Shown here piece by piece: positions 1-64,000 of a stretch of DNA of 64,000 nucleotides. Position numbers and translations under genes: made by a program. The notes beneath the pieces are model-generated. The model searched no databases. It worked only from the letters and a program-made list of their open reading frames with translations, and was not told the origin of the DNA. The DNA is taken from positions 4,092,001-4,156,000 of the forward strand of contig JANJGN010000042.1 of NCBI GenBank assembly GCA_026770705.1. Reading direction: 5' to 3'. Within the stretch, counting starts at the first letter, position 1, and each line of letters begins with the position of its first letter. The stretch is from Isurus oxyrinchus (Eukaryota).

Positions 1-1040
1 ATCACTTCTGGGGTTATTTAATAATCTGGACAAAGGGCATATAAAGCGAAGGCTAATGAATCAGTTTCCACCTCGACATTGAAAGACCTTTCGAGGTATA
101 ACAAATAATTACTTCCTTACTCACGATCTTCCGCTGGCAACAGTGAGAAATATTGAGACCTGTGCCGCATTTTGCAGATGGGGAGGAGGAGAACTGCCAT
201 AATCCAAGCACATGTGCAGTACTCACCCGTGATTGGGATAATGATTTGTTGCTATGAGTAGCCAATAACTTCTCTGGCGTGACCTCTTGTGGCTATCAGG
301 ATGGCAAGAAATGTGTTTGTGCATGGTCAGTGGGGAGCGGCAGTGCTGTAAAATGTGGCGAGCCATTCAAAAGCTCATTGGCTTTGGCAGAACCAAAAAA
401 TCTCGCCACCGAGATGGCCCATAAAATTCTGATTTTGCCATTAAATGTAATGAGTTCTTTTTAATGATTTTGTTGTTTATGATTGATGCCCCTTGAAAAT
501 GAAACACTGTTGTTAGATTCGATTTATGCTGTTTGATAACACTGGAGATGTCATCATAATTGTCCGATTGAAAGTGAAGAAGGCGATTTACTGTTGCCCA
601 TGTTTTCCTGCCCCTTATTCCTATGTTCAATGACAAGGGAGAGCGATTGTGAAGCGGTGACTAGTGAGTTGAGAATAATGCATGGGGGCGCCTTTTACCT
701 CCAAGGTGTAAACTACACAAAGCAATAACATTGAGGTTCCTACCTTAAATTGTTAAATTTTGGTATCCAATATCAGATCTAAGTCGGACTCTCTGTCTCC
801 CACATTGATTTCCAAGGCCCTGGGGGCTGGTAGGGATGTACCAGGCCCCTGCCAGCACGAGGAAGACAAATTAAAACTAATGGGGAGCAGACAACGTTCT
901 TTATACATTGTTAAATTCACACAGAGGAAAAGGGATTAAAGAAAATGACGCTGCTTCTTGGAGACAAAACTTGGTGTGAGATAAACTAAAGCAGTAATGG
1001 ATGGAACACAAATTATGACTCGTGTTGGATTTTATTGATA

Positions 1041-1951
1041 TCATCTTTTAAATAATTTAACAAGCAGATTCAGTGGGAATTTCACACCATTCTTTAACTC
1101 TTCTCTGAATTTACTCTGGGTTCCTGCATAAATAAATGGATTGACACAGGAACTCAGGAGCTGAAGCATACGTGCGCTTTCCTCCATAAGAAAATTTGAT
1201 TCATTGAAATTGGAAGAGTCCACATAGCTAAGATTCGCAATTCGGACATAGAGGAAGTTTATAAGTCTTAACAAATATAACAGGATGAAACTGCCCGAGA
1301 TACAGAAGAGCAAAACCATGGACTTCCTTCTTTTCTGTATCTCTGGGTCACTTTGATTCTCTCCATTGCTCTGGATCCGGAGTCTCTTGCGGGCTCGACT
1401 GGCTGCTACAATGTGTCTGATAGTCAGAGTATTGAGCATTAATATAAGGACGAAGGAGAGGCAAAGGGTTAAAACGGCGATTATGCTTTCATAAGCGACC
1501 CATGCAGGTGACGTATAAAATATTGATTTTGAGTTGCATTGCCAGGGTATATTGTCAATTATAAAGGCAGGCTCACACATAAAATACAAGGGGATGCTTT
1601 TAACACAGTTCAGTACACAGACAGTTCCTATCACCGCAGCCGCCATTTTCTCAGTGCAATATTTAATTTTCAGCTTCTGGCAGCAAATGGCTACAAATCG
1701 GTCAATGGTGAAAGCCACTGTTACCCAGACAGAAGAATCGATGACACCATAATTTAGCACAAGTCTGAGGCTGAAGACCGGTGTGATGGCCAGGAGACTG
1801 AACGGGAAATAAATATCTATAATCCGGTTTAATATCACAACTGTGATCCCGACAAGGAGATCCGTTATGGTCATGGACATCAAGTGGTAAGTGATACATT
1901 TGGAGAGACCGCATCTTCCTCGAATCAGTATCACAATCACTGCCAGATTAG
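1041..1951 (-). CDS. GPR139/142-like class A orphan GPCR (gene A), exon 2; full CDS join(3284..3215,1951..1041), 326 aa
   Basis: Acceptor ...ctgtcacag|CT AAT CTG GCA GTG (phase 1, ANLAVIVILIRGRCGLS). Open frame with hydrophobic helices, TDLL (TM2), FTIDRFVAIC (DRY-like), ECL2 Cys, SSCVNPFIY (NPxxY), stop TGA at 1043-1041. Family name is from recognition, not a search. Confidence 0.9.
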
Positions 1952-2429
1952 CTGTGACAGCGAAACGCAGCCAGCGAATAGCAGATGTTGAGAAAGAAAT
2001 TTAGAACATAAACTGTTGGAGATTCTCAGTCAGGCAGCAGTTGAAAAGAGAGGAACAAGTTAGCATGTCAGAGAGATGATCTGGAGGAAAATATCCTAAA
2101 ACATAGCAATCTGTTCTGTACTGTCAGCAACACTGAGGGCTAACCCAAGGAGAACCTTGAACGATCTGGATTGTGACTCTGAAATACAATCGATGTTGTT
2201 CTCATTCAATGTTTAGAGACGAGAAAATATAAGAATACTCTGGAACATTGGAAATTCTAAGGTTAACAAATACTTTATAGAGCTTGAAAAAAGTTCAGCA
2301 AAAAAAAAGCTACTACTTAACTGAAAAGAAGATGAAGGAGATCTGATGCATCTGAGCTGTAACAATTCGAATTTAAAGGAACAAGGCTTCACAGCCACGA
2401 CTAAAGCTGATCATGCTTACTATGGTTCA

Positions 2430-2600
2430 GGTGTGGCTTAGTTTGCAGCAATCTCACTTTTGAGTCAAAAGGTTTAGCGTTCAAGCCCAACTGTTGGACT
2501 TCAGCAAGGTTGCACTGTCCGATGTGCTATACTTCAGCTAAAACAAAAGACTGAGGACCGGTCCAATAACTCGTGAATACAAAATCCAACTTAAGAAATA
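2430..2600 (+). mobile_element. tRNA-derived SINE fragment
   Basis: GTGGCTTAGTT...GTTCAAGCCC A/B-box-like head; similar to 52140-52360. Confidence 0.45.
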
Positions 2601-3214
2601 GCTGTTATTCAGATTCCAGTGCAAGGAGCAATATATGCACACAGCAAAGTGAGGTAATTCAATAGTTGTGTCAACAACACAATAGAGCTACATTTACAGC
2701 GTGATAAATCATCCATGGTGACAGTGCCAACAATACAATAGATCTACATTGCAGTGTGATACTAGTGTGCTAAATACTTCGCCCACATTAATAATGACAA
2801 TAACAACATCGAATTACATTTAGACTGAGAGGCGGCACTGCTAAGTGGGAGAAACTTTTTAGTGAAGACATGAAACGGCATTGGTGAAGCAATCATAGTA
2901 ATTGCTGAAATGGATTTAAGTGTACTGGCAATGGGAAGAAACTGTTCTCGTGAAGGGGAGAAATGATACCCTTAAAGTGGAGAAAATGGACCAGTAATGA
3001 GCAGTAATATTGCGAGGAAAGGGAAGGTTTAATATCATTTAAAAGAAGAATTCACTAAACGTGGAGATAAGGATACTGTGAAAAAGGGAATACATTATAA
3101 AAAACAAATTATCATGTTAATGAGGTGAACCATAGAGAAGCAGTACAGCTAAATTAAATAAGTGATAGAGTGAAAAATGATTCTGGTAACTGGTAACTAA
3201 CCCTAATACTTTAC

Positions 3215-3284
3215 CTGGAATACCGATAGCTGCAAGAACGGGATAGTAAATGGCGAACACCAGACCTTGTGGTATCCCATGCAT
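3215..3284 (-). CDS. GPCR gene A, exon 1 (MHGIPQGLVFAIYYPVLAAIGIP)
   Basis: ATG at 3284, 70-nt exon ending CCA G|gtaaag. Phase matches exon 2. Near-identical in length and sequence to exon 1 at 18701-18770. Confidence 0.88.
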
Positions 3285-3335
3285 TTCTCTCATAAGCTCC
3301 GAGGGTGCTCTGTGCTACACCGAAAGACTGTTACA

Positions 3336-3490
3336 TTTATACATGATGTCGGACTCTAGGGAGACAAAGGGAAGGCCTTTTACATTAATTACACCAACTG
3401 AAAAAAAACATTTTAGTGCAGCTGGTGCCGCACTCGCGTTTATATTTTTGATGGAATGGAATCTGTTTTCAAGGACACTGGCACGGCTCC
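3336..3490 (-). promoter_or_regulatory. Proximal promoter of GPCR gene A
   Basis: TATAAA (3341-3336), O/E-like TCCCTAGAG (3362-3354), homeodomain TAATTA (3391-3386), CAGCTG E-box. Aligns by eye with 18490-18700. Confidence 0.55.
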
Positions 3491-3719
3491 AAATTGAAAT
3501 ACTCAGACTGGAGAGTACGGTCCAAGTTGCATTTTTGCCTAAAATTTAAATAACAAGCCAAATAGGCGATTGTAATTGTGAAAGTGAGCACTGTGCACGA
3601 GCATCCATGGCTTTAAACCCCGCAGGAAAACATTACAAAGTTCTCACTCTTAATCATTTTTCAGCCCGTGTGAACACGGATCACGTTAACGTGGCTCCCT
3701 TTCCCTTCTGGAATGAGGA

Positions 3720-5335
3720 ACCAATCAGTAGCCATCCATCATCAGCCTCCCTGCCTGCTTGGACGTCAACTCACGACGAAAAGTGTCTCAATTAACTGTA
3801 AATGAAACGCTAATGCTATGGGTATTAGCTTGTGTCCTATTTCTGTTTGGCTTTTAGATGGATTTGTAGCAGAATCATTGTTCCAGTCCCACTCAGGCAC
3901 CTCCATCACACTTCTTCCTGGTATATTCATGACCAGATCAGTGTTGATTTCATTCAACCCCTGAACTGGAAAATGAGGTTACGTTTGCTTTGGAATGTAA
4001 CCCTCCCCATGCCCTTATTTGCTCCATGTTTGAAATTTATATTTCCTTCGGCCACTTTGATGTGGACACATCGGGGAATTGGCTATGGCCCAATATTCAA
4101 CAGAAGCTCACCAACAACCAACTGTCTTGAATACACATCCATGCACCTCGCTTACTGGAAAGGCTCTTTAACGTTCTCTCAGAATCTCAGTTTCTGCTGA
4201 ATATGTTCGATTATCCCTTCTAGCTTTCTCCAATAGAGCTTCCAATTACGTCAACCGAGTTGTTCCAGCACACCGTGGTTGACAGAACCCAGCGCCGTGC
4301 GTGTAACAAGTCTCAGACTTCTGCTTTCACACCTTCTCCCCCTCCAAGATCCACAATAGGCTTCTCCTTGCCCTTGCCTACCATTCCACACATCTCTAGT
4401 ATCATTTGGTCCACCTCTGCATTTTCAAACTCCTCCGGCACGTTGTCACCACCCAATATGTCCAACTCGCCTCTACTCTTTAACATTGAGAATGGGTCAT
4501 TTGCTCCACTCTGCACTTGTCTCCTCCTCAATCAATTCAACCCTTCCTTTTCCGAAGAGCTTTCCTATGCACACAATGGTCATGCAACACCAGCTCCTGT
4601 CTCTTTGCCATTCTCTTTTCCTACATCCCAAACATGGCTTCAAATTGGAAAATCGATTTGTTTGAACTTATGTCCATTGAGTATACCCTGTTCGCTGTTC
4701 AATATGCAGCTTGCTCCACATTCTGGAGGTTAAATGTAGATCGGTGATCATTTCTCAGATACATCCATTCAGTCCACAAGTGTGATCTTCTGGTCGCTTG
4801 TCACCCTAATTATCTGTTCCGCTCTCACTTTGACATGACTGTGATTGAACCCTCCCACTGCTTCAAGGAAATGGAACCTGTCCTCCAGGTTTAAAATCTC
4901 ATATTTCCTTAATGCACTTTCTAGGCTTTTGGATTTTCCATAAATTTCCACATTCGTGATCACACCAACTGCATTTTTCTTTCTTCTTTGCTCTTTGTTG
5001 TTGCGTTGGGAAACATTTGTTGATTTCGATTCTGTTATATACAGTTTGCCGTCTTTTCAACATTCCTCTTCTGCTTTTCCTTGTTACACGTTGACTTCCG
5101 CCATCACTGCTTTTGTCATTTGATTTCTCCTGTTTTCCTCTTTACCAGAAGCATCTCCTTTTGATCCCTTTCCCCCACATCCGTTTTTTGCCTCTATACT
5201 TGCATGAAAACTGTTCCGTCTGTTACTTTTGCCAACTCTGATAAATGGTCCCGGCCCTGAAACGGTTTCTGTTTCTCTCTCTTCGTACATGCTGCCGGAT
5301 ATCTTGAGTATTTCCATCGTTTCCTGTTTAATTCC
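3720..5335 (+). mobile_element. Decayed Penelope-like retroelement
   Basis: Frameshifted remnants resembling the PLE RT C-terminus and GIY-YIG region, pyrimidine-rich tract, and a 3' tail (cccggccctgaaacgg...atgctgccggatatcttgagtatttcc) related to the hammerhead-bearing repeats elsewhere in the window. Confidence 0.55.
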
Positions 5336-5359
5336 ATTCAGGGTGTTTACATTCAATGT

Positions 5360-6060
5360 AGAAATGTGCAGCTCAGCACGGTTATATTCACAGTGCGCAC
5401 ACCTAGTTTGGCACAGTTACTTCCATTGTGGACTAGTTCAAATCAGTTAGTGTAGCCATGTCAATCCCAGCAATAACGAATGTGCACTGGTGTGTGAATT
5501 TACTTTTTGTGTGGCAAGATCCAGTTCATGACGTGTGTGCTTGGTGCTTTCAGGCTAAGCTCAGTGCTCTCACATGCAGAGAACACAACCTCCTGTTGAG
5601 CACAATGTGCATCATTAAATTAATGGTGGAGCGCTCCAGGTCGACATGGTTATATACCATGTAACGAGTCCCGTTCAGCCCGCTTGCAATCACTGTTTAG
5701 TGGAAAACCAGTTTAGGGATAAATCATACCGTTGTGACTGTCCAGTTCAGTAAATTGCATTGACTGCATTCAGGTTAAATTGTGCACAGCTGCACTCAGT
5801 ACGAACAGGCCAATTTCTATCCTTTTACACTGAATGTACATAAACGAATTTTTGCCCGGTTATTGTCAACTTTGTCCGGTGGAACACAACAACATACCAT
5901 GTGCACAGCCCCGGCTGTGAACACTTTCTATCGATGGAGACAGGACCGGCTGAGCATGGTTTTGTTTCGTGCAGACTTATCAAAGTCTGCTCGGTGCTAA
6001 TAAGTGTTTACAAGGACATTTGCATTCAGACTGGACTGGTTTAGTTCTGCATTCTTACTT
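5360..6060 (+). repeat. Degenerate ~33-35 bp minisatellite (approx. consensus TGTGTGCAGGTCCAGTTCAGCACGGTTACATTCAG)
   Basis: Recurring GTGCA.., CCAGTTCAG and GCA(C/T)GGTTATA submotifs. Reverse-complement copies at 14640-15060 and 17690-18240. Confidence 0.5.
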
Positions 6061-6589
6061 TTAATGTGAGCTTCTGAAGTTCATTGTCGTGGGCAGTCCA
6101 AGTTGATCACTGTTACTGCCAGCATGAACCTTTTAACTTCCCAGTAGCTATGCTTCTTGTGCAGTTGGCTTGATCAATGAGCTTACATTCAATTTGGGCA
6201 ATTACAGTTCTGCAGAATGATTTTCAGTGAAGACTGATCTCGGCCGGAGAGATTTTATTTATTGTGATTTTCCATGGCAAAATCCAGGTCTATTGTTAAT
6301 GATAAAGGAAGGCTCATAGGGAAAGTACCAGGGGATGAGGAGGTTCCAGAGACTTTGGAATTGTCTGCTACAGAAAACAAGAGGCGGCAGGGGCACTAAA
6401 TATATTCAAGGCATCGTTAGACAAATTATTGATCGACAGGGGATCCAATGGTTACTCAGTCTGACAGGAAAACGGAGTTAAGACCAGGATCACATCAGTC
6501 ATGAACTTACTGTATGGTGGAGCAGGATTGTTGGGCCGAAACGCTTGCACTGACTCTCATCTCTTGTGATCGCAAAGACTTCAAATAAC

Positions 6590-7508
6590 TATCCCGCCAT
6601 TGTCACAGTTTGTGCCATTTGGCAATAGATTGAAAGAGTATTTAAACGCCCTTTTCAGCTCCGCTTTGTATTTCGTCTGGGTCCCTGCATATATAAATGT
6701 ATTGCTACAGGGTCTAAGGAGTTAAAAAACTATCAGCTTTGCTGCAGAATATATTTTGTGTCAATGGAAATGGAACTGATAGATCAGCTATTTCCCATAC
6801 TTTGTGCAAACAGGAAACGTACAATATGCGTTAAGACCAGCTGGAGGAAACTGCCTGAGATGGAGAAGAGTACAACAATAGACTTGCTGTGGCTCTTCAT
6901 CTCGGAGACACTCTGATTCTCTCCATTCCTTTGGGATCAGAGTCTGCTGCAGGATCTACTTGCCAGTAGAATATTTCAGAAAGTCTCAATATCGAGCAGC
7001 AAAATCAGGAGAAAGGAGAGACATGGAGTTAGAATACAGTCCAGCCAGTCAAATATTCTCCATGGAAATGAAATATAAAATGCATCATCTATGAGAGAGC
7101 ACCGAGTTACATTGTTAACGATATAAATAGGTTCATTTATGAAATAAAAAGGGTGTTTATCAAAGTGGACAGCACACAGATCATTCCTAAATTTCCAGTT
7201 GCTGTTTTCTAACTGCAGTATTCCATTTCCAGCTCCTGGTGACAAATGGCCAGGAAGCAGTAAAAGGTGAATTTGAAGGTTGACCAGAGAGTACAACATT
7301 TGGAACCAAAGTTTAAAGCAACAAAGACGACATAGAGGAATGCTGGACAGAAAACTGACTGGAAAATAAACAGCTGGAAATGAGCTTAATGTCACGATAA
7401 TGCTAATGACAAGGAGATCTGTCACCACCATGGATACCAGATACTGCGTGATACATCAGGAGAAACCACATATTCCTCTGGAAAAGATCACAATAATTAG
7501 AAAGTTAG
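6590..7508 (-). pseudogene. GPR139-like GPCR pseudogene (exon 2 remnant)
   Basis: Acceptor cttacag|CT AAC; reads ANFLIIVIFSRGICGFS*CITQYLVSMVVTDLL with an in-frame TGA and later frameshifts. C-terminus CSNTFIYAGTQTKYKAELKRAFKY is homologous to gene A. No exon 1 found. Confidence 0.88.
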
Positions 7509-7517
7509 CTGTAAGGC

Positions 7518-7518
<1 letters not shown>

Positions 7519-7551
<33 letters not shown>

Positions 7552-7552
7552 A
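7519..7552 (+). repeat. (GA)n microsatellite forming the polypyrimidine tract of the pseudogene acceptor
   Basis: Direct reading; paralogous tract at 9418-9440. Confidence 0.85.
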
Positions 7553-9258
7553 GAACAGAATTAGTGCCGAAACTCTCAGCTACACCTGCAGTTTGGTGGG
7601 AGAGGGTATGGAATTTGCATCATGAATACTTGATTCAACGCTGGAACTGATTAATTTAGCAAAGTAGTACGGCTGGTTTTTTTTTTATTAATATTGTCCC
7701 AAATAAATTGGAAGTTGGAACATGAAATAACGCAAAACACTTATTTTCTGATTCTTGTAAAGTTTATGCAATCTAGAAGTAGAAGGAATTGAACAAGACT
7801 AACGTATTAAATTGAGAAAAGGGCAGCCTGAAGATGGCATTACGTACAGATAATTAATCAATATATTTAGTCGTTTAAAATGCGGTAAATAATAACGTTA
7901 TGAAATGTTATGGAACCGCTATAATACTTAAAGCAATAGAATGACAGGAAATAAGATATGGATAATAACTCATTCCAAATAAATAAATGAGGGAACCACG
8001 GGACGATGGAAAATAAAGTTGAGCGAACGCCATTGATTCAATTCGGGTTTTGTTCCTGTGGAAACAGGGCAAGGAGCATGAGCGGTTTTTTTGCAGCTCA
8101 ATGATTGCTGTAGTGCGAGATTAGTTCTCGCATTATTAGTGAAGATTTTCAATTGAAGAAGCAGAAAGACCTCCACTGATTAAAAGTGCGACAGAGCAAA
8201 TAGTGCTGTCCTTCCTCAGGAGTATGCAGCTAGGTTAGGAACTCGAGATCGGGAGTAGGGCTCAAACCCATTGCTTGAACGCTGATATTTCAAAATTTAG
8301 ATCCCCGAAATAAAGTGGCTATGAGCATAATAAATGCCGGCTCCGATGGGTATCACACAGCCTTGACAACAAAATACATTTTAGGAGAATTGAATGGAGC
8401 AGTTAATAGCAGCAACAGAGTTAAAAAAAAGTCTTCATAACAGTTCATCGATAGCAACTATTTGATAAATTTACGAATAAACATGTGGAGGGTAAACAAA
8501 AATATAGAAAAATACATACCACTAATATTTATGGTTTCCCGCCAATTGGAAAATATGCTGATCCCTAATGGCTAAGCTCAAAGCGCCACAAAAAACACCC
8601 TTCCATAAATTATATTTCTTCTCCCACAGTTTGCTCATTCAGTTATCCAACAACAACTCTTCGCAATGTCCTCTTCTTAACCAAAATATTTACTGTGCCA
8701 CATGGCTTATTTTCGGCAGCAATTTGGATACGAAACTTACTGTTGCCTCATTTTTTAACCTCCTAAATGCGGTGAAAAGCTGAGACCCAAATACAAATCG
8801 TGCGAATCAGCTGTCACCCCCTGTCAGTTGAACTGTATTCACAGTATCCATCAACAAATTAGATGAACATTGCATATACCACAGCCATCGTGACTTAAAT
8901 TTACATCGATATCACTGTAAATTAACATCTAGGCAAGTACAATAAACGACCTGTTTAACTAAGAAATTCAAGAAATAATGACATTAATGAAGTAACAATT
9001 AAACTACATTGTGCAGCATTTGTATCATTGCCAAAAAGTCCGTCAACACACGACACAGAAATCGCAGGAACACATTAAGCAATCTTGAATCTTTTACTGT
9101 TGGAGAGCAGCCAAACATCCGGTAGAAGCTAGAAAGTAAACATCTGACCCTCAAGCCTTCACAGTTAAACAAAGATTGAAAAGACCTAATTCCGGAAAAA
9201 AATACGTAGAATACAATGAATTCAGATTTAGAATGTTTCTGTCTCGTCTTTTGAGTGG

Positions 9259-9409
9259 CTCAGAAAACTGACTGGAAAATAAACAGCCGAACACCGGCTT
9301 AATACCAGTGTAATGATAATAACATGGAGATCTGTCACCGCCATGGATACTGCGTATCTGGAAAGACCACATCTTCCTCGGGAACGGATCACGATAGTCA
9401 GAAAATTAG
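9259..9409 (-). pseudogene. Truncated GPR139-like exon 2 fragment
   Basis: Acceptor cttgcag|CT AAT; ANFLTIVIRSRGRCGLSRYAVSMAVTDLHVIIITLVLSRCSAVYFPVSFLS, then homology ends at the duplication junction. Confidence 0.85.
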
Positions 9410-11019
9410 CTGCAAGCGAGAGAGAGAGAGAGAGAGAGAAGGGAAGAATTAGTGCTGAATCTCCCAGCTACAATGTCCGTTTGGCGGGAGAATGGTATGG
9501 CACATGGGCCATCGATACTTCATTCAACGCTGGAACTGATTAGTTTACCAATGCATTAATTCTGGTCCATTTTTTATTTATATTGTCTCAGATAAAGTGG
9601 AAGTCGGAATACAAAATGACACAAAACTGTTACTTTCCGATTCATGTACATTTTATGTAATCTAGAAGGAGAAGGAATTGATCTTCACTAACGTATTAAA
9701 TTGGCAAAAGGACAACCACCTGAAAATGGCATAAAATACAGATAAAAGCTCAATACATTTATTCATTTATAAATACAGTAAATAATAACGTTATGAAACT
9801 TTAAATCACTATAATAAAGAAACCAATCGAATGACAGGAAATAAGATATGGGTAATAACGAAATCCTAATAAATATCAGAAGGAACCAATGTACGTTGAA
9901 AAAGAAAATCTAAGCGAACACCATTGATTCAACTTGGGTTTTGTCCCTGTGGAAGCAAGACAAAGCGCATCAAAGGCTTTTATTCAGTTCAGTGACTGCT
10001 GTAGTGGGAGATTAGGTCTCGCAGCAGTAGTGAGGGTTTTCAACTGATAAAGCAGAAAGACCTCGGTTTACAGCCTCGTCGGAAGGACCACAGAGTAGAT
10101 AGTGCTGGACTTCCTCAGCGGCATGGAGCTGGGCTACAGACACCAGTTCGGAAGTAGGGAACAAACCCAGGGCTTTCCGAATGAACACTGAGATTTCAAA
10201 ATTTAGTTGAGCTAAATAAAGTGGCTACGAATATAATTATTTCCAGCTCCGAAGGGTATCTCACAGCCTTGAAAACAAAGTGCACTTCTAAAGAGAATTG
10301 AATGCAGTTGTTAACAGCAGCAACAGAGTTAAAAATGGTCTTCATAACAATTCATCGACTGCAATGATTGATGTTAAAGTTACGCAATGCAAATCGAACA
10401 CCAATAAACATGTGGCGGGTGAACAAAAACATGGAAAATACTTACCACTATCATTTATAGTTTCACGCTAATTAGAAAATATGGTGACGTGCAATGGTTA
10501 AGCTTAAAGCGCCAGAGAAAAATATCTTTCCACAAATTGTATTCCTTCTCCCACAGTTTGCTCATTCAGTTATCCAACAACAACCCTTCGCAATGTCCTG
10601 TTCTTCTCTAAACTATTTACTGTACCACATGGCTTATTTTCTGCAGCAATTTGGATACGAAACTTACTGTTGCTTCATTTTGATCCTTCTAAATGCGGTG
10701 AAAAGCTGAGGCCCACATACAAATCCTGCGAATCAGCTGTCACTCCCTGTCAATTCAACTGTATTTGCATGATCCATCAACAAATTAGATGAGCTTTGTA
10801 CACACCGCAACCATCGTGAGTTAAATTTACATCGATATCAATGTAAAATTAACATCTAAGCATGTAAAATAAATGACCCGTTTAATGAAGAAATTGAGGT
10901 GTAAATTACAATATTGAAGTATCAATTAAACTATATTATGCAGCATCCGTATCATTGCCAATAATCCTGTCAACACAAGAAACAGAATGCCTGGGAACTC
11001 ATAAATCAACCTTCATGCG

Positions 11020-11650
11020 TTCCTTAAAACGTTGCACCCAAGCAACTTTACGATTGGTAACTGGGAACATATTTTCTGCTGTCGACCTTATCTCAACCCG
11101 TTTAATCTAGGAAGTTTCTACCAAACATCTCATCAATTCCCTTTCCTCCGATGAGAACAACCCAAGCTCCACTCACAGAATATTGCTGCCAAGGAGCTGC
11201 ATCCCTGTTAACATTCGAGTAAATCTCCTCTACACTGCATAAAGGACACAAACATTTTACCTGGTGCATGGTGACCAGAAACGGACGCAGCAATTTAATT
11301 ATGGTCTAACCAGAGTGTAAATTGTTTCAACACAGCTTCCTCGTATTTATGCTCACTTTCTCGATTTATGAACTCGAAAATTCCAAAGCCTGTTGTAACG
11401 ATACTTTCAACATGTCATGGCACCTTTGAATATCAATTCACATGGACCCTCAGGTCCCTCTGTCCTTGCGCACTGTTTAGAACCTTATCATTAAATGGAT
11501 GTTGTTCCTCACTGGCCATTTTACTAAATCTAGCATTTCCTGGGTTAAGTCCCATCTGCCACTTTTATTCAGATGCTGTAGACTTTTGAAATCGGAAGTC
11601 CTCTTCCTAACTGTTTCCAACATTCTGATATGTCAGAGTTCTCGTAGTAT
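11020..11650 (-). mobile_element. Decayed CR1 LINE 3' fragment
   Basis: Minus-strand remnants resembling the CR1 RT C-terminus (VRP.L...FWSP motif region near 11270-11310). Confidence 0.5.
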
Positions 11651-11989
11651 TGTCTATGAAAAAGGTTAAATGTTGCGTTTCCAGTTTTATCTGAAACTAT
11701 CATTGCCTTCTTCATGTTGTTTCTCGCTTTTATTTCAATAATTGGGCGAGCACAGGCTTGGCTAATTTAGTTTAAATTATTCGCAACTACACTAGCTGTG
11801 CAACATTACTGGTCGCAGCTCTGTTGTTTTGCACAAAGTCCCTATTGAATAAGTGCCTCCAGCTGATTACCCCCGCCCCCCACCCCACAAGACCACCCGC
11901 TCCCCTTCCCATACTTCCCTGAAGAATCAGTGCTGCTCCATGTTGAATGCCATTTGCAAGACAGACTAAGAGTTGCAAGGTCGCAGAAT

Positions 11990-13130
11990 GAACTCAGGGG
12001 GCTTCAGTGTCCATCACCAAGTGTGTTTCCGAAGCACCAATAAAAATTGACCTGGCTGCATGCCTATGGAAATACCTACCAGACATTTCCTGTAGTAGGT
12101 GGTGAGAGAGCCAAAGAGAGGGAAGAACACACCTTACCTGATCATAAGTAAACTACCTGTAGCAGATGTAGATGCACCTGTCCACCATAGTATTGAGAGA
12201 AGCCTCCAGTACGCATTCTGTGTAAACATGAAAACTGTCACACTTTCGTGCTGTGTGGCGCTACCATTGTGCTAAATCAAATCAAGAAAATCAAAGCCGG
12301 ATTTCCATTAGGTGCAGTGAGCCATCAGCAGCTATAGCATTGAATCAAATGTTAGTTTGTAAACTCATGGCCCGTTATATCCCTCACTTGGACATTACGA
12401 ACAGATGAAGGGATCAATTCTGATAAAGTGAAGGGTGTCGGACAGCATGCCAAGGCCTGCACCCACCGGACCTAAAAAGGAGGTTTCAACCTGGTGAAGT
12501 AAAAAAACAGAAACCTGTGCAATCCAAGCAACTGAAAAAGCATGTGATTGACAGCAGTAAGATATCCCACAAAAAATTGGTCAAACCAAAGATCTGCAAT
12601 CCTTCCACATCCAATCATGAATAGCGGTGGACAATAGAAGAATAAAGAGAAAGAGGGTATTCCACGAACATCCCTAACCCTAAAGATGGGGCAGTCCAGC
12701 ATATCGGTGCAAAAAGAGATGGCTGAAGGGTTTTAATCCACATTCAGCCAGAACTTCCGAGTGGAAGATCCATCTCAGACTCCTCCTGAGGTCTTTATCG
12801 TCCCAGGATTCTGTCCTCACCCAATTCGATTGTTTCCATTTAATATAAAAGACGATTGAGTACAAAATATGCCACAAAGGCAACGGGCCCGATAAAAGAG
12901 CCGGCTGTAGAATTGAAGATTAGTGCTTCAGAATGAGCCGACTCTATTTCCGACTTCTGCACATCTGAGAAAGCTGGCAATGACTCAAACAATTGGAAGC
13001 TGCCAAAATATGGCCTGTCCAGAAAAGGAAGGAAAAATCCATTCCGGTCAAATATCGCCACATTAGTCTACATTGCATTACAAGCAAAATGATGGAAAGT
13101 CTCGCCATTTTTGTTAATGGTTGGTCGAAA
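11990..13130 (+). mobile_element. Decayed non-LTR retrotransposon (CR1/L2 superclade) ORF2 fragment
   Basis: Remnants KATGPD..PAV, WK.AK..PVQK, KYRHISL..ITSKMME, typical of the region just before and at the start of the RT domain. Confidence 0.6.
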
Positions 13131-14189
13131 TCATTCATGTGAATGGCGCTGTGCTTCACGAAGAGTTTCATGGTATCTTTGTAATGTTTCCCTGTCCTTC
13201 CCTGGAACGTTGGCCACTTAAGTGATGGAAAATTTGGAGCATGTGGTGTGGGGTCGATTTCCTCGGGGCATGAGCATAAATTTAAAATAAATATAGTTTA
13301 TTGCAGTGTTAATGGAGAGCTGCGCTTATTGAAGTTCGGCCAATCGGGTGGCATCTAAAACTTAAGCCATTTTCACGATCCCAGGTGCATGCAAGAAACA
13401 TCATGTGGAGCAATTTGGCTTGGAGGCGCTTTATATGAATTAAAAATATCCCTATTTTTGCCCATAGCTTCGGTCACATTGAGCAAAACGGTGTTGCTGT
13501 GGACTGTGCGTTGACCCAAGTAATTTATTAATACTGAAACATACACAGAAGTATCGGAGTGCATGTGCTTAAAAGTACAAAGATTGGTCAAAGGGGAATA
13601 TGATATTCTAACGATAATAGAAATCTGCCACAATATGTGGGGTGATTGAAAGTTTCATATTCCTGTTTGCAATGCATTTTTGAATCATTCTTTTTAACTC
13701 TTTGCAAAGTAAACGTCTCTCATCTTCCCACTGTTCTGCGTCCGATGGAACATCCCAGGTAGCGTGGCAGCTCAAGTGCGATTTATCAGCTCCCAGCAGT
13801 TGGGTTATGTGTTTGATATGAGGAAGACATTCTTACTAGGACTGCAATATTGTCTCCACTCAATACTGATACCACCTTTTCTATTTATCCCTGCAATATG
13901 GCCCTAGGTGGCAAGGTCAATCTTTATTGCGAATTGCTAATTTTCTTTAGAATTTCGTGGTGAGCTGCCTTCTTGGGCCCCTTCAGTCCATGTGCGCTAT
14001 CTTCATCCATAATACTGCAAGGCAGGAAGTTTCACAGTTTGACCAAGTGATGAAAAATATTTTCAAGTTTCGAGCGTTAGTGAGATGCAGCTGCTGGTGT
14101 TTCCATGTGCCTGTTACCTTTGTTTTTCAACACAGTAAAACCCGGACTTTGGAAGGTGCAGTTACAGAATACTGATAACTTGATTTTTT

Positions 14190-14470
14190 TACCCCATGGG
14201 ATGTGGGCATCGATCAGAAGGCCATATTTGTTATCAATTTGAGTGCAGTTAAGAGGCAGACATTTTACTGTGGGTCTGCAGCCACATGTAGGCCAGATCG
14301 GGTAAGGACGGCACATTGTCTTCCCTAAAGGACATTCGTGAAGCAGATGGGTGTTTGTAACAATCGATGACCGTTTTTTGTGGGCACAGTTACCGAGACA
14401 AGCTTGATAATCTAGTCGCATTAAATGAATTAGCTGCCATGTTATGATTTAAAACAATGTCACAATGGTA
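14190..14470 (-). mobile_element. SINE / LINE-tail repeat
   Basis: Shares ggccaga..ggtaagg.cg.ca.att.cttccct.aagga with copies at 25950-26300, 53110-53470 and (opposite orientation) 61550-61900. Confidence 0.55.
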
Positions 14471-14639
14471 TGTGCCTCGGCCTCAGGATCACCCTATCAC
14501 GCTGCCCCGAATGTTGACGTAGGGGGTTCGACTATCGCAATTACATTAAATTCCAAGGGGAAGTTGTTTGACGTCCTCATCCTTGAATTGGTAACATTCT
14601 GCTGTATCCTTACTGAATACATTCTGCACACCTGGATCC

Positions 14640-15060
14640 CTTGTTACAGGTTAGAATCAAAAAATACTGTTCATTGTCACGATAAACATATAATACTGCT
14701 GAAAAAGACCAGTCCAGAATAGTAGATATTGCTCACAACTGGACCTGCACACACTGAATGTAACCGTACTGAAGAAGCAATGTGCACACTAAACCTAACT
14801 ACGATGATTTTAAAGAGATCTCATTGCTTGCAATACTGATGATTTGGGATTTTTAACATTGAATCGAATGAGGTTGAACTGGAGTAGCCCACGCCAGAAG
14901 TAACAGTGTATAACTGAACCAGTCCCCTTTGAACACCGGTGTCAAGAAATGAGATGTGGACGTTGAGAATTACTGTGCAGACCTGAGTCATTTCACACTC
15001 ATTATGGACCAGCAGGCCCCATCTCTGTGGAAAACAATCATACATAAATTGAACTTTTCA
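14640..15060 (-). repeat. Degenerate ~35 bp minisatellite, left part (reverse complement of 5360-6060)
   Basis: 14739-14772 ctggacctgcacacactgaatgtaaccgtactga is the reverse complement of the unit. Confidence 0.5.
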
Positions 15061-17650
15061 CACTTGAAGGAAACCATGCCGATGAAATCAGTGCGAGAGT
15101 GAGAGAGGGATATTGGCTTAGAAAATCTAGATGTAGATTCAACCTGGGTGGAGCTAAGAAGCAACAATGAGTGGAAAAGATCACTTATCTGTAGACCTCC
15201 AGACAGCAGTGCCGACATAGGGGTCGGCATAAAATAGGAACTTGGACTTGCATGTAACAAGGGTGCTCCAGAAATCATGGATGACTTTTAACTACATATA
15301 GAGTGTGCAAACCAAATTAGCAATTACAATGGCGAATGGATTCCTGTAGTGTGTACGAAATGTTTTTTTTTTCAGACTCGTATGTTGAGGAACGGACTGG
15401 GGATCAGGCTATCCTAGATTTGGTATAGTGAAATGAGAAGCACTTAAATCATAATCTTGTTGTGTTGGGTCCTTCGGGGAACAGTGACCAACATGATAGA
15501 ATTCTTCATTGGAATGGAAAGTGAAGTAGTCTGGTCTGAAACGAGGGTGCTAAATCTAACAAAGGAATTGACAAAGGTAGGAGATTTGAGTTGGCTAAGA
15601 TTGATTGGAGTACTTTATTAAAAGGAAAGATGGTACGTAGACAACGTCCAATGATTAACGAAAGTGTGCATACATTTCAAAAGTTATACTTTATTTTCTT
15701 GCCCAAAAGAACAAGACAGGAAAAACGGCCCCACCATGGGTAACAAAATAAATTAAGGATAGCTTTAGATCTAAAGAGAGTTCATGTGAAGATGTTAGAA
15801 ACATTAGCAAGCCTGAGGATTGGGAACAGTTTAGAACTCAGCAAAGGACGACCAAGAGTTCGAATAAGGGGGGAAAATATTGGATGAGGGTAAACTTGCA
15901 AGTAACATAAAAGCGGTCATTAAAAGCATCTATAAATATATTTATTAAAAAACCTCACAGTCTGAAACGGGAGCATTTATAATAGAACAATTACTTTAGC
16001 TCTGTCTTCACTTAGGGAGATATAAATAACTTCACAGAAATACGAAGGAACCTCGGGTCTATTGAGAAGGAAGAATTCAACGAAATTAATGTTACAAACA
16101 CAGTTGTGCTGGAGAAAGTAATCGGACTGAAAGCCAATCAATCCCCAAGACCTGATAATATACATCTTGGGGTACTAAAGGAGGTGGCCATGTAAATAGT
16201 GAGTGTAGTGGTTGTCATCTTCCAAAATTATGTAGATTCTGCAACAGTACCGGCAGATTGCAGCGTGTTAATTATAACCCCGCTATTTAAAAAAAAAATG
16301 AGTGAGGGAGAAAACAACGAATTACAGACCAGTCAGCCGAACCTCAATAGTAGGGGAAATGCTAGAGTCTATTGTAGAGTATGTGATAACAGGGCACTTG
16401 AAAAATATCAATGGGATGAGACAATGTCAACATGTATCTATCAGGGGAAATCATGTTTAACAAACCTTATGGAGTTTTTAAGGACATAACCTGCAAAAAA
16501 GATAAGGGAGAACCAGTGGCTGTGATGTATTTGGAATATCAGAAAGTCTTTGACAAAGACCCACATAAAAGGTTAGCGTGTAAAATTAAAGACAGGAAAG
16601 AGAGCAGGAATAAGTGGGTCTTCTTTGGCGTGGCAGGCGGTGACGAGTGGACTAGCAGGGATCAGTGTTTTGGCCCGAGCTATTTGCAATATATATAAAT
16701 ATATGTATATATACGATTTGCATGACGCAACAAAAGGCAACATTTCCAATTTTTGATGACACGAAACTTGGTGAGGATGTGAGAGACGAGGCGAGTGTTC
16801 AGACGCTTCAAGGCGACTTACGCAGGTTGAGTGATTGGGAAAATAAGTGTGAACTTATCTACTATGGCAGGAAAAGCAGATTAGCATAATATTATTTAAC
16901 TGGTGATAAATTTGGAAATGTTGATGTGCAAAGGGGCCGAGATGCCCTTGTGCAGCAATCACTGAAAGCAAGCATGCTGGTGCAGCAAGCACTTAAGGAC
17001 GTAAATGGTACGTTGACCTTTATTGCTACAGGATTTGAGAGCAGCAGCAATGATGTCTTACTGCAGCTGTGCATGGTCATTGTGAGATCACACCTGGAGA
17101 AGAGTGTGCAGTTCTGGTCTCCTTACCTAAGAAAGGATATATTTGCCATAGAGGGAGTTCAGCAAAGGTCCACCACGCTGATCTCTGGGCTGGTAGAATT
17201 GTCGTATGAGGAGAGATTGGGCCAGCAAGGCCTTTATTCATTGGAGCTCAGAAGAATGAGAGGCGATCCCACTGAACCATATGAAACTCTGACAGGGATC
17301 TACAGGCTGGTGCAGGGATGATATTTCCTCTGACTCGGGCGTCTAGAACAAGGGGTCACAGACTCAGGATACGGGGTAGACCATTTAGAACTGAAATGAC
17401 GAGAAAGGTCTTCAATCAGAAGGTGGCAAACGTGTGGAATTCTCTAGCACAGAAAGCTGTGGAGGTCAAGTCACTGCATATATTTAAAAAGTAAATAAAT
17501 AGACTTCTAGCCTTCAAATGCATCAAGGGGTATGGGGAGAGTGCAGGACTAAGGCGTTCAGATAGAGGATCAGCCATCATCAAACTGAATGGCAGAGCAA
17601 GCTCGAAGGGCTCGAAGGAGTAATCCTACTCCTATTTTCAATATTTCGGT
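15060..17650 (+). mobile_element. CR1 LINE, 5'-truncated and frameshifted ORF2
   Basis: GKSCLTNLMEF, VMYLEYQKVFDK, FDDTKLG (degenerate YADD region), VRSHLEKSVQFWSPYLRKDIFAIEGVQQR, GLYSLELRRMRGD, and CR1-type 3' tail. Confidence 0.9.
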
Positions 17651-17689
17651 GGATAGTTTCTTTCCGGATACTGAAAGGAAGCATGAGGA

Positions 17690-18240
17690 ATTAACTATCT
17701 GCGCAAGATTTATAACACTGCTTCACATGTGCACATTGAAGATAGCAGTTAAAATGGGGCCTGTCCATATTCAATGCAAGATGACTGAACTGGGCCTTTG
17801 CAGACTTAGTGCAGCCGTGCATAATCTCGCCTGGCGACACGGAAAGCGATTTACGGGAAAAGGACGTGCACACTTACCCTTCCTTATCCGTCATGAATGA
17901 ATGTAACGTGGCAGAAATGGAGCCTCGACACATCACATAACCATACCGAACTGGAACGGTCCGCATTAACTAGAATCGTGCTCAACTGGACCTCCGTTTA
18001 CGGAGTTTAAGCGTACTCTCTATAATTATGCAGAATTAACGCATAAGCGCTTGATTGCATCTGATCAAGTAAAACGTAGCCGTTCACAGCTACACAACTG
18101 TGCACAATCACTACAGCTGGATTTGACATGTCTGCAATGAATTTAACTCATGTGGAATAATCCACAATGCAAGAAGCCGTACAGAAGATTTGAGTACTTT
18201 AAAGCTAAATAAAGGTGATGAGTTGAACATTTCCATACCA
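17690..18240 (-). repeat. Degenerate ~35 bp minisatellite, right part
   Basis: Units such as actgaactgggcc, gaatgtaacgtg, ctcaactggacc continue the array interrupted by the CR1. Confidence 0.45.
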
Positions 18241-18489
18241 AATGCGAACAGAATGAGACAAAAAATGCTGGAAATACGCAATAGACCGTTCAGCATCTGT
18301 GGAGAGAAAACGGTAAAAGGTTCAGATCCATGACTTTACATCGAAGTTGGGGAATAGGGAGCAATGGAAGAGTTCTTGTTTTCACTATAGCGGCGGGAAA
18401 CGGTTGTGGTAAAGGGCAGATGATAAAGAAACATCAATGTAGATTTGTGTTAATGTGGAAGACAGAAGGGCACTTTGTGAGGATGTTCC

Positions 18490-18700
18490 TCCAGAACAAT
18501 GTCAGTGACCTTGAAGAGCTTTCTACTCCGTCAAAACAAAAATAATTTCCTGTCAGCTGCAGCACGACCATCTTTGTTTCAATTAGCGTAATTATTGCAA
18601 AAGATCAAAGCGTCTAATTGTCTCCCTGGAGGCTGGCGTGAGATATATATGTGACTGTCTTTAGTTGTGGTGCAGAACACACTCGCAGCTGGTGACAGAA
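18490..18700 (+). promoter_or_regulatory. Proximal promoter of GPCR gene B
   Basis: TGACCTTG nuclear-receptor-like site, CAGCTG, TAATTA (18589-18594), TAATTG (18615-18620) abutting TCCCTGGAG (18623-18631), TATATAT (18644-18650). Conserved with the gene A promoter. Confidence 0.6.
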
Positions 18701-18770
18701 ATGCACGGATTGCCAAAAGGTCTTATTTTCATCATATACTATCCCGTCCTTGCAGCAATCGGGATTCCAG
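18701..18770 (+). CDS. GPCR gene B, exon 1 (MHGLPKGLIFIIYYPVLAAIGIP)
   Basis: ATG at 18701, 70-nt exon, donor G|gttaag; paralogous to 3284-3215. Confidence 0.88.
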
Positions 18771-20160
18771 GTTAAGTATTTTGGTTTGCTATGCTATTGA
18801 AATCATTGTTTAATCACTTCCCTTTGGTCTGCTTTCATTTTAGTGAATCATTGTTCGTATTTAGGAGCTTTGCTTCTACATGGTACGATATTCTTTCTCC
18901 CATTAAACAGGACAATCTATCAACATTACGGCGACATCGTCCCAATTTATCACGCTAGACAATGTCACTTTTTTCCACTTCAAGGGAAATGCTTAATTTA
19001 ATTCTCCACTTTAGCAACACAATTGTTTTCTTTTACTGACATGATTAGTCGTCATCACATGTCGAGTCGCTCAAGTTTGTCTGTGCCATTTCTTCCCTTG
19101 AACATAGTTTCTCCCCAATGCAAGAATAATAGTTCAGCAGTAACAATGCACTATCTTCCCTGAGCTAGTAACATTTAATCAGTTTAATTGGACACTTTCA
19201 TCAGTTTACCGCCACCGTTCGAGGTTTTAGATGTTCTTTTATTTTATTCTTGGTATTTTTAAAAAGCTTAATGTATAACGCTGTTACCACTGAGGAAAGG
19301 TTTTTCTATTGTTTCAACGGCATTGTCACCGTGGGTGAATTATTACAGAGGAACTGTATCTTTATTATGCACTATCTCATTCTTTTCCCTTTAACCTTTC
19401 GTTGGAATATGAACAGTATTTATCTGATAAATCTGTGCAGAATATTAAATGACTGGCCCAGGGTTTCTTACCTTAGCGGAAACCTGGCACCCTGGGCGGC
19501 GAAGAATTCTCAGGGAGCTGAAGTTGGGCTTTAATCCAGGACGTTTTGACTCTAAAGCTTGACGTCTTTCAATTTAAAAGCAACTGAACCTTAAACTGTG
19601 TGTGGATTTCCACCCTGCTGTGAAGGACAGTTGTGTTCGCTGCACGTCATCATAACTCAGGAGTTCTAGTTACCCTTTATTTCCTTCCAAAGGAGTTTTT
19701 TTTCCCATTATTTCTGTTCTCATTTGCTGGATTATGCCCACAAGAGTAACACTTTGTATTTAATTCCATTCAACGCCATCTACTCAGTTTCTGTCAAATT
19801 CGTAGGTCGATTTAACATTGTGTACCTTTCTTTTTCCAATGTCCTAGCCTGTTCTTCTCTAAACAACAAGCAAGAGGATACTTGATTGTTTTTCATTTAA
19901 CTGAGTAACAATGCAGCAATTTGAATATTCACTATAGGACTGAGCCCGCATTCCTCCTGTAAATCAGCACAGTATTGACAATTTGCTGCATTTTGGAATG
20001 AGTCTTTCTTTCTCCACTGGAGTATATAAGTCATAGGACTGAAATGGGAACATTGCTCTCTTTTCATGACCAATGCTGTATTTGTGAGTTTCTCAACATT
20101 TTCTGTTCTATATTCATTTGTCCCCACCGCAAACTTACTGGTTATATTCCTCTGTCACAG

Positions 20161-21068
20161 CTAATTTGGCAGTAATTGTGATCCTGTCCCGAAGAAGATG
20201 CGGTCTCACTGGATGTATCACATACTACCTGATGTCCATGGCCGTGACGGATCTCCTGATCATGATCCTTGCTGTGATGTTAAACCGGATTGTAGGTACA
20301 TATTTCCCATTTAGTTTCCTCTCCATCACTCCGGCCTTTGCTCTCAGTCTTGTGTTCATATATGGCGTCAGGGATTCTTCTGTCTGGGTGCCAGTTGCTT
20401 TCACCTTTGATCGATTTGTAGCCATTTGTTGTCAGCAGCTGAAAACCAAATATTGCACCAAGAAATCGGCAGCTGTGGTCATAGGAACTGTCTGCGTTGT
20501 GCATTGTGCTAAAAGAATACCCTTGTACTTTGCTTGTGAACCTTCTGTTATCACGGACAATACACCCTAGTACTGCAAACTAAAGCCAATATATTATTCG
20601 TCACCCGGATGGGTGGCATATGACAGCATAAATGCCGTTTTAACCCCTTGTCTCCCATTCGTTCTTATTTTGCTGCTCAATGTTCTGACGGTCAGGCACA
20701 TTGTTGTGGCCAGTCGAGCCCGCAGAAGACTGCGAGCCTACAGCAAGAGCGAGAAACAAAGCGACCCAGAGATGGAGAAGAGGAGAAAGTCCATCGTTTT
20801 ACTCTTTGCCATCTCGGGAAGTTTCATCCTGTTATATTTCCTCGCTCTTATAACTTTCCTCTACGCACGAATTGCCAGCGTTAGTTATTTCGATGGCTCG
20901 AATTTCAATCAATCAAATATAATAATGGAGGAATGTGGACTTATGCTGCAGCTTTTAAGTTCCTGCATCAACCCCTTTATTTATGCAGGTACCCAGAGTA
21001 AATTCAGAGAGGAGTTAAAGAATGGTGTGAAATATCCATTGAGTCTGATTGTTAATTTTTTTAAATGA
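20161..21068 (+). pseudogene. GPCR gene B, exon 2, interrupted by a single nonsense codon
   Basis: Acceptor tctgtcacag|CT AAT TTG. ORFs 20118-20570 and 20613-21068 are in one frame, separated by TAG at 20568-20570 where gene A has Trp (DNIPW vs DNTP*). DRF and SSCINPFIY intact. Confidence 0.88.
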
Positions 21069-21429
21069 TGAAAGCAGTGAAATCCAACATGAATTCTACA
21101 TTATACCCCACCCATTGCTGTTGCTGTACATGTTACATATGGCTTCAACCCGCAGAAACAGAGTTACCTCCTGTCCGAGGTGTGAATTCAGAATTATATA
21201 ACTAACTCTGCATTTTCCCAGTTTGTTTGTATTTTTTGTCCCCTTTCCAGAGCGGGCCTGGTACATTCCCAACTGTCCCTAAGGTCCCGGGGTGTCTCGA
21301 CGTTCATGTAGGAGACAAAGTGTCCGACAAAAATGTATAACTTGGCAACAAAGTTTCACTATTAAATGTAGGAACCTTGCTACCTCCCCTTCCTATGTTT
21401 TGGAACTTGATGGTAGATGGCGCCCTGAA

Positions 21430-21990
21430 ATGGAAACGGACACTGTCCCCACCCATTGATCTATATTGAGCAGTCTCCGCTTCACACTTGAACTCTTTTT
21501 CCCATAAACATAGCAAGAGGGAACTGGAATATTACAGACACAGATAAAGGAAACATTTTGTTCGCCTCTTCCATTTGGCAATGGAGGCGAAATCCGCAGA
21601 GTCATCATACAATATAAGTTACACTGGCAACAATCTCCCCTTTTAAATGATTACAAATCGCAACTGGCCAGAACAAAAAGAAAACAAATTTAATGGAAAC
21701 ATTATCTTCACCATCCACAATGCATTATAAAAGTTTATTGCCATCCTGATACAGAAACAGTAATTAGAATGCAATTGTGGGTTACGCTTCACAATGACCC
21801 CCTATCCCAATCGTGGATTAAATATTACACACTTGCTGTTATTTGGAATTTCCCGTGTCGTGACTTACAACCAACCGAAAGTCTCAGGACTCAGCATTGA
21901 TCTCAGCAGAAAATCCAATCCAAGACATTCATGCTGTGTACATATTATCATTTGTTATGTCTTCCGATGTTAATTGAAACAAACCGATTG
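21430..21990 (-). mobile_element. Possible LTR retrotransposon (Gypsy-like) 3' remnant
   Basis: Minus-strand polypurine tract AAAAGGGGAGA followed by TTG near 21630-21645, and a GVIVKRN fragment resembling Gypsy integrase C-termini. Weak. Confidence 0.3.
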
Positions 21991-22039
21991 CTCTGCACTT
22001 TATAAGGGATTTGTCTAAACGATTAAGTAGCAGAAAAAT

Positions 22040-22430
22040 GCACATGTTGTAGAAGCTTATGCTCTTGCACTTATCAGGACAATTTGCAAGAGTAACGCCG
22101 ATTTCAACTGAACAAAGGACGGGAGAGTCTGTCTCTGGCTCATGGCCTCATGAAATGTCTTGACCAATCAGAGTCAACATACTTGATTTGAATGTAAACA
22201 ACGGTTGACAGTTAACTTCCATTCATCAGGTCATTATCGCATTCTCTATTGCAACGCCACGAGTAATCCATTTTCACTCGCCCATCAATCATCACACTCT
22301 TCTCATGACGTTTTAAGTGTTGTTCCCTTTGATTTTTTTGTTACTCTTGCGAATTGTCCTGATGAGTCCAAGGTGAAAAGTTTCGAAAGCATGTGTCTTT
22401 GATCAGCACTCTCACATTCTGTTCTACCGA
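22040..22430. mobile_element. Non-autonomous Penelope-derived element with ~55 bp inverted termini containing a hammerhead motif
   Basis: 22045-22097 is an approximate reverse complement of 22340-22392; the right arm reads TTGTC CTGATGA GTCCAAGGT GAAA AGTTTC. Confidence 0.65.
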
Positions 22431-22439
22431 ACAACGAGT

Positions 22440-23825
22440 GAGTCCCATGTCAGTGGTCCGGAAACTATTGGAGAAAATTCTGAAGGAAAGAATCTACCTT
22501 AACTTGGAGAGAGAAGGTTTGATAAGAGATATTCAGCATTGATTCTTTAGAGGTAGGTCATGCCTAACAAATTTGACTGAATTTTTGAGGAGGTGACCAG
22601 GTGTGTACATGATGGTAGTGCAGTTGATGTAGTTAATATGGATTTCAGAAAAGCCTTTGACAAGGTCCCATATGGCAGCCTTATAAATAAGGCAAATACA
22701 CATGGGATACAGGGTAATTTGAAAAGGTGGATTATAAATTGGCTTAGTTGTAGGAGACAGAATGTAATGATAGAAGGCTGCTTTGGTGACTGAAAACCCG
22801 AGTCCTGTGGTGTACCACAGAGATCTGTGCTGGGTTGCCTATTATTCATTATTTATATAAATGACATAGATGACTATGTGGGGAGTAGGAATAGTAAGTT
22901 TGCGGATGACACAAAGATTGGCCGGTTGGTTTACAGTGAGGTTGAGAGGCTTGGGCTGGAGGAAGATATCGGCGTGGTGGTCAAATGGGCAGATAAGTGG
23001 CAGATGGAATTTACCACTGAAAAGCAAGAGGTTATACACTTTGGAAGGAGTAATTTGACAAGGAAGTATTCAATGAACGGCATGGCACTAGGAAGATCTG
23101 AGGAACAAAGGGACCTTGGTGCATGTGTCCATAAGTCTCTGAAGGCAGAGGGGCATGATAGTGGGGTGGTGAAAAAGGCATTTGGGACAATTGCCTTTCT
23201 CAATCGAGGCACGATTGCAAAAGTGGAGGGGTCATGTTGGAGTTGTATAGAACTTTGGTGAGACCACAGCTGGAGTGCTCTGTGCAGTTTTGATCGCCAA
23301 ATGATAGGAAGGATGTGATTGTGCTAGAGGCGGTGTAGAGGAAGTACACGTGGATGCAGCCTGGGATGAACCATTTACGTTATAAAGAGTGGTTGGATAG
23401 AGTTGGGTTTTTTCGGCGAATCAGAGAAGACTGAGGAGCGGCCAGTTCAAGGTGTACAAGCTTGTGAGAGGTATTGAAGGGGTGGATAGGGACAGCTGTT
23501 CCCCTTAGTCAAAGGCTCAGTCACGAGGGAACACAAGTTCAAGGTGAGGGGCAGGAGGTTTCGTGGGGATGTGAGGGAAAACCTTTTTTACCCAGGTATT
23601 GGGGACGGTCTGGAATACGCTGCCTGGGACAGTGGTGGAGGCGAGTTGCCTCACATCCTTTATAAAGTGTCTAGATGAATACTTGGCATGTCCTAACATT
23701 CAAGGTTGTGGGCCAAGCGCTGGTCAATGGGATTAATTAGGTAGGTCAGGTGTTTCTCACGTGTCAGTACAGACTCGATGAGCCGAAGGGCCTCTTCTGC
23801 ACTGTGCGATCCTTTGATTCTGTGA
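22440..23825 (+). mobile_element. CR1 LINE 3' part (RT domain), decayed
   Basis: AVDVVNMDFRKAFDKVPYGSL, LLFIIYINDID, SKFADDTKIG, WADKWQMEF, EQRDLGA; 3' tail gattctgtga. Confidence 0.92.
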
Positions 23826-25949
23826 CTACTTATTAAATTTTCCATGAAATGATTGTCATGATTATAAACAGCAGAATCAAATCTCTAAATTCGCTGACCT
23901 ATCAACAATTGAAGCGAATGACTGAGTCTCTTCTCGCCTAAACATCGTTTTAATCATTTTATTATCTGAATGAATGCACTTGAATTTGAAAGAATGGGAC
24001 AACTGGCAATATGCTTCCTCGCCAATGGTGCAGGTGAACGATTTATTACCTGTGGAAACATTTCAATAAATCTCCAGCTGGGGTGGGCAAACGAATCCCA
24101 TTCTATGGTCCAGGTATTGTCAAGCTTTGCTTCCGTAGAGTACGTCCTGCCCAGGTTGGGTAATCCATTGAAATCTATTCCACAGACAGAAGTGTTGCAG
24201 CGTCTCTCCCCGTTGCAAATGCTGCAACTTCAATTTAATTCTATGGAAGTGATTGCAGATCTTTGCATCGTCATTGCATTAGAACACTCTCAGTTGGGTG
24301 CCTGTTTTATTGTGCTTCCAGCAACACTGGCCTTTGAAATTAAATTCCACTGTCTGTATTGGCAAACATTGCTCCTTTTTTTTGTTCTACTTTCTGTTCT
24401 CCATTCGCAGGATCCCCTCTCGCTGTCGCCTGAAAGAATTGCTTTTGGATGGTTTTTAGTTTTGCATTTACCCAACAGCCTTGGAGTTCCTCTCCTGAAC
24501 ATGTTGACTCAGAGGAAAAGCAGGATACATCCAGCTGCTCTAATATTTCCTATACTTCAGTTAGATCATGGGTAATCTATATATAACTTGCATCTACCCA
24601 CTTTAGTTTTATTCTCTTTCAATGGTTTTCCTGAAAGTAGTCATTCTCTCTCATTTTCACATGTTCGATTGACTCCGATTCTCTTTGAATCTTTAGGAGA
24701 AAATGGTCCAGGGGCATGGTAGCATAATAATTATTTTAATGGACTAAAACACGAAATCCATTTTATTGATTCGCGACATAATTTAAGATCCCACAGCAGT
24801 GGCTAAAGTAGTTGAATTAAGTTCTCTAAATGCAACTGAAATTAAGAAGGCAAAGAAAAAGAAAAATGACACATCACGAATAATGACCATGAAAGTATAT
24901 TCTTATCAAGAAGGAAAAAATTGCGTTCTGTTTCATTAATGCATCTTAGTGCAAGGATTGTGCTTTAGTTCCCCTGCTTGGAGAACATGTGGTTCCAGAC
25001 CCATGGAGAAGTATTTAAGTGATAACCATTGTCTGAAATGGTCGAGCAAGCCGCTATGAAACAAAAAAAGAAAAGTAACAGTGTGAGGAACACTCGTGAT
25101 TTTCCCAGATGCTGGAAGCTACAAAGGGAAAGCCAGCCCAATCGATCCTGCAAAGCCCTCCTCATTCACATCTTGGGACATGAGAGCTGACTCTCAAACT
25201 AGCCAATGGAAGGTCTGACATTGTCAGACTCGCCGAATCAAACCATTGAGAAAATGTTCCAAACTCTACCATCACCAGCTCTATTCATGTGCTGTCCCAA
25301 AGGCATAATAACAAAATGTATCATAAAATGTGGCACGCTATTTGGCCACAACAGGATGGAACATTTGTCCTCAAACTCGGTAAGGGCTAAATCACAATTA
25401 AATTTAGACAATGTTCAGATATCTCTTTGAGTTTTGCGAAGAGCAATTAGATCTCCTGGCCTTGAAGAAAAAAGCTTTGTGATCTTGAATACAACTATAT
25501 CATTGCAGTAAAAATAATACATTGTACATTCCATGGCTAGTAATTATAAAAACGTCAATCTTTCAAATTTGCGCCTATAGTTTTGGAGCCAATGTAGTTT
25601 TTAACCGCCAGGCATCAGAAAGGATACGAAGCAAAACACACAAGTTCAGTTATTGACCTGTTGCAGCCATCTTCTTAATTAAGATGATCCATATAGAGAA
25701 GTCGTTTTCAAAATGGACATCATTTCAGCAGTTGAATGTTGCAATTGTGATCCATCTTTGAAAGTAATAATACCAGGCATCCAGTGTAGTTATATTACAC
25801 ATAGACTCCCATGTGGAAGTGTTTTCATAATTATATGCCAATTTGAATTTTGTCTAGTTAGCAAATGTCATGTGAATTTTGATTGCTTCCTATACTAGGC
25901 TGTGCTATTAAAATCAGGGATTTGAATTGTTTATTTATTCTTGATGCTT

Positions 25950-26300
25950 TCACATGTCATGGATGTCACTGAACAGGCCATCATTTGTTGCCCATCCCTA
26001 ATGACCTTTGTCCTGAGTGGCTTACTAGGCCATTTCAGAGGACAGTTAAGAGTCAACCACATTGTTGTGGGACTGGAGTCACAAGTAGGCCAGGCTAGTT
26101 AAGTGAACCAGATGAGTTTTTACAACAAACTGTGATAGTTCCATGGTCACTATTGCTGGGGCTAGTTTCACAATTTCTGATTCATTCAACGAGTTTAAAC
26201 TCTATCTGCTGCCGTGGTTTGATTTGATCCTCCCTCTCTAAGGTGTTAGCCTTCACACCTGGATTATTAGCTTTATGACAGTGCAACGGCGCCACCATCA
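25950..26300 (-). mobile_element. SINE / LINE-tail repeat
   Basis: catttgttgcccatccctaat...ggccatttcagaggacagttaagagtcaaccac; same family as 14190 and 53110. Confidence 0.55.
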
Positions 26301-27169
26301 TCCCAATGATATGGAGAGAAAAAACATGCAGAGAAACACAGAGAGGTTTGGAAATCACACATACAATTGTGCTGCTTTAGGTTACACTGGGGATACGTAA
26401 CTCCTTTCAGTTTAAGATTCTACTTCAACCAATATATTGGTTTCATTTGTCCAATCCAGATATTTGAAGAAAGTTTATTTGAGATGTAAACTATTGTATC
26501 TCAATTAACCAATTATAAGAAACAATAATTCATCGAAATGGATGAAATTATTTGAAAAGCAAGTATACAAAAATAAATCTGCAGTCTCTTTGTCCGCAGT
26601 GCTTTAGGCAAACTCGCTAAATGGTCACAGCTTTCCCTTTCGGGCCTGAAAAGACCTGGGTATATCTCAAATTATTCGGGAAGACTCAGGTAGCCCAAAA
26701 TTGGAGCAACAAAAAAAAAAATGTTGGCACTATGCAACGGCGACACGAGTGGTATTGTCCACGAATTGGTTGAAGATAATAGAACAAGCCAAGTTTCTAC
26801 TCACCAGGCAATTGAGTAACGCAATGTATGAATCCCAGCGCCAGCAAAGTGAGTCAGAGATCTCAGCGATTGGTCGGTCAAGTCAAACAAAATGTCCCTC
26901 CACCCGGTACGTAATATACAGAACAAAGATCCAATTGAAGCAGCCCGCGCTTGTAAAACTCGAATCAAAACTCCAACAGTTAGAAATGATTCCACGAATG
27001 GTCACAGTCATTGAGAAGCCTTGAGTGCGCTAATTGCGGCACACTAGCAAGAACTTCAAGGTAATCAGTCAAGTTGTTCACGTGGTTCATTAAAACTTGT
27101 CAGGGGCAACATGCATTCACAAACAAGGACTCGATCTCTGCAAACTAAATAAATTTTCCTAGGTTTTTT

Positions 27170-27590
27170 TCAAATTTTGTGTCCAGAATTTAGGCTTCAC
27201 TGGCTAGGCTAACATTTATTGCCAATCGCCAATTGTCCTTCGGAAGGTGATGGTGAGCCGCGTTCTTGAACCACTGCAGTCCATGTGGTGTACATACACC
27301 ACAGTGCATTTACCGAGGAAGTTCAAAGATTTAACCTCCACCACAGTGAAGGAGCGATGATCTGATCGAAGTCTGGATGGTGTGTGGCGTGGAGGAGAAC
27401 TTGAATTCGATGGTGTCCTTATTTATTTCTTGCCCTTGATCTTCTAGGCAGTAGAGATCGTAGGTTGGTAAGATGATGTCTAAGAAGCCTTGGTGAGTTC
27501 CTGAAATGCATCCTGTACGTTGTTCACAACTGCTGCCTCTTTGCATCGGTGGTGCAGGGACTGTTTGTTTGTCGATGCGGTGGTAATAGC
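27170..27590 (-). mobile_element. 3' fragment of the CR1/L2-type LINE seen at 40237-41478
   Basis: Reverse complement of the 41100-41470 tail (gaaggtgatggtgagccg..ttcttgaaccactgcagtcc). Confidence 0.65.
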
Positions 27591-27599
27591 TAAGTGATG

Positions 27600-28745
27600 A
27601 TAAGAAATTGCAACAGCAGTAAGCCATTAGGCCGCTCAAGCCTGCCCCGCCATTCAATAACATCATGGCTGATCTGCACCAGGTCTCAAATCCTCTTTAC
27701 TGACAGCTCATCATGAAGCTCAACTCACGATATTTCAAAAATCTATCCATCTCTTCTTTAAATACCTTCAGAGATCAAGCCTCCACAACTCTCTGGGGTA
27801 GAGAATTCCAGACATTCAATACTCTCAGAGAGAAGATATTCCTTCGCAACTCATTTTGTATGTGTGGCCCCTTATTATGTAACTATGTCCCCTTGCTCGA
27901 GATTCCCCCACTAAAGCGAACATTTTCTCAACATCTACCTGTCAAGCAACCCCTCCCCTCAGGATTCTGTTCGTCTCAATAAGATCATTCCTCATTCTTC
28001 GAAGGGCTAATAAATAAAGTCCTAATGTGTTTAGTCGTTCCTGATAAGTCAACTCCATCATCCCAGGAATCAGCCTAACGAATCCCCTTTGAACTGCATC
28101 TGATGCCAATATATCAATTCTTAAATACAGGGGCCGAAAGCGTTCACAGCACTCCAGGTGGGGCCCCACCGAATCCTGCATATTTGTAACAAGACCTCTC
28201 TATTTTTTAAACTGTAACCCCCTAGCAACACAGACCAAAATGCCATTTGCCTTCTTAATTACTTGTTACATTTGCATGTTAACGTTTTGTGCTTCGTACA
28301 CAGGAACAATCAGAGCCTGCACGTTTTTGAAGTCTCTCTCCATTTTAATAGTCTGTCTTTTGATTCTTCCTACAAAAGTGAATGACCTCACACTTTCCAG
28401 CATTAAACTCCATCTGCCAAGTGTTTTTGCTCACTCACTCAACCTATCTACAACACCTTTTACATTCCTTATGTCCTTTCACAACATGTCTTCTCACCTA
28501 TTGCTGTAGCATCAGCAAATTTGGATACATCACACTCTGTCCGCTCCTCCAAGTCATTGCAATAGCTAATAAATAGTTGAGGTGCTAGGACTGATACTGT
28601 GGCACTCCATTTGTTGCGTCTTTCCAACGCTTCTGAAAAGGACCCATTAATCCAGACTCTTTGTCTCCTCTCTGTTATCCAATCCTCAATCTGTGCTAAT
28701 ACATCTCTCTCAATACCACGGGCTCTTAACTTGTGCAATAAGTTC
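27600..28745 (-). mobile_element. CR1 LINE 3' part, decayed
   Basis: KLRARGIERDVLAQIEDWITERRQRVWINGSFS, VSKFADAT, VGPHLECCERFRPLYLRIDILA, LGLYLLALRRMRNDLIET. Confidence 0.9.
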
Positions 28746-28760
28746 TGTCAAGTTCCCTCA

Positions 28761-28799
28761 AGTTCTGTCGAAGGGTCATGAGGACTTGAAACGTCAACT
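28761..28799 (+). ncRNA. Minimal type I hammerhead ribozyme-like motif (variant core) in a Penelope-derived tail
   Basis: AGTT|CTGTCGA|A|GGGTC ATGAG GACTT|GAAAC GTC|AACT: stem I AGUU/AACU, stem II GGGUC/GACUU, GUC cleavage triplet; core is CUGUCGA rather than CUGANGA. Confidence 0.55.
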
Positions 28800-29929
28800 C
28801 TTTTCTTCTCCGCCGATGCTGCCAGACCTGCTGAGTTTTTCCAGGTAATTCTGTTTTTGTTTTTAACTTGTAACAGATGTTCCTCATCCCTGTCATTATT
28901 TCGAAAGCTATAAATTCCTTGCAAAATGTTCTTCCCAGAACTGGACTCAGATGCTCCAGCTGAGCCAAAACGTTCTTGTGTTTTTATCCTAGGTTGCTAC
29001 TTATAGAATCAAACATCCTGTATGCCGATTTATAAACATATGGGACATGTATTTTGCTCCTGCAATCCCATTACCATCATATCCTTTAATCGAGTTTTCC
29101 TATCCTTATTCTTCATTCGAAGATGATCCACTTGACAGATAGCTACGTTAAAGTTAATCTACCAACTTGTATGCCCATTTTATAAATCTGTCTATGGCTT
29201 TTGGAAGTTCAGCACCCTCGTCACATTGGTTTGCAATATTTCCAAGTTTTGTCGCATCTGTAAGCTTTGAAATTATGTCACGTACACCCAAGTCAAAGCC
29301 ATTATATATATCCAGAAAAAGGGTGCTGACACCAACTCCTGGCGAAATCTTCCTCCAATTAGAAACATTTTTTGACTCGTAAGGTCACTTTTTAAGAATA
29401 CTGATGTAAGAGGAAAACAGCAATTTATACTGCATGTGAAGAGAGTGCTGATTGCTTGGCAAATGGACTCTGGCAGAGGAATTGTCATGGAGAATGCACC
29501 AATTATGGCGACTGAAAGTTAACTTCTAAGCTTTGTTTGAAATTTTAGCTAGGCAGCTTGGCCTTGATTAGTCAATGCATTGCCTTGAGGAATGAGTCAG
29601 CGAATGGCAGTCACTTATTGTGTTCAGCTGAACCAGGCACAATGTGTGTGCATGTCTTTTCTGCTTGCAAAGAACAGGGCCCTGTGTATTAAAATATGCA
29701 GCGCCCAAATACATGCAAATGCAACATTCTGCAAGCCCAAATGATAATCTAAATTGGTTGTCAGCGTTATTCTTAGTGCAATTATTTTTTTTTAAACAAA
29801 TGTTCTCGAGTTCTTGAATCGCATCCAATGTTGAACACTGTAATTTGAGCTTTACCAGCTTGGCCCGGCCGGTTGGATATGTTCTGTACTTTGCCCGTTT
29901 CGAGGTTCAGTGAGCAGCAACATTTGTAT

Positions 29930-32100
29930 GATTTATGCCATTTAGAAACATTATATTTCCCTTTCTTACCGCCAAAGTGCACAACTTCACATTTGTGCAC
30001 TTTGTGCTCCGATAGGAAGTCCATCTGTTGCCCTCTCCCTTAACCTTTCGACATCAACTTTCAGCCTCCTTGTGTTCACCTCACAGCTTGCACCCGCACC
30101 TAGCATTGAATCGTCAGCAACTCAATTATTTTCCAGGTCTTTTCCGAAGTGATTAATGCAAATTGTAGCTGAGGCCATCATTGAAAGTTGCGGCACTCCA
30201 CTGGTGACAGCCTGCCAGCCTGAAAGTGCCCAGTAAACCGTATTATTTGCTTCCTCGACATTGACCAATCTTCTACTCATGCTAATGTATTCGCTTCAAA
30301 CCCATGAGTTATCATCTTACGAACTAACCTTTGTGTGGAATCTTGAGGGATTTAAGTTCGAAGTCCAAGTCTATGACATCAACTGGTATCTAAAAGGGGG
30401 CAAAAACGATGTCACTATCATAACCCATGAAGATCCTCCCCAATCATAGCATAAGTCTATTAATGAGTTGTTCAGAATTCTTAACAATCGATTCCCACAG
30501 TTCCTGGTGACCGAAGAAAGGCTCACTGTACTTCTGGTCGACATGTGGCATTTTTTTTACCATCTCTCTCTGCTGAAGTGCAAATAATGTCTGTCTCTCC
30601 AATTCCAAACATCTTTCTACAGCTTATCTTCTTCAGGTTTTGCAGTCGACCATCTTCAACAGCTTTGTTTCCTCCACAAATTCGGCCATTGTTGTTGTGT
30701 CATCGAGCTTCGGGTAATTATTAACGGCATTAAAAAAAAAGGTTCAAATAAGGAGACTCTAGGATATCCACTTTAACAGCCCCTCAGGCCAATTCATCTC
30801 TGTATCCATGCCTTATAGGCACTATGCATCAACATGCTAGTAACCCATTGAAAAATATATCCACTGATTCCAGCAACTGATTCCTAGATGAACTACGTAC
30901 AAGGACTAAAAAAGCCAAGGGTATCACATCCATTAAATGGACCCTACCTAGTGAAGTTTAATGATACAGACTCCCTTTCATGAACATATATCGACTATAT
31001 ATTGAGATAACTTTACATCCATCTGTTCCATGGCTTTATTTGCAGCAACGGTTGCACAGCATTACACACTCTGAACATCAAACTTATTACTTTGTACTTT
31101 CCTGGATCAAATTTGCATCTGCTTTTCTGGAGCACCAACCACTCTTTAATAGTCAGGGCTTTCTCTTTGATTTGTGTGCGGCACCCTGCAGGTTGCTTAC
31201 GTATTTGCATAAGGAAGCTCGATTAAATTTAAGTGGCCACTTAGGTCGACGAATCAGAATTGAATTTTGGACAGCTGTTCATCAACCATGTTGATCGCAA
31301 TGTGACCTGAGTCACAACGATTCTCTGACGCGCTCCATAAAAACAGTCATTTTTTAAATCCATGGAGGTGTTTTAAATATCTGCACGAAATTCGCCTATT
31401 CCCACTTCTCTACTAACAGTAAAAGAATATATTTCTGGGTCGCAATTACTGATGATTGAAAATTTGTCTGTCCCAATATCCCACTCCAATAACATGAAAA
31501 AAATACAATATCAATTTATTGTGCTCTCTTCGGAGAGTGTTTCTATATGCACGAGGAAATGCTGGACACATTTCGTCGGCTGGATAACATCTCGGGATTG
31601 AGAACAAAAAAACAGTTAACTGTTTCAGGTCGATGAGCTATCAACGAAACTGAAAAGTGTTAGGGGAGTTTTATGGAAATGCTGATTGGACTTTCAGTCA
31701 ACATGCGTGGACTATTCAGTGGACATATTCGTGAAAAATTTATCTTGGAACATTTAATCAGTTGAAATTTCCCAACCATCTGCAAATGTTGCGGCATTTA
31801 TCTCAATGGGAATTCCTTGATTTTTGAAGCACTACCATTCTGGATGACCCCGAGTCTTAATCTCATTTAAGATCATAATTTCCAACCAGTAGATTTCCTC
31901 GGCTTAATCTTCCTACCAAATTACACCACTTCAATCTTGGTCAGAATCAAATTACTTTGCCATTTATTCTCATGAGTTTTTGATATTCTTGTATTTGGTC
32001 ACATTTATCCTTAGCATAAGCAAAACCTCAGCCCTTCCTAAATTAGTGAGGTACGCAAATGTTTTATACTATACTTCCCAACACTGAGATCAGTTCATAC
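29930..32100 (-). mobile_element. Highly decayed CR1-type LINE fragments
   Basis: HKCEVVHFGGKKGK, RLSPVEC (tggagtgccgca) and other minus-strand RT remnants. Confidence 0.5.
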
Positions 32101-32860
32101 AAGTTCATTGTGGTAAATGGTGGCTAAAGTTGCTATCCCCATGGGTTATCGCTCCTACTTGGCACCCGTAGTAATAACTATATTCAATTCCTGCGCTCTG
32201 TTTTTCTTTTCTGTTTGTTTTATTTTGGTGGGAGACGTTAAAAAACCACTGGGAATATCTGGACTTTTTAAATAAGTTATTCATGGTGACCTGTGTATGC
32301 ACAAGCTGAACACGTGGTAGAAGCAGACTGCATAATATTTCTTCCAAAAATGAATCACTATTTAGAAAGGAAAATAAATTACTATGAGAAAGAGCATTGG
32401 AACCGGACAAATGGAATAGCACTTTCAGGAACAGGAATAATGCGTGTACTGGCCTCCATCCGTGCAGTGCAATGCTAAGCTTTGTTATCCATTTAGCTAC
32501 CGCAAAACTGAAATAAAATATTAATAATTTTATCCTCAATTAAATAAGCGGCTATAAAATGGTAGGCAAACGTGCACAAGTCAAAAAAGCAATGGCTTAA
32601 ACATAACAAAAGGCACTGGATGCTGAAGACGTGAATGTTCCGATGAAATGGCGTCGACGTGACACCTTGGCTTTCCATCTTTCTCCTCGTGAGTGTTATC
32701 TGTTTCTATATAATAACAGGTATTTTCACATGGATAAATTCCAGCTTTATTCTTGCATCACATAATTTTTAATGTATTATATGATTTCTTGTCGTTATTT
32801 TTTTTTTGCTGAGATTAATTGAGGTTCCCATTGGCCAACCCCTCGGTAATATCCGTGTAG

Positions 32861-32988
32861 ATTCCACAGACCACATCTGGATTGAAGGCTATGAGGACGA
32901 TAACGGGAACATCTGGACAAAATCTCTAACATTCATCGTCCTGTTCTTCCTGAGCATTTTCGACAGCATTGCCGTCACTCTGGTAAAG
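32861..32988 (+). pseudogene. Orphan immunoglobulin heavy-chain (IgM-like) transmembrane exon TM1
   Basis: Acceptor gtgtag|AT, donor AAG|gtgaga. Encodes (D)STDHIWIEGYEDDNGNIWTKSLTFIVLFFLSIFDSIAVTLVK, matching the IgH membrane pattern (acidic spacer, W, TFIVLF.LS.FYS..VTL.K) with Y>D. No CH exon found upstream in the window. Confidence 0.85.
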
Positions 32989-33229
32989 GTGAGAAGATTC
33001 AATCCACTCATGCTACAATCTGGCAGAAGCGGTTTGAAAATTTTCTAAACATTTCAACAATTAAAAGTAATAACATAAATGCACCTGATCATAAATATCT
33101 GCTTCATTATTGCCTCCTTCTTTTACAGATCAAGTGATTGGTTGAATTTGGACCTCGTAGCTTTTCCTCAGCTGTTTTTGCAGGTCTCTGTATTCCAATA
33201 TAAAATTTGTCTTCTTGGTGATTCTAAAG

Positions 33230-33265
33230 GTGAAATGTCTTCACTTTGTGATCCCGAATCTGTAA
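33230..33265 (+). pseudogene. IgH TM2 exon, with the usual stop lost
   Basis: Acceptor attctaaag|GTG AAA TGT ... TAA, giving VKCLHFVIPNL*. Canonical IgM TM2 is VK*. AATAAA at 33546. Confidence 0.7.
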
Positions 33266-34542
33266 CCGAACCTGCAGCAGTATTTCCGATTTCATGTATG
33301 AAAGGTGTGAGACGAAAATGGTTGTAATGTAATTGTAGCATCTAATTTCTCTGGAGTTAGGATTTGAATTGTAATTAAGTAACGTTTTTATCGTTATTCG
33401 TTATTACCCCCTTCCCTTTCTTTTGAGCCACAGTTTTCTCTTTCTGATCTATGTTCCAGTGGTACATACAATTTACCCAATCAGAGCGCATGTGTTCTGT
33501 TCCCTACGTGACCTCAGGCATTATATTCACTTCTGTTAACTTTAAAATAAAATTTCCTGTGAAATATTCTCTGATATTACTAATAAATCTGGAATGAGAA
33601 GTGAACTAACTGTGACTTTGCTGAATTCCTTTCCCCAAGGCCCATCGACACCGCTGCATTTTCCCTGTTACACATTTCTCCCCGTTTTACCATTCCTGTC
33701 GGGGTTCTGTTTACACCCATCGCCCCATCCGTGTAAGGAGACCTTTACCTCTGCCTGTTTCTGGCTATTGCCCGAGGCGGAATGATTGAACAGGGAGGGT
33801 CACCTTGGTGACTTCACTCTGGGCGGTCACAGACACATGTCTGGCAATTCTAAACTGTAGGGTTCGGCTTCATCAGAGGCTGATATAGGACAGGAAATTG
33901 GAGCAGAAAACATCCTTTAAAATACCCCATCAAACACTCCCACCGTTGGTGCAATCATGGTCAGAAAAAGGTTAAAGATCCCTCTGCAATGTCCGATTAA
34001 ACACTTTGAAGTGGGGATGCCACAGGCTAGATATATAACACAGGCAGAATACGGAGCACAAACCAAGGGATGTTTCCAGGGGCTGGGGCGTGTCTGGCAC
34101 TGCTATATTATTAAGTACAAATCCTGCAAATTATTACAGAGCTTTAGGTCTATTGGACATACGGGGGGCTGGGGGGGGGGGGGGGGGATCAAAACCGCGA
34201 AAATACTCAAAGATGGGGTCCAACTTTATGCTGCAAGTAACCATAAACATGGGGCTTGTTCACAGATCCTGGGGCCGATCGGATACTGAGACACTGGCTT
34301 TGCATTTTCTCTTCAATACATAAACAGATGTAGCCCGCACCTCACCCTGCCACACCCCTTTCCGTTCAGCATATACATGGTCCTTATTCCAGTAAACACA
34401 GGCCGACTCTCCACTTCCACCTTTTCTGTTAAATCCATTAGCGCTGTCATTCTCCCTTCTGCTTTGATAATGAACTGTATTCCTGATCAGCTCATTCCTA
34501 CTGATACCATCTCCCTGAACTCGCTGAACATCACCCCAGGGG

Positions 34543-34755
34543 TGAAAACAGAAAACGCTGGAAATATCAGCAGGTCTGATAGCATCTGCAGAGGCAGAAA
34601 CAGAGTGGTCTTCTCGATTCGGTATGACGCTTCTTCAGCTGAACTCGAAAGATCAACTCTGTTTCTCTCTCCTCAGATGCTGTCAGGCCTGCTGAGTTTT
34701 TCCAGCAATTTTTGTTTTTGTTTCAGATTTCCAGCATCCGCAGTATTTTGCATTT
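34543..34755. mobile_element. Palindromic Penelope-derived insertion
   Basis: Left arm gctggaaatatcagcaggtctgatagcatctg...aaacagagt is inverted relative to right arm actctgtttc...cagatgctgtcaggcctgctgagtttttccagc. Flanked by near-direct repeat atcaccccaggg / atcatcccaggg. Confidence 0.7.
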
Positions 34756-35099
34756 ATCATCCCAGGGATTTCGTTCTACCTGCTTCATCGTTTCGTCAGA
34801 CGATACTTCAGAGCCTCCCGATCACGGGAATAACAGCAGAAGTTTGTCTTCATATCCTGCTATCTTCCAATATCATCCATCTGAAACTGCGCCACTTTTC
34901 TCCAATTCCTCAGAGTTCAGGCGCGAGGTTCCATGTTGTTGAATAAAGGAAGGGTTAGGCAGAGAAAAATTACCTACACATCTTCAAGACTCGGAATGAT
35001 ATTTATGAATGAGTGGAGTTTTTGCTTAAACCCTGTCTCTCTCCCAATCTCTCTCCCTTCCTCTACCGCAAATCCCATCAGGACATCTGAATCAACAAC

Positions 35100-35330
35100 A
35101 GAAAAAGTTGTAAAATCTCAACAGTTCATAAAGCATCTGTGAAGAAAACGACAGGGTTAACGTTTCGAGCCCGCATGATTCTACTTCAGTCTTCTTATCT
35201 GAACAAAAGTCATAAAGACTCAAAACGTTAATCCTGTCTTTATCTCCACAGGTGATGTTGGACATGCTGAGGTTTTGCAGCATTTTCTCTTTTAGTTTTA
35301 GATTTCCAGAAACCGCAATATTTAGCTTTT
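35100..35330. mobile_element. Palindromic Penelope-derived insertion
   Basis: gacagggttaacgtttcgagc vs gactcaaaacgttaatcctgtc inverted arms; same family as 34543. Confidence 0.65.
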
Positions 35331-36124
35331 ACTGTTCAGGACTTCCCTCCTCTCATGGCTGCATTTTTTTTAACCGCTGTCATTGCACATGGGATTTGGG
35401 AGTGGCTTATTGATGCAATATAATGGGGATAAAACAGTAAGGCAGATTATTATCTGAATTGCTATAAATTGAGAGAGGGGAATGTGCAACGAGACCTGGG
35501 TGTCCTTATTGTTTCAGCAGAATGGATGTGTGAGTGACACACTTCTAGCTCCTGGAGCAGCTGAACAACCGTTCCCCAGTGAGAACAGACAATTAGTGTT
35601 TTGGCGGATCCATACTTTCTTCTGTTGTTCGTCCAGCGCTGTAATTATCATCCCAGGCATTCTCTGCTATGCCCCCGCCCCCTCCACACCCACAGGGAGA
35701 TCCTGGTGTATTGGTAATGTCACGATGTGGATGAGCTAAAAAGGCAGGCTCCCGCTCTAGCACAGATGTTCAAACCCTGTTACAGCAACTGGCTGAATTT
35801 CCATCAAAAAATCAGGAATTGAAACCCTTTCAGGAATGGGGAGGATTTCGGTCTAAATATGAAATCTCTGGTAATCTCCAGGAATTCCCCACATTCTGGC
35901 TGCTCCACGAGATTCCAGACTCACAGCAATGTGGCTGGTCCTGAAATAGTCTGGACACCGTGAGTTATATCAAACCGCTGCAGACAAGCAAAACCAGATG
36001 GACAACTTCTCTTCAAGAACGTCCCCACCAACAACTTATCCAGGGAAATGAGGGATGGAAATAAACACTGGCTTTGTCTGCAATGCTCCATTCAAATAAA
36101 GAATGCAATAAAAATCCAAACCTA

Positions 36125-37140
36125 TCGCATCGGAACAGAGGAACAGGAGAATGCCATTCAACCCATCGAACCTGTCCCACCTTTCATTGCGATCATGGAT
36201 GATCATCTCCTTCAACATCTTTCACCCACACTATCCTCATACCGTTTATATCTTTGGTATTTAGAAATCTGCCATTCTCTGCTTGAAACATACTCAATGA
36301 TTGTGCTTCGACAGCTCTCCGGGATGCAGAAATACAAACATTCGCAAACCACTGAGTAAAAAACAATTCTCCTCATGTCAGTCCTAGTGGCTTTACCCTT
36401 ATTTTGAAATTGTGTCCCCTGTTTCTAGATTCCCCGACCAGGGGAAACATCTGACCTTCATTTACACTTTCTTCCATTCAGGTGTTTTGTTTGTTATAAT
36501 GAGATCTTTTTGCTCATGTTTGGAAACTCTGGAGAATACAGGTCCAGTGTCCCCAATCCTTCTTCACAGGACAGTCACGCCATCCCTGATGCAAATCTGG
36601 TGAGCCTTCGATTCACTCCCTCAATAACATTGACTCCCTTCCGAATGTAAGGGGGCCACACCTGCACGTTGTACCCCAGGGGTGGCCTAACCAAGATTAT
36701 ATACAAAGGAAATGAGAATTCACTATGGCTGTATTCAAATCCACTTGTGAGAGAAGCTAACATTCTTTTCGCCTTCCTAAATGCTTCATATGTATGCCAG
36801 GTTTCAGAGACTTATTGATGAGGGTACACAGGCCCCCTTGTACAGCTACATTTTCCAGGCTCTCACGTTTTATGAAATAATCTGCACCTCTGTTGATCCT
36901 ACCAAGCTGGTTAACCTCACATTCTTCCACGTTAAATTTCATCTTTCCTGTTCTGTCCCCCTCACCAAGTCTGTCCAAATCGCCTTGAAACTGTTTTTCA
37001 CCTTCCTCACAATACGCGTTCCCACCAAGCTTTGTGTCATCCTCGAACTTGGAAATATTACATTTGGCGCTCATATCCAAATCATTCATGTGTTGTGAAC
37101 AGCTGGCTCTCAAGTAGTGAGCCTTCCAATTGCCCACTGG
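36125..37140 (-). mobile_element. CR1 LINE 3' part, decayed
   Basis: MNDLDMSAKCNISKFEDDTKLGG, MKFNVEECEV, LVRPPLGYNVQVWPPYIRKGVNVIEGVNRR. Confidence 0.88.
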
Positions 37141-38054
37141 CCAGATGCTGACAAAGTTTGATATTTCACTCTATACTCCATCACCCCCACCACCCCCACC
37201 CCCACAACAAAAAACACACACGTAGGTCGCCGGCGCCCCTCACCCCACACCTCACACTTTGAAATGACATGCTTCAGTTACTGCTGCAGCAGCAGGAGTC
37301 CTTTGGATCACGTAAGAGTGTCACAACACTGATGGAAGCCCTTGAAGCATTAGTCTGTTTCTCGCTACACAAAAGTAGCGAGGGCTGCTGATTATTCCCA
37401 GCATTGCTGTTTTTTATTTCAGTTCCGAGCACATTGGCCCCCCCCCTCTCTCTCCTCTCCTGAACATATTTTTCCAGATGAATTCAGGGGACATTTGAAT
37501 TGACGAATTTCACTGGAACATAACTTGTGCAGTGGAAATAAATCTTTATTTGAAACGAGGAGACTACCCGCTCCGAGATACTGTGACTGTTCAGCTCTAA
37601 AAACACTGGAATAAAATCACAGAAAGATTTTGAAAAGCTGCAATCACTGACTTTCGAACCTCTGAAACCCACCCTCCCATCTGCAGGTTGGTCTGAAATG
37701 TTTTGAACAAGATTTCCCTGTGATGCTGGAGACACTGCAGCATGTCCGCCCCTGGACTGTCACCTGCCCAAGTGGCCTTATCCTCCAAAGCCCCTTTCGA
37801 TAATGACATGGAACTCGAGCCTGGTGGGTGGGAATTTCACACACCAGGCCCAAGGACAACAGGAGAGTTGGAATAGCCGGGAAACCAGCAGGACAAACAG
37901 GACTGAGGTAAATTACTTCCCAAATGCACCGTTTCTGTTAGTCATTGAATCCTGGCGGTGAAAGATGAAAACTGGCCTCACCCTGTGCTCATCACCGAGG
38001 TGAAGAGATTGGGAATAAAACAGGGTCAACTCGTATTGATAATGGATATTCTTG

Positions 38055-38956
38055 TCACTGTTTAATACATTTAAAAATTACAGAAAAGGGATATTTCACT
38101 ACATTCTTCAGCTCATTTCTGAATTGAGTCTGGGTCACTGCATAAATGGCCGTGTTAGTGCAACAACTCAGGAGCTGAAATATAAATCCCAGTTCCTGCA
38201 CAAACCTAGGAAGGTATACAGGAATTGCATCTAACACATATAGCCTATTACAAACAGAATTTATCATAAAAACTAACCACAACAGGATAAAATTCCCCGA
38301 TATAGCAAACAGTAAAATGATGGATTTCCTGCGTTTCTCCATCTGTGGGTCCCTGGGTCTCTCCCCACTGCAGTGAGCCCGGAGTCTCCTGCGGGCTCTG
38401 CTCGACACTAAAATATATCTGACAGTTAAAGCGTTCAACATCAAAATCAAAACAAATGGCACAAATGGTGTTAAAATATAATGAAGACATTCGATTGCTG
38501 CCCACATTGATGAGAATTCAGCATCCGTCACTAATGTGCAAAACCAAGGAGCATTGGAAAGCGAATAATGACCTACATACATAATATACCAGAATGAATC
38601 CTTCACACAGAATAGCAGACTGACTGTTCCGAGAACCACAGCCGCCGTATGCTGGGTGCAATATTTTGTTTTCAACTTCTGGGAACAAATAGCCAGAAAT
38701 CTATCAAAGGTGAAAGAGACTGTGAACCAGACAGAACAATCTGTGGCTGCATAAAGCAGGACTGCATGGATATTACACACTTTAAACCTCCACATGAACT
38801 GAAACTGAGCCCAGTAAAGAATAGCAATTTGCCTGAATATGAGATCAAGGATAACGACTAGTAGATCCGCGGTTGCCATGGACACCAGGTAAAGGGAAAC
38901 ACATTTTGAGAGACCGCACCTTCCCCGAGACAGTGTCACAATAGTCAGTATGTTCA
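38055..38956 (-). CDS. GPR139/142-like GPCR (gene C), exon 2; full CDS join(44314..44218,38956..38055), 332 aa
   Basis: Acceptor ccttacag|TG AAC (VNILTIVTLSRGRCGLS). Uninterrupted frame with MATADLL, FTFDRFLAIC, APWFC, LSCCTNTAIY. A different subfamily from genes A and B. Confidence 0.92.
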
Positions 38957-39689
38957 CTGTAAGGAAGAGAAAGGCAGGATAGTTATTTAACTTAGAGCAA
39001 ATGTTACAGACTGATGGAGTGACATTTGAACAGAGTTATCCAAGGTCAGAATCTAATTACTTTACCAATGTTTGAGCTTTACGCTGGAGGGAGTGTTTCG
39101 AGTTAAACACCATCCTGTTGTAGCAGGAAACCAAATCCTGCAGCAGGTCTCATCGCCACTTCCCTAAATTATTCATGGAATTCGGAGTGAAAATCACTCA
39201 CCCCATTATTAGTCCCGCTCAATATCCCATGAACATGCTGCAAACTGCATCACAACGATATGTAAGAAGGGCTGTGATTTGTACTGAAGGAAAGTGGTTC
39301 ATTTATTTTTGAGAAGACATTTGAGTGGAACATTAAGGTTGTGTAAAGAAGTAAATACAGATTTGAATTCAGAAATTGTATTTCAAATCAGGATGTCCAA
39401 ATGTGCCTTCCTGATAATTATTGCCTTCGCCAAAAGGCACAATGAACGTTTAGACTGTATCCCAGTAACAAATAGACTCTCGAAAAGAAATAAAGAACAG
39501 GGAGGTAAATGGATCGCTAGACTGAAGAAAATAAATTAGAGATTGAATCAGAGCTGGCCAACACGAAGGAACAGCAGAGAGTGGCAGCACCCAAAATTCA
39601 GGCTGGCTAGCAGGAGAGAATTTACCAATGGATCTAATGTCTGTGTTTTGGGCCAGGAATTAAATGGGCCAGTGGTTGGGAAATGAAGT

Positions 39690-40200
39690 TGTTACATAAG
39701 AATGCAAGAACTAGGAGCAAGAGCAAGCCATATTTCTCTTTGGTCAACTCTAATGTTCATTAAACCCATGGCCGTTCTTCGAATTCTACTATCCAAAACT
39801 ATCCCCATTTATCTTAATGGCCTTAGAGCACAAAAATCTACCGACCAACAGCCCTCGAGAGTTAATAATTCCGACGTTTCTCCACTTTCTAAGTGAAGAA
39901 GATTCTCTTCATCTCAATTCCAAATGGCCAACATTTTATCTCAGGGATCGAGTTCTCGACTCCCCACCTAAGGGAAACATTCTCTCAGCATCAATGCTAT
40001 GAGGACACTAAATTATTTTGTATGACTCGATGAGATAATCACACATCCTCTAAATTTAAGAAGATGCATGTCAAATTTGATTGATTGATTGATTACTTAA
40101 GTATATTTTTCCTTAGGCAAGAAGGCCAAAACTGTACACATTAATCGTTATGTTTTCTCACCAATCACATGCATAATTCTATCAAAAGTTCCTTACTCGA
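39690..40200 (-). mobile_element. Decayed CR1 3' fragment in the gene C intron
   Basis: Resembles the minus-strand tails at 27600-28000 and 36125-36500. Confidence 0.5.
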
Positions 40201-40236
40201 ATACAGGGAAGACTGCCATTTATTATCCTATTCACT

Positions 40237-41478
40237 TGCTATATTGCTGTATCCTAACCTCATTACAGCTTTGTTTCAAACATGGAAAAAGGAGCTGAAC
40301 TCCCGGGGGGAGGTGAGAGCGGCTGCCCTTGACATCAAGGCAACATTTGGCAGAGTGTGGCATCAAGGGCCCCTAGCAAACCTGGAGTCAATGGGAATCA
40401 GGGGGGAAATCTCTGCTGTTTCGAACCATACCTAGCAGAAAGGATGATGGTTGTGTTTGTTGGGGGTCGATCATCTCAGCGCTAGGACTTCACTGCAGCA
40501 TTCCTTCAGGGTACTGTCCTCGGCCCAACCATCTTCAGCTGCTTCATCAATGACCTTCCTTCCATCACTTAGTCAGAAGTGGGATGTTCGCTACTGATTT
40601 CACAATGTTCAGCGCCATTAACGACTCCTCAGGTACTGAAGTAGCCCATGCTCAAATGCAGCAAGAGCTGGACAATTAGCAGGCTTGCGCTGACATGTGG
40701 CAAGTATCTTGTGCACCGCTCAAGTGTCAGGCAATGACCATCTCCAACAAGGGAGAACCCAACCATCGCCCTTTGTCATTCAATGGCATTAACATCACTG
40801 AATCCCCCACTATCAAATCCTGGGGTTTACTATTGACCAGAAACGGAACTGAACAAGCCATATAAATACTATGGCTACAAGAGCAGATTAGAGGCAAGGA
40901 ATAGTGCGACGTGTAACTCACCTCCTCACCGCCAAAGCCTGTCCACCATCTGCAAGGCACAAGTCAGGAGTGTAGTGGAATGCTCCTCGCTTGCTTGGAT
41001 GGGCGCAGCTCCCAGAACGCTCAAGAAGCTTGACACCATTCAGGGCAATGCATCTCGCTGGATTGGTAGCACATCCAAAAATATTTACACACTCCACCAC
41101 TGTTGCATAGTAGCACCAGTGGGTGCCATCTACAAGATGCACTGCAGGAACTCATCAAGGCTCTTTCAGCTGCACGTTCAAACCCCGACCACTACCATCT
41201 AGAAGGAGAAGGGGAGCAGACAGATGTGAACACCACCAAACGGAAGTTCCCCTTCAAGTCACTCACCATTTTGACCTGGAAATATATCGCCGTTCCTTCT
41301 CTGTCGCTGGGCCAAAATCCTGGAATTCCCTTCAGAACAGCACTCTGGGTGCGCCTACACCCCGAAGACTGTAGCAGTTCAAGAAGGCAGCTCAGCACCA
41401 CCTTCACAAAGGCAACTAGTGATGGGTAATAAATTCTGGCCCAGCCAACGAAGCCCATTTCCCATGAATGGATAATAA
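40237..41478 (+). mobile_element. Non-LTR retrotransposon (CR1/L2 superclade) RT and 3' end, in the gene C intron
   Basis: AAALDIKATFGRVWHQG, QGTVLGPTIFSCFINDLP, MFATD (degenerate YADD), ECSSLAWMGAAPRTLKKLDTIQ, tail ending gaatggataataata. Confidence 0.88.
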
Positions 41479-44217
41479 TAACACATATTGCATGTTAGCT
41501 TTCTCTAGATTGTGTACCCGAGCAGCCAAATTATGAAAATTTACAATTTTTACCAGTTTCTCGACTGTTTAAACGCTGGATGAGGATAGAATGAAACTCG
41601 TCTGTGTTATTATCTCAGGGAAACTGAAGATTCTGGTGCAATATTAACACAGGGCTTTGATGCATGTTTAAATTAATATGTCAGATAATTCATAAAATTA
41701 ATGGTCCTGGCCTCCTATTTGGTGGCGATACTTGGATAATCAGCGCTGATTGTAAATGTAATTAAAGCCGTATCTTTTTCCACCCTTGCAGCTTGTTTTT
41801 CTTGCCTCCATAGCGGGGTGGGGGAAATGAGCTGTGTACGAGGTGCGTAGATGGCGGGTGGTCAGCAGTTGGGATGGGGATGGGTGAGTAGTTAATGTGC
41901 TTTGCAGTCGGTTGGGGGTTGAATGGACGGGCGATGGCTAGTGAGAGCTGTGCAAGTGGATCGAGGGGAAGGCAATCGAGTCAGATTAGATATTCTGGGG
42001 TCAGTAGTTGGGGGTGTTGTGGGTTGTTGTGTGTGGGATGAATGTGGGAGTTCTGTAGGTGGGGGTTGGGCGTGCATGGGCTTTGCTTGAAAGTTATTCA
42101 CTGACACATGCTAGAAATTAATAGCGGGAAAATACTACGCCAAGCATCTGTCACACAACAGGCACAACAGTCCAACACTAAAGTCAGTATTGGAGTCATT
42201 GTTAGAGGGGCCTGGGCAATACAAATCTGCCCATCTGAAGTTTAAAGTTCATGGGAAATTACCATGCATGCTCCTGGATCAAGATTTCAGATCGGTCCTG
42301 ATATGCAGAGCGGCAGACATTGCAATATTCACCACTGTTGGCATCTGGAGTTCCGGTTAATGATATAGTCAGTATTAATTTCTCGGCAATGGACTCCAGA
42401 CACTAGCTGCAGATAGAGGGAAATTACACAAGAGCGAAATGGAGATCAGGTCAAAGAAGGCTGGCTTAGGGTGAATAACAATAAAGAACACATTTTAAGA
42501 ATTATCTTAAAGGATGATAAGTTTGTGGCGAGGACAAAGGATTTAGGAGGAAATTCAGAACATGAAACTCTTAATACTTCATTGTGGTCACCCATGCCAA
42601 AGGCTGCAGACATGTCGACAAAAGGGAAGAGAGGCAGCTCGACATTAGCAGAGTCACATAAGATATAATTTGTGCCTTTGCTAAGGACGGTGTAAGAGTT
42701 GTAATAAGGTAGAAAAATGGTAAGAAAGATTTAAGCATGGTGTCCCTGGAAGATGGGGCAGAAACGTGGGGGGTAGCAGCAGAAACAAGGAATTTGTAGA
42801 GGAAAGAGAGGTTAGAGATGGAGTGTTTGCTTACAAAGACTGAGGCAACAGGGGTTGCTTATTTACAAGGGCAGGGGTAATGACTACAGAATGGAGCAGC
42901 AAAGAACAGTGGCTAAGCAGATGGAACTATTAACTATATCAGCAACTGAGGAACATGATGAGGAAGTTCGGTGTTCAGCAGTTTGGTGGGAGTACGGTGA
43001 AACAGTCCGCACCAGCAGCCACCCCTCCACCCACACCCTACACCATGCCTCCCACCAACCCAATCAAACGCCTGGAAATCTCACATCTGAAACATAATGG
43101 AATGCTCACTACTCATCAGTATGGTTATCAGAGCAACACCCAATAAGCAGAATCCCCTTCAATAATTGAATAGATTTTCCATCAGTGTCCGTCCATCATT
43201 AAACTTGCTATTTCTCCACCTCCACCTCTGTGGATGAAGGAAGAATGTCTACAGAATCAACTACAACAACACACCGGGGCTACTTCGACAGGACGTACCA
43301 GCACAGCAAAATGCAGAAGGTGTGCAATGCCGTGAGATTGACCTTCTCTAACGCACCATCCTGACTTGGAACGGTAACATCTCCCTTCATCAGCGTTCCG
43401 GAATTCCCTAACAGCAGGTAGGAGCACAGTCAGCAGAGGGAATACTTCAGCTCAGCAAGAAGACTCAGCACCAACTTCTCAGCTCACTTCCGGATGGGTA
43501 ATAAATGGAAGTTTGTCACAAGCATCCATTTCCCAAGGACACATTTTGAAAAAAAAACTTTGAGAGGGGGATAATGATTTGCAGCTCTAAATAACGTCAT
43601 GCAGAGACAAGGGAAGGGAATTAGGTCTGTGGACAGAAATGGGAACGGAGCCAATTGTTGGTGAGGGGAGCAAATATTGTTGAACAATTATTACATTTTA
43701 AATTCTCTCCTAAATATCTAAATTTGGTTATTGTTAGGCAAAGCGGGAGATGGTGGAACGGAATTTGCCTGGAGCTGAATTATTATGTGAGATCTTCCCT
43801 CGTTCCTGTCTGCCCTAATTTCCGCAGATCAGTGCAAATTACTATCTGCATCGCACTGCAAAACCAATACCTGCGCAACATATTCTGCTCAGATATTGGG
43901 GTTCAGTTTAAACAGCAGACTGCAGCTGTTCAATAGCTATAATTCATCACTAATATTTATTGCATAAAATATTATACCAGCCAAATTCTGAAGAAAAAAA
44001 TCATTTGAAGCAAGTCTTGAGATATACAAACGGTCCAATGAACTGTGAACAGTGAATCAGCAACTGCTGAAATGCTACTTCACAGAAGCACAGGGCATTA
44101 CATGTCACAGGACACAAGAATTACAGAGAATAAAATTAATTAACTTACGTTAAGGGTAAGGACAACAAACATGGTGAAAGATGTTTTATAAAATAAGTTT
44201 CTAAAATAATCACTCAC

Positions 44218-44314
44218 CAGAAATGCCAACAGCAGCGAGGAGCGGATAGTAAATCCTTTGCAAATCATAAATCACCCAGACAATCCGAAGTTCAGTTGGA
44301 ATTTCAAAGAACAT
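44218..44314 (-). CDS. GPCR gene C, exon 1 (MFFEIPTELRIVWVIYDLQRIYYPLLAAVGIS)
   Basis: IYYP.LAA.GI motif as in genes A and B; donor G|gtgagt, phase 1 matches exon 2 across a 5.26 kb intron. The start codon is less certain because the frame is open further upstream without an ATG. Confidence 0.85.
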
Positions 44315-44399
44315 GATCTCATTTGCTGTGAGATCCAATGATCGCTGTTTATACTGGCGACCACACTCTGTCAAACACTGATATACACATTGAAAACAT

Positions 44400-44590
44400 T
44401 GCCTAGATATAGGCGGAGGAGAGTCCTGGTGATTCAATTAAACAATACACTGGCTGGCATTAATTACAGTCACTTAACAAACAAGATGCCTTAACCCTTT
44501 CATCCCATCACTTTGTATGGAAAAAATATACTAAAAACTACATGGCATTCCTGTCAAGATAATTTATTCAAAGCAAGCACGTGACGTCAG
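44400..44590 (-). promoter_or_regulatory. Proximal promoter of GPCR gene C
   Basis: Minus-strand TAATTA (44466-44461), TAATTG (44440-44435), TATA-like TATATC (44411-44406); overlapping CACGTG and TGACGTCA at 44578-44589. Confidence 0.5.
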
Positions 44591-44899
44591 CCACTTTTGT
44601 GATAAACAGGTTATGGAATTCTGCAGGCTTGCAGCACAGATAAGAAAAGAAAAACAGACTCAAATCCAGAGCTTTGATTATTCCGGAGATAAAATGCTGC
44701 CAAACAATTTCATGGTTTCAATTAATTTCTCAGGGGGTGAACACAAGTGCCAGAGTATGGTCAGAAGCAGTAACTGTCCAAAAGGATGCATAGTTGATCA
44801 TTGTCTAGTGATCAGAAAGGGAAATAGTAGACTGATGATTTGAAACTGCTTGGTTTAACAGTAAACGTAAAACTGATGCTATGGATCAACAATTACCAT

Positions 44900-45450
44900 G
44901 GAAATGATATGAGAGTTTAACTTTAAAGCTGACCTGGAAAATGATGCCCCGTTGTAACTAAACCCTGTAATTGAAATCCATGGAATATTAGTGTCCATGT
45001 GAATGACACTACACAATCTAAAATGACTTTGTACCTGATACCACGGACTTACAGTGACCATGCAACTAATACCTGGTCATACAGTGCTCATTTGAATTAT
45101 GCATAGGTCCATCAGTGGGCTTCCTGCAGATACTGTTGTCAAACGGTGACCATGGGATTGAAATGTGGTATCCTATTCGCCTTGTACCCGAAACTTCGCT
45201 GTAACTGATAATCGAGTACAACAGTGACGTTGTAACTGATATCCCAATCTTACATTGACCATGTACATGACATTCCAGTCTATCAGTGCTATTCTAACTG
45301 ATAATTCAGTCTAACAGTGGCTTTGTACCGGATACCCCAATTTGAACGTGAATATGTACCTGACGCCCCGGTCTAACTCTGACCTTGGAACTGGTATACC
45401 AGTTTAATAGTAAATTTGTACCTGATACTGCGGTGAAAAATTCACCTTCT
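44900..45450 (+). repeat. Degenerate ~31 bp minisatellite (approx. TGTAACTGATACCCCAGTCTAACAGTGACC)
   Basis: TGTA(A/C)CTGA recurs at about 31 bp spacing, e.g. 45200, 45231, 45262, 45324, 45355, 45417. Confidence 0.75.
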
Positions 45451-46059
45451 GTTACCCATGGCTAGTGTCATAACTCAGCTGATTTTCAATCCAATTGTTA
45501 GTTTTAGGAATTAAAGATTTAACTGTAGGCAGAGGGGATATCTGGTGGCAAAAACTGGTAAAAGCAGCCGTAAATTAAATGCAATTTAACCAACTTTGAA
45601 GTTTATTATTCGTAAAAGTTTGGAGCCATGTTGACCTAAGAGGCTCACAGCTAAAATTACAAGATCATGATAATGTGGGCGCTTTTAATTAGCTAAGGAC
45701 AAGGAGGCAGGACCTTTGAAGTTATTCCAGTAAATAAAAAGCTTGTTACGTAGTTTCCCAAGATTAAGGTAAGTTTTGGAGCTAACAGGTAGTTAAATTG
45801 CATTTCTCAGTGGTAACAGACCTTGTGTATCACTTGAGGATCGGTGAAGCTCAGTTGAGATTTTAGAACAAGGTGGAGTGAAGGAAACGTATTTGTCATC
45901 AGAATTCAGTTCAAATTCTGGGTGTTTGCTTAAAGAATTAAATCTTTTGTCATCTTCAGAGTTTTTTCAACGCTGATTTAAATGTCTGGTTTGGCCAAGC
46001 TAAGGGAGCAGAGAAGGAATGATTTATAGATACAACCCTCCATAGTCGGAGATGATCAC

Positions 46060-46993
46060 AGTAAGGGGAGCCCTGGCTGGAGGCCGCTACATCGCCAGAG
46101 ACAGCGATGTTGAAAGGTGTGGGGGTCCTCTGCCAGTCCGTGGCCTCTCAATGTTGTTACGGGCTGCCTTCTCTTGAAAGCACAGAGGAGCATTCATTAG
46201 TCCACATCCAACATGCAGCGCCATTACAGCCTGGCGAAGGCCAGCATTGGGGCGCCTTGCAGGCCACATCCATATCATGGCCGGTGATTCGCATGGCACT
46301 CAGTCAAAGCAGCCAAAGCTCAGCAACTTGGCCAGAGCCGGAGTGATTGACAGTTAGGACTCAGGTGCTGACACGCTGAACTGCATGGGGAGGGCGGCTA
46401 GTTCAAAACAATTCCACACACTGACTGATGCCAACACAGCAATCATCTTTTCCGAGTGTAGCAGGTCAATCAAACGCCTCTGGCACTGCACCCAGGTGTG
46501 CATTATGGCTGTTCACCGAGGCTGCCACTTCCTCCCAATGCTTCTTTGTGAGGTTTCGAGGTGTCCTCCTTCCATCTCTTCAGACAAGGGTGTCCCTTCC
46601 GGCAGCCACGCCCTCCATGAGGTCAGCGAGGCACACCTCAGTAAAACTGGGGGCCGAATGCCCAAACAACATGCCCTCCCGCCTGGTGTTTGCTGCCGCA
46701 CAGGAGTCTATCTTTGCAACAGCAGACAGACGTCATTCTCCAGCAGCCTTCCTGGGGCTGCCTGGGCCGTTTTCAAACTGGCGGCCGGATCGCCATTAGA
46801 CCCGGCGGCCGAGAGGCTCCCATTCCCCCTCGGCCCCTCCAACCTGTCACCAGCTGAGTTTCACGCGGGGTGGCCCTTAATTGAGCTGCCAGCGTGAAAT
46901 TGCTTTCCGGCCCTGATCGCGGGCTGGCAGTCGCGTTCCGGAAAGCTCCTGTCCACCTCTCTATGCCCACCCAATGAGGACAAAACTCCTCCC
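46060..46993 (-). mobile_element. PIF/Harbinger DNA transposon remnant with Myb/SANT-like (NAIF1-type) ORF
   Basis: Minus strand APSFTEVCLADLMEGVAAGRDTL..RDGRRTPRNLTKKHWEEVAASVNSHNAHTWVQCQRRLIDL, then a second exon-like EKAARNNIERPRTGRGPP. GC-rich terminal region beginning GGGAGGAGTTTT. Confidence 0.7.
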
Positions 46994-48704
46994 TTTGACC
47001 CAGTGGCCATTGGTAAAACCCCCATCTCTTTCATCATAAACTGCACTCTCTATAGCGTGATGGAGAATTGAGAGTTTAATTTGAGTCCATTTTACTTTGG
47101 AAATAGGTTCAGACTTCGTGACCTGCTGAGAAACCTATAAGTCCACACCTGGGCTGTGTAATTAGCCTGCCATGTGTGCAGGAGAGAATTCACCAACTGT
47201 CCAACCTGCTGAGGTTCTAGTGGCTCTATGCAGACCAAGCGATGTGGCTTAATTGGTTAATCACCATTTAGATCCAAGTTCACTCACACGTTCCACCAAT
47301 GAAGGCATAATTGCATTCAGATACAGTAAGAGCAAGAAGAGATCTACTGCCCCTCCTCAATACTGTCTCATACATACAACCACACCGGTGAGTAGCTGTT
47401 ACCCACTCCCAATGATTTCAATCTTCCATTTCACTTGGTGACTCATTGACACAGCGATACCAAAGAGTGGACCTGCAACAGTCCGGGCTGTGGCCAGGCG
47501 TTACTTTCTGCTTATGCACTAGAGTATTCACATTGTTAAGAGGTCAAATATCTCTTTGGCGTTTCTGTGGGATTTCAACCAGCAAATATCACTGCGAATG
47601 AGATATCATGCACCTGTTCCAGCTCTGAGATGGGCTGTGCATAGTTGCCCTTCACAATGAGACACGAACATGCTTGAGTAATGGGGGGAGGGCACTGGAA
47701 TATATAGATATATTTTTTCAGAATATCTCTTAGAGAGAAAAATGCCTGATCTATAATTTACATCATTATATGACTCTGGAAAAAGAGGATATAGAACGTT
47801 TTGAAAATTGACTCATGGGAATTTGAAGTCGTTCCTGTGCTGTAAGTTCACTATTGTGTCACATAGTTTGAGCTATCGAAGTCTTAGAGCAATTTCGGAC
47901 CTCAATTAGTTGCTTATCGAAAATATTACAATAGCTTCCAGAAAGAACCTGAATTGGCATCAAATTTGCAAACACAAAAATAGTTTCAAGCCCCTGGAAG
48001 AGTAACGATTGGGGTTTGGAATTAAAATTATTCTAGGATTTATCCAGTTTACTCTATTTATTTTTGAGTGACATGGGTTGAAAGATGCTGTTCAGAGTCC
48101 GGAGATTTGCAAGCATTTTTAAATTATGTAAATTGAGGATTTCCCTCACCATCCATTGCTCCTTGTTCATGCCTCTACTGGTATCTTCTATTTAACTAAC
48201 TTAGCCAGCCGTCACGCGTAGCTAATTGTGGACACAGATGTGACTGGTAACTGATCAGTCACTGGACCAAAGAGTAATAGATAATCGTTGAGCATGTGAC
48301 CTTGATATTCATCACCAAGCGATGTATAAAAGATCAACTTAACACAGTTGCGTGTTTGCCTTCTGAAATGTTAGGCATAAAAGCCTGTGTTTGGGGATCG
48401 TTATGGCCTTGGTAACTGCTTGAATGTAAACGTTTGTTAAGTGAATATGAACCTGAACTGTTTGAGGGAACAACTGCAGCGCCACCACTAGCGATACACG
48501 GTGGTGGTGGTATCACGGGTGTATGAGCAATATTTACTCCCCTCCTCCTTGCACCCTGACAGAGTTGTTGGGTTCTCCATTTTGATAGACTGTGCATTAA
48601 TAAAATAAGTCAAAATAGCAGGCAATGTTCTTGCAGTTTGTCCGCTTCTATTTCCATTTAAAACGACATAAAATATATACAGATACATACGTGTTGATTT
48701 CGAA

Positions 48705-48830
48705 ATGCATGTGGTTGTGTGGGTACGTGTGTGTTTGCGTGTGTGCAAGCGCGCCTATGTGTGTACGCGTGTGTGTTTGTTTGTGTAGCCTCTTTGACAA
48801 GTGTCTGTGCGCATGCCTGCCTGTGTTATT
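48705..48830 (+). repeat. Imperfect (GT)n microsatellite
   Basis: Direct reading. Confidence 0.75.
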
Positions 48831-50419
48831 ATAGTTCAGATCTTCAACATTTTTTTTGACCAAGAGTCTGTTTATCTCGGCCTTGATGCCAGGTCATTTT
48901 AATCTGGCTCTTTCTATGCAAGGAGGTGGTAATGTGACACATAAGTTTTCGTTTAACGTTGTGTGGTCTACGGTTAAACTATGTCATCAAATAGCAGATG
49001 ACAAGATTCAATGGAGCAGGAAGCATGATTTATGCTGCCAGAGAGTAACTGAGAGCTGTTAATTACCTTTGATCATAGATCCGTTGGTTTCTCTGACAAT
49101 AAACTAAGAAGCGGGTATCCAACGACCCCTCCAGCTTGCAGCAGTTATAATCATTCAAAGGATTTCATTACAATTGTTTAACTTCCTTAACTTCTCCTTG
49201 CGCTTTTAGAACATAAAAAAATAAACATCTTATTGATTGGAGAATGCTTACAGGCCTGATTCTTTGTTCCAAATTTCTGTGAATTTCATGCTGTACGAGT
49301 GAAATTTTAACAGAGCAGAAGTTGAAAATTCAAAAGACCTTTACAACTCCTGGATCTTCATCAAGCATCGTAAATACATGGAAAGAAAAAATCACGTTTA
49401 TATCTCTTTCTTAAGATGTTATTTAAACAGATTCTGTATTTTCCTCTAACTCTATCACTAGATTAAAGGAGTGACTATTCTTCACTAGATACGCCCTTGT
49501 CGTTAAGCAACCTGGGACACTCTGAACTATTGAAGGACTTTATATAATTTCAGAAGGTGCTGTCTCCCAGTAACTATGAATGAATAATGAGATGGAATTG
49601 TGAAATGAATGTACAGCTTCTTTCCACTAATTGTCAGTTTCTATGCCTTTTTCCCTTTCCCTTGTCTAGGACTCTCCTTCAATTTATCTCTGTCTATTTG
49701 ACTCTGTATCTATCCTTAACTCTTTTTTTTTCTCATTTGCTCGCCTTGATCTCTCTGTGTGATGAATATTCTCGCTCTCGCTCTGGTTAATTAGGCCAGG
49801 GTTGTTTCTAGATCGATTATTGCTCTGACATGGAATTCATAGCTGTGCAATGGATTAGCTCCGATTCAATACAATGAAGACTAAATCCATCCCTCACTTT
49901 TGATTCAGTACTCGGAGGAACATAGTGTTTTTTTGAGTTGCCATTTTGTATCTATAGCTCTCTGTCAGTCTTCGAATTAAACACGTACAGAGAGAAAGGG
50001 AAGAGCCAAAAATATGCAGGAGAACAATGTCTTTATATTTTTTTTCTCAGTTCAAACTGGTTAATAACAAAGACTAATCAACAGAGTTTGTGAAGCCGTC
50101 ACAAGAGATTTTGATAAGGAGTGTAACGAAGCTTTGCTGCAAATATATAAGATTTTGCTAACAACACATTTGGAGAACTGTGCTCAGTTTTGGTCCACCT
50201 AACTGGGGCTGGGTAGCTCTGCCATAGATTGGTGCAAGCAGATTCACCAGTCTCATTACAGCACGGAGCCGGAAAGGAGGGGAGGGGGGCGCTGTGGTGG
50301 CGGGGTTGGGGAGGGCGGAGTGGTGGGGGCGGGGAGGGAGGCATTCGACATACACAGTCTTTGCCAGACCTCCGGAGAGCAAACCAGTCAGATCAGCAAT
50401 TTCAGCTTCATCTTCTTCT

Positions 50420-50700
50420 TCATCATCATGAGAAACGAGTCAGCCTGAACCTATCAGGGTCAAGCTGTCTGGCTTAAATTTCAAACAATTCTTGGCAGTT
50501 AACTGTCCTTCGCCATAGGTGGTGCATTATTCAGGAAAATGCCACTTGCCAACCAATCATCATTCTCCTCACATACAGTATAAATTGTGCTCCCCCCTCC
50601 CACGTATTTTTATTCTTACGAGTTTCCTGATGAGTGCAGGGTGATAAGCTGAGACCTGTCTCTTTTTCAGAAATACTCAAGTTCTGTCCGAACAAAAACC
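50420..50700 (+). mobile_element. Penelope-derived repeat, same family as 22040-22430
   Basis: ttggcagttaactgtc...ccaatca...cctgatgagtgcagggtgataagc...ctcaagttctg. Confidence 0.55.
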
Positions 50701-50989
50701 AAAGTGTATTCTTTCTGCATTGAATAACAGTGCGCAGTGTTGATTGTTATATGAGTGTCTATGACACCAATGTTATATTGGTGTCCATCACACAACTTGC
50801 ATCTGGTAAGGAACAGCATTAATTGGAGTCAATGAAATATTAAAGATCAATTGTGTCTATTAACTAACAAATGCCATTGATGTACCTCGATATTGAGGCC
50901 GGGCTATAGATATGAATTTGGATTTTTTAAAATTTTGATTCGTTGCCTTTGTTTGTCTGCCCCACCCCTGCCAGCATCGCACCTATCGG

Positions 50990-51330
50990 CTGCTGGAAGA
51001 CATCAAACTCAGGAAACTTACATTTGCAATTTTTGTGTTGTTTATAAATCTCGGAGTCATACTCATGTGCAGCTAAACGTGGTGGTAGGATGTAACAAAT
51101 GTCTTGAATATACATCACATACTTCCGTACAGCATGGAATTCTGACACAGGATACAACTTCAACATGTCTTCTGATCGCCAGTGTGTCTCCTGGACAAGA
51201 ATAATATTCATCAAAGTGTTCCTTTTCCTGATAAATGTTCAACCAAGTAAGTATTTCATGCGATTGTAACGCTTTTATTTTGTTAACTGTATTGTTATTT
51301 TTCCTCCAATTTTTCTTCACTCCATTGGTG
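50990..51330 (-). mobile_element. L1/Tx1-type endonuclease remnant
   Basis: IILVQETH preceded by NGV..ILTWL, resembling the N-terminus of APE endonucleases. Confidence 0.4.
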
Positions 51331-51523
51331 AGGTCAGCTTCCTCGGCTTCGCTCACTGGTCAGTGAGTGTCTGTACAGTATCTACATTAGTCACAAGCTG
51401 ACCTGTCACTGTCTCAGCGGGCCGGAGAAGGGCTTCTCTATTTCCAGCAGAAATGGTAGCCTTGGCTGAACACTGCCAGAAGAAATTTACACCGATGATG
51501 GCCTGGGATCAGTTAACTGAGGG

Positions 51524-51569
51524 GTGAAATCGCTGAAGCTCCCTGTTTTTGTTGTTGTCTTCACACTCG
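51524..51569 (+). pseudogene. Probable defective leader exon of V segment 1
   Basis: 46-nt GTG-KSLKLPVFVVVFTL-G, hydrophobic and phase 1, 145 nt before the V acceptor. Begins with GTG and is followed by AAATGC instead of a GT donor. Confidence 0.5.
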
Positions 51570-51714
51570 AAATGCAGTCAACCGTTGTATTGAAGGAAAT
51601 GATTTAACGTGAGCCCGTGTGTGTGCGCGTGTGCGTGTGCATTGGAAAGCCTATTTCGTCCAAATGAAAAAAATCTAAAAGTTGCATTGATAACATTCTG
51701 TTATTGTTTTCCAG

Positions 51715-52022
51715 AATACGGCCAACAGGAGAGACTTTCCCAAACACCCTCAATTGTAGCAGTGAGTGAAGGTGATACTGCGGTGTTGTCCTGTATCTAC
51801 CCAGCGACATACACAGCTGCTTACCTATTCTGGTACGTACAGTACTCGGGAAAAGGCCTTCAGTATATGCTGCTCAGACACACGACTGGGAATGAAGAGA
51901 ATGCACCAGCTTTTGCAAAGCGCTTTTCAGCCGTACAGGATAGGAGCAACACAAACATCCCTTTGAACATCACAGACACCCAGCTCTCTGACTCAGCCCT
52001 GTATCACTGCGCGGCTATGAAG
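51715..52022 (+). CDS. T-cell receptor alpha/delta-like V gene segment (V exon open; leader appears defective)
   Basis: Acceptor ttttccag|AA. QERLSQTPSIVAVSEGDTAVLSC-IYPATYTAAY-LFWYVQYSGKGLQYML...KRFSA...LNITDTQLSDSALYHCA has the V-domain Cys, Trp and Cys; followed by an RSS. Confidence 0.88.
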
Positions 52023-52061
52023 CACCACGTTACATAAATCCTTACCACTGGTACAAAAACT
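52023..52061 (+). other. 23-bp-spacer recombination signal sequence, non-canonical heptamer
   Basis: CACCACG (52023-52029) + 23 nt + ACAAAAACT (52053-52061). Confidence 0.75.
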
Positions 52062-52139
52062 ATCAGCTCCAGTTGTTGTGAATTCTCTGAATTCCCTGCT
52101 TCAATCAGCCGTCACACTGCTGTTATTCCTTTACAGATT

Positions 52140-52360
52140 TGTGGATCAGTGGTGGCACTCTGGCCTCAGAATCAGAAAATGTTATTTTAAGTCCTAGTCC
52201 AGAGATTGCGTTTTTAATGTAGACTGGCATTTCGGTGTAGAACTGTGGGAGCTTTCGAATGTATTGTACTGTAGCCCCGTTTGCTTCCTCTGTTACACAT
52301 AAATGATGGCATATTTCAAGAAGGGCATTGCAGGTCTCCCAGTGCCCTGAATTAATACTT
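52140..52360 (+). mobile_element. tRNA-derived SINE
   Basis: GTGGATCAGTGGTGGCACTCTGGCCTCAGAATCAGAA head; related to 2430-2600. Confidence 0.5.
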
Positions 52361-53109
52361 CATGCCGGCAGAGCAGCAGACTCCGTCTGAACATGACTTT
52401 AATGGTGGAATGTGTTGTCAACATTGGGAAGGGACAAAGATGAAGAAACTACAACCATTTGCATGCGTTTATTCGGACAGCAGGCACGTTCTGTTGAAGA
52501 GTCATGCGGTCTCGAAACAATAACTGTGTTCCTCCTAGCAGGTGCTGTCAGAAAAGCTGAGGTTTTTAGATGTATTTTCATTTTTGATTTCATTTAATAC
52601 AAATGTGGCTCATCCCACCATTTGACAGCGAACACACGGTCTGCAGATTCAACATCAATATCTATTGTATAAAATGGCAAACTGCATTTGATATTCACAA
52701 GTCTATAACTTGGTACTCCGCGGTATATCTGTGTGTGCAGGAATGGACAGTGTTAAAGTCACACGGATTCTGCTCAATAACAGAACAGTTGTGGTGTATC
52801 AGTTGTGGGCTACAACATTCAGTTGTGACAGTGAAAACTTCACATTACATATTGAAGAATTTCGATGGGAGGAATGGAGATAGGAATGCTGGAATGGAAG
52901 AACGAAATCAGGAAGGGGAGAGGAAGGATGAAGTTAGGAAGGTGAGTAGGATGGAAGGGAGGAAACTATAGATCTGCCTGATCTGTTGGTGAACATCTAT
53001 TCTCAACCAATATAATAAAAAGGGGTGATATCGTCAGGATCATATTGCTGCTTTTTGGGAGCTTGCTGGGCTAAAGTTTCCTGACGTGCTTCCTAAATTT
53101 ATTTTATTT

Positions 53110-53470
53110 GTTTCATAGGATGTCGGCATCGCTGGCAAGACCTGCATAAGCTGTCCATTCCTAAATGTCACTGAGCTGAATGGCTTGTTAGGGTGTTTCA
53201 TCAAAGGGCAGTCATCAATCAATCTGGAGTCACATAGAGGCCAGACCAGGTAAGGGCGACAGATTTCCTTCCCTGAAAGATATGAGTGAACCACATGGGT
53301 TTTGTGACAATCACTGATAATTCACAGACACCATCATTGAAATGAATTCTCGATTCAGATTTTGTTAAGTTAATTTTACCAGCTTTCCGTGGTGGATTTT
53401 GAATATGCATCTTCCAAAGATGAGCCTGAATCTCTGAATAATTACTCTAGTGACATTGCGAATAAGCCAT
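53110..53470 (-). mobile_element. SINE / LINE-tail repeat
   Basis: ctggagtcacatagaggccagaccaggtaagggcgacagatttccttccctgaaaga; same family as 14190 and 25950. Confidence 0.6.
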
Positions 53471-54626
53471 TGTCTGTTCTCTAAGAGGTGATGTTGCACG
53501 GCGTAACTTTACACGTAAAGTACGTAAAGAGCAGCTTTGGTTTCATGTTTTGCAGGAAAACATTCCCCACCCCCTTGTCTGTTCCGATCCTAATTCATGT
53601 CCTTTATTTAAAAAAAAAATTCTATAATCAGTTCCCCAGAAATGTACTTGGAGAGTGAACATGTGGTGTCACCAGTGTTTTCAAATGTTGACTCATTTTC
53701 TATGAATATTTTGTCTCATAGAATTGCCCTACTTTCCAGTCAGCCTTTTTCTTCTGTCACCACTCAGTTGGAGATAAGGAGCCGCCGTTAGAGCCGGAAA
53801 TGCACCTGTCTCGTTCTGTCCCACCTTGTACCGCAACTGTCACTCCCAGGTTACAGCAGCAGCGAGAAGCGTCACCTCACGAGGTGGTTTTAACATAACC
53901 TCAACAGTTAAAAATGCCCACGTGTGTTTTACGTCTCATGGAAGCTTTGCTGTGGCAAAAGCGCTTTCATTAGAATTTCATTGCCTATGCAAATTATTGC
54001 ACTTGTTAATGTCACAGAAGGAAGTAAAATACAAAGTATCGTTTTGATAAGCAGTTGGTAACAAATAATGTAACAGAATTGTCCAAAGGGGAAACCTTTT
54101 ATTTATATGCCCCTTGTTTATTTTTTGTGAAATCCAGGCAGGACTCTAATATCCTGGTGCCTCTAATTGAACTCAAGCAAAAAAACAAAGGTTCAATATT
54201 TACAAAATATTCCCTGCAAGTTAATGACTTCTGCCACGTTCTGTGACACGCTACATTATATACAATACGTTGGTGAACTTCAATGTACTTGGTGAAATTC
54301 AATCGTAATTTCCAGCTGTTAGTCATTGCAACAAGTTCACACTTGCGTCGAGAGTGAATAATCTAAATTTGATGCTGTAAAAATATATTGCTTCCTTCCC
54401 TCTGAATAAACTCGTTATCCTGTTTGGATTTTTGATGCTTGCAGCTTGGTCGATTGTAACGTTTCCTTTCTCATTGCCTGGAGAATCGTAGCCCTGGTTA
54501 ACCGCAAAGATTGAACATTACGACATATCAGTGGGGACACAAGAAGGGAACAACGATCCTCAATGCGGCTAGTTTCAGAGGTCAATTTGTGCCATTTTCT
54601 CTAGGTTACTATGTTAATACACGTTA

Positions 54627-54684
54627 ATGAAAGCGGCAGTGCGCTTACTCCTTTTCGGTGCCGTGTTTGGAGCACTTATCACGG
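54627..54684 (+). pseudogene. Leader exon of V segment 2 (MKAAVRLLLFGAVFGALIT)
   Basis: ATG at 54627, hydrophobic signal peptide, consensus donor G|gtaagt, 85-nt intron. Confidence 0.85.
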
Positions 54685-54769
54685 GTAAGTATTATTGGAA
54701 GTATTTTTGAACCAAACGTAACAGCACTTTAAAAATGGGTTAGCTTTTGATTTTATTTTCCTTTTAAAG

Positions 54770-55080
54770 CTGGCCTGACTCAGGAAATCTCTGTGACACA
54801 ACACCTCCTGACAGTGGTTTGGACAAAAGGAGGCATTACAACTTCAGAATGCTTCTATTTCAGTACCAAGGGTTCCTTCAGCTTATTCTGGGACCTGCAA
54901 TACCCGGGCAAATAATTACAAATTCTACTTCGCAAGATTTCGGCTGGTTACCAAATGAGAGCACATTCTGCTCGAAGCCTTTTCTCGTCTGTACTGGTCA
55001 CTACGAATACCATCATTATCTTAAAATTCTCCAAACTGCGGCTCTCTGACGCAGCCGATGTATTACTGCGTATTGACACT
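54770..55080 (+). pseudogene. TCR alpha/delta-like V pseudogene
   Basis: Acceptor ttttaaag|CT. QEISVTQ...TTSEC FYFSTKGSFSLFW DLQYPGK*LQILL...LKFSKLRLSDAA, then a +1 frameshift into MYYCVLT. One stop and one frameshift. Confidence 0.88.
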
Positions 55081-55119
55081 CACAGCGATTGGAACCAGCC
55101 CGACAATCGTACAATAACT
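55081..55119 (+). other. 23-bp-spacer recombination signal sequence
   Basis: CACAGCG (55081-55087) + 23 nt + ACAATAACT (55111-55119). Confidence 0.85.
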
Positions 55120-57204
55120 TGATGGGCCCATGTGACTTGGAGGTAAGCTCTCATTGCGACTGTGGAACCTGGTAGTGAGAAGAACAGCATTCGCTATACG
55201 GTGTACTGTCAGGGTCACAGGACAAATATAATATAGTGGTTCAGGTAAATATTTGCAAACGGTACCAAAGCCTCAAATGTACCAATATGGCTCATAGAGT
55301 AGAATGAGTTAGATTTAATTTCCCAGTTATCGATCCAAACATGAAAGTCATATTTCTCTGGTGCATCTCTAGTGAAATGGTAAAGAAAGACTTCAGCAAG
55401 GACTGGATTTACATTATAGTGATTTTTTAAAAAACTTTGTCAATGACGTGAGTTTCAGTTAGTAGCGTACAGTTTCATAGAAAGCATTTCCAAGCGGTTA
55501 AGGTAGATCAGTTCAATCAAGGGCAGATTTCCTTGCTTGGGAGGTCACTTTGCTTACTATAGATATGTCAGGAATGAGCTAGTCTTCATCTCTCTTGGTT
55601 ATGTGGTAACCTTCAGCTCCATACGGTATACCCTCAGAAAATGCCTCTATCGAGGCAGGTGACATAAGAAATGCGGGGAGTCCCTGTTGGGCGCTGTAAT
55701 TGTCTTCCGTTGAATGATTAGATTGGCAGTTCAGCCAAAGGCAAAGTCTTTTGAGTGATCCTTGCTAAAGCTGATTTTCTTTCGCAGCTAAATCGGGAGA
55801 AGTAATGTGCTGGAACACGTAACATGTAATAAGAGAGAAAGTAACGTTCAAAGAGTTGATATTAGGGCAGGTACGAATCAGCCATTCCTGTTCAACCAGG
55901 GAGCTGTAATAGGAATTCGCCAGAAACTTGTGTTGCCCGAAACGCTCTATTAAATGTAAAGGATGAATAAAATCCTTCTGCAATTTCAAACTTTCAAAGC
56001 GTCGAAACTACACCTGAGCTCAGAAAAGAAAATGTCATTGCCAAACCGATGACTAATTTCACAGCTATTCTAAAATTCACACCGTTAACATTGTTAATGT
56101 TGCGTTTTTGCTCATCAAAACATCAGAAACAACTGGAGACGGATTTCACCCGAATTTAATGATACATCACAAACAATGGCAATAATATTGAAACCCATAA
56201 ATTTAAAATGCATTATGTTAAAACGTCATGACATATGTTTTCATACTTAGTTTGTTTATCCTATATCTGCCTTCATAGATATTACATTTTAAACCTGCAT
56301 AAAATGTTTGAAAATCTATATGAGAAATTGTTATCAATAGTATTTTTCTATGCGTGGGTAATGACCACGAATGCGAGTATATGGGCTTGAACTTACTAAA
56401 TTGTCAGATAACTTATAATTTGAACATTAAGGGAGACCATTCACTAAAATTACAACACATTGATAAAAGGAAATGTTTGCCATATTTGTCACATGTCTCA
56501 CAAAGGCATCAGGATGAAACACATACCACATATCACCATCCCTGTTCTATTCTAGACGACGAAAACGAGCAGAGAACGTTAGAATTAATATTTATCTATC
56601 CTATTCATATGGATAAAATAGATAAGATACAGAAGCAAGATGACGTTATTTTGAAACTCCAGGCTCCTTTGTCATTCGCTAGAATCATGACTAAAATTAT
56701 TGACTGAAATTCATGGCAACATTTATTTGATTCTCTTTGATTTATCGATTTCTCTCTTGACTACACCTACAGTCCAATTGCGGTCGAAATTTCCAATGAT
56801 TCACAATTCTCCGAGTTTGAACATTTATTGCCACCTCAGCTCTAAATGGCCGATCTCTTACTTAGCACGTAATATATTAATTACACCAAAAACACTAAAT
56901 CTGGACTAGCACCCAGTATTTGACAAGGGCTTAGAGGAAAATCATTCTTCTTGTACGTATTCCTCTATTAGGAAATCTATGGTCCTGAGAAACTATCTCT
57001 GTTCATCCTGTGACCTACAAATTTTGGTTTCATTTAATCCCAGGAGCTCTTGCCCCCGATAAAATCACGCATTTAATCCATATTACCTTTCCTCACTATA
57101 CCTACCAAAATGGATAATTTAATACTTCTCCGAGATATGTGTGACCTGTTACGTGTCTGTCTATATCGCCAGAATGTATCAATTATTTTCCACATCATTA
57201 GTGG

Positions 57205-57595
57205 ATTGCATAGCTTCATTGTTTTATCTCTGCCTTTTAGCCTATTTCGATCCCTTCCCTTTACCCCACTCCACCCCCACTAGGGATATCTGTACCTTGC
57301 TTGTCATGCTTTCTACCCTTAATTAGAACATTCCTTAGATATATCACCACCTTCAACCCATCTTTGTCCTTTTGTCTGTGACATCATTTGGTTATCTCCA
57401 ACTATCACTGGCCCTCTATCCAGCTCTACCTGTTCCCCATCCCCCGACACCCCACTTAATCCAGCTTATATTTCACCTCTCTTCTATTTTTACTTAGTTC
57501 TGTTGAAGAGTCATATGGACTCGAAACGTTAACTATGTTCCTCTCCGCAGATGCTGCCATACCTGCTGAGTTTTTCCAGGTATTTTTTATTTGTG
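57205..57595 (+). mobile_element. Penelope-derived 3' repeat ending in a hammerhead-like motif
   Basis: Pyrimidine-rich body, then TAGTT CTGTTGA A GAGTC ATATG GACTC GAAAC GTT AACTA (57495-57535) and the family tail cagatgctgcc..acctgctgagtttttccagg. Confidence 0.7.
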
Positions 57596-58954
57596 TTACC
57601 TAAATCTGTATTCCTCCTTTCCCTTGCAGTAAGCAACAACAATCCATTTGCCATCCACATCAATTGTTGCATCTGGATTCCAGCTTTCCTTTTGTTATTC
57701 ATGTAGCAGAACACAAAGCTCCCTCTGTACAGAAGAATTCTGCAATATCATTCAATTTAAATATAATAGTGTTTTTTGTTCTCCACTATCCTGCCAACGT
57801 GGACACCGCAACAGTTCCATGTGCCCTAAATTCCCACTTAATTAACAGTCCCTATGTATCCTCACTGACCATTCGTTCATCAGTTCCCATGTTTCTGAAA
57901 TTTAATTTCATGATTGCTCCAAATGTATCCTTCCTGACCAATGCATTAAGAGCCCCATAGGTCTGGGCTGCCGATTCTTTATTAGTCGTCATATATTCTT
58001 GCTGACCACGCCATTGTTAGTCCTGGATTTCTGAGTGAACCCGTTATTATCAGTCTCCATATCTCGGATTTTACCTTGGGATTCTTCGTCTCCATGTAAC
58101 CTTACTGCCAATTCAATCATCATACAAGTATCCTGACGGACCATAGAATTTTCTGTCATCACATACCCTTATTGAAAGTTCAATAGTCTATATTCTTGCA
58201 TTCACAGAAAACATTTTATTTGTGCTCCCCATCTATTCTACTGAGCATTTAATTCTCAGTCCCAAAGTTTCCTTCAAGACCATTGTATTAACGTTTCCCA
58301 TGCATCATTCCAGGCCATTCGATTGCTTTGCCCCATGTATCCATCCTGATCATTCAATTTTTAACATGCACATTTGATCACTAACTTGCTTTATGAATCA
58401 CCTGCTTAATTACAGGTCACTTCATTGACAGTTCCCATGTTCCCTTACAGACCATTGCATTTTCAAACCTCACGTTATTATTTGCCCCTTTGTGTCCTTA
58501 ATAATTTACGTATTTGCAGTCCCCGTTTATCCATACTAGACATGTATTATCAATTCCCGTTTGTCCTTATTAACCACAACTTGATCTGCCTCTTTCAACT
58601 CTGTGAAGTTGTTAAGCTAACACATAAGCTAATTTACATCAGATTATTATTTGTTTACTGCATAATCCACGTGCTCTGTTTAAGATGCTTGAGACATGTA
58701 ATATTTGATCTTTCGCTGATTCTGTCTTGTATTTCAATAAACATTTTCAGTTTCTCATGACCTGCTTCAACTAGCAGTCTCTGAAGTCTTGAACAAATCC
58801 ATTCATATTTCAGGTCCCTTCAGTTTGCTTTCCTTCCACCATCTCCTGCTCTTTCATGTCATGACTGATTCTGGATTGACAGTGTAGATGAAAACCTGTA
58901 ACACATGTTCTCGTAAAATGTTTATTCGACTGATAGCTGGGACGGGGTGTGAGG

Positions 58955-59410
58955 CTTATTTTATGAGGACAGTTTGGTAAGGCCTGGGACTGTAACCATT
59001 GGAGTTTAGAATATAGAGAGATGAGCTTAGTGAAACATATATGACCCTGAAGGGACTTGACAGGGTGGATGCTGAAATTGTGATTCCCTCTGTGGGAGGG
59101 ACCAGAACTAGGAGAGAGAGTTTAAGAGGGAGATGAGAAGATTTGTTTCCCCTTTTTTTCTCTCGGGGGGCGCTGAATGTTTGAAATTCGTTTCTGTGGA
59201 GAGCGGTTGAAGCAGCATCATTCAATGTTTTTAAGGTAGAGAGAGATGCATTCTTGACTAACCAGCGATTCAAAGGTTCTCAGGTGGAGGAGAGAGGTAC
59301 ACAGAATGCGGAGTTGAGGCCACACTCACATCAGCTGTGACATTATTTAAAGATAGACCAAACCAGAGATGCTGAAGGGGCTACTTGTGCCCCTAATTCA
59401 TATGTACGTA
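58955..59410 (+). mobile_element. CR1 LINE 3' end
   Basis: GL*PLEFRI*RDELSETYMTLKGLDRVDAE remnant and CR1-like 3' UTR. Confidence 0.75.
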
Positions 59411-61544
59411 TTTCCCAAATGAAATTATTTATTTGCACTGTTCAACCACAGTTCAGGAGATATTGATGAGGTGAACACAGGCTAATCAGCATCTCGAAAC
59501 TGTTCAAGCTGGTTTAAAAAGGAATACGTTTCTTTAAGTCGTGTTTATCCCATTAACCAACCAGCCATTTGACAGTTTTGAATCATTTGTCAGAAACAAT
59601 TGCGGAGCAGCAATCTAAAATGGCTGCCTCTGCATTTCGACACTGTAATATTGCCCCGAATAATAAGAAAAGCACTGTCTTTCTTTCAATATTTCCTGAA
59701 TAACTTGAATCCTGGGACATGAAGCATTGAGCCCTCCTACTCTTTGAGCTCGATTTTAACTATTGACACCAGATAATGTTCTCACTTGACTATATGTGTC
59801 CCCAACCTGCTTAATGACCCATTGTACATGTGTAAATATGAACGACAAAGTAAAGTTAGAGATGGTGGGGTTCTCTAAAATCCACAAAACGCTATGCTGT
59901 TTCTAATTCTAGCGGGTTAAAAAAAACATGGCGGATCTGGAAACATGCATATTGAAAGCACCAGGGCTAATGTTCCAAGTCCAATGGTTCTACTTTGGAA
60001 CTTCATTTCCCATGGTGCAAAAGGGGAGTCATTCAACTCCCAACGTTTATTCAGATTTCTTTCTCCACAGTTCTTCTCAGACATGCGCAGTTTTTATTTC
60101 CTGCAATTTCTGTTTATATTTCAGATTTTCAGCACCCCGGTATGTTGCTTCCATCTAACTGTCTCCCCCTTCCTGCCTTCACCTTGATTTATATTTTCTA
60201 CTTAATCTAACACGTTGCTCCCCACCCTGTGTCGCATTAGGTTACTCCATAATAGTTATCCTTCCTGCAAAGACAGCGTTCGGCCTTCTGAGTTGTAACC
60301 CATAAACCTTGAGCCCTATCCTCCTGCTCTTCAGCTGATCCGAATGTCTCAGGAACCTCGAGCCCTCCCTGCTGCATCATGCCTGCAACCGTGTATTAAT
60401 CTGCCTTCTACGCCTATTTTTACTCTCGTTATTGTGTTGCATTAGGAGTACTTGAGGAATTATTCATTTTGAATTGTAACCGCCTCAGTTCCTTATACTC
60501 CGACTGAATGGTCTCTGTCATATTTCTCTTTATGTAATTGGTTCTGATATGAACAGCACATTCTTCCCCGACACACAGAGCGTTCTGCACCTTCTCCATA
60601 ATGCCCCTTAAACAGGCATCAGGAAGGAAATATACCACAGATGTCACACGTAGATAGTAGTGAATTGCACTCCTGCATCCTGCATTCTGAGTCCCCAAAT
60701 ACTACTATGGCCTCACAATTTACAGTATGGAAGGATTCCCCTGGTTCCTGTACCGTCCTTGATTCGCGTTGTCAGTTTCAGAAAACAATTTTTTTCTGCA
60801 TCTTGTCATCCTGATAGAATACATGCACAAAGCATCCTCTGATATATTCATTCCTTTCACCACAGCCACACCACATATCCACAGCTCCATTTCCCCATTG
60901 CTTCCCCAGGCTGCCAAATAATCACTCTAGCTTATTCACTCTTTATTCTTGGAGCTTCCTGTGGGCTGACTGCTCTACGTTTTTTTATTCAATTCATTCA
61001 TTCATGTTCCTGCTGCTAACCCCTTCACATCTTGCATATTCTAGCCCTTCCTGAAAGACATATTAACGAATAAATATGTCTCTGATATTCCATCCAGGTA
61101 GCCAACTATCTTAAAATTTGAAACATTTCCCGTTCGTTGGGATTTACAACCCTCTCCAAATATCTGTATCAACAGTCAACACGTGCAAATTTAATAGGGT
61201 CACAAGTTAATGAGCAGGGCTGTGAATTCTGAGCTGTTTATATAAGTGAAGAAATTACTGAGGTGCTTTCCATAATCGTTCAGTCCTCCTCAGATAAGGG
61301 GAAGGTGGGAGATTTGGAGAATTGTGAAATTCACGCTCTTGTTCAAAGGGACGCTGTGTGTACAATTTAAGGAAACTCAAGACAATTTGATACTCAATGT
61401 TGGTTGGAAATACATAGCAAACGTTGAACTGGAAAAATTAGGAAAGAAAAGATTAAATGACTTAAACCTGGCGGAATCTTTGAATTCAAATCGTCTTTAA
61501 TGTCACAATTGAAATAGGGACCAGAAGCTTTCAACAGCGGATGA

Positions 61545-61915
61545 TAGCGGTGAACTGGTAATGCCACTTGACTAGTAACCTAGAAGCCAACGCTAATGCA
61601 CTGGGGACACGTGTCCATTTCCCACTATTGTAGCTAGTGAAATAAATTCATACATCTGAGCTCTAAAACCAATCCCAGTGATGGTGATATGGAAATTACA
61701 TTTGTTGTCGTTAGAATATAAATCTGATACACTTATGCCCTTTAGGGAATGAAATTTACCATTCTAACCTGATCTGGTGCAGCCTATATGTGACTTCAGA
61801 CCCACAGCAATCTGGAAGGTTTTCAACTTTCCTCTGAAATATTCAGTTCAAGAGCAATTCTAGACGAGAAGCAAATTCTGCATGTGCCACATTTGCTTAC
61901 AGACCATGAAAGAGC
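61545..61915 (+). mobile_element. SINE / LINE-tail repeat
   Basis: ggtaatgccacttgactagtaacc...ccctttagggaatgaaatt...gtgacttcagacccacagcaat; opposite orientation to 53110. Confidence 0.55.
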
Positions 61916-64000
61916 AAAGAAATATGGAACCATGGCTACTTATTAAAACATCTGTAACAATATTGTCTGTTACCCCTACGTGTCCACTGTTTAACATAGG
62001 AAATAGAAGGCTATACAAGTGTCAACTAAGCAAACGTTGACTTGTATCTGTCTTACACCCTAACATCAACAATTAAAATGAGTTAAAAATGAATTATCAG
62101 GTAAATTGATGTCGAAATCAAGCAATAATTTCAACATTAAAAGATCAATCTGGAGTGCACTGCCTCAAGGTGTGGTAGAGCAAGATTCAATTATGAGATT
62201 GACAAGTGAATTATTAAGCTCCTGACGGGGGGAATGGGGTGGGGGGGGGGGGGGAGGGGTCTGGTGAAAGGGCAGGGCAGTGTTTTGAACTGAGATGTCC
62301 TTATAGATTGGAATAGTATATAATTTAGTTGCCTTATGAATTGCCTCAGCAGTTCACTCAGATTGTAGTGATCACTATCAGCCAGAAGGTCCATCAAGCT
62401 CTGTGTTCCTCACGAGGAATTTAAGCCCCGTCATTCTAGGAGCAATTCTGATGCGCACCCAACAGCAGAGCACAACCAAACTGTGTTTCTGGGTACAGTC
62501 TTCATCATAAAACAGACACATATGCAGAACCTTTTCAACTCAGTCTGGATGGTGCAGATCGACCAAAGCTGCCTCAAAATAACAGAAAAAAACTTGAGCA
62601 GCTAAATATTTGTTTATTCTCAGCTTTTGGATCCAGCCTCCGTCTTCCTCAGCCCTCTCAAGGCTACTGCACCAGTGGACGCATTCAGCTGCCGTTGCTC
62701 AGCTCGGACTAATCAGTGCGCTTATATATCTATAAAACAGGTCCAGTGTGACAGAAGGCTTGATTTATGAACCTCAGCTTGTTTTTCTCTTTCCTATGGA
62801 GCTGAGAAGATCAGTTTCCCTTCTATGCTCTCCTGTTCTGCTTGAACATCTGTTCGTTTTCAGTTTAGTTTCTGTTTTAGTTAGGGTTTGCCTCAAAAAA
62901 TAAGTACAACTGAAATTAAAAAAAACACACACACACTACAGTAAATTGATTGCTTTTTTTAATGAAGTAAAAGAAAAAGACTAACGAGGGTAATGCATTG
63001 GATCGTGTACATGGGCAGCAAAAAGACATTTCATGCATGGTCACATAGTAACCTTCCCGACAGAAAGGAAGCCGTTGGTATAAAATAAACAATAGATGCA
63101 TCAATTGGAGTCTGGTCAAGTGACAGGAAACAGTGAGTAACGATGAACCGCTGTTTTTTTTTCAGTTGGTAAAACAGTATGCACTTTCGATTCCCAAACA
63201 TTGGTGTTCTGTCTTCTTTTGAAAAATCTATATTGATGACCTAGTCTTGGAGTAAATGATGCAATGTCAAAATTCGTCTATGACGCATAACTTGGCGGTA
63301 TTTTCAAATAGGAGGAGGATAATGATTCACATGAAAAATGATTTAGATAGAAATGGAAAGGGCGGATCCCTGGCAGGCCAATGGATACGATTTTTAATTC
63401 TAAAGGGAGTTTAGGATGGGTAGGAGCTGGGGATATATGAAGATGCTAGGGTGGGTAGAACAAGTCGTCTAGATAAAATACTTTACTTATACTCTGCTTT
63501 GAGAATAGAGGGACAGACTGAAACAACACTGAAACTGGAGAGCGACTGAGTGCGGAACTGAATTCAACCAAAGTCATCAACTTCAGGGGAGCAGCGAGAG
63601 AGGGCAGAACGTTTGTCTAGAAATTAATGCAGCCAACTTCAAACATTTCAGGGGAAGAAGAAGTGGGAGAATATCAATGTAGAAGAAAACACAGCAAGGA
63701 TAAGCAACTTCAGGAAAAAGAGAGAAGGATAGATTGACATTGGGAATATAAACAGCAAGAATCAAAAATAGCAGGAGATTAACGGGAGATGTAACTGTGC
63801 ATGACAAATTTAAAACAGCCAGAGCAGCATAGTCAGGATTGAAGAGAGCAAGGACGCATTGAGATGTAAACTGCACTAGGCCGAGGTCAGCCACGTCGGT
63901 GCAGCAAAGAGAGAATGGACAGAGAGGGACACAGAGAGATGGATAAATAAGTTTAGAACAGGTCCCAGCAGGAGTCAACGCCTTGAAGGCAGACCATAAA

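Follow-up and report, generated by a model that had tools for sequence, protein, structure and literature searches.

The 64,000 nucleotides of the Isurus oxyrinchus genome analyzed here (the window) are one copy of a segmental duplicon lying among IgM miniclusters, and not a TCR locus. Probably, the window derives from a block of 55 kb or more that was multiplied recently and is situated between shark IgM miniclusters. In this block an IgM tail and a pair of TCR V segments are broken passengers, likely brought by segmental duplication, and T-cell rearrangement likely does not remove the GPCR genes that the block carries.

The five GPCR copies described in an earlier note on this DNA were all recovered. 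They are GPR139-related and two of them, A and C, are intact:

1041-3284, - strand: GPCR A, whole gene, two exons, intact
3215..3284, - strand: GPCR A exon 1 (MHGIPQGLVFAIYYPVLAAIGIP), phase-1 GT donor
1041..1951, - strand: GPCR A exon 2 (end of TM1 to stop), open, PF00001 E 2e-19, A-type subfamily of the elasmobranch GPR139-related family
6623..7512, - strand: decayed GPCR pseudogene with stops and frameshifts
9258..9410, - strand: 5' fragment of a GPCR exon 2, product of a 1.9-kb tandem duplication (7348-9221 versus 9261-11013, ~79%)
18701-21068, + strand: GPCR B, whole gene, one in-frame TAG
18701..18770, + strand: GPCR B exon 1
20161..21068, + strand: GPCR B exon 2, single in-frame TAG at 20568, A-type, inverted paralogue of A
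38055-44314, - strand: GPCR C, whole gene, intact
44218..44314, - strand: GPCR C exon 1, 32 codons and 1 base, phase-1 GT donor
38055..38956, - strand: GPCR C exon 2, open, member of the C-type clade, whose orthologues occur in Heterodontus, Heptranchias and Pristiophorus

These genes belong to a GPR139/142-related class A family, of which the A-type and C-type subfamilies are concentrated on IgH/TCR scaffolds. Class A (rhodopsin) membership is indicated by PF00001 above cut-off and a DRF/DRY motif at TM3; olfactory receptor identity was rejected given two coding exons and the lack of any OR Pfam family (7tm_1 and a weak Srw only). Human GPR139 is the top PDB match of the family profile (70 bits, E 1.7e-18, the next at 45 bits), and judged by profile GPR139 and GPR142 (PDB 7VUG, 9M42) are the nearest characterised receptors. 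NCBI's automatic name for the shark relatives is "probable G-protein coupled receptor 139". Gene C by itself matches GPR139 weakly (E 5.5e-5), below 5-HT1E and ADRB1, which argues for a putative distant paralogous expansion. The human GPR139 and GPR142 genes are single-copy, unlike the shark family with its more than 2,000 database relatives. The white shark genome paper reportedly notes additional GPR139-like genes, and the family may accordingly be less of a novelty. Purifying selection between paralogues is apparent in all 36 pairs of nine paralogues (dN/dS 0.25-0.45), and the GPCR tree is a quick one built from 26 of the 120 homologues listed, all of at least 200 aa. With their GPR139/FMRFamide-receptor-like features, the intact A and C would encode receptors sensing small molecules or peptides, as suggested by family resemblance, and such genes would evolve by birth and death.

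The IgH TM exon pair noticed earlier between genes B and C is also present, and is of IgM type:

32861..32988, + strand: orphan IgM TM1 exon, TM Tyr of the cluster copy (FYS) replaced by Asp (FDS)
33129..33137, + strand: orphan IgM TM2 exon (IK-stop)

Its TM is 81% identical to that of a complete IgM cluster at 3.91 Mb of the window's scaffold, C42. This VH-D-D-JH-CH1-4-TM cluster occupies C42:3.892-3.913 Mb, 180 kb left of the window. Homology between the two begins just ~22 bp upstream of the aligned part of TM1 and extends 3' of TM2 to ~34540. No VH, D, JH or CH exon was found in the window or in the 170 kb to its left, and the pair does not amount to an IgM minicluster. A retrocopy origin was rejected because the TM1-TM2 intron is retained, as was splicing of the TM onto gene B, which has its own stop 11.8 kb upstream.

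Two V segments of TCR alpha/delta type, both on the + strand as first reported, lie 7.3 and 10.3 kb from gene C exon 1:

51572..51608, + strand: V1 leader exon, called from its position and donor, in-frame TAA
51715..52022, + strand: V1 exon, TCR alpha/delta type, open frame, V-set E 4e-16, pseudogene via its leader
52023..52061, + strand: V1 23-RSS, heptamer CACCACG (3 mismatches), nonamer ACAAAAACT
54627..54684, + strand: V2 leader exon, open
54770..55080, + strand: V2 exon, a pseudogene with a TAA at 54913 and, ahead of the second Cys, a one-base frameshift
55081..55119, + strand: V2 23-RSS, CACAGCG / ACAATAACT

Their type is indicated by the V-set domain, the 23-RSS and nearest genomic relatives in the TRAV/TRDV array rather than among VH. 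V1 stands at 35-49% to the Vs of the array on C26, a 40-Mb scaffold, and falls outside the VH clade in a V tree whose long branches do not separate alpha from delta. Among longer proteins, full-length relatives numbered two for an array V and none for V1.

Both window Vs are broken, a point absent from the earlier note. The TAA of the V1 leader and the frameshift of V2 each recur in 21 of 21 copies read (the window and 20 of 29 others), and pN/pS (1.11 for V1, 1.09 for V2) fits neutral change. Neither V combines an open leader, an open V exon and a 23-RSS as a functional V would, and the pair is predicted to be incapable of productive rearrangement. As the call of the V1 leader rests on position, a more distant leader exon may exist; a scan of 17 copies found no hydrophobic alternative, and a scan of similar kind succeeded for 6 of the 7 Vs of the C26 array. 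RAG may still cut at these segments, given that 19 of 21 copies have an open V1 exon frame and that V2 keeps a near-consensus 23-RSS.

The duplicon is best seen in the recurrence of these parts. V1 exists in 30 copies at 85-100% identity on 11 scaffolds (17 on the + strand, 13 on the -), and each of the 30 V2 candidates sits ~3 kb from a V1. An upstream TM at 15-21 kb accompanies at least 22 of the 30 V1 copies, gene C at least 20 and gene A at least 21, and the complete A-TM-C-V order of the window is found in at least 16, the window's own possibly counted, on several scaffolds. C42 alone holds eight copies of the V pair, five on the + strand and three on the -. Against this reading, C42 is a scaffold separate from the TCR core, and haplotype duplicates may be included among the 30 copies, even if C42 alone accounts for eight.

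That a fault of the assembly, either a mis-join or uncollapsed haplotypes, accounts for the adjacency or for the number of copies is extremely improbable, although the assembly is fragmented (5,558 scaffolds) and several near-identical blocks stand on different scaffolds. The 464 kb around the window are free of Ns, and the block copies diverge by 0.4-12% and bear lesions of their own. Eight copies share C42, and on C26 these parts recur in another order, 83-89% identical in DNA. The same part order in at least 16 copies on several scaffolds makes a one-off mis-join unlikely. Contigs from four public runs of two related organisms cover 27-30 of the 30 bins of 32500-52200, for the most part with 90-95% identity, and the unique DNA separating gene C from V1 is covered as well; no contig of these runs bridges gene C to V1, so that they establish the presence of this DNA in relatives and not its adjacency.

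It had been proposed that, should further Vs lie to the left, deletional rearrangement would excise the window's GPCR genes in T cells. This would make the window the V-distal stretch of a functioning TCR alpha/delta locus, a model that we consider very improbable and already largely refuted. Its appeal comes from the orientation of both Vs, which point right with their 23-RSSs kept, from related A-type GPCRs on C26 that have such a geometry, and from mammals, where olfactory receptor genes are interspersed with TRAV1 at the 5' end of TRA/TRD (PMC2275272). C42 does carry further Vs left of the window, of which the closest, at 3.77 Mb, is on the same strand, but the Vs found on this scaffold all repeat the window's own pair, some on one strand and some on the other, and each copy read has lesions. 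The 12-RSS nearest to the 3.77-Mb pair belongs to an IgM D that itself lies left of the window, at 3.893 Mb, so that a joint with it would leave genes A-C in place.

The TRD/TRA cores are located on C242 and C26, not on the window's scaffold. A C-delta search gave matches on C242 and C26 only (2 of 27 candidates) and a TCR TM search on C26, C242 (twice) and C15 (4 of 5); these protein searches found no TCR C exon on C42 or C38, and they were used in place of a degenerate TCR TM motif pattern that performed at chance level (882 matches versus 1,020 in the control). A single JH and no TCR J motif occur in the 464 kb surrounding the window. The earlier note had held that pieces with no D, J or C on the scaffold would be dispersed orphons; TCR C was not found on C42, nor TCR J within the 464 kb, and D, JH and C of IgM are present on this scaffold. 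With the window outside the TCR core, its Vs broken and no TCR C found on C42, excision of its GPCR genes in T cells is unsupported.

The core on C242 comprises C-delta and C-alpha along with 11 J-delta and 88 J-alpha motifs, and the 195 kb covered there contain no GPCR. The geometry once suggested for the window exists instead on C26 (33.1 Mb), where three A-type GPCRs lie between intact same-strand V genes and the D-J-C delta core: the analogy with mammalian olfactory receptors holds there and fails for the window itself. On C26 the GPCRs stand at 33.07-33.14 Mb, minus-strand Vs at 34.45-34.51 Mb and the D-delta at 29.93 Mb. Deletional joining at this site would, from the arrangement of segments, remove the three genes. 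That each T-cell clone would thereby lose a V-dependent set of GPCR genes, yielding a clonally variable chemosensor repertoire written by RAG, is distinctly unlikely. Elsewhere on C26, a V-pair copy at 5.96 Mb lies 3' of C-delta, 24 Mb away, and the interval 22.9-23.1 Mb, guessed as the TCR C end, was rejected as it held only V edges and zinc fingers.

The GPCR subfamily could also be kept in the antigen-receptor complex for a reason, with expression in lymphocytes or thymus, regulation shared with IgH/TCR, and selected co-amplification with IgM clusters. This is unlikely, in spite of a marked association: 143 of the 150 best A-type matches, a count inflated by recent duplicates, fall on scaffolds with an IgM CH4 exon, and among the gene C matches listed, 61 at 76% or more are on duplicon scaffolds and 89 at 65-69% on others. 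Gene C is intact in 18 of 20 copies. In the horn shark, gene C orthologues are chromosome-linked to a TRAV model on one record of 59,489,666 bases, and of the 47 horn shark rows this alone shows such a linkage. However, the wider family is scattered across dozens of non-Ig scaffolds (6,718 first-look candidates, not a copy number), and no GPCR occurs in any of three samples, each of 195-200 kb, from the TCR core and the V array. An RNA look-up for gene C gave no entry, a result uninformative about its expression. Moreover, pN/pS among recent gene C copies, the best-scoring ones being picked, is 0.78 (p 0.11), not significantly below 1, and old linkage requires no function.

Most likely, the position of the GPCRs would reflect an old residence in the antigen-receptor complex together with hitch-hiking on IgM cluster duplication, rather than RAG control. 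Unequal crossing-over and inversion among IgM clusters would have produced mosaics of TM tails, orphan Vs and GPCR genes, which would then have been amplified. The lesson of the window itself is a modest one: shark IgM territory grows by mosaic segmental duplication, which multiplies broken pieces of V and TM and thereby inflates the numbers of V and IgH counted. Of wider interest is the large GPR139-related family in animals described as poor in such receptors (PMC8455134). Two of its subfamilies reside in the IgH/TCR complex, one sharing its linkage with the horn shark.

Compared with the shark IgM minicluster, VH-D1-D2-JH-C-mu, in which rearrangement is confined to one minilocus (PMC2435157), the window keeps the TM tail only and has lost the TM Tyr, whereas its TM1-TM2 with the 3' flank is 85% DNA-identical to that of the complete cluster. 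TCR-type Vs between IgH clusters are known from the elasmobranch antigen receptor complex, AgRC (Flajnik et al. 2025, PMC12227049), and IgM clusters with intervening TCR-type Vs also occur here: C42 has eight IgM CH4 matches and eight V pairs, and C26 a similar mix. In contrast to the AgRC as described, the V pair here is a 30-copy passenger of a GPCR-bearing duplicon. A term search of the main text and two supplements of that paper found no mention of GPCRs, and their residency in or link to shark IgH/TCR loci was not found in print by a literature search covering journals outside subscription. The mammalian TRAV1 region (PMC2275272) resembles the shark arrangement in its short class A GPCR genes among TCR V segments, and V-to-D joining at C26:33.1 Mb would likewise delete GPCRs. 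The shark genes are two-exon genes and not olfactory receptors, which makes this an analogy and not conserved synteny. Should lymphocyte expression, or V-delta deletion at C26:33.1 Mb, prove true, the shark genes would form an independent parallel to the olfactory receptors of mammalian TRAV1.

All of the parts that the earlier note had listed (five GPCR copies, an IgH TM pair and two V segments) were found in the window, and the observation is confirmed as listed. GPCR genes A, B and C are GPR139-related, the TM1-TM2 pair is of the IgM type and V1 and V2 form a TCR alpha/delta-type pair.

Exons 3284-3215 and 1951-1041, minus strand: GPCR gene A, intact
6623-7512: decayed GPCR copy
9258-9410: GPCR 5' fragment, product of a 1.9-kb tandem duplication
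Plus strand: GPCR gene B, with one TAG
32861-33137: IgH TM1-TM2 exon pair
Exons 44314-44218 and 38956-38055, minus strand: GPCR gene C, intact
51715: V1, 23-RSS present
54770: V2, 23-RSS present

The LINE-like fragments and the five copies of a SINE-like repeat of roughly 100 bp (16047-17647, 22434-23828, 40323-41449 and 57217-57597) are ordinary repeats. A weak RVT_1 match is located at 22794-23258, and a 93-bp unit is repeated 1.9 times at 45202-45375, just upstream of gene C exon 1.

The surroundings of the window are IgM territory. The window occupies 4,092,001-4,156,000 of scaffold C42 (7.08 Mb), and the 464 kb surveyed around it harbor a sole complete IgM cluster (VH-D-D-JH-CH1-4-TM, 3.892-3.913 Mb) and two additional orphan TMs, along with GPCR genes and pseudogenes numbering about a dozen. 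A second A-pseudo-B-TM-C block, of about 90% identity and devoid of the V pair, is located 159 kb farther right. The window TM and the real cluster match at 85%, starting some 22 bp ahead of the aligned exon portion and continuing through 1.7 kb of 3' flank. This TM has kept its intron, has lost the TM Tyr and is a DNA-level fragment. Orphan TMs are common debris in these regions, since the TCR V array of scaffold C26 has them as well. Outside the window, orphan IgM TM exons were located at C42:4,084,218 and 4,285,783 and at C26:34,456,619, 34,569,341 and 23,038,660; one of them comes straight after a VH-JH, with no CH exon separating the two (C26:34.568 Mb). C2H2 zinc-finger exon clusters occupy the interval from the IgM cluster to the GPCR block (C42:3.96-4.02 Mb) as well as the margin of the TCR V array (C26:22.93-23.02 Mb). 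The same GPCR, TM and IgM CH4 elements are copied at C20:75.9-77.7 Mb, on a 94.9-Mb scaffold separate from C26, which is either a second chromosomal IgM cluster site or a mis-placement. Non-IgM C1-set exons (36-41% to IgM CH4; C26:0.69 Mb, C38:13.30 Mb and similar) recur on C26, C38, C42, C100 and C126 and are likely IgW or IgNAR clusters within the same duplicon field.

It is highly probable that the window is a duplicon carrying broken Ig and TCR passengers. V1 is present in 30 copies of 85-100% identity on 11 scaffolds (17 plus, 13 minus), its next relatives showing 35-49% identity and lying mostly in the diverse V array at C26:23-40 Mb and on similar scaffolds, and all 30 V2 candidates stand about 3 kb from a V1. 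With the spacing and orientation of the window, the TM is found upstream of V1 in at least 22 of the 30 copies, gene C in at least 20, gene A in at least 21 and the three together in at least 16. Lesions were read in the window and 20 of the 29 other copies; in all 21 the V1 leader contains a TAA and the V2 frame is shifted by one base ahead of the second Cys. A script run on 17 copies found no hydrophobic alternative V1 leader; a similar script found leaders in 6 of 7 Vs of the C26 array. Because the lesions are common to all copies read, no alternative leader turned up in those 17 and pN/pS is about 1.1 (V1 1.11, V2 1.09), they likely predate the block amplification, although 19 of 21 copies have an open V1 exon and the RSS of V2 is still good. 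On chromosome-scale C26 the parts of the window recur in a different order (5.86-6.06 Mb), which disfavours a mis-join and favours mosaic duplication.

Protein relatives come from sharks, which places the source among the elasmobranchs. The GPCRs fall in an extensive elasmobranch family that carries the automatic name 'probable GPR139' (2,101 of 3,115 candidates). With a 35-row family profile, human GPR139 was the top PDB match (70 bits; runner-up 45), gene C alone matching it weakly; an olfactory receptor identity was rejected. Among nine GPCR paralogues, dN/dS was 0.25-0.45 in all 36 pairs, and the 20 recent gene C copies, of which 18 are intact, gave a ratio of 0.78, not significantly below 1. 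A quick tree separated two subfamilies in the window, A-type and C-type. Of the best 150 A-type matches, 143, a number inflated by recent duplicates, are on scaffolds that also have an IgM CH4 match, the remaining seven being on C387, C180 and C33; C-type matches comprise 61 at ≥76% on duplicon scaffolds and 89 at 65-69% on other scaffolds. Gene C groups with P0005 of horn shark, P0003/4 of Heptranchias and P0006/7 of Pristiophorus (SH-aLRT 100, quick tree). Horn shark P0005/P0274 and the TRAV-bearing model P0235, the sole horn shark V among 30 proteins looked up, both lie on a 59,489,666-base record, a length given in 1 of 47 horn shark rows of the relatives listing. This record length suggests a chromosome-level linkage of gene C orthologues with TRAV in one other species.

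The earlier note also proposed that deletional rearrangement would excise the window's GPCR genes in T cells if further V segments lay to its left. The TCR cores were located on other scaffolds: a shark C-delta query matched only C242:616,927 and C26:29,902,127 (2 of 27 candidates), a query with the TM also matched a C-alpha-like exon at C242:752 kb and a further exon on C15, and the J motif used on the TCR cores matched only a single JH in the 464 kb of C42. No GPCR is present in C242:570-765 kb, which carries 11 J-delta, C-delta, 88 J-alpha motifs and C-alpha; C26:29.76-29.96 Mb, free of GPCRs and of J-alpha, has one D, 11 J-delta and C-delta. The nearest left-hand V on C42 (3.77 Mb) is another copy of the broken V1/V2 pair, and its closest 12-RSS, that of the IgM D at 3.893 Mb, is itself to the left of the window. 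Shark IgH rearrangement is moreover described as confined within the minilocus (PMC2435157). On these grounds, the excision model fails here. The two delta cores (C242:590-752 kb and C26:29.90-29.93 Mb) both comprise 11 J and one C; their C exons are about 85% identical in protein, and a J-alpha array and C-alpha follow the C242 core only; the pair looks like a duplicated TRD locus, a divergent haplotype or a mis-assembly.

The geometry that the window lacks is found at C26:32.99-33.19 Mb, and the earlier interpretation is partly supported. Three A-type GPCRs, one with an open exon 2 and a non-canonical exon 1 donor and two with stops, are mixed there with NARTCR-type V pairs and VH-JH. They are flanked on one side by the D-J-C delta core (29.9 Mb) and on the other by Vs (34.45-34.51 Mb) with leaders and 23-RSSs, the core and these Vs both being on the minus strand; the V exon at 34,466,922 is open through the second Cys. 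In the assembled order, joining of these Vs to the 29.9-Mb D across 4.5 Mb would proceed by deletion, with loss of the GPCRs. The NARTCR pairs (33.07-33.17 Mb) comprise a germline-joined NAR V with a stop and a supporting V-delta with a perfect 23-RSS; no CH exon was found near the VH-JH there. A further A-type match lies at C26:36.29 Mb.

What merits pursuit is the residence of a GPR139-related subfamily in the antigen-receptor complex of sharks, on which a search of open-access literature found no paper. TCR alpha/delta-type Vs are reported between IgH clusters in four elasmobranchs (PMC12227049), term searches of its text and supplements returning no mention of GPCRs, and cartilaginous fish are described as having a paucity of GPCRs (PMC8455134). 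Mammalian TRAV1 is reported as interleaved with olfactory receptor genes (PMC2275272).

What the first reader, a model, noticed from the sequence alone, without database searches (positions are those of the whole stretch)
18490..18700. Olfactory-receptor-like promoter grammar (homeodomain + O/E) shared by the GPR139-like genes: candidate unrecognised chemosensory family
Seen: gene B has TAATTA (18589), then 26 bp later TAATTG directly abutting TCCCTGGAG (reverse strand CTCCAGGGA = YYYCARRRR), then TATA. The divergent gene C has TAATTA (44466) and TAATTG (44440) at the same 26 bp spacing before a TATA-like box, with only a weak O/E match. Gene A keeps GTAATTAATG and TCCCTAGAG at equivalent positions but lacks the second homeodomain site. 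Established: paired Lhx2-type homeodomain and Olf-1/EBF sites near the TSS characterise vertebrate odorant receptor promoters, and sharks have very few canonical ORs. Inference: this birth-and-death cluster of short-N-terminus orphan GPCRs may be expressed in olfactory or other sensory neurons.
Basis: partly seen in the sequence, partly recalled or inferred. Interest (0 to 1): 0.85.

Follow-up and report, generated by a model that had tools for sequence, protein, structure and literature searches.

The report
Conserved homeodomain-TATA promoter of shark GPCRs
Three neighbouring shark genes of a very large orphan receptor family share a short promoter with the same motifs at the same spacing, which looks truly conserved, but nothing yet shows that it is an olfactory-type switch or that these receptors work in the nose.

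Summary
In gene B: TAATTA 18589, TAATTG 18615, TCCCTGGAG 18623, TATA 18644, ATG 18701.

The layout is not chance. GTAATTAWTG occurs 3 times in 64 kb (0.43 expected), each time upstream of exon 1 of genes A, B and C, in gene orientation. B and C are 47% identical as proteins, with synonymous sites saturated. They still keep HD1-26-HD2-29-TATA to the base. A and B both have the TCCC element at -78 and TATA at -57 from the ATG.

The "O/E" call is weak. The window has no full TCCCNNGGGA. The promoter elements are two mismatches from it, and C's copy is degenerate. The promoters are not AT-rich relative to the window. A rigid layout with an abutting HD/EBF pair is described for OR enhancers, not OR promoters.

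Gene B, the best example, carries an in-frame TAG.

No RNA run held the locus, so expression is untested. Other windows of this genome carry similar unchecked notes.

Verdict: a real, selected promoter module of a shark-expanded orphan class A GPCR family. The olfactory reading is open, at about 0.3. I found no paper on it.

The parts
18588..18597 (+). Gene B, HD1: GTAATTATTG (TAATTA core at 18589-18594), 112 bp before the ATG
   Evidence: It is one of only 3 matches to GTAATTAWTG in the window (0.43 expected).
18615..18620 (+). Gene B, HD2: TAATTG, 26 bp after HD1 and 29 bp before TATA
18623..18631 (+). Gene B, O/E-like element TCCCTGGAG, 78 bp before the ATG. It matches the TCCCYNGRG core and is two mismatches from TCCCNNGGGA.
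   Evidence: The consensus is taken from a table in PMC3247239.
18644..18650 (+). Gene B, TATA box TATATAT, 57 bp before the ATG
18701..18770 (+). Gene B exon 1: 23 codons plus one base (phase 1), with donor GT at 18771
   Evidence: The peptide MHGLPKGLIFIIYYPVLAAIGIP matches the N-termini of NCBI shark models.
20161..21068 (+). Gene B exon 2, after acceptor CACAG. An in-frame TAG at 20568-20570 makes it a likely pseudogene.
   Evidence: The TAG replaces a Trp present in 130 of 133 aligned rows.
3383..3392 (-). Gene A, HD1: GTAATTAATG, 107 bp before the ATG
3354..3362 (-). Gene A, O/E-like element TCCCTAGAG, 78 bp before the ATG. A has no HD2 and is 5 bp shorter than B between HD1 and this element.
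3335..3341 (-). Gene A, TATA box TATAAAT, 57 bp before the ATG
3215..3284 (-). Gene A exon 1 (ATG at 3284, donor GT at 3214)
1041..1951 (-). Gene A exon 2: open frame, Pfam 7tm_1
44458..44467 (-). Gene C, HD1: GTAATTAATG, 152 bp before the ATG
44435..44440 (-). Gene C, HD2: TAATTG, 26 bp after HD1 and 29 bp before the TATA-like box
44424..44432 (-). Gene C, degenerate element TCACCAGGA in the same register as the O/E-like element of A and B
44406..44411 (-). Gene C, TATA-like box TATATC. A second TATAAA lies at 44353.
44218..44314 (-). Gene C exon 1: 32 codons plus one base, with donor GT at 44217
   Evidence: The peptide matches the N-terminus of Heptranchias models P0123 and P0124.
38055..38956 (-). 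Gene C exon 2: open frame, Pfam 7tm_1, with an intron of about 5.26 kb before it

Best explanation
This is the proximal promoter of a shark-expanded orphan class A GPCR family, which NCBI labels 'probable GPR139'.

Layout. About 60 bp hold a first homeodomain-type site (GTAATTAWTG), a second one (TAATTG) 26 bp downstream, a TCCC-containing element 2 bp after that, and a TATA box 21 bp after the TCCC element. The start codon follows within 57 to 97 bp, in a tiny first exon.

Shown here. The module was copied along with the genes and has been kept by selection. Its motifs and spacing survive between subfamilies whose silent sites are saturated.

Inferred. TBP/TFIID binds the TATA box and sets a start about 28 bp downstream, near an invariant CAGA. 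One or two TAAT-binding homeodomain factors give cell-type specificity, possibly helped by an EBF-type or other factor on the TCCC element. This would place all family members under one shared regulator. Which factor binds, and in which cell type, is not known. Olfactory neurons are one candidate.
For: Motifs and spacing:
- All 3 window matches to GTAATTAWTG are the three promoters, in gene orientation (0.43 expected).
- HD1 to HD2 is 26 bp and HD2 to TATA is 29 bp in both B and C. The pattern TAATTR-23 nt-TATA occurs only twice in 64 kb, in B and in C.
- The TCCC element lies at -78 and TATA at -57 from the ATG in both A and B.

Conservation against background:
- B and C share 37 of 77 bases when aligned without gaps. 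Only 5 of 127,848 placements in the window score as high, and these include B itself, A and C. In B against C the matches fall in blocks on the motifs. The two chance placements are scattered.
- A against C has dS 1.32 and B against C has dS 1.25. BLAST aligns only exon 2 between B and C and between A and C. Unconstrained promoter sequence should therefore be randomised.
- Between A and B the 128-bp proximal promoter is 69% identical against 54% for the intron. 0 of 1262 intron windows of the same size reach 69%.
- A against B has dN/dS 0.27.

Age and gene models:
- Both subfamilies have closer relatives in Heptranchias and Heterodontus (70-79%) than they are to each other (47%). The split is therefore older than those lineages.
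- All three gene models have GT..AG phase-1 introns and N-termini that match NCBI models.
Against: - Only three promoters could be examined. A and B are recent duplicates, so there are effectively two independent observations.
- A lacks HD2. C lacks a good TCCC element.
- The HD1-to-TATA stretch alone is only 65% identical between A and B, and 5.4% of intron windows reach that.
- Gene B is a pseudogene, so its promoter need not work today.
- In related DNA runs the first base of HD1 is C in 3 of 4 runs.
- The patterns were defined after looking at the sequences.
- No transcription start, no RNA and no binding data exist.
Confidence: 0.72

Rival explanations
1. The module is an olfactory-receptor-type Lhx2/Emx2 plus Olf/EBF promoter. 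The family is expressed sparsely in olfactory sensory neurons and serves as an unrecognised shark odorant receptor repertoire.
For: - The motif types are those reported for OR promoters: O/E within a few hundred bp of the start, HD sites and TBP (passages of review PMC12547500; table of PMC3247239).
- In B and C, HD2 and the TCCC element lie in the same order and register as the published Lhx2-Ebf composite pattern, matching 16 of 17 positions (pattern from PMC11643329 methods; scan).
- The family is very large, with intact and broken copies side by side.
- Sequence variability is concentrated in the outer half of the receptor: entropy 1.50 against 0.73, and 33 of the 40 most variable positions are outer, by my own rough topology.
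Against: - The window has no full EBF palindrome, and near-palindromes are not enriched: 10 found against 16.1 expected, none in a promoter.
- The published composite pattern is very loose: 138 full matches and 1493 matches at 16 of 17 or better in this window.
- The composite is described as depleted from OR promoters.
- The promoters are not AT-rich relative to the window.
- OR promoters are not described as having rigid spacing, and their starts lie on average 4.2 kb from the ATG (passage of PMC3247239).
- Catshark olfactory neurons all appear to be Go/TRPC2-positive microvillous cells. [quoted passage not shown]
- The 50 most specific 'brain & olfactory epithelium' genes of catshark included no GPCR (passage of PMC11979771). 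This is weak evidence, because single receptors are rare transcripts.
- No RNA evidence was found here.
Confidence: 0.3
2. The conserved module drives expression in another cell type, such as another sensory or chemosensory cell, brain neurons as for mammalian GPR139, immune cells or germ cells. It would use a different TAAT-binding homeodomain or POU factor. The TCCC element would then not be an EBF site.
For: - TAATTA and TAATTG cores are bound by many homeodomain classes. The table of PMC3247239 lists more than ten matrix families with such cores.
- The TCCC element is only half of an EBF site.
- The closest solved structure is GPR139, though only at 31.8 bits.
- The cluster lies beside a V-set gene segment with a recombination-signal-like sequence.
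Against: - Nothing points positively to any other tissue.
- From my own knowledge, large and fast-turning GPCR families in vertebrates are mostly sensory.
Confidence: 0.4
3. The shared motifs are chance AT-rich hexamers or a passive leftover of gene duplication, with no regulatory role.
For: - HD cores occur 1.4 times per kb.
- A and B are alignable over the whole gene at 63%, so some of their likeness is simply recent ancestry.
- TCCCYNGRG is not enriched in the window.
Against: - C shares no alignable non-coding DNA with A or B, yet keeps a 10-mer, a 6-mer and a TATA box at identical spacing.
- The A-B promoter is more alike than any intron window of the same size.
- Unchecked notes on other windows of this genome describe the same layout.
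Confidence: 0.08

Closest known systems
Proximal promoters of vertebrate odorant receptor genes (HD plus O/E sites near the start site)
   Same: - Homeodomain-type TAATTA/TAATTG sites, a TCCC-type element and a TATA box lie within about 100 bp of the presumed start.
- The promoter is shared by many members of a clustered, fast-turning receptor family.
   Different: - The spacing here is rigid. OR promoters are described as enriched for these motifs, not as having a fixed layout.
- The O/E element here is only a partial match.
- The promoters are not AT-rich relative to their surroundings.
- The ATG lies 57-97 bp from the TATA box, whereas mouse OR starts average 4.2 kb from the ATG (PMC3247239 passage).
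- The receptors are not OR family members.
Greek Island Lhx2/Ebf composite motif of mouse OR enhancers
   Same: In B, and weakly in C, a TAATTG core is followed after three bases by a pyrimidine-rich TCCC element. The order and register match the published degenerate pattern at 16 of 17 positions.
   Different: - The composite is a feature of intergenic enhancers and is reported as depleted from OR promoters. Here it sits in a promoter next to a TATA box.
- The published pattern is so loose that 1493 sites in this window match it equally well.
- Gene A lacks the HD half.
GPR139/GPR142 orphan class A receptors
   Same: - GPR139 is the best solved-structure match (E 8.6e-07).
- NCBI names most relatives 'probable GPR139'.
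- These genes also have two coding exons with the intron in TM1. That GPR139 shares this structure is recalled, not tested.
   Different: - The match is only 31.8 bits.
- NCBI gives other members unrelated names: GPR15-like, capa receptor-like, FMRFamide receptor-like and sex peptide receptor-like.
- This is a separate, hugely expanded shark lineage, not an orthologue of GPR139.

Membership tests
Odorant-receptor-type proximal promoter | Homeodomain (Lhx2/Emx2-type TAATTA/TAATTG) sites close to the start site | tested here: met
   HD1 is present in A, B and C. HD2 is present in B and C.
Odorant-receptor-type proximal promoter | O/E (Olf/EBF) site within a few hundred bp upstream of the start | tested here: inconclusive
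   A and B match the TCCCYNGRG core but are two mismatches from TCCCNNGGGA. C is degenerate. The window has no perfect palindrome and no excess of near ones.
Odorant-receptor-type proximal promoter | Exceptionally AT-rich promoter region | tested here: not met
   GC of the 200 bp before the ATG is 0.405-0.43, against 0.414 for the window.
Odorant-receptor-type proximal promoter | Drives sparse expression in olfactory sensory neurons; bound by Lhx2 and EBF | not testable with these tools
   No RNA run held the locus, and the four holders were DNA.
Greek Island Lhx2/Ebf composite motif | HD and EBF sites side by side at a stereotyped 1-bp separation | tested here: inconclusive
   B and C match 16 of 17 positions of the published pattern in register. 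So do 1493 other sites in the window.
Greek Island Lhx2/Ebf composite motif | Located in intergenic enhancers and depleted from promoters | tested here: not met
   Here the pair lies 21-29 bp upstream of a TATA box.
Vertebrate odorant receptor gene family | Matches the OR-specific Pfam model rather than only the general rhodopsin model | tested here: not met
   The GPCR pieces matched 7tm_1. The only other match was a sub-threshold Srw hit for one piece of B, at E <= 0.01.
GPR139/GPR142 subfamily | Orthology or close sequence relation to GPR139 | tested here: inconclusive
   GPR139 is the best PDB hit, but only at 31.8 bits and E 8.6e-07. No tree was built.

The most novel reading that the evidence does not exclude
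The module is the shared 'on' switch of a hundreds-strong, shark-specific class A receptor family. That family would be the missing chemosensory repertoire of sharks, olfactory or other. It would be driven by an ancient homeodomain plus EBF code that works in microvillous neurons and predates the split of the family's subfamilies.
Probability: 0.2. Interest if true: 0.9.

Novelty: new variant of a known kind. Interest (0 to 1): 0.55.

Why it matters
Sharks are known for keen smell, yet they have very few genes in three of the four known olfactory receptor families. The catshark nose is reported to rely on about 34 V2R genes (PMC10116579, passages).

This orphan GPCR family runs to well over a thousand database entries across sharks. 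Its outer half is variable, its inner half is conserved, and it has one shared compact promoter. That makes it an obvious candidate for a further sensory repertoire.

The promoter gives a direct handle for testing this. A module of about 70 bp can be used as a reporter, as bait for transcription factors, and as a genome-wide tag for family members.

If the family turns out to be non-sensory, the finding is still a clean case of a promoter layout kept for a very long time across a fast-turning gene family.

Tried and rejected
- **Paralogue and orthologue promoters from other shark genomes.**
- **Shark DNA in metagenomes.** An exon-1 pattern gave 0 matches. A protein-alignment scan gave 99 pattern matches, none of them a relative.
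- **Expression.** The look-up of sequencing runs listed 12 runs and no RNA holder. X1 to X4 each held 0.37 of the words, which equals the exon share of the query, so I suspected RNA. Laying them showed contigs over intron and flanks alike and no exon 1 to exon 2 joint, so they are DNA, about 3% different from the window. The variant table was cut (93 rows not shown), so I could not see whether the TAG at 20568 is shared.
- **Greek Island composite pattern.** It matches B and C at 16 of 17 positions. I rejected this as evidence because the pattern matches 23 sites per kb at that level.
Rejected as too loose, with 93 matches in the window.
- **Possible extra promoter copies at 29953 and 10456.** These score as high as C against B without gaps, but the identities are scattered, so they are chance.
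- **Exon-1-like strings at 7967 and 9857.** They belong to a decayed duplicated copy and carry no such module.
- **Literature.** Searches returned 4, 5 and 1 papers, none about a shark expansion of this family. One search gave two shark sensory papers that do not name the family. One search was badly designed: none of the 25 papers listed held 'coupled receptor 139'. One search found nothing.
- **Supplements I could not see, which may bear on the claims.** These are Monahan 2017 supplementary file 7 (probe sequences) and the tissue-specific gene lists of PMC11979771 (datasets S7 and S8).

Full report
**What is in the window.** The window comes from a shark genome.

It holds three two-exon genes of one class A GPCR family:
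- Gene A: exon 1 at 3284-3215, exon 2 at 1951-1041, minus strand.
- Gene B: exon 1 at 18701-18770, exon 2 at 20161-21068, plus strand.
- Gene C: exon 1 at 44314-44218, exon 2 at 38956-38055, minus strand.

It also holds a decayed copy at 6623-7506 and a fragment at 9258-9407.

All three introns are phase 1 with GT..AG ends. They cut the first transmembrane helix at the same place.

The exon-1 peptides match the N-termini of NCBI shark models. A and B match the MHGxPKGLVFAIYYP type, and C matches the MFWYVPTELR type. I translated and searched the exons apart and did not join them.

The pieces of A, B and C match Pfam 7tm_1. The only other match was a sub-threshold Srw match for one piece of B.

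**Gene B is broken.** B carries an in-frame TAG at 20568-20570. At that position 130 of 133 aligned family rows have Trp. The gene with the best 'grammar' is therefore a likely pseudogene.

**The family.**
- A search with A's exon 2 gave 1433 proteins at E <= 0.001 among 2146 candidates. A search with C's exon 2 gave 1789 among 3155.
- The best 120 of each search were listed. Every named one comes from a shark: Heterodontus, Heptranchias, Pristiophorus, Stegostoma, Rhincodon, Scyliorhinus, Carcharodon, Chiloscyllium or Mustelus. One row, from JGI, carries no name. Most are called 'probable GPR139', but some carry unrelated names.
- The best solved-structure match is GPR139, at only 31.8 bits and E 8.6e-07.
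- A and C are 47% identical. Each has relatives at 70-79% identity in both Heptranchias and Heterodontus. The two subfamilies are therefore older than the split of those sharks.
- I aligned 132 relatives with A's exon 2. Variability sits in the outer half: mean entropy is 1.50 over 134 positions, against 0.73 over 158 inner positions. 33 of the 40 most variable positions are outer. The topology is my own rough one, set from class A landmarks.

| Position relative to the ATG | A | B | C |
|---|---|---|---|
| HD1 | -107 | -112 | -152 |
| HD2 | none | -86 | -126 |
| TCCC element | -78 | -78 | -118 (degenerate) |
| TATA | -57 | -57 | -97 |

- HD1 to HD2 is 26 bp in B and C.
- HD2 to TATA is 29 bp in B and C.
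- The TCCC element to TATA is 21 bp in all three.

**Chance.**
- GTAATTAWTG has 3 matches in 64 kb on both strands, against 0.43 expected. 1 of 100 shuffles reached 3. All three matches are the promoters, in gene orientation.
- Two TAATTR cores in the same orientation, 18-22 bp apart, occur twice against 0.46 expected. 9 of 100 shuffles reached 2. Both are the B and C promoters, with a gap of exactly 20.
- TAATTR-23 nt-TATA occurs twice, in B and in C.
- Only 0.24% of 60-bp windows hold two HD cores.
- These patterns were written after seeing the sequences, so the figures are illustrative. The joint coincidence in C is still far beyond chance.

**Selection or ancestry.**
- A and B are duplicates that still align over the whole gene, at 63% over 3286 columns.
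- Within that alignment the identities are: intron 54%, proximal promoter (18573-18700) 69%, the stretch from TATA to the ATG 74%, exon 1 80%, exon 2 79%.
- 0 of 1262 intron windows of 128 columns reach 69%. The HD1-to-TATA part alone is 65%, and 5.4% of intron windows reach that.
- For A against B, dS is 0.63 and dN/dS is 0.27.
- A and B against C have dS of about 1.3, and BLAST aligns only exon 2. Even so, an ungapped alignment of the 77-nt core of B and C gives 37 identities. The mean over all window placements is 19.9 with sd 3.9, and 5 of 127,848 placements score as high.
- In B against C the identities fall in blocks on HD1, HD2, the TCCC register and TATA. The two chance placements with the same score are scattered.
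- I conclude that the module is under selection.

**Is it olfactory-receptor-like?** What I read:
- A review (PMC12547500, passages) says OR promoters are exceptionally AT-rich, often have an O/E motif within a few hundred bp of the start, and hold HD, MEF2A and TBP motifs. It also says the side-by-side HD/O-E composite is enriched in enhancers, not promoters.
- PMC11643329 (passages) says the composite has Lhx2 and Ebf sites 1 bp apart and is depleted from OR promoters. It prints a search pattern for the composite.
- PMC3247239 (a table and passages) gives the O/E matrix consensus with core TCCCyngrg. It also gives a mean distance of 4.2 kb from start site to ATG.
- PMC5608512 and PMC7804114 (passages) describe the composite but do not print its letters.

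How the shark module compares:
- Met: HD sites near a TATA box.
- Partly met: the O/E site. The core is matched in A and B. But there is no full palindrome anywhere in the window. There are 10 sites with one mismatch or fewer against 16.1 expected, none of them in a promoter.
- Not met: AT-richness. GC is 0.405-0.43 against 0.414 for the window.
- The composite pattern fits B and C at 16 of 17 positions in register. The window has 138 full matches and 1493 matches at that level, so this says little.
- Rigid spacing and an ATG within 100 bp are unlike what those papers describe for OR promoters.

**Expression.**
- No RNA run held the locus.
- The four holders are DNA. Their contigs lie on intron and flanks alike, with no exon-exon joint. 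They differ from the window by about 3%; one 702-letter contig has 22 other letters.
- In 3 of the 4 runs the first T of HD1 (18589) reads C. No difference is listed between 18590 and 18656, but 93 rows were not shown, so I draw nothing from that.

Literature against the olfactory reading:
- Catshark olfactory neurons all appear Go/TRPC2-positive and microvillous, and ciliated neurons seem absent (PMC10116579, passages).
- The 50 most specific genes of the catshark 'brain & olfactory epithelium' library held no GPCR (PMC11979771, passages).
- Neither paper looked at this family in the passages I read.

**In print?** Searches found no paper that describes this shark family or its promoter. One search was poorly designed.

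**Earlier notes of this scan.** 142 notes on this genome mention GPR139. Several first-reader notes on other pieces describe the same layout: s1-870781, s1-900664, s1-897367, s1-897965 and s1-898284. One follow-up (s1-870781) reached the same verdict as mine. These are unchecked AI notes on DNA I could not read. I use them as leads only. The '-78' of s1-900664 does agree with the TCCC position that I measured in A and B.

**Verdict.**
It is a real, conserved promoter module (confidence 0.72 for the explanation as stated).
- The olfactory interpretation is neither shown nor excluded. I put olfactory expression at about 0.3, a sensory or chemosensory role in the broad sense at about 0.5, and an actual Lhx2/EBF mechanism at about 0.2.
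- The family-wide test and the expression test remain to be done.

Noticed in passing
window 20568-20570: Gene B has an in-frame TAG where 130 of 133 aligned family rows have Trp, in the W-x-C of the second extracellular loop. It is a single-codon break in an otherwise open frame.
   Followed up: yes
window about 1773-1775 (A) and the matching place in B exon 2: A carries Phe where 132 of 133 rows have the conserved TM3 cysteine, the usual disulphide partner of the loop cysteine. B shows the same Phe by eye (TPAFAL). A against B still has dN/dS 0.27.
   Followed up: partly
window 6623-7506 (-), 9258-9407 (-), 7348-8595 and 9261-10521: A decayed family copy and a fragment. The two blocks are a tandem duplicate at 76% identity over 1291 columns. 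No HD-TATA module was seen upstream of them.
   Followed up: partly
window 51609-52061 (+): An immunoglobulin V-set gene segment (Pfam V-set, E 3.9e-16) ends in YHCAA. It is followed by a recombination-signal-like heptamer CACCACG (52023), a 23-nt spacer and the nonamer ACAAAAACT (52053). This looks like a T-cell-receptor-type V segment next to the GPCR cluster. I recall, but did not test, that mammalian TCR alpha loci are flanked by OR genes.
   Followed up: partly
window 20312-20445 and 20982-21115: The summed contig depth in the DNA runs rises up to about 30-fold over the coding parts for the DRF and NPxxY regions. Many paralogues in that genome are therefore 95% or more alike over these stretches.
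   Followed up: no
window 44322 (-): Gene C's leader has an out-of-frame upstream ATG 8 bp before the main ATG. It aligns with the ATG context of A and B (CAGAAATG against CAGCAAATG).
   Followed up: no
window 16199-17321, 22827-23261, 36757-37137: Open frames that look like reverse-transcriptase pieces of retroelements lie between the GPCR genes. I judged this by eye and did not search them.
   Followed up: no
window 18589: In 3 of 4 related DNA runs the first base of HD1 reads C (CAATTA instead of TAATTA). The runs differ from the window by about 3% overall.
   Followed up: partly
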